Positions 1 through 64,000 of a DNA stretch of 64,000 nt are shown here, piece by piece. The stretch is from Somniosus microcephalus (taxonomy: Eukaryota), in assembly GCA_052327205.1 (NCBI GenBank), contig CM126220.1, positions 10,788,001 through 10,852,000 of the forward strand, given 5' to 3'. The translations under genes and the position numbers were made by a program. Within the stretch, counting starts at the first letter, position 1. Every line of letters starts with the position of its first letter. Under the pieces are notes generated by a model. That model had not been told where the DNA came from. It was given only the letters and a program-made list of their open reading frames with translations, and ran no database searches.

Positions 1-750
1 CATTTTTTCTTTGTTTCTGTTCTTCTGAAATATTTGCACTCCTGCTATCCCAGTTAGGTCTTTCTCCTCTTGGTACAGGCTACCCATTTCCATGTACCTT
101 CCTCTCTCCCCTCTACCTCTAGCCAGTTTGGAAATATAGTCATGACCACTATTGGTACTGTTCAGTTATTGTCCAAAGGAGGCCTAATTCAAGCAGAGGG
201 AGAGAGTTGGTGTCATTCCCCTTATCTCAAAAAAATCCTCCAGATGGAATGCTTTGTACAGAGAGTAGAATAAATTGAACCAGGGTGGAGGGATTCTTGT
301 GACAGAGAGTCCTGCAACTTGAACCTGTTACTTGATTAGGAGGTAAGCATTTGTTCATAGTACATCCTGCCAGTTCCCTGTGTTTGTTTTTATTTTTCTC
401 CTTCCCTTATGAACTGTTAGTCTACACCCCGCCCCCGTCTCCCCTTCAACTGGGGCAGGTGCAGGCTTTGTTAGTTTCTACCTTTCTCAGCGCTGAACTG
501 ACACAAGACACAACAGCTATGTTGTGAGATGGCCCCTGTTACTATTCAACAATCCTTCACTGGCCATTTTACTCTGTCATCATCTTTTTCCTCCTTTCCA
601 GATGAGAGCCTTCTTTACAAGGACGTGTTCTGCCCACCTGAATACCACAGTTGTGTGCAGAAAATATTTACGGTGTGACTGGTGGATTTATGTTTCTGGT
701 ACCTTTTTGGAAGCAAAATTTTATAGCTGCTTTCACATTGGTGCTGTTTA

Positions 751-929
751 GGATTCCGGGAGACTGCTTTTTGTAAGCCAGGTTCTGGCGATTACACTAC
801 TAAATCTGGCATTAATACCCCTGTGGTAGACTTGTAGAGCCAGGTTATCATGTTGCCAGGATAAGGGTGCCAGATTTAGTGCCGTAAACGTTGTGAGCCA
901 GCTTTCAAGAGCCCATTCTCCCAGAATCC
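751..929. repeat. ~180-bp fold-back (MITE-like) element
   Basis: Terminal inverted repeat GGATTCCGGGAGA (751-763) / TCTCCCAGAATCC (917-929) plus inner inverted pair ACTAAATCTGGCA / TGCCAGATTTAGT (~799-811, 868-880). No clear TSD. Confidence 0.6.
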
Positions 930-1279
930 GAATTTAAAGAAAGCTGACATAAAAGTAGCTCATGTTCACAGATTGGAAAACGTGTTCAAGCTGCATATTG
1001 AACCTTCATTTATTATTTCTCTTAAAGCTTACACCAGTCCCAGTCAGATTGTGTTAAATTTAACATGCACACCAAAGAACCACTTTGTGCATGTCCCCAC
1101 AAATTATTGAATTCATTCCTGCAAAAGCATTTAACTCTAAAGGACACCTTTGCATTCCTGCACCAAAACCAAAATATAACCAGATTACAATTTTTGCTGT
1201 ATAATTCCTAGAATACTATGAGTTAGCAATGTTATGTAGGTCTGTACGTACTTCTAATTCTACTTTATAATATTTTCAG

Positions 1280-1360
1280 ATGTCATTTACAAAAGATGTG
1301 CGAATTTCGAAAGTTGAAAAGGCCTTCAGTACTCAAAGGGTTAATCCTCCAACCAAACAA
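1280..1360 (+). CDS. Candidate internal coding exon (81 nt) of an unidentified host gene
   Basis: Branch-like ttctaat, pyrimidine-rich tract ending tattttcag|, donor CAA|gtgaat; length a multiple of 3. Open in phase 0 (MSFTKDVRISKVEKAFSTQRVNPPTKQ) and phase 2 (CHLQKMCEFRKLKRPSVLKGLILQPN). Protein not recognised. Confidence 0.5.
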
Positions 1361-3334
1361 GTGAATATCCTTTTTTATTTGTGTTTTTCTAAATGTGTAG
1401 GCCATTTAACCTTTGGAGGATATTGTAGCATGTTTCAAGGTTTTTTTTTTAGCATGTGCAACACCATCATTAGAAATACACAGCATAAATCAGATTGAAA
1501 AAGCTACAGTGTATTACAAACGTATATTGAAAAGCTGCCAAATAAATATTTTGTCCGAAAGGTTGAATCATTATTTTTGACTAGATGTTGATCTTTGTTC
1601 CTGTGCTATCTGTGACTGGGGAAAAGTTGAAATAAATGTAGCAGAAAATTTGAGTTGCTTCCTTAAGGCCGTATATTAGAAGCTGTTAGGCCATCCACCA
1701 ATGCTGTCAAAAAGGTCCTTGTGACTATCTTGCATATTTTATGTAATATTCTCGCTTGAGGGAGGGGAGGCGTTAAGTCTATTTCTGGGACCATGGCTAA
1801 TTCCAGCCTAACAAAAATAAGCAATCTGAAGATATTTCTAAAAACTGCCTTGGATATTCTTTAAAAAAAAAAAAAAAAGTTTTTTTCCACACGAGGAAAG
1901 CAAAGACGCAGCAATGTACTCTGGAGGGGAGAGGGGAAATGGCATCTTAATTTATTTTCCCCCTTAGTGTTAGTTGACGAGCAAGCTTTTCTTTACTAAT
2001 GAAAGGTGGCTCTGTTTGGGCTCTGTGATTGCTTTGTCGCATGCTTTGTACGGCTTTCAAGCCCCAATATCCGTGCACAAAACCAACAGTGTGTGCTCCC
2101 AAAATGAGATTTTCTTATCATTTCTTTCACTGTGGGGTAATTGGAACTTAGCAGCATATTAAGAGTCTGATAAGTGACATTCGTATTTTGTTGTTTTGAC
2201 CCAAGGGAAGCAGGGAGCGTTTTTGCCTTCTCTTTTATTTGTCATACTAATCCCTTTGATGTTCGTGTCGCTCTAGCGTTCTATATAGAGCCATGCACAA
2301 TGGTTAAAAGGGTTTTTGCTGTTTCTTGACCCGTCAGCTTAAGAACTTGCCGTTTTTTAGTAAATTGAACGGATCTCCTTCATTATCATTTAAATGAGCC
2401 CTGTATCCTTCCAAATGCTGAAATGCTGAAATTTGAATGTGGTTGTAAAGCTGTGATAATTTGAAATATTCATTCCCTCAAGGGTAACATTTCAGAGGCA
2501 CTGAATGCCATTGTTACGCGTTCTCATATTTTTCTGGGTGAGATGGGAAAATAGACTGGTAATTGTCTGCTGAGCCTCTAGAATGGGTGCTCCAGTTAGT
2601 CGAGACATTGGCTCTAATTGCCATGGGGGGGTTGCTGATGAATCATGGTGTATGCGTGCAGCAGCCAGGGCCAAATTGAGTGATATAGCCAGAGCTATGT
2701 GCAAATTGGCAATTATTAGCACAGCAGAAAGGCTGGCAGGTGTAGAATGCCTTCTGAGCTTTTGATTGAAATAGGAAATAGCACAATTTCTGTGATGAAG
2801 ACTAGCTGATTGGGGCTGATGAAGCAAGTATGGCTGGCTAGCTCAGAAACCTGACTGAAGTGGAGGTACACCGATTATTGGAATATTTGATTAAATTCTG
2901 ATTACAGCACTGGTCGATTATTAATTTCATAGCTGAATACTCTTTCAGCTACCACATGTTTGCTAAAGAGCCAATGATTAGTGCCTGTCTTATGATAGAA
3001 AATGTTTCTTCAGCAACTACTCTGCTGCTTTTATGTCGTTCGCAGTAATTCGTATCACAGTTTATCATCAAACAGATGGTCACTCTTGGCTGATATCTGT
3101 TGGATTTAAGACGGCATGTGTGCTTTACACTAGTGAGTTGTGATAGAAAGATCATGGTAGTGGAAATATAGGGATGCAATGCCACTATTTTGTAATTTGC
3201 CAGTGCACTTACCCTGTATATTACATATTTGCCAACATTCAAGTTTTAATTGCCACACATTCCATTATATTCTGATTGGAAGGTATGTGAAGAGATATCA
3301 TGCTGCCACAGAAAATATTTGTTTGGTTTATCCC

Positions 3335-3810
3335 TAATTTTGTCCCCTCCTCACCTGAAGATGCTGGTGTGAGGTTCCACAGGCACTGGTACCTCTCCAA
3401 AGTGGTCTAGATAGTGAGTATTGACCATGGTGGGCATCACACCTGAGCTCAATCCTCCTCACCCAGATCCACACTCTGGCTTTGCAGAAATAGTTGGAAT
3501 ACAGTTAAGAATGGGAACCTGTGTTCCTCCACCCACCCCCACTTCACGAATATGGAGCACTGAGTTAACACTCCAGCACTGTAGCTGCAGCTAACTTGGC
3601 GTAATGTTCCCTTTAAACTACGCGGCCACGCAGCGCTGTGGAGCTCCCACGCAGCCGGCTCACCGGCTTTTAAATGGAAAAACCGCGCATGTGTGGAATC
3701 TTGAATGGGCCACGCACCCATTGCTTGGCACAGGCCAGGAATTGAACCTGGGACCTTCTGGCCTGTGTGGCTCAGTAATGCACCACCTAGTGCACTTACT
3801 CACTAAGCCA
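3335..3810 (-). mobile_element. Degenerate LF-SINE-like element interrupted by a hAT MITE fragment
   Basis: Reverse-complement resemblance to the LF-SINE body (cctcctcacctgaag, gggcatcacacctgagctcaatcctcctcacccagatccacac) and tRNA-like head (aattgaacctgggaccttctgg). 3603-3720 is a partial copy of the 5438/44005 MITE. Family recalled from memory. Confidence 0.55.
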
Positions 3811-4375
3811 GAAAAGGGTTTGTTTTAAGAAATGTGCAATTCCTTTCCATTTCAGATATCTCTGCTCAGATTTGCCATATCTGTTTACAGTGAGCATATA
3901 TATGGCAAATTATCAGATGAAAATGGGCTAAGCAGTACTGTTGGAAACTATAAATTAGAACGTGTAAAATGCACAATAAATTCCAATATAGAAAGAATCC
4001 AACACACATTAAGACCTATGGTTATTAATCAAATAGTTATAAAAGGGTCAGTCAGCGTCTCTTTGGTTGAACTCTTAGTTCCATATATCTCAGCAGTGTA
4101 ACCCTTTTTTTAAAAATATTGAAGTCAGTTTAGTCAAAATGATAACTGGGGCACCCAAAAACTGATACACCTGACAAAAATGTGGAACAATATAGTGATC
4201 AAGTATGCAACCAAGTCCATTAACAAGTAAAGCATGGTTGGCAATAGTTCAATTGCCAGAAAATGTGCATCATTACCTCCACTACTATACTGGAGGCCTG
4301 TTACTGGGTGTTAAAAAATATCATAGAAGTTCAGTGCAAAATCTAATGCATTTTCCCCCTCTCTTTTCCCTACAG

Positions 4376-4411
4376 AGTTCTGCTCATTCGTTTTCAGGAC
4401 GAGGATATTCT
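4376..4411 (+). CDS. Candidate 36-nt micro-exon of the same host gene
   Basis: Branch ctaat (~4343), strong polypyrimidine tract ttttccccctctcttttccctacag| and consensus donor TCT|gtaagt. Open in phase 0 (SSAHSFSGRGYS) and phase 2 (VLLIRFQDEDI), compatible with exon 1280-1360 in either phase. Confidence 0.6.
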
Positions 4412-4894
4412 GTAAGTCATTGCAAATCTTTGAATATTATACAGCAATTCTCTTGGGTATCGGTGCTCTGTTTCAGAGCTAATTACGTGTATTTCAGCGT
4501 ATACATGCACACGCAGCCACTTACACAAAGTAATAAATTGCAGAAATGGGCTTCTAGCATGGGATTTCATTACATTCATGATAAAGGTAATGTTCGTTCC
4601 TACTTGGTTTATGGAAGTCCTACAATCATGAAAAGAAAAGGCTGGGTTTAGGCGTCCTCAGCATATTTTAATTGCTCTCCTCAATCCTTTTCCCAGCCTA
4701 ACATATGTTTAACATTCAGCCATTTGTACCTTGTGGGCCTTTTGTATTGATCTTTTAATTTTGATTCCAGGAGCTTTGTAGACCCCAGTAAAATTGGGTG
4801 AACAAGGCCACTGCCGATCCAAGGAAACCAGATTTAACAGCATAAACAATGGGCGCTGGCTCATGGGTCCTGAATTTTTTTTTTGTTTTTTGTT

Positions 4895-5200
4895 TTTGTT
4901 TTCGGGATGTGGGCGTTTCTGGCAAGGGCCCACTTATTTCCTCATCCCTAGTTATTGTGAGAAGGTGGCAGGGAGACCTTTTTGTTGCTAGGTCACCAGA
5001 GCGGCATTTAGAGTCGACCACATAGTGCGGGACTGGAGTCACATATAGGCCAAACTGGGTACTGGGTGGCAAGTTCCCTTTCCTGAAGGTGAACCAGTTA
5101 GGTTTTTATTGCAATCCAGCAGCTTTTCTGGTCATTTTCTTTTCTTGGTGCCAGCCAACAATGACCATTTAAAGGATGGCCAATGTCACAGCAGTTTTCT
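4895..5200 (-). mobile_element. Old retroposon relic with RTEX-like 3' end
   Basis: gggatgtgggcgtttctggcaaggg...catccctagttattgtgagaaggtgg resembles the reverse complement of the tail family also seen at 45856-45935; T-rich run at 4875-4902 would be its A-rich tail. Family assignment from memory. Confidence 0.4.
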
Positions 5201-5437
5201 TGAATTTCTAAAGCAGCTACATCACCTGTAATACCTTTTTGCTTTTTGTAATGCATGCAAATCTCATTTGTATACAAATAAACAATACTCTCTGATTGTG
5301 CCTCTTTGCTGGTCCCCAGGCCAGTCAACTGCTAATGCTGGGAAGTAGGGGTATCCCATCATCCATAATGTGAATAAAAACCACCTAATTAGACCAGAGT
5401 TAATGAGAGATTTTCACTTAAGATTATGGGTGATGGG

Positions 5438-5599
5438 CAATGTTCCTGTAAGCTGCGCTTTGTTCTGCACGGCCTGTTTCTTTCAATGCGTGGTCCCTTT
5501 AAATTTCTGCGCATGTGCGGTATTTACAATATAAAAGCCGGTGAGCAGCCTGCGCGGGACCTTTCAGATTACTGCACGGCCACCTTAGCGGGAACATTG
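5438..5599. mobile_element. hAT-type MITE (CAATGTTCC...GGAACATTG termini)
   Basis: TIR CAATGTTCC / GGAACATTG; 8-bp TSD GTGATGGG (5430-5437) / GTGATGAG (5600-5607). An 8-bp TSD is typical of hAT. Confidence 0.8.
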
Positions 5600-7602
5600 G
5601 TGATGAGTTAGCTACATCCATGGAATGAAGCAGAGGCCTCCTTGCTTGCAACCCTTGCTTAACAAGTTGGGACTCAGTAGAGGCAAGGCTGCTTGTATTT
5701 CAGAATTATTTCTGTAATGTTTATTTTTCAGTGGTTGATAAAAGTTGATATTTTCAAGATGTGATGTTAATGGGTGTGTTTCAGCTGCATTTAAAAATCA
5801 CCAAAAATCCACAAAATGACACAGGAACATCACTGAGGCAATCTGAACCCTGGATATTATTGGCAGTTATTGTTGAATTGTAATTGGCTTATGATGGGGT
5901 TAAAACCTCTGGCGTGTCTGTTGTTTTCTCATTCTACATAAACCATGGTGTGTCGGAATATCTGATGTATTGCTGTGAGATGCTGATATATCACCAACAG
6001 TGGACCCGGCACTACTTACTTGGTGAAGTGAGAAATGACTGGATGATTAACAGCCTAAACTAGGGCTCAAGTCTGTCATTCTTCCTGCAGATCCTTTGCT
6101 TGGGTTCACCTGACGTTCATAATTGTCACTCAATCGCACAACATAAAGACTTACATTTCTGCAACATTCTTTTTCAAATATGTTATTTCTGTAATGTGTT
6201 CATAATCTTTAAAAGTCCAAAACACCGCCCCAGCCCCATTTAATTCACTCTTTCCATTGCTCGCAGTTGAACCTAGTATGAAATTATTACATGGTCAGGA
6301 TCATCAGCTGGTCCAGTCTACCTGTGTGATTTCTAACTCTTCCATCCACACAGAGAAAAATAAGAAAGGATTAGAAACTCCAGTAACCAATGAAAACTCC
6401 ACTTGCAGGAAGCTTGATTTCATGGTTCTGGGGATGCAATTACAATTGAGTGAAGAACTTGTTTGCCTCAATATTGTATTCATTCATCAGAGATTCACAG
6501 CCCGTTAGAGGTTTAAAATGTACAGGTACTGTTGTAACATGTCTTGCAAACTTTTAATTGCAGTGGAATATTTTCCCAAAAAATTGTTTTCATATTGTTC
6601 CATTTTGCTGCTGTTTGTACAATTGATGGCAGTTGTGTAACACATCGCTTTGGTGACTGAGACATCAAAAAGGTGTAATCTGTGCATGACACGCTCACCT
6701 TACTGGATTTTATAGCTGAGCATATTCAATTAATAGGATTGGATACAGGAAGTGATCTTAACTTTCTCTTAAGGAGAGATAACTGTGATCAGAAAGGCTT
6801 TCGGCAGACTACACTTTCAGAAAAAAGTTTCATTTCCCATGTAGCTAACCCATGGCTACCTGATCCACAGAGGGTTGTCGGAGTGTGTTAGCCTAAAATT
6901 GTGGTGTTCTTCACAGTTTTCAATTCTATAGGCTTCTGCAGGGCTATCATTTTTGTCAACACCGTGGATGTGTTTTATGCTAATCAGTGAATAACAGCCA
7001 GTGTACATCATGACCTCTCAAAAGGCCTAATGGCAGCAAACTCCATGCTCCCACACATTGACGTACTTGGTGATGTCACTGGGTCTTGTTAGCTCTTAAA
7101 AAATTACATTTGGGGTCAACAACAGGGATTGGTAAATGAGATAAATTGCCCATAACATTGAACTTGGAACTGCTGAACAATGTTGAAAACTATTTCTCCC
7201 CCAAATGCCTGTCATGCAGTGGTGGGAAGAACCAGCTTGTAGTGTGGAAGGATACAAGTTCAGTTTCTCCATTGCGCTGAATTCCTGATCTCAATTGCAC
7301 TGAGCAGTTGTGCACTGACGTCCCAATCCCTTCCTGAAGGGGAGGGAAAATGAAAGGATCAGTTATCACCACCAAAGTGCCACCCTGAACCTCCTAGTGC
7401 CAGTCTGAAGAGCAGCACTGTAAGTTTGAGAGCAGGTTGCCTGACCTTTCGGTCATAGATGATTTATGGGGTGGTGGAGGTGGGGAGAGGAGGCCGGGAA
7501 GGAGAAAATAAGATTAGTACTTCCCACCGATAGCTACCATTTCCTTCAGCAGAAGTATTCATAGTGTGGTATGCACTTGAGTGGAATTGAGTGCATTATT
7601 AT

Positions 7603-8293
7603 GGGCCGGATTATCCGATCAGAGGCTTCCTGCATGCGAGTGCCTCCGATCTGGAAAAATCTACAAACATACCTGCTGGCTCCGTAGGTCCCGACACTTC
7701 CAATCCTGGGCCTCTCTGGGTCCGCGCGCGCAGAGGCCCCGGTATCCCAGGGGCGCAGGCGGTTCGCAAGCGTCCCTGGGATCACGTGGGCCTTGGGGAA
7801 AGGAATCCCCCTTCACACTTTTGACTGGTCTCTCCGCTTAGACCTGTCACAAGTATGAATCAGGATCACTCAAAAAACACACTAAAACAATAAATAAAAT
7901 TTTTTTGAAATCACATATTTAAAATTCATTAAAATTACATTAAATTAAATATTTTAAACAAATTTTTTTTTTTTTTACGGGGCTAAAAACTTTTTTTTTT
8001 TTTAAGTATTTTAAAATTATAAATGAGTGGAATTTTGTTTTACTTTTTTAAACTCTTATGCTGGTAAAAGCAGGCCTTACACTTGCTTTTACCAGACGTA
8101 AGATTTTTAAAGGTTTTCAGCGGGCGGAGGTTCTGCAGAAAGCGGAACTCTCCACCCACAGAGGCCCTTCTCCAGGGCAGGCGGATGATCTGTCAAGAGA
8201 CGGAAGTGCCAGTTTTCAGCGCATGCCTGAAACCGGCACTTACGAGGCCCCTACGTGTGCGTACACACCCGTGGGGGTTGGAAAATACGGGTC
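7603..8293 (+). mobile_element. Non-autonomous DNA element (MITE) with GC-rich arms and AT-rich core; copy 1
   Basis: Colinear over ~700 bp with 62031-62777. Imperfect 18-bp TIR gggccggattatccgatc / ggttggaaaatacgggtc; flanks tat/aat. GG(G/C)C termini suggest PIF/Harbinger. Confidence 0.75.
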
Positions 8294-8999
8294 AATGTTT
8301 CCTAAAATCATATTATGATAGTGTGAAAAATATAGCATTAAACATGCGGCATGGTTCTGCTTCTCCCCTTAGTGTATAAATAAATGTGTTAGACTTCTGT
8401 TTTTATAGCACCCATGAGCTTTATAAAATCTCCAAGGTCCTCTCCTCCGGTAACAAATTATTCCCACTTGACAGTTACCACCACATCAGCATTACCTGCA
8501 TTTCATGTATGACTAATGCAGCCGGTCCTGCAACTGCAGGTTTCCCTTCCATTGTTCTTATGGAGCTTGCTGAGAGACGCAGCCTTGTCTGGTGATTTAA
8601 CTACGCTCTGTAAATGCGCACACATGCAAACTTTCAAGCAAAGGTAGGGGAATGCTTGCTGTGAGGGTGATGTGATCAGACGAGGCAGAATCTGTAAATC
8701 AATGTCATGTCAAAAGAGATAAAACCTTATCAACATTGGGGGGTGGGGGGAAGATCTCAGCACTACACATTGATAGAAAAAGTAGCTTTACAAACGTTGA
8801 GGGGAATGAGAGGCGATAGAAAATCAATCCTAACAGAAGAAAATTTACTGAACAATGTAAAATAATTGTGCTCTTTGACTCCCAACAAAAACCTTAGTGT
8901 CTGCTGAATTTTGAGAGCTCTTGGCGGTGATAAGTGAAACCATGTGTGGAAGCTGAAGCCATCAGCTCTTAAGCAGATACCGGTGTTTTAACATTTAAC

Positions 9000-9600
9000 T
9001 GGAGGTCTGTATTCGTTAATATTTCAGATTAATCTTCAGTCTGTGCTGAGATAGTCGACTTCAGCCTGGGCAGTAACTGGGGCATAAATAGGGTGTTCAA
9101 CTCTGGTTGGATGTATTGCTGGTGGTCTCACCATATGACCTCCCAGTTCCAACTGCCTCACCCAGTCAAACAGCCTTTTTTCCCCCCATCTCCAATATTT
9201 TAATAGCTAATAAATGAAAGTGTTCAAAGAAAATGAGAAAAACGCTATTTTTAATGCCCCTGTGATGTTGCTTGTAGCACTATCCAGGAGATTCACCTTT
9301 AATTCCTGGAGACTCCAGGACAATCCTGGAAGTTTGGCCACCCAAGGTATAACAGTTAGCCTCAACGCACCTGGGCTAAGGAGGGGGAAGATGTGGCTAG
9401 GTTTCTGCCACCGACTCCTGTTCAGTGACGCCTGCTGGAAAGTTCACGTGTGTGGACTTTGGGCTAGGAGAGGATCAGCTGTCAAATATCCCGCAGGCAC
9501 TGGCTAGCTAGGCTCCCACATGAGCAAGCTAATGGAAAGCTGCCTCGGGCTATGCAGCAGTATCCTAGGAAAAATTGAACAAATTTAGGAAAGGAAGGAA
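9000..9600 (+). mobile_element. LF-SINE-like relic split by a hAT MITE
   Basis: gtctgtgctgagatag...cagcctgggcag before the insert continues after it as ttagcctcaacgcacctgggctaaggagggg...cagtgacgcctgctggaaag...gtgtgtggac. Confidence 0.6.
9089..9345. mobile_element. hAT-type MITE (TAGGGT...ACCCTA-like termini)
   Basis: Termini tagggtgttcaac / gtttggccacccaa; 8-bp TSD GGCATAAA (9081-9088) / GGTATAAC (9346-9353), 6 of 8 identical. Confidence 0.65.
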
Positions 9601-9666
9601 GGAACCAGGCGAGAAGAATTAAAATAAAAATGAGGTCACCAAGATGAGATGCATTGCAAGATATTT

Positions 9667-10019
9667 CACGGTGGCATAGTGGCTAGCACTGTTGCCTCAC
9701 AGCGCCAGGGACCCGGGTTCAAATCCGGCCTCGGGTGACTGTCTGTGTGGAGTTTGCACATTCTCCCCGTGTTTGCGTGGGTTTTCTCCGGGTGCTCCGG
9801 TTTCCTCCCACAGTCCAAAGATGTGCGGGTTAGGTTGATTGGCTATGCTAAATTGACCCTTAGTGTTAGGGGGATTAAAATATGTGGGGTTACGGGGATA
9901 GGGTGGGATATGTGTTGGTGTAGGGGTTACGGGGATCGGGTGGGATATGTGTCGGTGCAGGCTCGATGGGACGAAATGGCCTCTATCTGCACTGTGGGGT
10001 TTCTGTGATTCTGTGATTT
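9667..10019 (+). mobile_element. tRNA-derived V-SINE (HE1-like, elasmobranch) with CR1-type tail
   Basis: Pol III box A gtggcatagtgg (9671-9682), box B gggttcaaatcc (9715-9726), V-domain ctgtgtggagtttgcacattctccccgtg...ctccggtttcctcccacagtccaaaga, internal ~36-bp duplication, CR1-like tail ending (ttctgtga)2. Confidence 0.9.
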
Positions 10020-10059
10020 CGGTAAATCAAAAAAAGGAACAACACCACGAGCTCCCTTG

Positions 10060-10462
10060 ACTTTCATCCTCATATTCAATTCTTTCCTTGGCCTCGCCCC
10101 TCCCCATCTCTGTAACCTCCTCCAGCCCTACAACCCCCCGTGAACGTTACGTTTCTTCAATTCTGGCCTCTTGTGCATCCCAGGGTTCCTTCGCCCCATT
10201 TGGTGGCCATCCTTCGCCCCATTTGGTGGCCATCCTTCAGCCGTCTGGGCCCTAAGTTCTGGAATTCCTTCCTAAACTACTCCGCCTCTCTTCCTTTTAA
10301 GACGCTCCTTAAAGCCGACCTCTTTGACCAAGCATTCAATCACCTGTCATAATGGCTCCTTCTTTGGCTCCGTATCAATTTTTTTTTCTGATTACGCTCC
10401 TGTGAAGTGCCTCATGATGTTTTACTATGTTATGGGCGCTACATAAATGCAAGTTGTTGTTG
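10060..10462 (+). mobile_element. L2-clade LINE 3' fragment
   Basis: ORF2 C-terminus remnant (FSRLGPKFWNSF...FKTLLKADLFDQAF) and tail ataaatgcaagttgttgttg. Homologous to 13487-13862 and 59563-59826. Contains a ~23-bp tandem duplication at ~10187-10232. Confidence 0.8.
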
Positions 10463-10854
10463 AGAGCAATTCATACAGGATCCCATGTGAAGTAACTTAA
10501 TGGTAAACTCTGCATTTGTTATAAAAAATAATCCCATTGCATTAGCTGATTTCCTTGTGTTTTTTAGCTCTGAAACTGGGAGACTGGATCCCGACATTTA
10601 CACTAAATCCAGCCCCTGTCTCCCGGTGCCAGACTTGGAGACCCGTGAAAACCTGGGTTTAGCATACAGTTCATAGAGGCCTGAGTGCAAATCCGCCACC
10701 CACCCTTTTAATTGCAGCTGCATGTCTTGGGAACAGAGGAAAGAAAAGTGGGTGAAGAAAGAGAGTTGAAGGATATAATGCGCCCAACAAAAATAAATGC
10801 TTATTAGCAGTTTAGGAATATTAACTGGGGGAATTCAGGCATAAAAAACCTATC

Positions 10855-11041
10855 GATAGCAAAATACTGCAGATGCTGGAAATCCGAAATCACAACAGAG
10901 AATGCTGGAAAAACTCAGCAGGTCAGGCAACATCCGTGGAGAGAAATTTGAGTTGACGTTTCGGGTCGAAACCCTTTTTCAAATTTCTCTCCACGGATGT
11001 TGCCTGACCTGCTGAGTTTTTCCAGCATTTTCTGTTGTTAC
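10855..11041. mobile_element. Fold-back Penelope-like pseudo-LTR insertion
   Basis: ~58-bp near-perfect inverted arms (~10894-10949 vs 10981-11037) around a truncated hammerhead half (minus: GAAAAAGGGUUUCGACCCGAAACGUCAACUC). Perfect 12-bp TSD AAAAAACCTATC (10843-10854, 11042-11053). Confidence 0.85.
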
Positions 11042-12132
11042 AAAAAACCTATCTCTGCATCAGTGCAGTATAGTGCTTGGAAAGGATTAGGAGAGGGGAC
11101 GTCTCACACCGTCTGGAGATCAAAGTACCAAATTTCCAAATCATTATCTCTTCTGTAACTGCTGTTCATTATGCTCCAATATTGTTACTTTTTCTATTTT
11201 TTTTGTGTAGTTTATTATTAATAATCAGACTTAATGCGATTCTGTTTTAAAGCTTCATTCGCTGGTGACAAGGTCATTGCTGTGTTAATGGTAACTGGCA
11301 GGATTGTCACTGAAAGTCATAGCATCTGATTAGATTTGACAGATTTACATATTATCACACAGACCGCCACAGACAATGTCCATATCCCTTTCAATTCAGC
11401 TAAATTGTTCCATGCAGATAGTACTGATGTAGCGTATATCCTACTGATGGGGCAGTTCAGGCTACATTTGGTGTAATAATGGCCTGCTCTAGTATTCTTT
11501 GACTTGTGCTCCTAATGCTCTCTTGATGGTTTAATCCTTGCAGTTGACAAATGAACAGGAACATGTTATTGTTACAGATCAGCATGTTTATGGTTCTTCA
11601 GCTTTTTGCATGCTATTTCTGGTTTTTATGTCACAAGATAAGTGGTTCCAAAAACATAATTTAGGCTCCATTCCAATTAGTAACTACTTTCTTAGTGCAT
11701 GGCTTGTCTGGCACCAGAACTATATAAAGCCACTGTGAACTGGAGTTGTACTAATGTCTGGATTTCCCTTATACAAATATATAGTAATAATAATAACAAT
11801 AATAGATTTCCAAATCTTTATACTTTCTTTTAATACTGTTTACTCCACACTTATATTTTTATATACAACCAGCAGAGAGGATTTTTGCAGGGGTGGGGGA
11901 ACTCTTCCTGTCTGGCTAGATTCAAGCAGTGCCTTTTATACTCTACACTTTGTAACACAGTTCTTCTTTCCAAGAGGGCCAGGCGGGTGGGAAAGCCAGG
12001 TGCTGCGTGTTTCTTCGTAGCTATCCTAAGTGCCATTTTGTGGGTGAGCCAGACTTTTACGGTCCTTCCTTTCAAGGTAGATTTAATTTTGTCACTAACT
12101 TTATTTAGTATGTTAGGACCAATACAGTATTA

Positions 12133-12638
12133 CCCTCGGGCCATCCTGGTGGGGGATGGAGGTGTAGAGGGATTGTACGTCCATGGTGGAGGGGGGGCGG
12201 TTGGGGCCAGGAAACTGGAAACTGTTGAAGTGGCGGAGGGCGTCCGAAGAGTCGCGGATGTAGGTGGGAAGAGACTGGACAAGGGGAGAAAAGATGGAGT
12301 CGGGATGGGAAGAGATGGGTTCTGTGGGGCAAGAACAGGCTGAAACGTGGGCTATGTGGAACAATCTTTGTTCCAGTCTCACACCTGGCAGCTACCTTTT
12401 GCCCTGCCCTGCCAGTACACTTTACACCTAATCCCAGCCTATTACCATCTCGTCTAGCTTCTAATCTCTTTTACTTCTTTTGGTTCTTTTATTCTTTTGT
12501 CCGATCGCAGCCCTGCCTCCGATGTAGTTTCTTTTCTTTCCAGTTTTGAAGAAGGGTCCAACCCGAAACGTCAACTCAAATTTCTCTCCACGGATGTTGC
12601 CTGATCTGCTGAGTTTTTCCAGCATTTTCTGTTGTTAT
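12133..12638. mobile_element. Rearranged PLE insertion: inverted RT fragment + forward pseudo-LTR
   Basis: Minus-strand PLE RT peptide VSACSCPTEPIS...LVQSLPTYIRDSSDAL...TMDVQSLYTSIPH (~12133-12345), then a plus-strand pLTR with hammerhead. 10-bp TSD TACAGTATTA (12123-12132, 12639-12648). Confidence 0.85.
12542..12576 (+). ncRNA. Minimal type I hammerhead ribozyme motif (C3U variant)
   Basis: AGUU-UUGAAGA-A-GGGU/CCA/ACCC-GAAAC-GUC-AACU: stem I AGUU/AACU, stem II, GAAA, GUC triplet. C3 is U. Confidence 0.7.
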
Positions 12639-13486
12639 TACAGTATTAAAAAATTGCACTTATGCCAACACACACATGCTTTGCAGAAGTGATCTGAATA
12701 TGCTTTTTGTCCAATGATACTAATCCATCACCTCAATGCTCACACCTCCACCAGTGACAGACCTATCGCCACCAATACTTCATGCTAATGCTGTACATCC
12801 CACCATACCCACTCTAAACACCAGCCAAGCTTCAAAGGACAACATTCAGAATTGTACTGCTACATCTGCAGCTCAAGTGAACATCGTATTAAAGAGACAC
12901 TCATTTATCATCATGCTTTACTGGTCACAACACTAAGTTACTTTGTTTCTAAAGGCCTTTTTACCTTAGAGCTCAGGGTAGTTTAGGCCTTTGCAGGGCA
13001 ATGCCAAAATCAACTCCCTGCATTTGTGTTAATATTTCAGTCTGCCACGGGTGGTCTCTATGCTGGTTGGAGACTGTTTGAGAGGATAGAGACCAGTTCT
13101 TCTGCACATACAGCTGCTCAACACGTTTAGTGGACAGCTGCTTTGATGAAAATGTGGGTGGTGTGCTGCCCTTAGCCGTTTGGAGGTTGGCTCATTCATT
13201 TTAGCAAGCGCCATTGATGGCACAGAAACTGTGCAGCTGCAGTCAATGTCACTGACATAAGGTAAAGCCACCGTAACTGGTACCGCTGTCTAATAAGCTG
13301 GCTACAACAAACCTCACCAAACTTGGACAAGAGAGTTCAGATTATTCTGAGTTCAGACCCTTAGTGTGGGAGATTAGTGCACAACTACTAGAGGTTATGT
13401 TATTTTAGTTGGATTATAATATTTGTGTAGAAATACAGTCAGAATAGAAAGATACTGTGCACAGAGAAGTTTACTCTGTAACATGC

Positions 13487-13862
13487 TGTTTTTCAAAATT
13501 CTCATCCTTGTTTTGAAATCCCTCCATGGCCTCACCCCTCCCTATCTCTGTAATTTCCTCCAGCCCCACAACCCCAGAGATATCTGCGCTCCTCTAATTC
13601 TGCCCTCTTGAGCATCCCTGATTATAATCGCTCAACCATTGGTGGCCGTACCTTTAGCTGCCAAGGCCCTAAGCTCTGAAATTCCCTGCCTAAACCTCTC
13701 CACCTCTCTTTCCTCCTTTAAGACACTCCTTAAAAATTATCTCTTTGACCAAGCTTTTGTTCATCTCTCCTAATTTCTCCTTATGTGGCTTGGTGTCAAC
13801 ATTTTTGTCTTATACTCATGTGAAGCGCCTTGGGACGTTTTACTATGTTAAAGATGTTGTTG
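13487..13862 (+). mobile_element. L2-clade LINE 3' fragment
   Basis: Peptide FKILILVLKSLHGLTPPYLCNFLQPHNP and tail tgtgaagcgccttgggacgttttactatgttaaa...ttgttg. Confidence 0.85.
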
Positions 13863-16800
13863 TGTTCTGTCAGACCTGGAAATGCTTAATCGTCAATACA
13901 AGATGAAAAGCAAATGGACCCATGCTACATTAGTGATTCCCCGCCCCTTGATAAATACAGAAAACATTTGTAGATGGGCTATTTATTTAGTCCACAAACA
14001 TTTATTTCAAGTTTGTATGTCATGGGATGGCACAGCGGAGCTCTGTATTGGTTTGCAGGACCACTGGATGGACAGACATGGCTTTCTGGTGTCAGCTTGG
14101 CTTCCAGAACATTACGTCAGAGAGAGATGAAAGGTACGTGGTGCAATTGGGGCCTAGTAAAGGGGGAATTTGGATGCAAAGGAATGCATGCCTTTATAGG
14201 ATAGTTGTATTCCCCCCAAAAATATGTAGGATCATACATCCTGTTGGCAGAGGACAGAAAAACTGACTTTATAAGGTACTTCACAGCGGTAGGGCTAAAG
14301 CCCCTTATGATAAGTTCATGATCTTAGCTGTAATATCATTGAGTACCACCAAGCAAAGGAGTATGCATTGCCTCAGATGGTGAGTGAGTTATCCCAACCA
14401 TTCTTCCACAGTGCTGTGTGGTTGGCTTCAGAAAGCACTGGTCGAGGCCTGTGAGTAGATTGCTTGCCAGCCTGCCCCGTTCATCAGGGGCCAAATGTTG
14501 TGCAATGGTGCCCTAGGAAGAGGAAGAAAAAATGCTTTAAAAAAAAAAAAAATGAATGTTTCACCTCAGTAAAAACTGACATTGGGTTTTGCATTCTGAT
14601 CCTTTTACGACGTGTTTTTTCAGCGATTCACAGAACATTGGCAAAAAATAAAAACCAGTGTGTCGCCGTATATATGTTTAAAGTTTCACTCCATCAGTTA
14701 AAGTGTTAGGCACACACTATTCTTGAGGTAACTTGAAATACTGGTGGAAAGAAAACCGCTTGAAATAAAATGGTGGTTTCAACCCAGTATATGTTTTAGG
14801 TTGCAATTATACTTCCTTTTGGTACCTTAAGGCAAAAATAATGTTGCATGCAAATCATAGCAGTCAGTAACTTTTGAGTTATGAATTGAATAATCTTCAA
14901 ATACTCTGCCTAAAGCTGTAAAAAGACCGCTGGGGAGAGTGATTGTCACTGGGAAATGGCAAATTGTGGAACAGGAACTGTGTTTCTGCACCGTAAGGAA
15001 AAATGTAGCCTTTTGTTTGCATGGCCATCCATTTGTTGTGCTCTTAAATAGGGCAGCATTGAGATGTATTATTTTATATAATTGGAGATATAAAAGGAAC
15101 CCAGCCATGCATCTTATCAGTTGCACTTCTTATCGTAACATTTTGTGATAAACCAGAAGATAAGTTAACTGCTGTGTGCACAGGAAGGTTTAGTATTCGT
15201 TACATCAGGCTGGGTTGTGGGGGCAGGGGGAATGAGTTTGTGGGAGGTTTGAAACAGGAAGTTCTGAATTACCAGCCCCAGTTTTGTTATCTAGGTAGTA
15301 TCTGTGGTCGATTCCCTCTACAGCTTGTGGCTTGCTTCTGGTTTTACAGAAATACGAACTCAGTGAAGCTGTGCTTCTGTTCCCACATACTTTGTCAGTT
15401 AGATTCTGATATCTGCGGTTAAGCGAGTACTATAGGTGTCTCGGTGTGGTTACAGCTACAGGAAGAGGGAGACATTTGGCCTGCAGAGGCAGGAATAACT
15501 CGGTTATCAGATGGTTACCAAAAGCGCTGATAAAAACGTGTGCTTTCCGAATTGGTTTCAGAATGAAACTCATAGCTGTTACAGCTTGTAAAAATTGGGG
15601 TTTTTTTAACTAAAATTTCCAAATGCCACTGAATATATCCAATTGTGTCACACCCATATACACTGCATACTCTCGGATTAGCATTTATTTCCTAATATGC
15701 TGCAAGTTTGTTGTTTGTGAATGCTTGTCCTACACTAGTTTTGTGGTGAGAGATTTTCTCATTTTGTTACAAGTGCACAGTGGTGTGAAGCCTGCTGTAG
15801 GTTCCGGTGCACAAGGGTGATGAGTGCAGTGCAGTGATGCAAAAGGAGAGTGTGTGTGTTGTCAGTACAATATGACCTCTTTGGTGTGCGATGTTACCTT
15901 ATGCCAGGCTGTTAAGCTGTATGTTCACCATTTCAATGAAAGGAAGGCTGGAAACATCGTGTGTTACAGTGACACTGTCTGCATGGCACATGAATTATAT
16001 TTTAACAACCTATGTTTATTGCTACTAAGTTTGCAGCTGCGATTGTACTCTGTTAACTGTCATTTGGTACGAGGATTCTGCCCGTCTTTTGCTGTTTTAG
16101 CTCAGATTAACAAAAAAGATGATTGATTGGCACAAGTTGATTTTTTAAGGAAAAATAACAATGTGCCAGGCATTATTAAAGAGCTGGGGGTTGTTGAAAT
16201 GTCCACTCTTCCCACTCCCTTGACCATCGGGAAAAGAGAAACTCACATCTTTCAGAGCCTCTGAGAAAATGGATGGCCTAGACACTGAGACCATCACAGG
16301 AAACATGCTAAACAAGGAAAGATTTTAAAATAATTTCACTCTATTCTAGTGGCCTAATCGCTTTCTGTAGGTGGATCCACCAATATTAAGTCATGTATGC
16401 ACAGCACAAAAACCAGTTAAGTATTCTACTGTGTATATGTGGGCATGACTGTTCTCAAAGGGACAAGCAAGCAGCCTGATGTAAAATTCAAATCTTTTAA
16501 ATTTATAGATCCAATGCTGATTAATGTTGTATTGCTTCTAAATTTTAGAGACTATAATTGGGATTCCCTTATGAGAATTAAACCTACCCATTTATCAAGT
16601 CATTACCATTAAGCAAACCCAATGGTACTGATTTTATTTGAAATCGGCTGGTGAACAGGAAAATGTACCTTTTTTATTAGGGGAAAAAAAGTCCCTATTA
16701 AGTGGTGTCAGCTGTATAGGTATCCTGTCATCTTGCTAAAGCACATGCATGTAATGTAACAAGGTACATCATTGGCGGTGTCCATGATTAGAATTACCAG

Positions 16801-19800
16801 TTTTGTCAAAGTAAGAAATGTTTCTTTGCCTAGCCTGATATTGATTAAATGTTTACTTAAAGATGGTTGTATCAAACATATGGAACAAATTCTGAAATTT
16901 TAAGTGAAAGTATACCTTCAGAAAAAATCTCTGTGCTTCAGAGTAATTCGTAGATGCCTTGTACACTAAAATGTTTTACTATGCCATTACACTTGCTTAA
17001 GATCTACCAGCACAGACACGATGGGCCGAATAGCCTCCTGTGTTGTAAATTTCTATGATTAAAGTAGCTGGCTGTGACCTACGTATCATTTTAATGCCCA
17101 CCAAGTGCTGTATATTCCAAAATGCTGCCCATGAGTCACCATTATTTCTGAAGGGATTATGAAAATGTAACCAGCCTAAATCAGAAATCTACTTTTTGTG
17201 GATAAGGTGTCTTTGGACCCTAAAATGTCAACCAATGAAAATGAGTGCTGAACCCTCAATGCTGTGGGGTCCATAAACATCTGGTGTGTAAATTCGAGAG
17301 TGAACAAGCACATTTATTTTTGGGAGAGGACTTCAATCTAGTGCGAATGAGTGAAGCTCTTCAAATTTAATGCCTGGATGACTGAGAATTCTTCCAAATG
17401 GCAAATGGGAACTCGGAAAGATCCCAAAGTTTAATGCTTAATCCTCTTCTCTTTACAAAAAGCAGCTTTTTTTTTAATGACTCTTGGTGAATTTTCATGC
17501 TCTTCAAGGTGAGGGATGTTTGTGTGAGGAATTGAACTACATTCGATTTCAGGCACTTGGGGTCAGTGCCAACAACATCCACGTCCGATATAACAGAATT
17601 AGATGCAGAGTAAAGTTCCCTAAACGAGCACTCCTACTGCACCATTTTTCCATTTCCCACACTAGCCATGAGATTGCTAATTTAGTGCCGAATTTGGGGA
17701 AATTTCGTGCTTCGGGTCCAAAGCACATTTGCAAAATGAACTGGATTAAGACTGTCCAAACTTATTTCATATGGAACCCCTGCAGCCAATAAACAGAGGA
17801 GACCTGCATCCCAAGGATGAAAGGATAGTGCGCCACCCAGTCTTGGACTTACAAACTGGTTTTCAATTGTCTCCGTATCACAAAAAACTTAATTACTGAA
17901 GAGAGCGAATAATCCTGTGATTGACTTGTCCGTGCTATTGGCACAGGAAATAACATTCTGTCTTTTAAAATTTCTATTGGCAGTAATCATATTGACCGAA
18001 TCAAATAATGTTTACCAAATCCCAAATTGTGTCTGACATAGGCCCTTACTCAAAAAAAAAGTGCCTTGCAATCTGTGTGAATTTTATTTGCAAAGCGTCA
18101 CCTTTAATCCAACGAGTAAATGTTTTGTGAATGTGGGCCCCAGTCAGTACTGGTTCAGCCATTATAGTTGCATGTCTAGTTTTAAGAAAATGTGATTTGT
18201 TCCAGCAGTTGCACCCTGTTGTATTCTAACACTGGTATATGTTTTTTGCTGGACTTTCTGGACTTTTGTTCATTTTAGGTGTTTTTGTCAGCTTGGTGAC
18301 TCTGACCTGTTCTCAGCAAACGGTACACTTGAATTATCTCTCCCCATGCAGTCGTCCCCAGTGGTTTGCAGGTGTTCACATTGCACTGCCCTCACACACT
18401 GAGACACGCAGCACAAATTAGTAACAGAAACCAATAGCCCAGCGTGGCACCATCAAAGGATTGACATTTTCAGCCTTTCCAAAGGGGTTCCTTTGTCAAA
18501 ACCACACCGTGAACCCTGTCCAGCTGAAAGGCTATTTGTCTGCCCCTGTGTGCGGCATGACTGTAGTAGCGAAGCTTGCTGCTCGCCTCACGCTGAGACC
18601 CTGGCTGTTGCTGCTAGCAACAGATAAAAATCACTGTTAACTGCAGCAGGACCCACAGCACATCAATCATGGCCCTGGATGAAGGCTTCAGGGTTCTGGC
18701 CCATTCTCTGGACTTTACTAGATGTTTTCCACTGACTGAACACGCTATGGTTGGGTTATTCAGTCAAGAAAACTTTATTTCCATAAATAAAGGCATTGAC
18801 TGATTTGTTTTTTTAATCCGCAGTATTTAAAAGAAGTTAATTCTTGTCGGGGCATTTGTCCAACAGGAGACAGGGTTTTGTAAAAAGGTGGGCTATGTCA
18901 CGCTGTAAACTAGGGTAGTTGAGTTGAACCATGTCTTATTCTGTACAAAGGACTTTTAAAAAGTAAGCCAAAAATGTGTGCTCATTTAAAGATATTCATG
19001 AAGCTTGCTTTTGTGAATTAGTTGCTCAATATAATTTTTTAATATATGATCAAAATTGTTATAATTAAGATCTTTAGCAGAGTGAAAGGTTGAAGAATTT
19101 TTTGGTGAACTCTTTGAAGAGAGTCAATGGAAATGTGTTTAATACTTCAAAATAAAAAGCTCCAGTCACTTTCACTGGGAACAGTCCAATAAATAATATG
19201 AGAAGCTCTATGAAGGACTATAAAACAGCGAAAAAAGAAATGAGTATAAAAAAGTTGTAAAATAGAATTAGAAGATTTCAAAGTTACAGTGGATCAAATA
19301 GCTGAAAGAACAGTATAAAACAATAGATCTAGATTATGAAAGCAGCTGACAAAGGTTTTAAAAATCTATCATTAACCAATAATCTGTGGCGGAGCAGTGC
19401 ACGGCCATTTGACAAATGAAGGATTTGTCAGGGAGGCTCGTGCCGATTTGCATCTTGATTCTGCCTATGCGTAGGATCTCGCCTCTGAACACCACTGCCT
19501 CCCTCAAACAGCATTGTTGAATGTGAAGTACTTATGATTGTAGGTTTTTTTGTAGCAGTGCTTTGTTAAAACATTAAAATTTATATTTTCCATAATAGTG
19601 TTGGACAGCATAATGATACACTAGCACAAAGTTCAAATGTATGTGCTTGAACGTAAGCTCTGAATAAATTGAAAATTCTGAGCTTGTGTTATTTCTAGAT
19701 AGTGTTAAAATACTTCTTAAATTCTCCACGGGTAAATTGTTCAGAAAAGAGCGCAGTTGCACTGTCCCATCTGGTCACTCTAGTCATGGCAGAATTACTC

Positions 19801-21068
19801 CTTGATAGTCTCAAAAATCGTGTACATCTCTGGATCCTGGGCATAAATACACTGTAGCTCAGACTAGAAAAAAACTATCTCGTTGATTTCATTTTAATAG
19901 AAGTTAGAAAAGAATAAAAGCAGCAACAGATTGGTTCTAAAACCCTAAAGATTAATCTACAGACTAATTTAAAACATTCAAGTTGTCTGCATTCATGGGC
20001 CACATAGATGTGTACAATGGGGCCTCGAGGACCATTTATAAAGTTTAAATCCCTATTCCTTTTTATTTGTATACATCTCATGTTGCTAATGCTAACGCAT
20101 CCTGATGTATTATCAATGAGACAACAGCTTTAAGTACAGCCCATTCCAAACCACCTGGCCAGCAAAATTCAAACCCAACAAGTGAGTGCAAAATATAACT
20201 GCAAAAAGAAAGAAAGAAAGAAAGAACACTTGTATTTATAGTGTCTTTCACATCCTCAGGATGTCCCAAAGCACTTGACAACAGATGAGTTATTTTTGAA
20301 GTGTAATCACTGTTATATAGGCAGACTGAGGTTCCTGGGCTTAGAGAGGTAGATTGCGATGGCTTGGGGTCTGCAATTTGAACCCCCCACTGTACTCTGA
20401 CATCTGCATGGTCCTGCACTAGAATGTAGGTAGAGATCTGTGTCTCCAAGTACTGTATTCTATTCCAGAGTACAACCTATCCAGTTGTACATTACAGCCA
20501 TTAATTAATGTTTTGGGTTGCCCTATTCCAAGTCCATTGTAAGTAAACTTGTTTTGCTATGAATGGCTACAAATGTTAAGCATAAGGTAGTCATCTCTAA
20601 CCTGCATTTTGCATATTCCTTGAAATATCAACAATTAGACTTTACCTCTTTGCAAATGCTAGTTAGACTTTCCAATGGACTGAATAAGGTAACAATCAAG
20701 TTTGGCAGCCAAGTTTGTTGACCCATTAGAATTGTGCCATTGAGCGAGCATGGGTTTGTACTTGAGTTCCCAATCTCAGCCACACCAGTGTGAGGCAGTT
20801 CTGCAAAGCAAAGGAGAATCAAAGCAATCATCATGTATATATTTAAAGAGCGGGACTGCCCCACACTGCAGGTCAGTCTGTGACTTCTTCCACTGCTGTC
20901 CCCACATGTTTATGTATATGAGTATGGAATGTTCAAGTTCTGTGATCCTGCTCGTAGCCCCAAAGAACTGTCAAATTCGCAATCAGAACTGATTAGAGCA
21001 AAAGGACTTATTTGTGTGCGAAGCTGGTGGTGATATTTTACCCCAGGAAGGCACAAATAATAGATACA

Positions 21069-21744
21069 GGCCTAGAAATTCACTATGGCCCCGCCAGCTG
21101 GCTAGCGCCCAAAAGTTAGCGCTGGGCGGGAAGCCTATAGCGATCGTCAGATATTCATTGTTAGCGCCCCAATTCGGAACCGGGCGCTATACCAGGGTGT
21201 GCCCGCCTCCGCTTGGGGCGCTGACACTGAATATCCGCGCTCTAGGCGCCGCTGCGCCAGCCGCTGCGGAGCGGCAGGCTGCGGTACTGCAGGCCTCCTC
21301 CTCTTAAGGGGGAGCTGCCTGCAACGGGGAGATCGCCGCTGGATAGTGCCGGCAAATGAGCCCGGCACCACGGAGAAGTGCCGGGCTCGCGGAAAGCAGC
21401 CGGCAATGCCGCGGGGGGGGGGGGGTGGAGGAGGCCGGGGAAGGAGGCCGAAAAAGCGGCCGGCCTCACCTTCCGCTTTAAAGCGCCCCACTAAGGCAGC
21501 AGGACGGCCCCGTTTTCTGGTCGCTGTTTGCGGCCGCAACTAAATATGGGGATCGGGCCGGTTTCGGGGCGGAACCGGGGCACTGCGCACACCGATGACG
21601 TCATCGGTGCCGGCGCAGCGCTAACGGCTACCGCCGCCAATACCGCTGCGCTGAATATCTGCGCAAACTCATTTCTGGCGCAAAATCACTCTTTAGGCGT
21701 TAACTGGGCGCAAAGCTGGCAGCGCCTTAATGAATTTCTAGGCC
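21069..21744. mobile_element. GC/CpG-rich PIF/Harbinger-like MITE
   Basis: Perfect 14-bp TIR GGCCTAGAAATTCA (21069-21082) / TGAATTTCTAGGCC (21731-21744); 3-bp TSD ACA on both sides. Confidence 0.85.
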
Positions 21745-21991
21745 ACAGTACATTAATCCAAATCTAGATCTTGAATCATTTTTCAACCTCCAGAGGTTTT
21801 ATTAGAGTCCAAGGTATGCTAAGAGGCCGAATGTCAGAATTGCTTTCCATTTACAAGCATGCTTCCATGTTGCATTTACTTTATAGTGCCCAAAAATATT
21901 TATTCATTGTCGGTCTGAGTATTGCTTTGTATTTAAGGAACTTGTTAATAGATGCTGCTACAGTATTATTGAAATGTAAACCTTCAGACAT

Positions 21992-22883
21992 GGGGGAAAA
22001 TTCGGTTGCTTTGCGCCTCCCGTTAGCGCCCTAAGAGAGCGCTAATGGGGCGCAAAGCAACTAGCGCCCGGGTGCGGCGATGTTTGCGGCGCTTGCGAAA
22101 TTGACCAGACATTTTGCGGTGGTGCTAAACACTACCGCCACGATCTCCTGTGCCGGCAGATCGTGATGCTAGTCGAGCGTGCAAAGCCCCGGTAGCACCC
22201 CGGACCGGATATTGAGTGGCGCCCCCTGCCTTTCCGCCTGCCGCTATCAATGACAGGTTGAGGGGAACGTTTTGCAGTTGGGAAGGGACTGGGGGAGCGC
22301 TATTTAAAGGCGACCGCTTCCTGCCTTTTTTTGTCGGCGACATTTTTGCACCACGCATTCTGAGAGAGAGAGAGACTGACTTCTGGAGAGATTCAATGCT
22401 GTGTGAAGGAGTTTTGGGTACTGAGCAGCACTTTGCAGGTTCATTTTGATTTGACCTTCCTTGCATCGATTTAGAAGAGACTATGGGGTCTGCACTCTGA
22501 GCTCTTTCCCTGGGCCTCTCCATTGTTCTTTCCAGCAGATTTGATGTACAGGTCTCTCCAGGCCGAGATTCAAGGCTGCAATGAGCAGGGTTTGGATGGA
22601 GAGCAAGATCGACCCTCCCCTTTAAGAACTGGCTGGCACCAGTGTGTCTGTGTTCCATTGCTGACTGACATCACATGAGCTTTGCCAGCGCTCTGAGGTA
22701 GCGCCTCGCTCCTCGGCGATAGCGCCTTAAGAGAGGTGTGTAGTACCTGATTTAGCGCTCCAATCACCTCCAGGGGCGATAGAAGCCAAGTTTGCAGTCA
22801 GAGGCAATAATTAGCGCCAGGTGCTAAACTTTGCACCTGGCCGATAATTGCGCCCCAAATGGGGCAATACCGAATTTCTCCCC
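21992..22883. mobile_element. GC-rich PIF/Harbinger-like MITE
   Basis: 15-bp TIR gggggaaaattcggt / accgaatttctcccc; 3-bp TSD CAT (21989-21991, 22884-22886). First ~80 bp match the reverse complement of 42135-42214. Confidence 0.8.
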
Positions 22884-22969
22884 CATAGTCTTGTAGACTC
22901 TTTCTTGGTCTAGTGGACCTCACTAATATTTACTCCTGCAGTGGGTTTTATAAAATTAAACATCCAGTA

Positions 22970-23370
22970 GCTTGGCTTTGGTTCTGTACAGTGAATAACT
23001 AAACCATACACCCAGAGGTCCCAGATTTGATTCCTGATTGGAGCTGAACTAGTTGATCTCAGTCAGGGCAGGGGCTGGGGTGCATCAATATTTTCTGCAT
23101 CCCTGGTCTGGGAAGGGGAAATCTTTCAGGGTTCCTGCTTCTGATTGTTCTTGGCAAACCCAGCTGGAAAGTGTGTGTGTGTTTTTGTGTGTACATCAGG
23201 TGCGAATAGGATGCAGCTTTATTTACTCCGATGCCCCACAGTCGAGTACCCTGCCAATACTTACTGCCTAAACTCTCAAATACTGACCACGAGGGCAGAG
23301 GTACTGAAGGACGACGGGCACCTGTGAAACAATACTCTCGAGATGATGAGAGAAAATTGGATGAAGGATT
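22970..23370 (+). mobile_element. LF-SINE-like relic
   Basis: aggtcccagatttgattcctg...gctgaactagttgatctcagtcagggcag...gctggaaagtgtgtgtg...gatgccccacagtcgagtaccctgccaatacttactg. Confidence 0.6.
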
Positions 23371-23384
23371 AAGGTCACACTGTA

Positions 23385-23612
23385 GAAAAAGAAAGACTTG
23401 CATTGATATAGTGCCTTTCATGACCTCAGGATTTCCCAAAGTGCTTCAATGACGTGTAGTCAGTGTTGTATTGTAGGGAAATGTGGTTAACCAATTTGCA
23501 CGCAGCAAGGTCCCACAAACAGCAATAAGATAAATGACCAGATAATTTGCTTTGGTTGTATTGGTTGAGGGCTTATGTTGGCCAAAACACCAGAAGAACT
23601 CTCCTGCTCTTC
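23385..23612 (-). mobile_element. Deu-domain SINE, 3' half
   Basis: Reverse complement of the 3' half of 52830-53275 (gacttgcatt...ccaatttgcacgcagcaaggtcccacaaacagc...ttggccaaaacacc). Confidence 0.75.
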
Positions 23613-23840
23613 TTTAGAGACCTGTTTGTGGGTCAGCACTGGGTAAAATGAATGACGACGTTTGCATATGGTCAGCGCTTTTAAAGCTGTTACAGATACA
23701 CATGGATAAGAAAGATCACATAGAAACATAGAAACATAGAGATAGGAACAGGAGTAGGCCATTCGGCCCTTCGAGCCTGCTCCGCCATTCAATGAGATCA
23801 TGGCTGATCTTCGTCTGAGATCATAGCTGATCTTACCAGT

Positions 23841-26750
23841 TCAGTACCCCGTCCCCGCCTTTTCTCCGTAACCCTTAATCCCCTTAGCCTTCAGAAATAT
23901 ATCCAATTCTCTCTTGAAAATATTTATTGAATTAGCCTTCACAGCCCTCTGTGGCAGGGAATTCCACAGGCTCACCACTCTTTGAGTGAAGAAATTCTTC
24001 CTCATCTCTGTTTTAAATGATTTGCCCGCTATTTTTAGACTGTGGCCCCTGGTTCTGTGCTCCCCTGCCATTGGAAACATTCTCTCTGAATTCAGCCTGT
24101 CCAGGCCTGCCATAATTTTATATGTTTCGATGAGATCCCCTCTCAATCTTCTAAACTCCAGTGAGTACAAGCCCAAACTATTCAGTCTCTCCTCGTAGGT
24201 CATTCCCGCCATTCCAGGTATCAGCCTGGTGAATCGCCGCTGCACTCTTTCCATGGCAAGAACATCCTTCCGCAGATGGGGCGACCAAAACTGTACACAA
24301 TACTCCAGATGCGGTCTCACCAGCACCTTGTACAGCTGTAGTAAGGTATCCCTATTCCTATACTCGAACCCCCTTGATATGAAGGCCAACATACCATTTG
24401 CCTTCTTAATCGCCTGTTGCACCTGCATGCTCTCCTTCAGTGACTGGTGCACAAGAACACCCAGGTCCCTCTGCACTTCCCCATCTCCCAATCTATTGCC
24501 ATTTAGATAACAATCTACCCTCCTGTTTTTACCCCCAAAGTGGATAACCTCGCATTTATCCACATTATAGTGCATCTGCCACGTATCCGCCCATTCCCCC
24601 AACCTGTCCAAATCGCACTGTAGCCTCCTGACATCCTCATCAGAGCCCACCCCTCCTCCTAGTTTAGTGTCGTCAGCGAATTTGGAAATATTGCATCCAA
24701 TTCCCTGATCCAGATCATTTATATATATTGTGAACAGCTGGGGTCCCAGGACAGATCCTTGCGGCACCCCGCTGGTCACTGCCTGCCACTCCGAAAACGA
24801 GCCGTTTATTCCAACTCTCTGTTTTCTATCCGCCAGCCAGTTCTCTATCCACGTTAATACTTTGCCCCCAATCCCATGAGCCTTAATTTTGCATGATAAT
24901 CTTTTGTGTGGAACCTTATCGAAGGCTTTCTGGAAGTCAAGGTACACCACATCCACTGGCTCTCCCCCATCTATTTTACCAGTTACTTCCTCAAAAAATT
25001 CCAGCAGATTCGTCAAACACGATTTACCCTTTGTAAATCCATGTTGACTCTGTCCGATCCTTTCCCCATTTGTCAAGTGCTCCGCTATTTTATCCTTAAT
25101 AATGGACTCTAGCATTTTGCCCACAACCGATGTAAGGCTTACTGGTCTATAATTCCCTGCTTTCTCTCTACCCCCCTTTTTAAATATTGGGGTAACATTA
25201 GCTACCCTCCAATCCACGGGTACTGTTCCCGAGTCAATGGAGTTCCGGAAGATGATCCTTAGAGCATCTGCTATCTCCAGGGCCACCTCCTTAAGTACCC
25301 TAGGATGTAGTTTATCAGGCCCCGGGGATTTGTCGGCCTTCAGTCCCCTCAACTTACCCAACACCATATCCCTAGAGATACTAATTTCTGTCAGCTCCTC
25401 CCTCTCATTAGTCCCTATGTTTGTCGATATTCCTGGGAGGTTATTTGTGTCCTCCTTTGTGAATACAGAACCAAAGTATGAGTTTAATTGGTCTGCCATT
25501 TCCTTATTCTCCATTATATATTCTCCCGAATCGGACTGCAAGGGACCGACTTGGGATTTTACCAGTCTTTTCCTCCTGATATACCGATAAAAGCTTTTGC
25601 AGTCTGTCTTTATGTTTGCTGCAAGTTTACTTTCGTATTCTATTTTCCCCTTCCTGATTAATCCCTTTGTCCTCTTTTGCTGTATCCTGTACTGCCCCCA
25701 ATCTTCCGGTCTGGTGCTTTTTTTTGCCAGTTGATATGCCCTTTTTTTTGATTTTATGCTGTCCCTAATTTCCCTCGTTATCCACGGTTGAGTCACCTTT
25801 TTAGGTTTATTTTTATGCCAAACCGGTATAAACATGTTCTGGAATTCTTCCATTCTATCTTTGAATGCTTGCCATTGTCTATCCACTGTCAATCCCCCCA
25901 GAAACACCACCCAATCAATCTTACCCAATTCCCGTCTCATACCCTCGTAATTCCCTTTATTTAAGTTCTGGACCTTAGTCTCTGATTCAATTTCCTCACT
26001 CTCCATCTCGACTGAGAGCTCGATCATATTATGATCGCTCTGACCCAAGGGGCCTCGTACAAGAAGATTGCTGATAAGTCCCTTCTCATTGCACAATACC
26101 CAGTCTAAAACGGCCTGATCTCGAGTCGGCTCCTCGACATATTGGTCCAGATAACCGTCCCGAAAACATTCCAGGAATTCCTCCTCCTCAGAATTTTTAC
26201 TAATTTGGGTAGTCCAATCAATATGTAAATTAAAGTCACCCATGATGACAGCTGTGCTCTTATCGCACGCTTCTCTAATTTCCCTTTTTATGCCTTCCCT
26301 CACCTCCATATTACTATTTGGAGGCCTATATATCACACCCACTAACGTTTTCCTCCCCTTGCTATTTCTCATTTCTACCCATACAGATTCCGTTTCATCC
26401 GAGTTAATATCCTTCCTTTCCATTGCATTAATCCCCTCCTTTACCAGCAATGCTACCCCACCTCCCCTACCTTTTTGCCGATCCTTCCTAAATATTGTAT
26501 ATCCCTGGATGTTAAGTTCCCAGCCTTGCCCACCCTGCAGCCACGTTTCTGTAATCCCAATCAAATCATACTTGTTTACCTCTATTTCCACAACTAATTC
26601 ATCCACCTTGTTCCTAATGCTTCTAGCATTAAGATACAAAGCCTTCAGGCTTGCTTTTTTCACACTCTCATTATGAATTAGTTTGGCCCTTTGTGTTTCT
26701 CTCCTTTGCTTATTGCTTCTCACCTTTCTACCATCTATTTCTGACTTCAT
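23841..26750 (-). CDS. CR1 ORF2: APE endonuclease + reverse transcriptase, 969 aa, uninterrupted
   Basis: APE motifs YLNARSI, GITETWL, GGGVAL, IYRPPN, MGDFN, SDHN. RT motifs KSPGPD, NYRPVSLTS, QHGF, YLDFQKAFDKV, SGVPQGSVLGP, FADD, RDLGV. CR1 C-terminus LWNSLP. Confidence 0.96.
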   Translation of the reverse strand: MKSEIDGRKVRSNKQRRETQRAKLIHNESVKKASLKALYLNARSIRNKVDELVVEIEVNKYDLIGITETWLQGGQGWELNIQGYTIFRKDRQKGRGGGVALLVKEGINAMERKDINSDETESVWVEMRNSKGRKTLVGVIYRPPNSNMEVREGIKREIREACDKSTAVIMGDFNLHIDWTTQISKNSEEEEFLECFRDGYLDQYVEEPTRDQAVLDWVLCNEKGLISNLLVRGPLGQSDHNMIELSVEMESEEIESETKVQNLNKGNYEGMRRELGKIDWVVFLGGLTVDRQWQAFKDRMEEFQNMFIPVWHKNKPKKVTQPWITREIRDSIKSKKRAYQLAKKSTRPEDWGQYRIQQKRTKGLIRKGKIEYESKLAANIKTDCKSFYRYIRRKRLVKSQVGPLQSDSGEYIMENKEMADQLNSYFGSVFTKEDTNNLPGISTNIGTNEREELTEISISRDMVLGKLRGLKADKSPGPDKLHPRVLKEVALEIADALRIIFRNSIDSGTVPVDWRVANVTPIFKKGGREKAGNYRPVSLTSVVGKMLESIIKDKIAEHLTNGERIGQSQHGFTKGKSCLTNLLEFFEEVTGKIDGGEPVDVVYLDFQKAFDKVPHKRLSCKIKAHGIGGKVLTWIENWLADRKQRVGINGSFSEWQAVTSGVPQGSVLGPQLFTIYINDLDQGIGCNISKFADDTKLGGGVGSDEDVRRLQCDLDRLGEWADTWQMHYNVDKCEVIHFGGKNRRVDCYLNGNRLGDGEVQRDLGVLVHQSLKESMQVQQAIKKANGMLAFISRGFEYRNRDTLLQLYKVLVRPHLEYCVQFWSPHLRKDVLAMERVQRRFTRLIPGMAGMTYEERLNSLGLYSLEFRRLRGDLIETYKIMAGLDRLNSERMFPMAGEHRTRGHSLKIAGKSFKTEMRKNFFTQRVVSLWNSLPQRAVKANSINIFKRELDIFLKAKGIKGYGEKAGTGY

Positions 26751-26797
26751 ATGACTTCCCTCTTTTCCACTACCTAGGTTCCCATCCCCCTGCCAAA

Positions 26798-27737
26798 TTA
26801 GTTTAAATCCTCCCGAACCGCCCTAGAAAATATTACCCCGAGGACATCGGCTCCCTCACAGTTCAGGTGTAGACCGTCCCCTTGGTACAGGTCACTCCTC
26901 CCCAAGAACTGGTTCCAATGCCTCAAGAATTTAAATCCCTCTCCCTTGCACCACTGCTCAAGCCACGTATTTAGCTTATCTATCTTACTCTCTCTAAACT
27001 TATTAGCTCGTGGCACTGGTAGCAATCCAGAGATTACTACCTTTGAGGTCCTACTTTTCAATTTAGCTCCTAACTCCCTAAATTCAGCTTGTAGGACCTC
27101 CTCCCTCTTTTTACCTACATCGTTGGTACCTACATGTACCACGACAACTGGCTGATCCCCCCTCCCCCTTCAGAATGCTCTGCACCCGCTCCGAGACATC
27201 CTTGACCCTTGCACCAGGGAGGCAACATACCATCTTGGAGTCTCGGTCTCGGCCACAGAAACTCCTATCTATCCCCCTTACAATTGAATCCCCTATCACT
27301 ATAGCCCTATCCCTCTTTTTCCCGCCCTTCTGTGCAGCAGAGCCAGTCATGGTGCCCTGAACCTGGCTGCTGGTGCCTTCCCCTGATAAGTCATCTCCCC
27401 CAACAGTACCCAAAACGGTAAACCTGTTTTGGAGGGAGATGACCGCAGGTGACTCCTGCACTACCTTCCTGCCTTTACCCTGCCTTTTGGTCACCCATTT
27501 ACTGTCTGAGCTAGCCTTTACCTGCGGTGTGACCAACTCACTGAATGTGCTATCCACAACATCCTCAGCATCGCGTATGCTCCAGAGTGAGTCCATTCGC
27601 AGCTCCAGCGCCGCCATGCGGTCTGCTAGGAGCTGCAGCTGGACACACTTCCTGCACACATAGTTGTCAGGGACAGTGTCCCTGATTTCCCACATGGCAC
27701 AGGAGAAGCATGACACGGGTCTGAGCTGCCCTTCCAT
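26798..27737 (-). CDS. CR1 ORF1: Zn-finger/leucine zipper + SGNH esterase, one frameshift
   Basis: CFSC...CRKC then coiled coil; esterase blocks VIGDSIVRG, CLPGA, VHVGTND, DGLH. The two ORF-track pieces join (KGEG|DQPVVVVHVGTND) if one base is removed from the C6 run at ~27157-27162. Confidence 0.88.
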
Positions 27738-29099
27738 GACTTAACCCTTACAATACCCTTTTATTTACTACGATTTAGCTTAATTATTGAATTCTACTTA
27801 GAATAAGTTTGTGAAAGTACTCACCAACCAGTCATCTACCTGTTTTCTGGTGTTGTATTTTCACTGCCGCCTCCTGTACTGGAACCTTTTCCACCTAGGT
27901 TAGGCTCCTGAAATAAAATAAATTAAACCTACCTTTTCAACTTCCCCTAACCCCTAAAAGGTTAGAGGAGGTGGAAGGGTGGGAGACACTACACTGTAGT
28001 GTTTCGGGTTTAGCAACAGCTCCACCTATATAAGAGTTACTGGCCTCCTGCTCTCCCGACTGCACCAGCTGTGAAAGAAAAAGCCCGCGAAAGGTGAGCT
28101 TTTAAACTCACCAGTTACTGGCCTCCTGCTCTCCCGACTGCCCCAGCAGTTACTGGCCTCCTACATTAATGTTTCTGGAAAATGACTCAACTTTCATGTT
28201 TCCACTGTAACAAGAGGTTAAAAAATTATAAATTATTATCGTGTAAGCATTGTAGCAATAGCTGATGTGATGTTAAAAATTGCATGATTTTATGTTTGTG
28301 TGATGTAGCAGAAGTTAATTGAAACATTAAATGTGCATCATCTTTATGTAAGAATGGAAAATCATTTTCATTTGGGAAGCATGCAATATGAGCTAAATTG
28401 TGCCAACATATCATTATGTTATGAAAATGCTTGCTTATGACGAGAATGGGCAGAAAGTAATAAGTGGCTCTTCTGTCCCCAGCAATAAAGACAATTTCCT
28501 TTTAAATATATAATAGCAACATCAAAGATTAGTATTGTGTACCATATGATTGTATATTCACATTGTCTCCTACTATATAATGCATCAGCAAAGGTATCCC
28601 TGTATTCCACTGGGGAAGATAAATGAGAATACTTACAACTTTAGAAATTCTGAAAATGTAATAGATGTAGGAAGGACCCAAAAAGATCATGCACCAGTGG
28701 CAAGTAATTGGATAATGACTCGATTTTTCTATAAGAAGAGATTAAAACATTTATAAAAGGCTGTCTGTGGTGACGCAGAGCGTTACTGCACTGAGGTGCC
28801 AGGCCACAGACAGCAGGATGTTGTTTCAATCCCCGCAGTTCCCTACAAAGCCAGTTGCTCTGCAGTTGTCTGTACAGGAGCTGTGTGCAAATGAAACACT
28901 GCTCCTCCAGTATGGCTTGAGAGCAGGTCCCTGCCTGCCCTCTTGCCCAAGGATAGCAAATGACACAGTGGTCGGTGCTTGGGTGGGGGGGAAGAAATAG
29001 ACTGAAAATTAAATGAAAGCGTAGCATTTTTTTTTAAAGGCTATTGAACTCTTAGGCCAGAGGAATCTGAGAAAAAAGTACTGTAAAAGGAAAGAGCAG

Positions 29100-29380
29100 A
29101 AAAGAAAAACTTTGTGTGTGTGTGTAGCACTGTAACACATCCTAAAGATATCCCAAAGCGGTTTGCAACCAATGAATTGCTTTTTGAAGGACAATCGCTT
29201 GTTATGTAGGCAAATGTGGCAGCCAGTTTACGCTCCGCAAGGTCCCACAAACAGCAAATGAATGAATAACTTGTTTCATGGTGGTAGGAATGTCGGCCAG
29301 GATACTGGGAGAATTCCCTGCTCTTTGTCGAATAGTGCCATGGGATCTTTTACATCCACTTGAGCATGCAGACACGGCCT
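29100..29380 (-). mobile_element. Deu-domain SINE fragment
   Basis: gcaaggtcccacaaacagc...ggccaggatactgggagaattccctgctct...aatagtgccatgggatcttttacatccac, reverse complement of the Deu core. Confidence 0.75.
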
Positions 29381-30389
29381 GATTCCAGATTTACAAAATT
29401 TTAATCTCGCTGCAAAGCAGAAACTTCTCGTGGTGCCGATGCAGGCTAAGATTCAAGTGACTTATGTGTGAAGTGTTGGTGAAGCGATTTTCTGATTGTA
29501 GGCTTACAATGCAATTCCTGCTTGTTTGCTGTGTGGTATTAAAAAAGAGATACATGCATTCATATAGTGTGTTATGCTGTTGAAATATCTAAAGTGCTTT
29601 ATAAAGTGAATTGCTTTTGGAGTATATTGACTGTTCTTGTGTAGGCAATCTCATAAAAGCTGTTACGACACTACTGATGAGGATACTTGCTCAAAGACGC
29701 TGCTTTCACATTGAATGGTTTGCAGTCAGAGACAAAGTAAAGTAGGTGAAGCCACAACTCTGGTGCCCAAGACCTGACACTTCCTGGACCCTGAGAATGG
29801 GAGGTTGAAAACTTTCACCTCATTCTGATTGGCCGTTAATGGAGAGCAGTGGCATGCAATTGCAGTAAATCAGCTTGGAGCTGCAAAGTCAACACTTGAG
29901 CAGCACTTTCTGAGCTCTTGTACCAGTATAAAAGTGCCATGAGATGTCTCTAGTCCTTGCTCATCTCTGTTGGTATGGATGGAGGCACGGCATTGGGGTG
30001 AATCCCTCTTTTAAAATTTGGACAAGGTTTATTGAAATACAAGTACAGCGTAATGTCACCTTATATTCCAATATGCTTGGCTTACTCTTCATTTCTGTTA
30101 GTACCACATTTTAATTTGTTTGAGTAAAACATTCTTAATGTTGGGGACTTAACCTACATTGCTTGGAGCTGAGCAGGTGGGGTCAATATTGTCAAAGGGC
30201 AAAGTTCTAAGATGAATTTCTCTGGTCAGTTTGATGAGGGAGTGGACAATGAAACAGTGCTTAATGGCCCCTTATATTTCAGAACTGATTTCACGTGAAG
30301 CAGTTCTGCAATATGCTAGGGCTCCCAGTGTTGTTAAATCCACCCCATTTTGCAGGATGGATTCTACAGCACTGACAATATTGATTCAT

Positions 30390-30705
30390 TCAATTGCAAA
30401 TTAGATAGATTTCTTTCAGAAAATATTTTGGGGTGCTGTATAGAAGTAATTTCAGACATGCCATGTGTTAAGTGTAGCATGATTGGGAGGAACAGGTGAT
30501 TTTGGACCTCTGGTTCCCAAAGCTCTCAACCACTGGGGGTTTTCCTCACATCATGTCTGGGTCTGTTGTAGTCTAATTAATAGAGATTGATTGCTACGAT
30601 TAGTCAGTAACTCCATATCATTGTATCAGGTGACTATCCGGATGGTAGAAGTTGAGCGAGATGGAATTTGATCATTTTTTGTCCAACAGTACCTATATTC
30701 CTATG
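30390..30705 (+). mobile_element. Old CR1-like 3' end relic
   Basis: attcaattgcaaattagatagatttct (KLDRFL-like ORF2 end) and tail cctatattcctatg. Confidence 0.4.
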
Positions 30706-32620
30706 ACAGCGATGGAGAAATAGCTGCGAATGGTCACATGCACAGTTGTTAAACATCGCAATTGTAATGTTCACTGCAGCAACAGACCTTCACACTATAG
30801 GCTGGGGAAAACTGCACATCTGGCTGGGATTGGTAGACTGAGCCATCACCTACCAGTGACTGGGAATGGTGGCCAATCGCCACTGCGACAGCTATTCGCA
30901 CCTGTCACCATCTGCGTGGTTGCCTCTGGAGAACCTTCTGAAAGCCACTTCCTAAAATTGTTGTTCACTGCTTCAGCAGCAGTAGTGCTGCCTCATTTAT
31001 ATTATAGCTCGACAGCCATTTTCAAAGTCTGTTGTTAGCTGGAGTACTGTAATATAAAGGGACATGAGTAAACATGCAGGCATCAGACACTTACTAAGTA
31101 TGGAATCTTTTTTATTTGTTTTGTCCTGCAGCAATATGTCTTTGCCACACAATCTCAGCTTCATTGCCCTCTCCAATCGATTATATTTTAACATTAGAAT
31201 GTTAGGTCCAAGTGAAAACAATCACTAACTTAGTAACTTTATTTATTTGCGTTTCATAAACAAGTACCCAGAGTTATGTATTATCGGACAGTGAGTCATG
31301 GAAAGTGGCCATAGCTTCCTAACTGCTGGATCTTGAGCAATATTGATATTTCTGTGTCCCCCTCTGGATGCACACTGTCTATCTCGGTCTGTGAATATTT
31401 TAGGTGGTCTGATTATCCCACTACATTCTGCAAAAGATGACGATATACTTCAACACCTACCTTGTACCAAATGAATAGTGCACACTGATCTTTTTTTATC
31501 AAGCTTTTCTCCATGGGATCTGGTTCCTTTGAGAGGAGTAACCGCTTTCTACACCCTTAAAGTCCATGGTGAATTAAAGATTGATTAATTTATCATAATA
31601 TGGGCCTTAGAGACTATCCAGAGAACTCCCTCCCCCAGTTGGTAATATCACAAGTCTGCCTATGTCGGTATTCATGTGATTCTTTTGGTGGAAAATAATT
31701 ACTCCTGCACCATTTACAAGGCACATTACATTCCAAATTTGGTTGAATATGGACTAAATCAGAATCGAAAGAGCTTTACGTAGATGCGGCACTGACTTAT
31801 TGCAGTTGGAATTAACAGAGACAGGAGCCTGCGAATCATTGTAATAGGAGTGGTGAATTGAATATATTTAAAATCAAAGCTTTTCTGCTTTGGCTAAGTA
31901 TCTGTCCCCAGCATGAACTAATAAAATACCATACATCTTGTATGCTTCTCGAATACAGAATAAGATTGGGGGGTGGTGGGGAGGGGGGAGCGGTTGCAAT
32001 GGGAGCATCTGCTTCTCAAAGTGTTCAGTGGATCAGAATATGCCTCATGAATTGTGAATTTAATGAGCTATTGAAATCGGGAGCTCGGAGGGGGGCTTTG
32101 GTATTGGTAGTGAAAGCCCTATACACAAGATAGAAATTACCAGTAATGGAGAAGAAACTAGCACTGAAGGATAAATGTCAGATTCCCCTCGCTGTCCATT
32201 AGTCTTCCCCTTATGATGCCTACTCGCTGTGTCTGATTTTGCCACAGACTTTTGTCATCTAATACTGTCATTGTGATTTCATTCTAATAAGAAAATATGA
32301 CTGTTCTCACATCACACTTCCTATATCCCACACTTTTTCCAGTACATACATAAGTGAGAACACAACAGGGAAAGGTATGTAAACATTGAAGTTGGTATAC
32401 AGTGCAAATATTAAAAAGTTATACCCACATTCCTTTTGTTGCTGTTCCTCGCCTTTGTTCTGTCTCTCCCTACTGATTTTCTAATTCATTTTCCCACCCT
32501 TATATTTCTTTTCTAATTCCATCTTTGTTTATCTGTTTTTCAACCTCTTTTTGCTGCCTTCATCTGATGTTGTCAGCACAATTTCTTCTTAAAGAAGAAT
32601 CCTTGTTTCATTCTCTGCAG

Positions 32621-32672
32621 GGTACTGTTTGGAGGAGGCATTCAGTCGGCACCATTTTGTATTCAGTCACTG
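32621..32672 (+). CDS. Weak candidate exon (52 nt)
   Basis: Acceptor ttgtttcattctctgcag|, weak donor CTG|gtatat. Continues the phase-2 reading of 4376-4411 as (L)VLFGGGIQSAPFCIQSL and exits in phase 0. Confidence 0.25.
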
Positions 32673-35521
32673 GTATATTTTGACATGTTTTCTTTGACGC
32701 AATTTGAAACTACAACTGGATTTTCTAAAGCTCTAAAAATGGTGGATTTGGGGAATTAATTCCCATATCTGCACTGCGATTGAACATAATAAAATGTGGC
32801 AGTTCTTTTCTAAATGCAGAGTTAGGTTAAAATTGATCATAAAATCTGCATTGTACAAGAATTAATTTGCATTTGTCAGCCTTCGTACTCTGCCATCTAG
32901 TAAATTCACATGTGTAGAATATGGATAATTTGCAGTTCATTGTCACATTTTTCTCAGATCCCAGTCTTAGCCCCTGTCTGGGGAATCTGACAGTTATTGT
33001 TTTATTGCACCTATTGTCACTTTTTGTAACACAATTTTCATGTACTAATTTTTTTTATCGCAACAGACTGCGCTGTCAGCTGTTTGTGAATACAGTCCAG
33101 AGCTACACAAAACTACAGCAGCAACTATAGCGCAAAGTGTTTGATGTTTTTCTTTTTAACTGAAAATGGTCCGTCTCAAATGCCTGTTGAACACCTTTTA
33201 CTGTGATATTGCAGTGAAACCCTTTTGTCCAGTAACAGGAATCCACTGTGTTATTCTCTTTCTTGTATGCCCCTTAAGATTTACTCCCCATTTTCTCTCC
33301 GCTGGAAGGTCGCACATCATAAGCACCTGTAGCCAACCAAAGGACAATCGCTCTAAGCCCGCTACAACTTTGGGATATTGCTGCTTAATCAAACAATGCA
33401 AATAAGCAAATCGCACGTCCGTCTTTCTCTCCGCCACCTCTCCAGATGGCGCACCTCTACTCTGTTTGGCATTTCATCTATAAGTCTGATTGAGAATTGG
33501 CTGTACACACTAATGGAAAAAGTAGATTTGACATCGGGAGGCCCCAAGATTTGAATTCAAGACCCCTTGCATTTGGGAGACAAACACTCGGATGCTTGAA
33601 TTACAAGACACCCAATTTGTTATTTTGTCGTCATCTTTTCATTTTTTGCTTCCTCCCCCCCCACCCCTTCACCTTTACTGGATTTTGTAAATTTGGTATT
33701 TTACTGTTTTTATTAAATGTCTTCTTGATGAATGTCTGTAAATACTTAACACCAGGCTTCATTTTATCGATGATGTGTCTTGTCAGAAAAGTCTGAGGAG
33801 TTGTGTCTGAAATGGATATCATCCTTTCAGAGCACGCTGACTTCCTGAGCGAGCATAACATATCAATTTTACATGGTTACTAGGACTGTTTGGGTTAGGC
33901 GATTTAAACCCCTTGGTAGTGTTTCAACATCCCTGATGTGTTATTTGCAGCATTCCAAAGGGACTTCATGGGGTATCCATTCTGCTAAATCAAAGCACAA
34001 CAAACTTTGCAAAAATACAGAAGGTGTCTGTTAACAAAACACTTGCATTGAGGGAATGCAGTTAAGAGAATAAATGTCAAAGCATAGAACAACGCACCTG
34101 TCACCCAAATCACGTCACTCCAGTCAGGCTTGGCGCGTGCTGCAGTGTGACTGAGGTGTTTGGATTTGTAAAATTTTTTGCCCTTTTCATTGCCTGCCAG
34201 CGTGTTATGCAGCTCCCCAGTGAAAAACTTTAATGGACTACAGTCAGCGCCATTTGTTGCTTGGGTGAATTCAGCAGTACTTTAATAACCTTAGCATGAG
34301 ACTGGAGGCAGGAGATGGGAGCAAGGGAAATCTAAAACTCAGGCACCTTATTGTAGATGTCAACCCAGTAAACACCATAATTTTCATGGGTCTCTTTTTA
34401 TTTTGCTCTTTTTTTTTGAAGTTCCACCTCTGCCAGCAGTCAACCTCCAACTTTCTTTATATATTTTTTTAATCAAATTTTTCTTCCTCTGAAAGTAAAA
34501 ATTCGGTAGTTGCTTATTTAATTTGCATTTTAGAAAACTACGGTTGATTTGCCGTTTTATCTCTTGAACCAGTTTCATGGCTGTTTCTCCCTTCTCTCCC
34601 GGAGGTAGGCACTCGGGCTGGGGCCTGAATCCGCAGCTACCAACAGCCCTTGACTGTCTTGCCCAAGTGACCACTCCACAGTAGAGGCCAGACAGTGAGT
34701 GTCAGCAGGTTATTCACATTTGGTGCTGGGGGTCAGGGCGGGGTGGGGGGCTGTGGTGCAGAGGTTAGTCAGAGGCCTTATCCTGCCTGTAATGAGCTGT
34801 TTTCCCAACCAGGTTTATAGTATTGTCAGTATTAGCCAATAGGGCAGCAAAGAATTGGAGCAGTGTCCTTCGTTTACATAGAATGAAGCAAGCTCTAATT
34901 TCTTCGACCAAGTGAATCACAAACATGAAACTAACTTTTCTTTTTACAAGGCCATGGGTGGAGGGGGTGACACAAGTGCAGCTGTTGAAAAGCATATGGA
35001 TAATGCCCAGTCTAACAGTGAATTATCATTCACAAAGTGCTTGTTAGTTACAGATTTATAAAGGACACTCACTCCATTCCTTAAGTATTCAGATTATTTA
35101 GTGGCCTGCCAAAAGTGCTACATTTGAATCTAAAATTCTAAAACTTTACAGCTTTGTCAAAGCTAAAGAATTTTTGTTGACTTAGACGGTCAATATGTTA
35201 AATGTGTGATGTGCACGTCATTTTGTTTCCTTCAGTGAGTGTTCAGTCTATTGCAATCATTACAAAGAGTGAACACACAAAATGTACTGTAGATGTTCTG
35301 TACTCTATAAATACTGCGTATTACTTTATATCTTAAACATATCTGTAGACCTAGTTTTCTAAATTTATACCTAACTGCAGAGAGAAATCAAAGATAAGAA
35401 AATTAAGTTTTTAGTTCCTACTTAAGTTGGACGTACGCAAAGCTGGCAGGACTGGGTTTTTGGTTATTTGGCTTCAGCAACCTCAACATTTTGATGCCAG
35501 GGCCACAGCATTATGGATTAG

Positions 35522-36465
35522 ACATAACGTAGGAACAGGAGGAGGCCATTCAGCCCCTCGAGCCTGTTCTGCCATTCAATGAGATCATGGCTGATCTGCG
35601 ACCTAACTCCATATACCCGCCTTTGGCCCATATCCCTTAATACCTTTGGTTAACAAAAAGCTATCAATCTCCGATTTAAAATTAACAATTGACCTAGCAT
35701 CAGTTGCCATTTGCAAAGGTGAGTTCCAAACTTCTACCACCCTTTGTGTGTAGAAGTGTTTCCTAATTTCACTCCTGAAAGGCCTGGCTCTAATTTTTGG
35801 ACTATATCCCCTAGTCCTAGACTCCCCAACCAGCGGAAATAGTTTCTCTCTATCTACCCTATCTGTTCCCCTTAATATCCTGAAAACTTCGATTAGATCA
35901 CCCCTTAACCTTCTAAATTCCAGGGAATACATCCCTAGGTTGTGTAATCTCTCCTCATAACTTAACCCTTAAAGTCCGGGTATCATTCTGGTAAACCTAC
36001 GCTGCACTCCCTCCAAGGCCAGTATATCCTTCCTAAGGTGTGGTGCCCAGAACTGCTCACAGTGCTCCAGGTGTGGTCTAACCAAGGTTTTGTACAGCTG
36101 CAGCATAACTTCTGCCCCCTTGTACTCTAGTCCTCCAGATGCAAAGGCCAGCATTCCATTAGCCATTTTGATTATTTTCTGTACCTGTTCATGACATTTT
36201 AATGATCGATGTACCTGAACCCCCAAGTCTCTTTGGACATTCACTGTTTTTAGCTTTTCACCATTTAGAAAATACCCTGTTCTATCCTTTTTAGGTCCAA
36301 AGTGGATGATCTCACATTTGCTTACGTTGAAATCCATTTGCCACAGATTTGCCTATTCATTTAATCTATCAATATCCCTTTGTAATTTTATGCTTTCATC
36401 CACATTGCCTAGAATGCTGCCTATCTTTGTGTCATTGGCAAATTTGGATATATGACTTTCTATCC
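35522..36465 (-). mobile_element. 5'-truncated CR1 (decayed ORF2 C-terminus + 3'UTR)
   Basis: ORF-track peptides KCEIIHFG...RDLGVQVH...LVRPHLE and YSLEFRRLRGDLIE...VWNSP; stop and frameshift present. Confidence 0.92.
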
Positions 36466-36651
36466 TGTGTACTATGACTATAATGCCGATAATCAATACT
36501 CCTCATGCACCCTGTATGTGCTTCAAATTCTGTGTTTGAACAACTTTTTTTGTGAAAGGGACAAGCCCAATTTGGTATGCCATGGAGTAGTTTGAATTGG
36601 ATCAAATTTGGATGTTTGCAAATTAAGTTGAAATTTGGATCAGTTTTGTTT

Positions 36652-37280
36652 ATATAGGATATACGCCACAGAAACAGGCCATTCGGCCCAACCAGTCCAT
36701 GCTCCACTCGAGCCTCCTCCCGTCTTTCCTCATCTAAATCTATCAGCGTAACCCTCTATTCCCTTCTCCCTCATATGCTTGTCCAGCCTCCCCTTAAATG
36801 CATCTCTGCTATTCGCCTCAACCACTCTGCGAGTTCCACATTCTCACCACTCTCTGGGTAAAGTAGTTTCTTCTGAATTCCCTATTGGATTTCTTGGTGA
36901 CTCTCTTGTATTGATGGCCTCTAGTTATCCTCTTTCCCACAAGTGGAAACATTCTCTCTATATCCACTCTATCAAAACCTTTCATAATTTTAAAGACCTC
37001 TATTAGGTCATCCCTCAGCCTTTTTTCAAGAGAAAAGAGACCCAGCCTGTTCATCCTTCCCTGATATGTATACCCTCGTATTTCTGGTATCATCCTTGTA
37101 AATCTTCTCTGCATACTCTCCAGTGCCTCTATATCCTTTTTATAATATGGCGACCAGAACTGTACGCAGTACGCTAAGTGTGGTCTAACCAAGGTTTGAT
37201 ACAGGTTAAGCATAACTTCCCGACTTTTCAATTCTATCCCTCTAGAAATAAACCCTAGTGCTTGGTTTGCTTTTTTTACG
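36652..37280 (-). mobile_element. CR1 3' part (host of the PLE insertion)
   Basis: KKANQALGFISRGIE...LVRPHLAYCVQFWSP...FTQRVVRMWNS and tail ttgggccgaatggcctgtttctgtg. Confidence 0.92.
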
Positions 37281-37328
37281 TAAGAAGTCACACAACACCA
37301 GGTTATAGTCCAACAGTTTTATTTGAAA

Positions 37329-37365
37329 TCACAAGCTTTCGGAGCGCTGCTCCTTCGTCAGGTGA
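37329..37365 (-). ncRNA. Minimal type I hammerhead ribozyme motif in the PLE 3' pLTR
   Basis: UCAC-CUGACGA-A-GGAGC/AGC/GCUCC-GAAAGCUU-GUGA: stem I UCAC/GUGA, intact CUGANGA and GAAA, 5-bp stem II, palindromic AAGCUU in place of stem III, CUU triplet. Confidence 0.82.
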
Positions 37366-37554
37366 AGTGGAGAGATGCATAAAGACACAGTTTATATAGT
37401 CAGAGAATAATGCCAGATGATTACAGGTAATCTTTCTAACTGCCATTTATCACACCTCGGCAGAGAGATAATCACAGCAATCAAAGGTGTGAATGGTGTC
37501 CAAACAGGTCAGTCAGGAAAACATTACATCAAAGAACAATGAGGTGGGGTCACA

Positions 37555-37704
37555 AGGGGTCAAATGTTGCAGATGCTGGGGTCTGTATGAAAAACAAAAA
37601 ACAGACAAAAAAACATTTTTTTTGCTGGAAATCACAGCAGGTCCGGCTGCATCTGTGTAGAGAGAACAAGCCAACGACGACTCGAGTCTGGATGACCCTA
37701 CGTC
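37555..37704 (-). mobile_element. Second-family PLE pseudo-LTR nested directly after the PLE stop codon
   Basis: Minus strand: ctgacgtagggtcatccagactcg...ctctctacacagatgcagccggacctgctgtgatttccagca...ccagcatctgcaaca, homologous to the 50581-50681 type. Flanked by direct repeat AGGTGGGGT(C/T)ACA (37542-37554, 37705-37717). Confidence 0.75.
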
Positions 37705-37712
37705 AGGTGGGG

Positions 37713-39523
37713 TTACATGTAGCGTGACATGAACCCAAGATCCTGGTTGAGGCCGTCCTCATGGGTGCGGAACTTGGCTATCCGTTTCTGCTCTACGATT
37801 TTGTGTTGTCGTGTGTCTCGAAGGCCGCCTTGGAGAATGCTTACCCGAAGATCGGAGGCTGAATGTCCTTGACTGCTGAAGTGTTCCCCGACTGGGAGGG
37901 AACACTCCTGCCTGGCGATTGTTGCGCGGTGTCCGTTCATCCGTTGTCGCAGTGTCTGCATGGTCTCGCCGATGTACCATGCTCCGGGGCATCCTTTCCT
38001 GCAACGTATGAGGTAGACAACGTTGGCCGAGTCACATGAGGATGTACCATGTACCTGGTGGGTGGTGTCCTCACGTGTGATGATGGTATCTGTGTTGATG
38101 ATCTGGCATGTCTTGCAGAGGTTGCCGTGGCAGGATTGTGTGGTGTCGTGGTCGCTGTTCTCCTGAAAGCTGGGTAATTTGCTGCGAAAGATGGTCTGTT
38201 TGAGGTTAGGCGGCTGTTTGAAGGCGAGTAGTGGAGGCGTGGGGATGGCCTTAGCGAGGTGTTTGTCGTCATCGATGACATGTTGAAGGCTGCGAAGAAC
38301 ATGGCGTAGTTTCTCCGCTCCGGGGAAGTACTGGACGACGAAGGGTACTCTGTTGGTTGTGTCCCGTGTTTGTCTTCTGAGGAGGTCTATGCGATTTTTT
38401 GCTGTGGCCCGTCGGAACTGTCGATCGACGAGTCGAGCATCGTATCCCGTTCTTACGAGGGCGTCTTTCAGCGTCTGTAGGTGTCCATCGCGTTCCTCCT
38501 CATCTGAGCAAATCCTGTGTATTCGCAGGGCTTGTCCATAGGGGATGGCTTCTTTAACGTGGTTTGGGTGGAAGCTGGAGAAGTGGAGCATCCTGAGGTT
38601 GTCCGTGGGCTTGCGGTAGAGTGAAGTGCTGAGGTGTCCGTCTTTGATGGAGATTCGTGTGTCCAAGAATGAAACCGATTCTGAGGAGTAGCCCATGGTG
38701 AGTTTGATGGTGGGCTGGAATTTGTTGATGTTATCGTGTAGTCTTTTCAGTGATTCTTCGCCGTGGGTCCATAGGAAGAAAATGTCGTCGATGTATCTGG
38801 TGTATAGTGTTGGTTGGAGGTCCTGTGCAGCGAAGAAGTCTTGCTCGAACTTGTGCATGAAGATGTTGGCGTATTGGGGTGCGAATTTGGTCCCCATGGC
38901 TGTTCCGTGTGTTTGGCTAAAGAACTGGTTGTCGAAGGTGAAGACATTGTGGTCAAGGATGAAGCGGATGAGTTGTAGGATGACGTCTGGAGATTGGCTG
39001 TTGTTGGTGTTGAGTACTGAGGCTGTCGCAGCGATGCTGTCATCGTGGGGGATACTAGTGTAGAGTGCCGAGACGTCCATCATGGCGAGGAGTGTTCTTG
39101 GTTCGACTGGTCCGTGGGTGCTGAGTTTCTGCAAGAAGTCTGTAGTGTCGCGACAGAAGCGGGGGGTGCCCTGTACGATGGGTTTCAGGATGCCCTCGAC
39201 GTATCCAGAGAGGTTCTCACACAGGGTTCCGTTGCCTGATGCGATAGGACGTCCGGGTGTGTTGGCTTTGTGTATCTTTGGGAGGCAGTAGACGTCTCCC
39301 ACGCGGGGAGTACGTGGGATGAGAGCGCATAGGATGCTTTGAAGGTCTGGATCGAAGGTCTTGATCAGTCTGTTGAGTTGGCGGGTGTGTTCTTTGGTCG
39401 GATCTGCGGGTAACTGTCTGTAGTGTTCCTGGTTGTCCAGTTGTCGGTATGCTTCTTTGCAATAGTCCGTTCTGTTCTGTATGACGATGGCTCCTCCTTT
39501 GTCTGCTGGTTTGATGACGATGT
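37713..39523 (-). CDS. PLE polyprotein fragment: reverse transcriptase + Cys-rich linker + GIY-YIG endonuclease (~600 aa, no internal stops)
   Basis: IKPADKGG, YCLPKIHK, GRPI, MDVSALYTSIPH, GTAMGTKFAPQYAN, YIDDIF, FLD; linker CHGNLCKTC...C; NVVYLIRC...YIGET...RQRMNGHR...HF...E...GLN. N-terminus missing. Confidence 0.93.
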
Positions 39524-40345
39524 AATACCTCACATTTATCCGTGTTGAACTTCATTTGCCAATTATATGCCCATTCTGCAAGTTTATTAATGTTCTCTTG
39601 TAATTTGTTGCAGTCCTCCTCAATATTGACTCTTCTCCCCCAATTTGGTATCATCAGCAAATTTAGAAATTGCGTTTTTAATTCCAAAGTCTAAATCGTT
39701 GATGTAAATTGTGAACAGCAGTGATCCCAGCACTGATCCTTGTGGAACACCACTACCCACCTTCTGCCACTGTGAATAGCTACCCTTTACTACCACTCTC
39801 TGCTTTCTGTCTTGAAGCCAGCTAGCAATCCATTCTGCTACTTGTCCCCTGACTCCGCATTCTCTGACCTTATTCATTAGTCTATTTGGGGTACCTTAGA
39901 AGGCCTTTTGAAAATCTAGATAAATTACATCTACTACATTACCATTGTCTACCCTCTCTCTTACCTCTTCAAAAAATTCAATAAGGTTGGTCAAACAAGA
40001 TTTTCCCTTTTGAAATCCGTGCTGACTATTCATTATTATACTTTTTGTTTCTAGATGTTCTTCTATTCTCTCCTTTAGTAGGGATTCCATTATTTTTCCT
40101 ACCACTGATGTTAAACTGGTCTATAATTCCCTGGACATGTTCTATCCCCCTTCTTAAATATAGGTATTACATTAGCTGTCCACCAGTCCTCTGGCACTAC
40201 ACCTTTTTCTAATGAATTATTAAATATGTGTAGTAATGCCTCTGCTATCTCTTCCCTAGATTCTTTTAAAATGTGTGGATGCAATCCATCTGGACCAGGG
40301 GTTTTATCCTCTGAGTTTGATTTAGTTTATTTAATACATCCCCTT
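39520..40345 (-). mobile_element. CR1 5' part (same copy as 36652-37280)
   Basis: SQHGF...YLDFQKAF, SGVPQGSVLG...KFADDTKLG, QMKFNTDKCEVLH; frameshifted. Confidence 0.92.
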
Positions 40346-41255
40346 TTTAAAAAATTCATCCTAGTCCCTTTGTGATTACTGCAGCACTGAACTTAATGGA
40401 GCCTACTTTTCATACTTGCCCATATATGCATGCAAACATATACAAGCCTATTTACTGCCATACTACTCAGCGCTAAGTCTGCTTCATACCGATTGTCACG
40501 ACTGCCAACTGAACGTAAGTTGATATTTTCACTTTGATGGACACTTTGTGACTTTGCATAACTTCAGATTGCTTGGATCAGCATCACAAAGTCAAGTTAA
40601 GCTCTTTAAACTTAATTTGCTAGCTATTTTTTTTTAAATATATCATTAAGTGACTGTTGGGTAGAACAGTCCCCTCACTCAGCCATTCTAATATCAGGAT
40701 TGCATAACCCTCTTGCCAGTTAAGTGGTCACAAGTGTCACTTGAGAGTTGTTTTTCTTCAGTGTAGTCTCGGCCCCATTTTCAGTTGTCTCTGTATTGTT
40801 GGGCTTGGTTCATTTCATCACCCGCGGTGCATTCTGTAAAGTTCAAAAGCTGCTGTTGCCATAATTGGCTCTCCTACGCATTGTGGTAGAACCTATCACC
40901 TATCAAAATAATTTTGCCTTTCTTGCTGTTTTTTTCCCTTTGCCTTTTAATTATATGTAATAATAAAGCAGTAATCCAAAGTAGATCTTGCCAAACCTGA
41001 ACATAACGTATAATTTTTTTAACTAACAATAACAGTTTTGAATTACAGATGTGAGAAATTAATATTGGAAGAATCTGTCAAAACGGAAAAAGTCAAGTCA
41101 CACCTAACTTGTTTTTTTGTAAATTCTATTCATGTTAAATTATGGTAATTTGGTCCAAATAAGAGTTACAAGGTAGGCAGCTGTGCAGCAGGTACAATTA
41201 TAGAACCGCTCTGTGTTTAAAGTACTGTAATTTAATAATGACACTTTTTTTACAG

Positions 41256-41291
41256 ATTAAAAATTCAGCTGCAACTGTGTTAGGATTTCAA
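41256..41291 (+). CDS. Weak candidate micro-exon (36 nt)
   Basis: Acceptor acactttttttacag|, donor CAA|gtgagg; open only in phase 0 (IKNSAATVLGFQ). Confidence 0.28.
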
Positions 41292-41552
41292 GTGAGGAAA
41301 AATTACAAACATTTATCAGATGAAAGCACAGGATCATTCAACATGACAGTTTTGAGTGCTCTGGGAAGCATCTTTTTCCCCTTCACCCTGTGGACAAATG
41401 CAGTAATAAAGCAGATTAGTTAAATCTATGCTCTTTTTGTAAAGAATGTTAGGCTATTTGTGTGTTGCATAGCTATCAATCGATGGTTAAAGGTAAGGTT
41501 AATGGGGGCCGTATTGGGTGATTCAACACACTGCTTTTGAAAGATAATTCCA

Positions 41553-42214
41553 GCGGGCAAAAGTTTGGTCGCGCCCCCTTTGGGGCGCTAACTTCAGCGG
41601 GGTGCTGTTTTTAGCACTCCTGAAAAAGTTAGCGCCCCCGTGCCCGAAATTCAATGGTAGCGCCCCAAGGGGGAGGTGGGGCGTTACTGGATGCCCTCCC
41701 CGTCCCTCTTGGGGCGCTACCAGGGAATATAATGGCGCTATGTGCCGCAGCGCCATGCACGGCAGCATGTCGCGCCGCGGTACTGCAGGCCTTCCTCCCC
41801 TTATTAAAGGGGAGGGGCCTTGACCCGGGGCCCAGCTGGGCCACCAGGGATCGGGGTGGCGGCAAAAGAGCCCGGAGTGCTGGGCTAACGGATCGCAGCC
41901 AGCACCCGGCGGGGAGGACTGCAGGGGACGGCAGAGAGGGCAGGTGCTGGCAGGCGACCAGCAAAAAAAAATGGCCGCCTGGCACCTCCCCTTTAATTAT
42001 CGGCTCCCCGGCTGCACGTACGTCCCCCTGACCCTGTCGGACATAGCCATAGGCGCGGCGCCATGTGGCGCTAACGGTTATCGCCGTCGCTAACCTCCTG
42101 CTGAATTTCGCGGGAGGCGTTAGCGGTGCCACGCCCGAGCGCTAGTTACTTTGCGCCCATTTAGCACCCTCTTAGGGTGCTAGCGGAAGGCACAAAGCAA
42201 CCGAATTTTGCCCC
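41553..42214. mobile_element. GC-rich PIF/Harbinger-like MITE
   Basis: Termini gcgggcaaaagtttggt / accgaattttgcccc. Ends homologous to 21992-22883 in the opposite orientation; interior motif gcggtactgcaggcct...aagggga shared with 21069-21744. Confidence 0.78.
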
Positions 42215-44004
42215 CTAAATGTTTGGGAAGTGGGTACTGATCTACAGCATCAAGGCCCTGTCCTGTCCACAAACATAGTAGCTTGAGATGCTGTCATTTT
42301 TAAGAGGGAAGGGAATGACACCATAAAGATCAGATTCTGTTTTAACCTGTCTTGTGGGAAAGTTGATCCAATGAAAAATGATTACCTAACTCGGTTATTA
42401 ATTTTAAAAAGTACAGTTTTGACTTCCTAATTTATATATTGGATTAGTCTGATGTGTTTGCTATATGTGTAGCTCTGTGATGTTCAGTGTGTAGAGGTGT
42501 ACATTTCTTCAAGGGACTTTGCCCAATTTAGTAGTCATTATGGCTCAGAATTGTTTTGGTTTAGCCAAGCCCCTGTCATAGTTAATTATAGATGGCTGTG
42601 TCCATTGATATCTCTTCTTACACTGCTGACTGGTGCAAACGGGTCACTGGGCCAAGACTGGTTTTAATGCCAGTCTGAATCAGAAATGTTGGGGATTTTT
42701 GTAGCCATGAAGGCCTAAGGGAAAAACCAACAGTGAGGTTAAGGTTTCCCTATTTTTAAAACATTTTGCCAAAAGTAGCTCGGGTAAAGGCTTGAATTTT
42801 CCCATGTAAAAATTGCTGATGTAGCCAGAGATGACTGTCATTGGTTCAGACAGATTCCTGTTGTGCAGTTGCATATATTTGTCTTTCATCCCATATATTT
42901 ATTTGTATAAAAATGGTGAGCGTGTCCATCACAGGGGTTATAAGTGTCCAGCTGGTCCTGATCTCGGAGACCTGCAGCGGCACTCAGTTTTGCTGCCCAG
43001 CCTTTAGGAGCACAGGGCTGGGCCTGAGCCTCGAGTTCATCTTGGCCGTGAAAATGGCCTGGGTGACGAACAACATAGAGAACTGCATCTGCTCAGAAGT
43101 GGTGCACCTGTGGTGTACTGTGCCTGACGTGCCACCCGGAGAGGAAAATCTCCCCTCGCATTCCATACTATACATTAACAAATCAAAATTGAAAATAGAA
43201 GGAAAAGCAGTTATTTCCTGTTGGATTTTTTTTTACTTTGAGATAGCGTGGAGAAGTCGTTGAGGTAACCTGAAGTTGAAACTGCCAATTTAGAGAAAAA
43301 TCCCAACAATATTAATTGGCCTTCAATTGACCTCAGTACCAATTTGGACCACTTCCTCAAAAGGGAATACCTGACCAGTGGCCTTAAAGGGACCGAACAG
43401 GTTGGCAGTTAAATGTTACAACCATGTTTCAAATCCCATGTTCTCCATGAGCAATTCCATAGGAGATCAGCTAGTCAGGTTCCTATGAACTCTATATAAT
43501 TTTATTTGGCTGTATATTTATTATAACTGATCACTTTTTGCTTCAATTTTTGCAAACTATAAAATCCATTTTGTTGACGCTCTAGGTAAGATTTGGCGAG
43601 TATAGCTCTCATTGTTGCCTGACATTACCAGTAAATGGCTGAAATAAGGTTGAGAGCAATAAGCTGGTGCACCAAGTCTGGTGTAGCTCAAAGCGTGCAT
43701 GTCCAATCAAGTCCCTCCCTGTTTTTTTGTGCGAATGTCATGTTTATCAACATGAGGGACAGCAAAGCTGGAGAAAAGACCATTTTTCCCACTCTTTCAT
43801 TCAGTGTCAGCATCAAGCACTCCCAGATCAAGGCTTAGAGGTTATCACCCTAACTGTTCGGTATCCTCATCTCAGAAGAGTACCCCATATTGTATCAGTG
43901 CGAGATTGCTTGTTTTCTCACCCCAGCTATCCCTGGCGCCTATTTGAGTGACACTGTAATTTAATGCTAACTTATGGTTAGGGCAAATGATTTGTTGTGT
44001 CGAC

Positions 44005-44140
44005 CAATGTTCTCTGTAATTTTGTTTGGTGCTGCATGGGCCATTCAAAATACCGCGCATGCGCGGTCTTTCTCATTGAAAAGCCGGCTGCGCGAGGTCC
44101 CTGGTGTGCTGTGCGGCCGCGCAGCTTACAGGGAACGTTG
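44005..44140. mobile_element. hAT-type MITE (same family as 5438-5599)
   Basis: TIR caatgttctctgtaa / ttacagggaacgttg. TSDs GTGTCGAC (43997-44004) and GCATTGAC (44183-44190) both derive from GCGTCGAC by CpG decay, once the 44146-44181 insert is removed. Confidence 0.75.
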
Positions 44141-44145
44141 GCGTT

Positions 44146-44181
44146 ACCTGCTGAGTATTTCCAGCATTTCCTGTTTTTATT
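44146..44181 (+). mobile_element. 36-bp PLE pseudo-LTR 3' tip
   Basis: acctgctgagtatttccagcatttcctgtttttatt matches 50646-50681; flanked by ttggcgtt / ttggcatt. Confidence 0.7.
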
Positions 44182-44490
44182 GGCATTGACTGATCTGTTA
44201 TCACTCCGATCCCCTCAAACAGCATTTTCATTTCTTTTGGGACTTTGTAGGCAAAATTACAGTATTATGGTAGCAAATCACACTACATGCAGTAAATGTA
44301 GAAAATCACAAATTGAGCCATGCCAAAACACCTGTCCATATTACACTCTGTTATGATTTGTGGACTTGTTACTGAGGTTGAGGATGGCCAAACTTGTTTC
44401 ATTTTAGCATTGCAGAAAGAACATAGATGCATCCTTTCAGTCTGAATTTTAACCCAAGTTCGAGAGTTAAGAGTGGTGTTCAGACATATT

Positions 44491-45215
44491 GGGCTGGATT
44501 TTGTCAATGGGGGCGCGTTGGGGGCGGGACTGCTGGTTTTCTGGTTTCGGTCCTGCCCCCAATGACATCTGACCAACCCACGTTATTTTCCCTGTATTGA
44601 CCTGGTTAAGCCCTCCCTGCGGGCTTAGCCGGCCAATTAAGGGAAAGCCGGTGACAGAGGACATCAGCGTATGACGTTTCATCTATCTCAAATCTTTTGA
44701 CCGATGAATTGTCAGCATTTGACAGCTTTGAGAAGGTGTCAAACACTGACTATCTCTTTTCTAAGGTGAGCCCTTAGAACTGAAAATGCAGCAGCCATTC
44801 TGTCATCTCTGCCGTTGGGGTTGAAACCTGCAGGAAGATGCAAAGGTAAGTAAACTTTTTCTAACACTTTACACTCACCTCTCATACTTACCTCTCCACA
44901 CTTGCATTCATCACTCATCTCCACAGCGGACTTTTCGACCCCCACAGACCCACTGCTCGCCTCGCTGACCCTGGCGAGATTCGCAGCCGTCAAGAAGCCC
45001 GCACTTGTAGGGGTAAAATGGGGATAAGCCTCAAAACTGCCTGTTCACTACCTGTAAACAGGCAGTTAATTGGCTCTAATCCCCTTCCCGCCTCAAGGAG
45101 ACGGGCCCCTGCGCAACTCGGGGACCCGCCTCCCAGGAAGATGGCACGGAGGCGCTCCCAGTTTCTGCCATTTTCCTGGCAGTCCCGCCTCCCCAGGGCT
45201 GGGAAAATTCCCCCC
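44491..45215. mobile_element. PIF/Harbinger-like MITE
   Basis: Imperfect TIR gggctggattttg / gaaaattcccccc, subterminal ggcgggactgc / gcagtcccgcc, 3-bp TSD ATT (44488-44490, 45216-45218). Confidence 0.72.
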
Positions 45216-45377
45216 ATTGTGTCGACTAGTCCTGCTATCCTGTTCTTGAAGAACTCTTTACACTGCTTGTCTGATCTGAAACTGCCTCCATAGGTTTATG
45301 ATTTCCTCCTGTATGGAGAGCTGCTCTGTTTTGCACTAGATCTTGAGTGGGACAGCCATTAGCTGTATCCATGCACT

Positions 45378-45935
45378 TTTGGAATTCTCTACCTAACGCC
45401 ATTGAGGAGATGACGTATGAGGAGAGATTGGGTCGATTGGGCTTATACTCGCTGGAGTTTAGAAGAATGAGAGGGGATCTCATTGAAACTTATAAAATTC
45501 TAACAGGACTGGATGCAGGAAGGATGTTCCCGATGGCCGGGGAGTCCAGAACCAGGGGTCACAGTCTAAGGATAAGGGGTAGGCCATTTAGGACTGAGAT
45601 GAGGAGGAATTTCTTCACCCAGAGAGTGGTGAACCTGTGGAATTCTCTATCACAGAAGGCAGTGGAGGCCAATTCATTAAATATATTGAAGAAGGAGTTA
45701 GATATATTTCTTAAGGCTAAAGGGATCAAGGGATATGGGGAGAAGGCAGGGACAGGGTACTGAGTTTGGATGATCAGCCATGATCTCATTGAATGGCGGA
45801 GCAGGCTCGAGGGGCCGAATGGCCGACTCCTGCTCCTATCTTCTATGTTTCTGTTATTGTGGGAGCACCATCACCACAAGAACTGCAATGATTCAATGAG
45901 AAGGCCCACCACCACCTTCCCATGTCAACTAGGGA
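45378..45935 (+). mobile_element. Old RTEX-like LINE 3' fragment split by a CR1
   Basis: Removing 45405-45859 rejoins WNSLPNAI|VGAPSPQELQ*FNEKAHHHL, resembling an RTEX-type C-terminus recalled from memory. Confidence 0.55.
45405..45855 (+). mobile_element. 5'-truncated CR1, close relative of the full-length copy
   Basis: MTYEERL...YSLEFRR...KGIKGYGEKAGTGY*, 3'UTR and ttctatgtttctg tail; 4-bp TSD ATTG (45401-45404, 45856-45859). Confidence 0.92.
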
Positions 45936-45949
45936 AAAGAGAAAAGAAA

Positions 45950-46069
45950 AGTCTATGTTTCAGGTGAATGCTCTTCATCAGAATTGCCAAAGACTGCTTT
46001 AGAGTCTGAAATAAAAACAGAAAATGCTGGAAATACTCAGCAGGTCAGGCAGCATATGTGGAAAGAGTC
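45950..46069 (-). mobile_element. Degenerate hammerhead relic plus separate PLE pLTR tip
   Basis: 45950-45985 minus: AAUU-CUGAUGA-A-GAGCAUUCACCU-GAAACAUA-GACU. 46009-46069 is the reverse complement of the pLTR tail, flanked by ttagagtctg / ttagaatctg. Confidence 0.6.
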
Positions 46070-47084
46070 TTAGAATCTGCTGTGTAAAACTGGTTTCATG
46101 TTGTTGTGTATCCCAGGACAAAACAATAAATCTCCTTACTTCAACAGAATAGTAATTAGGAACAGGAATACTGGCAGATTTTATTTTTCACCTTGCTAGC
46201 TACATGTTTGATTAAGATTAGCTAGTCTTTAGCGCAGACCAGAATCTAACCTGGGACCTTCTGGTCTGTATGGCTATGATCTAAACTAGGCTGTGCCATT
46301 GCCCTCTAACCCAACATAGGAGCTTAAGGTATAATTAATCCTTTACTCAGAAATGCAATCCTCAGCCATGTTTTCGACAGTAAGCTTTTGTCAAAGTGGT
46401 ATCAGAGTATCGCCTGGTTCATGTGAACAGAAAGAAAGGCTTGCATTTATAGGTGTAGACTTCGTAACATTTTCATATGGTTATGTACTTGATAGTGCAA
46501 ACAAGGCGTAAGTGATTCAGACTGAGATTCAGATTACTTTTAAAGGTCAGTGTGAAGATGACACAGGATAACTTGAGTGCACTGACTGTTCCTCTCACTC
46601 CTCTTGAGTGTATGTTTTAATCCTGACAGAAGTTGTTGCACGTCATGCCTTTCTCACTTAAGAAAACATGTCCTTATTAGCCCTAAAAGGAGAAATCGGC
46701 CAGTGCCTCTGTGCAGGCATGCAGAGTTCATTTCAACTGTCTTCTCTGATTACACCGTTTCAATTCTCCCTTCTGACACATTTAGCTGCCCTGTTAGTTT
46801 GTAGGGTCTCTGGGGAATTTCACGGTTCTTATCTGTTGTTTTTTTTAGCCTTTTTCTAATCACTGAAACAACCTGCCTACTGGGCCTTTATCAACTGTCT
46901 GTCTAGCTGATGCAACAGGGATATGTGGGTAGACATTTCTGGGTTGAATGTTGTTCTCTACTGAAAGTTTCCAACCAGCCGATTGACCTTTCACCCGAAG
47001 AAGTGGTATCCATATTATAAAATAAACTACCTCGAGAGAGAGTAGTTTTCAAAAAGGGAATTCTGTACTTTTTTTAACTTTAAA

Positions 47085-47500
47085 TTTTCTCATCTTTTCT
47101 CTGCTGTTGAAGACATTGATTCTTCCTGGGGTACAATTCAATGTACGTTGAGAGCCCTCTAGAATACTGCCCATTTTTCATGAAAGAGCCTAGACGTTAA
47201 GTATCAGCAGGTTGTTCGATCATGTGAGCATCGCAGCTGAGTCCAATGTTGTCTGCATTCAACATTTGCATATTTTCCAGCATGTTTCACAGGATGGCAG
47301 TCATTAATAGGAAACTCTGGCAGATTTTATTTTCTACTTCGCTAACCAGCTGATTGGTGAGTGCCATAATCGCTAGTTTGGTTGAATTTAGCAGACCACG
47401 CGGTAAGGATCACAATCTAACCTGGGATCTTCTGCTCTGTATGGCTCCGACCTAAATCAAGCTGCGCCTTTACTCTCTAACCCATCAGAAGAGCTTAAAG
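47085..47500 (-). mobile_element. LF-SINE-like relic
   Basis: ggggtacaattc...gagcctagacgttaagtatcagcaggttgttcgatcatg...ttttccagca...aacctgggatcttctg. Similar relics at ~34585-34740(-), 46150-46320(-), 49200-49500(+), 57320-57420(-). Confidence 0.55.
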
Positions 47501-50320
47501 TAGTCATTAATACTTACTCAGAAATGGAGATGTGAGTGTGCCAATTCACAGCTATGATGTGTGACTGTCAGCAATGAAACAGTTGTGTGAGGGCTTGGCA
47601 TGGGTCAGCATTAAATGTGCAAGAGGTTTCCTGGCAACACTTTGTGGTATACATATAAAGAAAGAAAGACATTTCTATAGCGCCTTTCACGACCACCGAA
47701 CGTCCCAAAGCGCTTTTCAGCCAATGAAGTACTTTTTGAAATGTAGTAACTGTTGTAATGTAGAAATGTAGTATTGTCATCCAGTCCCCCCCCCAAACAG
47801 CCATATGTGAGCCATATACAGTATATGGTAAATTGAACCATGCTCTTACCTTGGCAGTTTCATTAAAGTATGCCATCTTCCATGTCTGTTCCCAGGTTTT
47901 GTGGCTCGTGCACGCAGTGTTGAGTCCGCCTGCTGCCATGTGAGAGGCAGGTTGTCCTCTGGGGAGGCTGCCCCGGAATGGTAAACAGGGCACTTTCCCT
48001 CACAGCCGCATCATGCAACAACATTTCCACTTCAGCAGTCATCAAACAGGGGATCCAATCGCTTCACTGCTCCATCACTGGCTCTCAGACTCTGGTTTCC
48101 TGTCACCACATTTATCATGCCAGCCACTGGATATTGTCAACCAGCCCCCCCCAAATAGCCATTAGAAATGCCTCAAGTATCTAGAGCCTTTGTAGAAGGT
48201 TAACACAATTATTGCCCACAACTTTAATTGTTCCCGTCATCTTTGTCAGCGATTCGTTCAGGGCAACTTCCCATTCCCCTCCCTTGATGAGCTCCTAGCA
48301 TCAAGTCCGATATGACCTTGGAGCTCTCTTATAGATTATTGTAATTAGGCTGACCCAGAAGTTCCTGTAAGATCAGCACTGATCTACTTGGGTGGATGCA
48401 GATTCCACGTACTGACCCAAATATTGGCAGTACTTTGTTTTTACAGCCTATAATTACATTTGTTTAGAATCTAATTATTGAGTTGCCTCTTCCTTCCCTC
48501 CCCACGGTTACTCTGTCATCTAGGAGCGGATGGTAAGGACGACACCTTGGTGTTGGAAACAAAACAGAGCTGTTTGACCTTCACCCAACCCAAAAAATGC
48601 AAAACCCCATAAGGCACCAAGTGATGTAACAGATCAGGTCCTTTCTCCACTATACCCGGAAGCAGCATGGATAGAAGACCAAAATACTGCAGGATATGGT
48701 GGATATATCCAGTGAAGGATTAAAGGCGAAAAGCTACCTAGTTCAAAGCTAATGTTACCAAACCAGACTTAAAAGCAACAGAACTCTTTTGGCAGGTGTT
48801 GCAGTAATTGTGTTCAGTCGCTTTCCCTTTACAATGCTGTGGAACATGTAGTTGGGAATTGAGCTAAATTAACCCCTCAATCCATCTGTCATTAGGCTGC
48901 TAGATGAAAGATTATGTGTTGAGTCTTGTAATTTATCTGCCAGGTGAGACTGTTCAATTTACTATGAAAATAACTATTACTGATAACCATTCATCCCTGG
49001 GGCCTGCAGCACAGATTAGAAGGTGTAATAGGCAGAATGGCTGTTTTAAAGCAGACTGCAAGTGCTTGAGAAGTGATGGAAGAACGGCATGTATATTTTT
49101 CCATTTAGTTTTCAAAGGCAAAGCATTTATATTTTTAAGCGCAATATCATTTTCACATTTCCAAATACATAATGAGCAAAAATAAGAATTATATATCTGG
49201 GATGATGCTGGGAGCACTGCAGTTGATCACAGGGTCCCAAGGTGAGGGAGGAAAGAATCAACCATGGTTCCTACTATCCAGTGATCCTTGCTGGAAAGTG
49301 TGTTTGGGTAGACATCATTTTAAACAGGATAGCAATCGCATTAAAATAGCACACAAAGGCATTTAACATGAATGTGTACCAGGCACTCGCAGAGGTAATT
49401 AAACCCCCAGGCAAGGTCAGGTTCGGTTGTGTTGGCCCCAAACAGTTGAACAGCCTGTTATCATTCACTATCTAGGCTCTCCTAGATGGAAGTAGAGGTG
49501 CTGTAGGGACACCACTGGTGGGAGTGTTTAATTATAGCGTGACATGTTGACCTGGGCAGTTACCATTCTAAATGTGGACATAATTTATATTGAAGATGTA
49601 TAAAAATAAGAATATATGGCTTTAAAATGGGAGCTGAATCACATCTATATGCCCTGCTCTGGCCTCTAACCCCACTTCACCTGAAGACTACACTTGGTTT
49701 TTACTCCCAGTGTGCAACACCATAGGAGGTCAATTAGTAATGTATTAAAATTCTTGTCACTGAGATTTTCTGTAAGATCAAGATCTTAGAGATATTCCTC
49801 CACCTTAAACCCCAATGTGAATTGTACCATGGCTACCCCTAGCACCACCAGATTGTAAACTGTAATAATAATGGTTGAAAGTATGGTTATTTGGAAAAGA
49901 AAATGTTTTTATTGTCGGGTGCCAAGTTTCCTGGCTAATATCTCTGTAGTGAGACACGGTTCAAACAGAGAATCCTTGTCACTGCACACTGACCTGCTGG
50001 AATATATCACGTGCCTCACATGAGCTCCTCTTCTTTGGAATGCTGTAGTTCAGGCCATAAACAAACTTACTGAAACATTAAATGGGTAAATGAACGGTAC
50101 ATTGTACAAGCAGCATATTTACAGTAATTGCAAACATTTCTGTTCTCCAGATGTAAAAGCAACAGAGGCTTCTTTCGCGCTAACTCTCAACAGAAAATTG
50201 TACCTTGAAACGTGGTTGCTAATTCTTATATGGTTGAACTCTACCATGGAGCTCTGTGATTACCTTTCTATCCCTGATGACCTCACATTGACTGGTGAGC
50301 TGAGGTCAGGCAGCCAAATA

Positions 50321-50681
50321 CAGATACCTCTGCCCCCATTTTTTTTGGGACGGCAGCTGTTGATTCTGCTATTCCCATTTACACCTCCTCCAGACCCATC
50401 TTTTGTTTCTTTACCTGTCCCATTACCACCCGCTGTTGCCTCGCACCATCACCCTTTTTGCCATTTAATCTCTCCTGCCTTCCACCCTATCTCAGACCTT
50501 CCCTTTTGTTCTTTCCTCCCCTCCCCTCCTTTCCCTGCCCCTGTACTTGCTTAAAACCTGTAACATCTCGAACATTTCCCAGTTCTGACGAAGGGTCATC
50601 GGCCTGAAACGTTAACTCTGTTTCTCTCTCCACAGATGCTGCCTGACCTGCTGAGTATTTCCAGCATTTTCTGTTTTTATT
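50321..50681 (+). mobile_element. Solo PLE pseudo-LTR insertion
   Basis: Pyrimidine-rich PLE 3' region, hammerhead and tail ending ttttctgtttttatt; 9-bp TSD AGCCAAATA (50312-50320, 50682-50690). Confidence 0.85.
50581..50617 (+). ncRNA. Minimal type I hammerhead ribozyme motif
   Basis: AGUU-CUGACGA-A-GGGUC/AUC/GGCCU-GAAACGUU-AACU: stem I AGUU/AACU, intact core, stem II with two G-U pairs, palindromic AACGUU, GUU triplet. Confidence 0.8.
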
Positions 50682-52829
50682 AGCCAAATAGAAGCCCACT
50701 CTGGGAAACTCTTGGCTCTTTGTTTATATGGCTCAGTTACATGCTGCCTTTACCAACTGAGCAGGCAGGACCGTGCCGAGAGGCCAATTTTTCAGGAAAG
50801 CCTAATGTAAAATTTATGATAGTTACGCAGTATTGTATTACAGAAATCATTATACAATTACAGTCCTATTTGAAAATAATTGTGGTGCTGCATGTTATTG
50901 TCAGATGTCCCTCTGCCATTGCTGTAAAATCTGTTCAGCAAAAGCCCAGCAACATTATTGACTTCGAATGAATATAACAGCACTCAATTCCCACTGAAAT
51001 GAGCAGGAAACAAATACCACAGGCACAATTTGGAAAGGTTTCTGGCAGAGGACATTGCCACTTGTTATTTACCACAGTTAATTTTTTTGGAGACATTGTT
51101 GTGATTCTTGCATATAAGCATTAACATTTTTTACGGTGCCATATGCCTTCTTGCTTCTATTTCCCGTGAGTCTTTTTATTTCCTTTCTCAACATGTTCAA
51201 ACATAAATTCAGTAAAAGTTGTAAATGAATGTACACTTGCGATTAAATAATGTTGCTTGGTCGCTGCAACAGTCGATGTAAAAATGGTACCAGTAGCCCT
51301 GGCAGATTTATTTATTAAAAAATTGGTATTTTTATCAGGCTAATGGACCCTGAGTCGATTCTCCTTGAACTGCCGTTTGAAGCAGTCGGGCTTGCTGTGT
51401 GAATTTTAATAAGTGCGGTATTCTCTGTTGTGGCCGCTTTCTTCACCAGAGCAGGGAGGTTGTGTTCAGGTTGCAAGGCTGTGTCTTGCCGACAGACAGC
51501 CAGCCAATCTGTTCAAAATTTCCCTTCTGAGGTTACAATCCTGCTGTATGCTTAATCACGGCAGCCAGATGGGACGTGTATTAGGTTTCAAATCCCTGGA
51601 AAACATAATGGTTTTTGTTTTCATTTACAGTGGAAGTTATTACATTTTAATGCTACACCTTGGGGACTGGCTTGCATCAATGGACGTACTTGAATAATGG
51701 TAGCTAACTGTTAGCACATGCTGGGGAGAAATGAAATTAGCAACCATGACAAGTTGCTGCTTTGCATACTGGCTCCTTCAAGTGCAGTTACTGGTGATTT
51801 AAGTCTCGCGCTTTGGGGGATAATTTTAGTTCAGTATTAAAAGCATTTTCAGTCTGTTTGGTTTTTCATTAAGATGACACATCTGTTCAGAAGTTTAGTC
51901 AAGTGATGTTTGATTCCACTTTCATCAGCTAATTTTAATTATTCACACCATTGGTGCTGTATCACGGTTCATCAACTTAAAAAGCCCGTGACATTGCTTG
52001 TGGAACAATGATCTTCGAGCAGTGAATTAGTATAATTTACTTCCAAAGAAGGTACCCTGATGGCTGTTTCAGGTATCTAGATTTGCTGAATTTGACAGAC
52101 ACCGAGCAGGAGAAATTTAATATTGTGTTTGATGTTGGCCTCCCTCAGATCTTTTCTGAAAATTGTAAAACAAATCAAGTTAGTGAGAAGCAGTCCTGGA
52201 AGCCCATACTCTCAGTACATTAATATGAAAAAAGTGAATGTCTACCACAAGATTTTATTCATTTGTCAGAAATTCACAGGATGAATTTCATTTTCCACAA
52301 TTTCTTGCATCCTTTTCATCATCAATGAAGGTGTTCTAATGTATTTGTGATTTCCTGTTATTTAATGTTTAATAGATTGTTGAAATAAAAGTCTACACAG
52401 CATATTACACAGAGTACCTTTGGATAACTTGGAGATGTACTTGCAAAATATGCAACATTTACAAAAATGGCAATTGTCACCTGGGTAAGTACAACAGGTA
52501 TTGATAGGAAATAGCTTCGCATTTCTAGTAAACTGGAAATATTCTCAACCCAGACTGATATCTCATTTGTCTGTTGGCTGTAAAGTCCTATCTGAAATTA
52601 GGTTTAGTCTCAACCCAGTTCCTCGTGGGCATGGGGCCACTGTAGAAGGCTGCTTCCCAACTTAGCATTACAGTAACGGGGAACATTTCCACAAAGGGAA
52701 TACTTTTAATCTAAACTTGCATCTTAAAATAAGTTGTCAAAAAATGCCTCCTCCCTGAGAGGTGAAATTATCTGACTATTCACTTGGTGTAGTAGAAGTG
52801 ACATGGAGATCTGCCATATTTAGCCTTGT

Positions 52830-53275
52830 CAGCTGTGGCTCAGTGGGCAGCACTCTTGCCTCTGAGTCAGAAGGTTGTGGGTTCAAGCTCCACTCCAGAG
52901 ACTTGAGCACAAAAATCTAGGCTGACACTCCAGTGACGTGCTGAGGAAGTGCTGCACTGTGTGTACGTCTTTCGGATGAGACGTTAAACCTAGGCCCCAT
53001 CCGCGCTCTCAGGTGGACATAAATAACCCATGGCACCCTAACCCTGTTTTGAAGAAGATTAGGAGAGGTATCCCTGGTGTCCTGGCCAATATTTATCCCT
53101 CAATATATCAAAAACAGATTATCACTTTGCTGTTTGTGGGAGCTTGCTGTGTGCAAATTGGTGGCAGCATTTCCTACACTGCAACAGTGACATTTCAAAA
53201 GTACTTAAATGGCTGTGAAGTGCTTTGGGACGTCCAGTGGTCATGAAAGGCGCTGTATAAATGCAAGTCTTTCTT
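52830..53275 (+). mobile_element. Full-length tRNA-derived Deu-domain SINE (SacSINE1-like)
   Basis: Box A gtggctcagtgg, box B gggttcaagctcc, Deu core ggatgagacgttaaacc...caggtggac...gtgtcctggccaatatttatccctc, L2-type tail ataaatgcaagtctttctt. Confidence 0.88.
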
Positions 53276-54454
53276 CCAAAAAATGTCTCCATCTCTCCTC
53301 TCGTTCGTTTGTCAATTATCTTAAATCTGTGCCCTGCTGCCAGTGGCACAAGGGAGTTGTCGAGGCACAACGTCATGTGACAGATCCCACAATTTTCCAG
53401 ACCATCATCGTGATTTTGTAGCAAACTCCAAAATTCTGGTTGCTGCATAGACGTCACGCGCTGAGGCCGCTGCTGGTTGGTGCACCAACATGTTGTAGCA
53501 TGCTGTTTCCTTCCAGCCAGTACTGTGCACGTGACCAGCCAATAAAATAATCGTGCCTCACAACAGTAGAGAAAGATACAGCTCAGCACCAAAGAGAGGT
53601 CACAACAGTGGAGAGACAGAGGCCCCCAGCAGTGCAGAAAGAGGCCTTAACAGTACGGATAAAAAACAGCTTAAAATTACTGCTTCGAACTGCAGAATCA
53701 AAGTGTCTAACTAGTGAAAGTAAGTTATTATGTAACAAGTTCCTGTGATTATTAATATAAGCAGAAAAGGGCCAGCTATGCCCTCTGAGTGACTGAACTG
53801 CAAATGCTTCATGATTTCTGACATTTCCCTCGAGACTGCCCCACAATTTTCGGCATTTCCTCTGCAACTGCCCCTCGATTTTTGGCTGGGTTACATCGCA
53901 TGCCCTAACGATTAGGGAATTACAGTGAATGAGAGCCAGGAATACTAAGTTCTAAAACAATTCAGCACACAAACAAAATGCATGCTGAGAGGAAAAGTTC
54001 TTGATTCTCAGATGGCGAAAGTTAATCACATGCATAATTATTAGCAGATTTAAGTGTTAAACTTTGCTGGGAGCCTACACTCAAAGATGTGAAACAAGCA
54101 CCTTAACACAACACCAAGCCATGCTAGGAGTCTGTAATAGTACGTTTACTCAAAGGACTTCACACTACATTTTATATGGGGAATGTGATTGTAACATTTA
54201 GATTTTATATTTTCCCTCCAGGTTAACAAGGCTTTGTTTTCATCTTTAATGAGCTTTACCATGAGAACTGAAAGTACTACTTCCTCCTGCACACTTGGCA
54301 GCCAGTTGTCAACGATGCTCCCACAGGAATTTGGGAGCTCATGACTTCATTTTGGAGTCTGGATTAAAGCATGTACAAATTAATAACAGACAATGTTATG
54401 CCCTTTTATTTAAAAAAAAAAAAAAAAAATCTGACTGGAAAAAAAGTCAGGTGG

Positions 54455-54770
54455 CTATATGGGTAAATGAATTGCACAGTACAGCACTGAGCAGAAGGCC
54501 CCAGGTTTGATTAGCTATTCTGGGCCAGGGCAACAGTAGGAGACTACAGTTAACCTTCATTCTAATTGCTACCTAGTGCTACAAAATGCACGTGGGTGAA
54601 TATTGAGTGAGGACAGGTTTTGGCTTGGCTGTGATGGTGGGCTATTTGACTAGAAACCAACCCATAGTCAAATCTTGTACACGAAGAACAGTGACTTGGG
54701 CAGACTACTGAAGGGTTGCTGGCCCTCGTGGAGCTGTACCTGTGTGTCAGGAGAGCGAGGTGGAAAATTA
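54455..54770 (+). mobile_element. LF-SINE-like relic
   Basis: gaaggccccaggtttgat...gagtgaggacagg...ggctgtgatg...gaagaacagtgacttggg...cctcgtggagctgtacc...caggagag. Confidence 0.55.
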
Positions 54771-55292
54771 TGGGCCGGGATATCTTTAAAAGAATAACAG
54801 AGCTTCAGGTAAAAATGTTTTACTTATCATATACTTTGCTTCAGTTTCCTCTGACCTGAAGCAAAGTAAAGTATTGTCAGGATTTCCATCTCTGTATCAC
54901 TCAGTGCAGTAACTTTAGAAGTAGTTGACAGATTTCAGCTACACTACGTATAATCATGTACTCAAGAGGTTGATGCTTCTAAATGAGTTTGATAGCAAGA
55001 CCTGCTCTCATTTATTATGCAATGTTTTTCTCACAAATCTAATTGCTAACATAGCATGTTAAAATGATAATTTCCTATTTACTGACAGCCCTCTTGAAAA
55101 TTGTAGCATAACATAATACGTCAAGATTACTTCTTTTTTCCCCCCAAGAGATATTTAAAAATGGTTGTAAACCTCAATGTCACAAGCCCCACATCTCAGG
55201 ACTATTTACATTCTCCCAGTGGAATGTTGGCTAGGACAGAACATTGTATGCTTTGTATCATCAAATCCAAACTTATTCACAGACTCCAACCC

Positions 55293-55445
55293 TCCATGCT
55301 AAAAATATCCAATCTCCATGCTAAAATTCTCAACCATTTTCACACTAAAAATTGAAATCCTTTGTGCTAAAAATTGAAGCCAACCCATGCAAAAAATCCA
55401 GTGTCCATATGCAAAAATCCAAGCGCAGCTATGCAGTAAAAAATC
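55293..55445. repeat. Degenerate ~21-24-bp tandem array, ~7 units
   Basis: Recurring core (a/g)tgc(t)aaaaat at near-constant spacing. Confidence 0.6.
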
Positions 55446-55559
55446 TTCAGGACTTTGTACATCATTTGCTTTTTTGCTCTTCCAGGCCTTTAATGGCTGA
55501 CCTCCCACCCTTCATCTCCTGTAAACTTCAACAGCTTCTGCTGCTCAAATCTGTCCCCC

Positions 55560-56450
55560 ACAAGTCTTGTTCACTTAGCATTTCTATTCTTGCTGATTTA
55601 CATTGGCTCCAAATCCCCACAGACCTTTTTTTAAATTCTCATCCTTGTGTTTAAGTTCCTTCATGGCCTCGCCTCTCCCTATCTCCATAGCCTCTTTCAG
55701 CTCTACAACCGCCATAAACACTTTGACCTGTAATTTGCGGTCAGCAACGGCGATCGCTACTGACCTTGAAGAAAGCTGCCTACAAAAAGATTGCGATCGC
55801 TGACGAAAACTTGAGCTTTCTCAACATTAAATTGATTGTAGCGCTGTCAGAAGGGAATCCCTAGCGTAGAGCAGCAGTGATGTCATCAAGCTGTCTAAGC
55901 ATCCAATCTCATTGAAGAATTCTCACAGACAGCAAACCCGGAAATAAAAAGCACTGACTATCTGCACTTTTAAAACATTTTACAGAGAGCGAGATAAAGA
56001 TTGGGATATACATATAGGATTAAGGTAGAAGCTAAAATATCATAAACAAACTTTTAAAATATTAAAACTTTTTTTTTTAAATCTAGTAATTTTTATCTTA
56101 ATGGAGAAATTTGACATTCCACAAATATAAAAGTAATTTTTCAGGACCAGAACAGTTGTTCAGCAGTCAATACACCGTTAAAACCCCAGTTACACCTATT
56201 CCAACAGGGCTTAACTTTTTATGGGGTGTTTGACAGCTGAATTAGATCAGAAAAGCTTAAGTTTTCATCAGTTCAGCTGATTTCACTGATTGCCTGGCTA
56301 TGGGGAGACCCACAGCACAGCCTGTGGCGGAGCAGGGAATGACTGACCACAACTTCAGGATTTCCATGTTTAGCTGCGCATGCAGTCGGTGTCAAAGGGA
56401 TAATGACGGCGGACACTGATAGTTTCTCCAACTCAGGTACTCTTGCGCAT
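55560..56450. mobile_element. L2 fragment (55560-55710) followed by an old MITE-like element with AT-rich core
   Basis: LADLHWL...ttaaattctcatccttgtgtttaag matches the L2 copies. The following ~700 bp has CpG-containing arms and an A/T core, like 7603-8293; termini not resolved. Confidence 0.4.
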
Positions 56451-56924
56451 CCATCCTCCCTTTGCCCCACAATCCAATGCCCAATTAGGAAGTAGCTTTT
56501 CTAATTCTTGGGTCGTTTGGAGTTTGAAGCGCTCAGGAAAGTCTTTGTTGCGCACAAGAATGGAAACTGAAAAAAGGAACTCCAGGCCAGGTTGGAAGAG
56601 CTCGCAGACTGGATTCAGCATACAGTACATGACCTGGGCACTGCCAGTCTAGCAATTTTATAAATGCTTACTAATTTTATAGTAAAGACTTTTCAGAACC
56701 AATTTCCAGTGCAGTTCCTACCTGTTCCAGTTAAAGGGAGCAGGATGACTTGCGCCTCTTTAATCCGATATAGAAAATTATTTGTCTTCCCATCTTTGTC
56801 TCTTCATCTCCCAAAGGTGGTGATTAATGCTAGGGTAGGGTTCTACTGGTGCCAGCAGGCCTCTGATAACTGGCACAAATGGCCTTTCTTCACCTATGAG
56901 CCTTCATAATGAGAAAAGAAAAAA

Positions 56925-57317
56925 AAGACAGACTTGCATTTACATAGTGCCTTTCACGATGTCTCAAAGCGCTTTACAGCCAATGAAGTACTCTTGAAGT
57001 GTGTCACTGTTGTAATGTAGGAAATGCAGCAGCCAATTTGCGCACAGCAAGCTCCCACAAACAGCAATGTGGTAATGGTCAGACAATCTGTTTTAGTGAT
57101 GCTGGTTGAGAGGTAAATATTGGCCAGGACACGGGGATAACTCCCCTGCTCTTCTTCGAAATAGTGCCACAGGATCTTTCTCTGACAGTGTAACACTCCC
57201 TCAGTACTGCACTGGAGTGTCAGCCTAGATTTATGTGCTCAAGTCTCATGGAGTGGGACTTGAACCCATAACCTTCTGACTCAGAGGCGAGAGTGCTGCC
57301 CACTGAGCCGCGGCTGA
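56925..57317 (-). mobile_element. Deu-domain SINE with internal deletion
   Basis: Reverse complement of 52830-53275 including the head (ttgaaccc...ccactgagccgcggctg); part of the Deu core is missing at ~57180. Tail-only copies at ~20205-20320 and ~47660-47770. Confidence 0.88.
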
Positions 57318-58254
57318 GATAGTATTGGTAGATAATTCAGTTGTGGGGGCCGTCGCAGCCTGGATGTGCCTGACCTCATCCCACATCAGCACTCTCGCAC
57401 CTTTCCATTCTGCATTAGCACACTGGCTAGTGCTTTTAGTACTTTACTCTTATTTAACAATGCTCATTTCATAACTATATACACATCAGTAATGAAGCTT
57501 TTAGACAGTGAAGCACATTTAATGCCCCCAAATCTCTAACACAAACTAGTTTATTAGGAACTGCAGGAGCTACAACCAAAAAGGCCTGAAGTATGTTTTT
57601 AAAAATGTTAAAACCAGCTTAATAATCAGCAGTAACATCACAAAATGTGAAATAAACCAGATCAGAGACTCTTCAGCCTCCAGCATATTTGCTGTGTCGT
57701 GGATTTAATAAAAATAATTTGTTTCAGGTGAGAATAATGTTTCATTTATTTTCTTGTGGCTTCTTATTTTGCAGTCTCTGTGGAATAATATTGAGGTATT
57801 CAGGAAATGTAATTGCTGTGGGGTTTTGCACGTAGTCTGCAGAATGCAACCATTTCAACGCTTTAAATAAACACCTTTGAGGTGTTTCACACTCGCTTCT
57901 CATTGTCAGATTCTTTGAATAAACCTGTTTGTTCTCACTCGCATGTAGGTGAGAAATCTCGCACCTGATAAAACTACAGCGAGGTTGTTGGCTCTAACCC
58001 AGAGATAAAATCTGACTTCACTTCTGAGTAAAAACATTAAAGTAACAGGATATCTTTCCTGATCAAGTGAGAACGCTGTTTACTAAGTGCACAATTAAAT
58101 CTACAGTGCTGTAAAGTGAGGTCGATTCTGTGACTGAACCGCATTGCTATCCCCATCAGGTGACTGGGGACAGCATGCTTCTCAAAGGCCCAATACATTT
58201 CTCTAATTTTATTTAGTAACTTTCATAATTCCTAATTTCATAATTTAGAGTACA

Positions 58255-58520
58255 AACAAAGAAACTGGGAATCTGAAATAAAAACCCAATGTGCTAGAAA
58301 TGTATATTGGGTCCGTCAGCATCTGTAAAGGAATAGAAGACAGGTTAATGTTTCAGGCGTGGGCCTTCAGAACTGGCCCACACCTGAAATCTTAACCTAT
58401 GTATGTCTTGATACTGATGGTGTGTTCTGGTGAAGGGCCCACACCTGAAATATTAAGCTGCCTTGTTTTTTTCCACTTTGCAGACTCTGGTGGACCTGCT
58501 GTGTATTTTCTGTTATTCCA
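58255..58520. mobile_element. Old fold-back PLE pLTR with three hammerhead relics
   Basis: Minus relic 58342-58374 (agttctgaaggcccacgcctgaaacattaacct), plus half 58375-58399 and plus relic 58424-58457 (gttctggtgaagggcccacacctgaaatattaag), with outward-facing pLTR tails. Confidence 0.65.
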
Positions 58521-59079
58521 AACTTGGAATTCACTTTTGCAGCTTTTATATGAAAGACCAGAACTCGGTATTCTGAAAGCTGAATGAGTTCTCTCCGTGC
58601 TCAGCTACTTTAACAAAACGACATTTATACCCAGTGTCCCTTGCATAACACATCTGTGTGGGATCGTGTCTTTACCTCTGGGAGCACATACACTGCCTAG
58701 TTTATGCTATGGAGGCACATCATAGTATAAATATGGTATTAAATACAAGATTTCAAACTATTCCTTCTGGTTATTATGACATTGGCTGTCAATTGAATAT
58801 CAAATATCTGTTGCATTGCAAAAACTAAGAATCTTTTCTTTCTACAATAAATAATTTGTGTGACTGAGCATGTAAAAGAACAATACACTTATTATGGGCA
58901 TTATTTGAATCTTCAGTCTTTGAAGGATTTATTTCATACCAGTGATCATGAATCGTAGGATTCAATATTTATGCATCGAGGTGACATGGACATTTAACAC
59001 ATGAGTAACGCTGAGAGAATAATTAGTGTCCAGGACTGAACGGTTGGGGGAAGACAGAAGATAAAACTGGACAGAAACA

Positions 59080-59500
59080 AAAAATAAAATAGATTCTCCC
59101 CTCCTCCTGAAAGCACTGGTGCATGCTTGGTACCATTCCACAATAGCCGGCAGCCTTCCAGTATCTTGGGCAACGAGCCGTTCTTGATGTCTCAACCTGG
59201 ACAGTGAGTGTTAGCAGGTTATTCACCCTGGGGAAGGGGTAGATTGGCAAGATAGCATAGCCCAATCCCGTTCTCCTCTGACATGCATAAATATGTGCTT
59301 TCCAGCAGCGAGAACCCTGGCAGATATGTTTTTTCTCCCTTCTGGTCCAGGAGTGTTGAAGCCAATTAAAGTACCTCCACTGCTCCCCAGCTGAAATTGG
59401 GTAACTCGACCTCAGCCAACGATTCAACTAGGATGTTGCTGTTCTGCATGGCTCAAAATACCACAAGATCCAATGCCTTTCCAAAGTGAGCCATTTGGAT
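59080..59500 (-). mobile_element. LF-SINE-like relic
   Basis: ttctcccctcctcctgaaag...ttccacaa...ccgttctt...ggacagtgagtgttagcaggttattcacc...ctttccagcag...accctggcaga...ccaatt. Confidence 0.6.
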
Positions 59501-59562
59501 TTTACTTTTTTTTAAATCATTTGGTAATTTTGATCTTTCTGAAGTAGATTTACAAAGCGGTC

Positions 59563-59826
59563 CTCCAATTCTGGCCTCTTGCGCATCCCCAATTTTAATC
59601 GCTTCAGCTGCTTAGGCCCTAAGCTCTGGAATTCCCTCCCTAAACACCACCTCCTCTCTACCTCTCTCTCCTCCTTAAGACGCTCCCTAAAACCTACCTC
59701 TTTGACTAAGCTTTAGGTCACCTGTCGTAATATCTGCTTACGTGGCTCGGTGTCACAATCCTTTTTGATAACGCTCCTGTGAAGCGCCTTGAGATGTTTT
59801 GCTATATAAATGCAAGCTGTTGTTGT
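59563..59826 (+). mobile_element. L2-clade LINE 3' fragment
   Basis: ggccctaagctctggaattccctccctaaa...cgctcctgtgaagcgccttg...ataaatgcaagctgttgttg. A CR1 tail follows at ~59880-59935; other isolated CR1 tails at ~17011-17060 and ~63200-63282. Confidence 0.85.
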
Positions 59827-62030
59827 CATTTATCAATATCTTCCACTGGCTGCAATTAGTTGAGGTATGGATCAAACATCATCTAATTGAATGGTGAAAT
59901 AGGCTCGAGGGGCTGAATGGCCTACTCCTGTTCCCGTGAAACTGTTACTCCAACTATGGTGAAAATACACAGTATTATGACTCTTTTGCTTGAAGAATTG
60001 GCCTGTTCTCAAGTGGGGCTGAAGGCATGAGATTGATTTTGAACAAGATTTGCTGAGTTCAGCTGACAATCCAGTGTCACAGCGTGCAAATTTAGAATGA
60101 CTGGATGTGCCACTCGGGAACAATGCAGACTTGGTTGGATTCATATCTTCTCCCATTTCCCCCGCCCCCTCCCTGGGAACTCGGCAGGCTTAAATTTCCA
60201 GCTTGTCCTTCCCCTGCTCCCTGGGAACAAGACAGACGCACAGTCACATTTCCCCCTCCCCTTTCCTGAGAACATGGCAGGTTTGATCTCCGCTGTTCTC
60301 TCATCCTTTCGTGTGTAACTTTTTTAAATGACTTATGTGTGGCACTATGAAGAGCATGCAGCTTGAATTGTCCAAGAATATAAATTGATAAACAATTGTA
60401 CATTCTAGAGCTGTTTTTAAAAGCTATCCAACAATGACAGAATAGAATGTTGCAATCGGTAATTGCATGCTCAAACTGTTCTTTCACTCATGAGAAAGAT
60501 CTTCATAGTTCGTTTGTCCCTGTGGTGCTCTTGAATTATGAGTCTTTCACATTTATGAAAGAACAGCAAGAACACACTGTCACCCATTGCGATAGCTTAG
60601 ATTTGTTTTGCCTTGGTTTTATCCATCCAAAGAGAGGTATGTGACAGTGCCTTATCACCGAGCCAAACTTCTGTCATATTTTATGGGCAAGTGAATTAAA
60701 AGGACCACTTACGGTACCAGGCAACCAGATTATGGTTTTAATATAAGGCTTTGTACTTCTTGGTCTAGTTTGTCTTATTCCAATCTCCCTTCCTCTGTCT
60801 CTTAAAAGAAATTGTGCTAATTGTAAAATTGTCAAATCCTCGAAGGTCTCGCAATGACCTCTGAAGGTTAGAAATGAGGAATTTCTTACAGCTTTAATAG
60901 AAACTGTAAGAAGTCTAACCTTGTGTTTTCATAAGGGTATTGTTGCTGTAAACCCTTGAAGATTCATCTTGTTAGATTTGTAGTTGATCACTCATTTCTG
61001 ACGAGTTCAAAGGGACAAAATGCTGTCTTTTCCCAGGGGTATAATTGGCATGCTGTAAATTCAGTAAGAAGTAAGTTAGGCATTTTTCCCACTGATAGAA
61101 AAGATGAAACCATGCCAGTAATGAAACTTCAGAATTTACAGTATTTTCATCAAGTGGTAAAACTAAAAGTGTAAATGAAGTGTGAACATTTCGCTTTCAA
61201 TTTATTGCAGAGCTAGCACTAATTTTCAGCCTGTGATCTCCCTCAAATGTTGTCATTATCCGATTCTCATTGTTGCTTATTATAGAGGGAAATCATTTGT
61301 GTTTAGTTTAATAAACAAATGTATTGCAGCATATACAGTGATTCAATCTTATTTACAAATGAAGCTTTTCTTCTAGTTTTTTTTTCATTTGATTTCCTTG
61401 TTTGTCTCCCTCCTGTGTCAACACTATCATCCTTTGAAGGAAGCTCAGCTCGGGTGGAGGGAAAAGAAAGCAACATTGTGGCAAAAATAAAGCATTCTGT
61501 TCTAAGATTTAGCTTGGTATTGGCTTCTTTAATTCTGTCATGATAAGTAAGGGATTTTAAAAAAACTTTCACTCTGAGAAATCATGCCCCAACTTGTCAA
61601 TATAATTGTTGCATCAATGAACTGGCTGGTCATCAGACAGTTTGTTTGAGGCAGAAGCAAGCCACTCAATTCAAATACAAACATGCTGTGTGATTTGTTC
61701 AGATGTGTGTCTGAATGATGTTTTTTCTTCAAATTAATGGACAGTTAATTAAATTCAGAGTTCCAGGTATTCTTTTGAAAGTAATAATCAACCTGCGCTT
61801 TTCAAATCAATGAGTTGGATCTGGAGCCTTCGAAGGGAGACTGACTGCAACCTCTGAAGGAAATTAGATTTGTAGTTGATCACTCATTTCTGATGAGTTC
61901 CATTGTTGGCGTGGAAAGAATTGCAGAAATGTTGTGTAAAAAAGTAATTGTAACATAGTTTTACCACAGTTGCAATTATTTTCCTATTATTTGCAGAGTT
62001 AGCAAAGTTTAACAAACGTTACAAAATATT

Positions 62031-62777
62031 GGCCCATATTTTCTGATCGGAGGCTTCTTGCGTGCGGAGGCCTCCGATCTGGGAAAAAATCTACGCCCTT
62101 ACCTGAGGGCTTCAGAGGTCCGGCCGTTTCCGCTCTCCATGGGCCTCTCCACGGCAAAATGCGCAGGGCCCAGGTATCCCAGGGGCGCATACGGTTCGCA
62201 AGCGTCCCTGGGATCACGTGGGCCATGGGGAGTCAATGGGAGAAGGGAATCCCCCTTCAAACTTTTGACAGCTTAGACCTGTCAAAAGTATGAATGGGGA
62301 TCACTGAAAAAACACATCAAAACATTAAATACATTTTTTTAAATCATGTTTTAAAATTAGTTAAAATTACATTGAATTAAATATTTTAAATAAAAATTTA
62401 ATTTTTTGAAAAAAAAGCTTTTTTACGGGGCTAAAAATAAACTGACCTTTTTAAAAAGTATTTAAATTAAAAATGAGTGGGGGAAAAAAATTTTTTTTTT
62501 AACTTATGCTGGTAAAAGCAGACCTTGCACCTGCTTTTACCAGGCATAAGATTTTTAAGGGATTTCAGCTGGCGGAGATTCTCCCCCCCCCCCCCCCCCC
62601 CCTGCTGCAGAGGCCCTTCTCCAGGGCAGGCGGAGGATCTATCGAGAGGATTCTTGACAGATCGGAAGTGCCGGTATTCAGCGTATGCGCTTCACATGCC
62701 TGAAACCGGCACTTGCGAGGTCCCTACAGGTGTGTACACAGCTCGTACACACCCGTAGGGATTGAAAAAAACGGGCC
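62031..62777 (+). mobile_element. MITE, copy 2 of the 7603-8293 family
   Basis: 18-bp TIR ggcccatattttctgatc / gattgaaaaaaacgggcc; colinear with copy 1; expanded poly-C at ~62583-62602. Confidence 0.8.
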
Positions 62778-63379
62778 TATGTTTTATTGCGACAAATTTT
62801 CTTCTTCTATTACTATTTAATAAATTATGTGGCAGTTAAAGCCTCAAACAGGGGCTAGCGTTATTCTGACACTTTCCGAAGACAGAGACGCTTGGATAGA
62901 ACCAATAGCTGAGATATCTTTTCAAAGTTCTCTGTTTATTTACAAGCTGTGATATTTTACCTCCATTACAAACTAGTGAAAGCTCATTTGAGGATGTATG
63001 GAGATGGGTTCCCCTGTAACAGTAGTGAAACACAAGCCGAAAAAGGTAAAAGGACCCAAAAACATTAGAAATGTGTCCCACAGACTTCTCTGTGTTCTGA
63101 ATTAAATTACTGAAGAATGATCTGCTCAATTAGAAGGAGCTGTACTTGGATGGGGCAAAGTCAACCTGTCGATCACTCGCGCGTCAGAACAATGAAATGG
63201 GAGGAGCCTCGTGTAGAGTATAAACACCAGCGCAGACTAGTTGGGCCGAACGACCTGTTTCTGTGCTGTATATTCTATGTAACATTTTACTGCACTGTGG
63301 CAACTCCAGGTGCTGACCCAGCCAAGAGCTGGTGAGACATGACCAGTTAGGTTTCTTGGGGTGTGAACCATCAGTTATG

Positions 63380-63680
63380 GTGCTCCCCAGTGGTCAGGAA
63401 GTATATCTAGTAAGTATCTCAGTTATACAGACGAGGATGGTTGTAGGTTCCATCCTCAGCTTATGCTGAATTAGCTGATCTAACCTGGGGCAACATTAGG
63501 TACTTTACAAGTGGTCGTAGTGACCTTGGATTAGGGAGGGGTAAATTGGCCTAGGTTCCTACTCTTAGCTATCCACCAATCCTTGTGGAATTATGAATGT
63601 GTGGATATCAGATGAAGGCAGGATTATTATACTCTAATGTGATGCTCCCATGGTCAAATAGCCTGCTAACGCTCGGTCGT
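63380..63680 (+). mobile_element. LF-SINE-like relic
   Basis: tgctgaattagctgatctaacctggggca...ttagggaggggtaaattggcctaggttcc...tgtgatgctcccatggtcaaatagcctgc. Confidence 0.6.
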
Positions 63681-64000
63681 AAAGATGAGGTAGACTATTT
63701 ATCCCATCTAGCTCCTCTTTCCACAGACACCTAAAAATAATCCTCCTCCCCCCCCCGCCCCCTCCCAATCGCAGCATGAAACTGCCTCTTGATAAATCAG
63801 GTTTTTTGCCTCCATTACCATATCCAGAAGACCATTTGATGTATTACACGCTCTGTATGAATAAGTGCTTCCTGAAATCAATCCTAAAGGTGTCTTTTAC
63901 TTGTTTTTTCCTATGTACTCTTGTCTTGAAGTTTAACTGGAAACACTGCTGAGGATGAACCTTTCCAATTTTACTTAGCACTTTATATAACTCTATTAAG

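What the first reader, a model, noticed from the sequence alone, without database searches (positions are those of the whole stretch)
10855..58520. Dispersed hammerhead-ribozyme system: several PLE pseudo-LTR families, mostly as short non-autonomous inserts
Seen: three motifs with near-complete hammerhead cores (12542-12576+, 37329-37365-, 50581-50617+) and at least five relics (10950-10980, 37670-37706, 45950-45985, 58342-58374, 58424-58457). Stems I and II differ in sequence between families but keep pairing (AGUU/AACU vs UCAC/GUGA; GGGU/ACCC, GGAGC/GCUCC, GGGUC/GGCCU). All three have an extra A after A9 and replace stem III with a short palindrome (ACGU, AAGCUU, AACGUU). Established: PLE pseudo-LTRs carry minimal type I hammerheads thought to cleave as dimers through a palindromic stem III, and an extra nucleotide between A9 and G10.1 is tolerated in viroid hammerheads. 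Inference: these are family-specific ribozyme/pLTR units mobilised in trans (retrozyme-like). The different palindromes could act as a dimerisation code that keeps families separate. I cannot tell whether these elasmobranch families have been described.
Basis: partly seen in the sequence, partly recalled or inferred. Interest (0 to 1): 0.8.

Follow-up and report, generated by a model that had tools for sequence, protein, structure and literature searches.

The report
Penelope retrotransposon hammerhead ends
These are real copies of the small hammerhead RNA motif that Penelope-type jumping genes are already known to carry at their ends, left here as cut-short copies of two ordinary protein-coding families rather than as a separate ribozyme system; the one new lead is that the youngest branch carries an altered core base pair that likely weakens self-cutting.

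Summary
The motifs are real: 2 strict minimal hammerheads in the window against 0.01 in shuffles. They belong to two Penelope-like element (PLE) lineages: A (59,071 pattern matches genome-wide) and B (22,555). Both have RT/GIY-YIG ORFs; B has a full pLTR-ORF-pLTR tandem. The window copies are 5'-truncated or inverted insertions. Retrozyme-like tandem units are nearly absent (1 of 18 close pairs). The extra nucleotide, the palindrome and the families are already published (PMC4209133).

- Helix III is ACGU or AGCU, so two palindromes, not three.
- A x B dimers fail more at stem I than at helix III, so no 'code' is needed.
- The 37670 relic is a dead A-type end fixed inside B's pLTR.
- The 12542 motif has U3·G8.

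New lead: along lineage A the core 3-8 pair went C-G to U-A (once), then to U·G in the youngest subfamilies, about a third of listed matches. Short copies start at the motif's front edge, not at the cut site. This scan has noted the same kind of element in this and other genomes.

The parts
10855..11041 (.). Head-to-head palindromic insertion of two A-lineage pLTR 3' ends. The minus arm (10983-10855) has the tail and a hammerhead of the U3-A8 subfamily type that lacks the 5' strand of stem I; the plus arm (10979-11040) starts just after the cut site. 12-bp target-site duplication at 10843-10854 and 11042-11053.
12133..12640 (+). Young A-lineage (A2) insertion: inverted RT fragment (12351-12142, minus strand, 93% to L182) joined to a pLTR (12367-12639). 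10-bp target-site duplication at 12123-12132 and 12639-12648.
12542..12576 (+). Minimal type I hammerhead with U3·G8 core; stem I AGUU/AACU, stem II GGGU/ACCC, helix III ACGU, predicted cut after GUC
37280..39523 (-). 5'-truncated copy of autonomous family B: RT plus C-terminal endonuclease ORF piece (39523-37716, stop at 37713) and a pLTR of about 435 nt (37712-37280); 96% to the full element in L393. No target-site duplication found.
37329..37365 (-). Intact minimal type I hammerhead of family B; stem I UCAC/GUGA, stem II GGAGC/GCUCC, helix III AGCU, predicted cut after CUU. TATA-like and initiator-like motifs lie directly upstream.
37561..37712 (-). Captured 3' end of an A-type pLTR (broken hammerhead at 37706-37670, the following ~60 nt, and a tail-like piece), fixed right after the stop codon in family B; A9 and the GAAA box are lost
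44141..44181 (+). About 40-nt A-type pLTR 3' stub without a hammerhead
45950..46067 (-). Old A-type pLTR 3' end (46067-46002) followed by a decayed hammerhead (45985-45950) with broken stem II and CA in helix III
50321..50681 (+). Family A pLTR of about 360 nt without ORF. 9-bp target-site duplication at 50312-50320 and 50682-50690.
50581..50617 (+). Intact minimal type I hammerhead, C3-G8; stem I AGUU/AACU, helix III ACGU, predicted cut after GUU. TTAAAA at -30 and an initiator-like motif overlap the start of stem I.
58265..58520 (.). Old head-to-head pair of decayed A-type ends (58377-58265 minus; 58424-58520 plus), with a further partial motif at about 58371-58397

Best explanation
The motifs are the minimal type I hammerheads in the pseudo-LTRs of two endonuclease-bearing Penelope-like retrotransposon lineages, and the window's inserts are 5'-truncated or folded-back copies likely made in cis by the elements' own reverse transcriptase. 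In a tandem master (pLTR-ORF-pLTR; hammerheads 3,148 nt apart in L393) transcription likely starts at an initiator 4-7 nt before the core, so the RNA would carry one hammerhead at each end. The two would pair through stem I and the 4-nt palindrome to form a double hammerhead, probably slow and protein-assisted. Reverse transcription likely starts just past the pLTR end, at the 'tail' site. Priming at the 3' copy would give ORF-bearing truncations. Priming at the 5' copy would run off the uncut RNA's 5' end and give stubs of about 110-150 nt that begin at the hammerhead's front edge. Shown: anatomy, copy counts, target-site duplications, ORF linkage, paired changes, 5'-end clustering. Inferred: promoter, priming sites, dimer formation, cleavage. 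Pairing was likely under selection in the masters, but the youngest A masters spread with a U3·G8 wobble.
For: RT ORF at 37716-39551. 86 scored genomic copies at 96-100% identity, several with 920-aa open frames. Full tandem in L393. A2 ORF hits RVT_1 and GIY-YIG below Pfam cut-offs; both ORFs show a CX4CxxC linker. ORF pieces upstream of 19/28, 21/29, 25/29 and 20/30 search-selected copies and of 43/96 copies picked by their 3' end. Tail in 39/96; 17 of 18 close pairs head-to-head. Target-site duplications of 9, 10 and 12 bp. In one stem II context, C3 goes with G8 in 100/100 listed hits and U3 with A8 in 68/100, G8 in 32/100 (counted by eye). Among 204 parsed copies, pair 2.1-1.1 is U-A 144, U·G 36, C-G 21, unpaired 3, and pair 10.1-11.1 is G-C 118, G·U 64, A-U 21, unpaired 1 (search-biased pool). 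5' ends: 18 of 96 in a 16-nt window at the core's front against 37 in the next 231 nt; 2 within 2 nt of the cut site against 0.8 expected. Literature: PMC4209133 (min-HHRs, mostly solo, tied to truncated PLEs), PMC8557442 (truncation, inversion, tail), PMC11167929 (internal RT start; cleavage needs protein and is dispensable for insertion in vitro), PMC3846280 (TATA plus initiator in a pLTR).
Against: No cleavage was shown. RNA-seq from a species that holds the element (two 2026 runs) covers both strands and shows no read-end pile-up at the predicted cut sites or start sites; such libraries read ends poorly. For all three homodimers the active double-hammerhead fold is 8-14 kcal/mol above the minimum-energy dimer. 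The 5'-end window was chosen after seeing the data, and an all-against-all retest left 9 copies in it (3.3-fold, p 0.002); six that left were palindromes matching other palindromes, three moved to +10, +11 and +19. The 96 copies come from the first 13 Mb of one contig. The 3-8 compensation is one event on the tree. The A2 and A3 subfamilies lack a TATA-like motif. 53 of 96 copies have no ORF piece nearby, so mobilisation of some stubs in trans is not excluded.
Confidence: 0.85

Rival explanations
1. The short hammerhead units are retrozyme-like non-autonomous elements that are transcribed and processed on their own and mobilised in trans.
For: Five of seven window insertions and 53 of 96 sampled copies lack ORF pieces. 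Head-to-head mini-palindromes recur with similar junctions. The window's 12.1-kb inversion junction is shared with L182. A preprint reports non-LTR retrozymes derived from pLTRs, including in one chondrichthyan (10.64898/2026.07.22.740005).
Against: Same-strand neighbours within 1.2 kb: 1 of 18 pairs in the 3'-anchored set, 5 of 44 A pairs and 0 of 13 B pairs over all loci. Stub sequences fall into the same subfamilies as ORF-bearing copies. 5' ends are staggered.
Confidence: 0.1
2. The helix III palindrome is a selected dimerisation code that keeps families from cutting each other.
For: Lineage A keeps CG (82 of 100 listed; 14 are CpG-decay CA or TG) and family B keeps GC (99 of 100). The A x B double hammerhead has near-zero predicted stability.
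Against: There are only two palindromes. All A subfamilies share ACGU across the whole tree, and A x A2 pairs perfectly. Stem I accounts for 7 of the 9 A x B mismatches. The ORFs of A2 and B are only about 33% identical, so plain divergence explains the difference. The partner is likely in cis.
Confidence: 0.1
3. The hammerhead is now vestigial in lineage A: the fold is kept as a protein-binding hairpin or promoter element, and cleavage is not needed.
For: The youngest subfamilies spread with U3·G8. There is no footprint at the cut site. Naiad PLEs lack canonical hammerheads (PMC8557442), and core mutants do not affect insertion in vitro (PMC11167929).
Against: The earlier C-G to U-A double change, the near absence of C3·A8 (0 of 100 listed; 6 of 204), and conservation of the rest of the core in both lineages point to catalytic constraint until recently.
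Confidence: 0.3

Closest known systems
Minimal hammerheads (min-HHR) in pLTRs of metazoan PLEs, including fish Xena, Poseidon and Neptune (Cervera and De la Pena 2014, PMC4209133)
   Same: Type I; short stem I; extra nucleotide between 9 and 10.1; palindromic 15.2-16.2; several consensus families per genome; mostly solo or inverted copies; a U3-A8 core variant (Schistosoma Cercyon)
   Different: Stem II is 4-5 bp here against 7-8 bp in Schistosoma. 10.1-11.1 is often G·U or A-U. A U3·G8 core is fixed in the youngest subfamilies. Sharks are not named in the parts I read; its supplements were not seen.
Endonuclease-bearing PLEs of the Neptune clade (PMC8557442)
   Same: Single ORF with RT and C-terminal endonuclease, CX4CxxC linker, partial tandems, inverted 5' copies, 30-40-bp tail
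   Different: Family B's pLTR carries a captured dead end of an A-type pLTR. The clade was assigned by the linker motif only, not by an RT tree.
PAc Poseidon element of Anolis (PMC11167929)
   Same: Hammerhead next to the ORF start, tail marking the internal RT start, no read ends at the cut site in RNA-seq
   Different: Different clade; here the predicted start codon lies downstream of the cut site, whereas in PAc it is at the start of stem II.
Non-LTR retrozymes of animals (PMC7229834; bioRxiv 10.64898/2026.07.22.740005)
   Same: Type I hammerheads and pLTR-related sequence
   Different: Retrozymes are head-to-tail tandem units of 150-450 bp expressed as circles; the copies here are solo or head-to-head and grade into ORF-bearing copies.

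Membership tests
PLE minimal type I hammerhead | Core boxes CUGANGA and GAAA with a UH cleavage site | tested here: met
   Met at 50581 and 37329; 12542 differs at position 3 (U3·G8)
PLE minimal type I hammerhead | Stems I and II pair, with compensatory changes across families | tested here: met
   Pairs 2.1-1.1, 10.1-11.1 and 3-8 tabulated over 204 copies
PLE minimal type I hammerhead | Extra nucleotide between 9 and 10.1; palindromic 15.2-16.2 in place of helix III | tested here: met
   A inserted in all 7 strict hits in 1 Mb of spaced samples and both window hits; CG or GC in 5 of the 7
PLE minimal type I hammerhead | Located in the pLTR of a PLE | tested here: met
   L393 tandem and L182 pLTR-ORF junction; window 37280-39523
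PLE minimal type I hammerhead | Self-cleavage as a dimer | not testable with these tools
   Needs an in vitro assay; RNA-seq showed no end pile-up
EN+ Penelope-like element (Neptune type) | Single ORF with RT and C-terminal GIY-YIG endonuclease | tested here: met
   RVT_1 above cut-off for B; RVT_1 and GIY-YIG below cut-off for the A2 piece; B has no GIY-YIG hit but aligns with A2 over that region at about 33%
EN+ Penelope-like element (Neptune type) | pLTR tandems, inverted 5' copies, optional 30-40-bp tail | tested here: met
EN+ Penelope-like element (Neptune type) | Placement in the Neptune clade by RT phylogeny | not tested
Non-LTR retrozyme | Head-to-tail tandem units, each with a hammerhead | tested here: not met
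   1 of 18 close pairs is same-strand in the 3'-anchored set; none in the window
Non-LTR retrozyme | Own non-coding family with fixed ends, distinct from an autonomous parent | tested here: not met
   Staggered 5' ends continuous with ORF-bearing copies
Non-LTR retrozyme | Expressed as circular RNA | tested here: inconclusive
   No unit-length back-joint at the cut site in two ordinary RNA-seq runs; not RNase R libraries

The most novel reading that the evidence does not exclude
Lineage A is a dated natural mutagenesis series of a PLE ribozyme. Successive masters kept the catalytic 3-8 pair by a C-G to U-A swap, then the youngest masters (about a third of 59,000 matches) spread with a U·G wobble that weakens or gates cutting. 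This would mean that PLE hammerheads are tuned to cut slowly or only with the element's protein, leaving uncut RNA as the template for copying.
Probability: 0.3. Interest if true: 0.55.

Novelty: new member of a known kind. Interest (0 to 1): 0.3.

Why it matters
What the hammerhead does for endonuclease-bearing PLEs is stated as unclear in PMC8557442, and cleavage was dispensable in the one in vitro system (PMC11167929). This genome offers C3-G8, U3-A8 and U3·G8 versions from one master lineage, in known order and with tens of thousands of copies, plus an unrelated family with a canonical core. That makes a direct rate comparison easy. The system itself, and the retrozyme and code ideas, add little.

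Tried and rejected
- Rfam scan of the window: no hammerhead family match at E up to 10; only hairpin look-alikes.
- Relaxed descriptor on 1 Mb: 18 hits against 7-11 in shuffles, so it was not used to find new families.
- Splice acceptor at the pyrimidine tract plus CAG before stem I in lineage A: no matching joint in RNA reads; an initiator reading fits the 5' ends better. One DNA contig skipped 103 nt with intron-like ends in B's pLTR; not followed.
- The idea that changes at 3 and 8 are silent codon changes (my note): dropped, because the motif likely lies in the 5' leader upstream of the AUG.
- Empty-site B elements lacking the captured relic: none recognisable among the 80 hits that did not match the relic's start; most were point mutants of it and some ran into other sequence.
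- Papers not held: Lunse et al. (PMC5785218), PMC1986816, PMC2271363. The measured effect of U3·G8 is therefore not sourced.
Full report
1. Observation. All eight sites are present. A strict type I descriptor (CUGANGA, optional extra base, stem II of at least 4 bp, GAAA, UH, stem I of at least 3 bp) finds 2 hits in the window against a mean of 0.01 in 100 dinucleotide shuffles. It finds 7 hits in 100 evenly spaced 10-kb genome stretches against 0-1 in each of 10 shuffles. A profile search with six window queries gave 40 merged hits in that 1 Mb and 11 in the window. Rfam finds no hammerhead here. Helix III is A-CG-U at 12542 and 50581 and A-GC-U at 37329. The 12542 core starts with U3.

2. What carries them. 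The minus-strand frame 37716-39551 encodes a reverse transcriptase. A search of the genome returned 86 scored copies at 96-100% identity, several with a 920-aa open frame. L393 holds a full pLTR-ORF-pLTR tandem with hammerheads 3,148 nt apart. This is family B. In all 20 ORF-bearing copies examined the pLTR begins with the '37670 relic' and ends with the intact hammerhead. The relic aligns with an A-type pLTR end and tail (score 111; shuffled maximum 43). It is therefore a captured dead end fixed in the family, not a separate insert. The other motifs belong to lineage A. Its young subfamily A2 has long RT and endonuclease frames upstream of the pLTR, about 33% identical to B. Exact-pattern counts are 59,071 for A-type and 22,555 for B-type hammerheads, with 0 for the reversed controls. 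Both ORFs show a CX4CxxC linker, which PMC8557442 ties to Neptune PLEs; no RT tree was made.

3. Truncated copies or retrozymes. ORF pieces lie upstream (either strand) of 19 of 28 A, 21 of 29 B, 25 of 29 A2 and 20 of 30 U3-A8 copies; these sets were chosen by similarity and favour long copies. A fairer set was picked by a 30-nt motif downstream of the cut site (63,957 matches; first 100 listed, all in the first 13 Mb of contig C1; 96 distinct after merging identical ones). In it, 43 of 96 have ORF pieces within 1.4 kb, 39 have the tail, and 28 have an inverted pLTR end upstream. Of 18 neighbour pairs within 1.2 kb, 17 are head-to-head and 1 is head-to-tail. Three window insertions have target-site duplications of 12, 10 and 9 bp; none was found for the other three tested. 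This is the truncation, inversion and tail pattern described for PLEs (PMC8557442, passages). It is not the tandem unit that defines non-LTR retrozymes (PMC7229834, passages; bioRxiv 10.64898/2026.07.22.740005, parts 1-3 of 5; its supplements, which list chondrichthyan families, were not available).

4. Where short copies start. 18 of 96 5' ends fall from 6 nt inside to 9 nt upstream of position 3, against 37 in the next 231 nt. That is 7-fold, but the window was chosen after looking. An all-against-all retest left 9 (3.3-fold, p 0.002). Six that left were palindromes matching other palindromes at the same junction, and three moved to +10, +11 and +19. Only 2 start within 2 nt of the cut site (0.8 expected). 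In A and B, which are otherwise unrelated, a TATA-like word lies 30 nt before an initiator-like motif at the front of stem I (initiator consensus recalled; a TATA plus initiator in a pLTR is reported in PMC3846280, passages). A2 lacks the TATA-like word. In L395 the fold-back junction of a B palindrome falls on the predicted +1. PMC11167929 (parts 1-2 of 4) shows that a PLE RT starts internally at the tail site. I infer that the stubs are run-off copies from the 5' pLTR end of uncut element RNA. Earlier notes of this scan gave this lead.

5. Selection on the fold. With stem II held constant, C3 occurs in 686 copies and goes with G8 in 100 of 100 listed. U3 occurs in 2,142 copies and goes with A8 in 68 and G8 in 32 of 100 listed (counted by eye). 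One exact U3-A8 33-mer occurs 1,094 times. In the broader A pattern the first 100 hits are 60 C-G, 32 U·G, 6 U-A and 2 C·A (counted by eye). Among 204 parsed copies of a pool of 279, pairs 2.1-1.1 and 10.1-11.1 each take three paired forms, with 3 and 1 unpaired cases. Trees were built with positions 3 and 8 masked (83 of 107 rows; 85 of 196 rows after dropping truncated copies and subsampling). Both are ladders. C3-G8 gives U3-A8 once (support 100/95), and U3·G8 is nested inside it (100/92) with the shortest end branches. The root is a midpoint; the order rests on the ladder, the end-branch lengths and the C3-G8 state of the captured relic. So the compensation at 3-8 is a single event, and the wobble is the latest state. 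U3-A8 is published as a natural variant (PMC3088659, section 8; PMC4209133). My searches found no paper on a natural U3·G8 PLE core, but three key papers were not held. That C3U lowers activity in minimal hammerheads is recalled, not sourced.

6. The code idea. In a double hammerhead both helix III and stem I form between the two copies. On natural window motifs, A x A2 has no mismatch. A x B and A2 x B each fail at 7 of 8 stem I pairs and 2 of 4 helix III pairs. Helix III is CG in 183 of 204 A-type copies, with most of the rest CpG decay, and GC in 99 of 100 listed B hits. Families A and B would not cross-react, but deep divergence explains that, and subfamilies of A are not separated. A search for hammerhead, heterodimer and Penelope found no paper. 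The active dimer fold is 8-14 kcal/mol above the minimum-energy dimer for all three homodimers, in line with low reported activity.

7. RNA. Two 2026 RNA-seq runs of a species holding the element cover both pLTRs on both strands. Neither shows a read-end pile-up at the cut site, a clear splice joint, or a unit-length back-joint. Such libraries are weak for ends, and read-through from dead copies dominates.

8. Known. PMC4209133 (parts 1-2 of 4: abstract, results, discussion, part of methods; supplements not seen) already reports the minimal motif, the extra nucleotide, the palindrome, consensus families, mostly solo copies tied to truncated PLEs, inverted pairs and low dimer activity. PMC6765202 (passages) reviews dimer cleavage. 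A search for Penelope, shark and hammerhead ribozyme returned one review, which I did not read, so I cannot say that these families are undescribed.

9. Verdict. New member of a known kind; interest 0.3. The useful residue is the ordered C-G, U-A, U·G series and the captured dead end in family B.

Noticed in passing
window 37561-37712 (-); L061-L080: Family B's pLTR carries a fixed, dead 3' end of an A-type pLTR right after the stop codon, flanked by a 9-nt direct repeat: one PLE lineage captured inside the terminal repeat of another.
   Followed up: partly
window 12132-12639; L182:1276-1775: The junction between the inverted ORF piece and the pLTR is shared with a copy on another contig (95%), so a rearranged master was itself copied.
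   Followed up: partly
L182:1664-3274: The A2 reading frame is open through the hammerhead and the pLTR end; an AUG about 20 nt after the cut site would make the last 60 nt and the tail coding.
   Followed up: partly
L316, L336, L342, L350, L366, L120, L153; window 10855-11041: Recurrent head-to-head mini-palindromes whose fold-back junction lies at the front edge of the hammerhead.
   Followed up: partly
window 23841-27740 (-): Near-full-length LINE with an open 993-aa endonuclease-RT frame and upstream ORF1 pieces; related LINE fragments lie at 35.6-37.3, 39.5-40.2 and 45.3-45.8 kb. The family B copy sits inside such a fragment.
   Followed up: no
window 37351-37455 (run X17): One DNA contig skips 103 nt with intron-like ends, the acceptor falling inside the B hammerhead core; not seen in the RNA runs.
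   Followed up: no
L114:4911, L126:3024, L138:570, L144:9989: Another repeat gave four relaxed hammerhead-like hits with the same sequence context; it may be coding sequence of an LTR element.
   Followed up: no
L170, L178: Two A-type copies share an A6-to-U core change, possibly a further subfamily.
   Followed up: no
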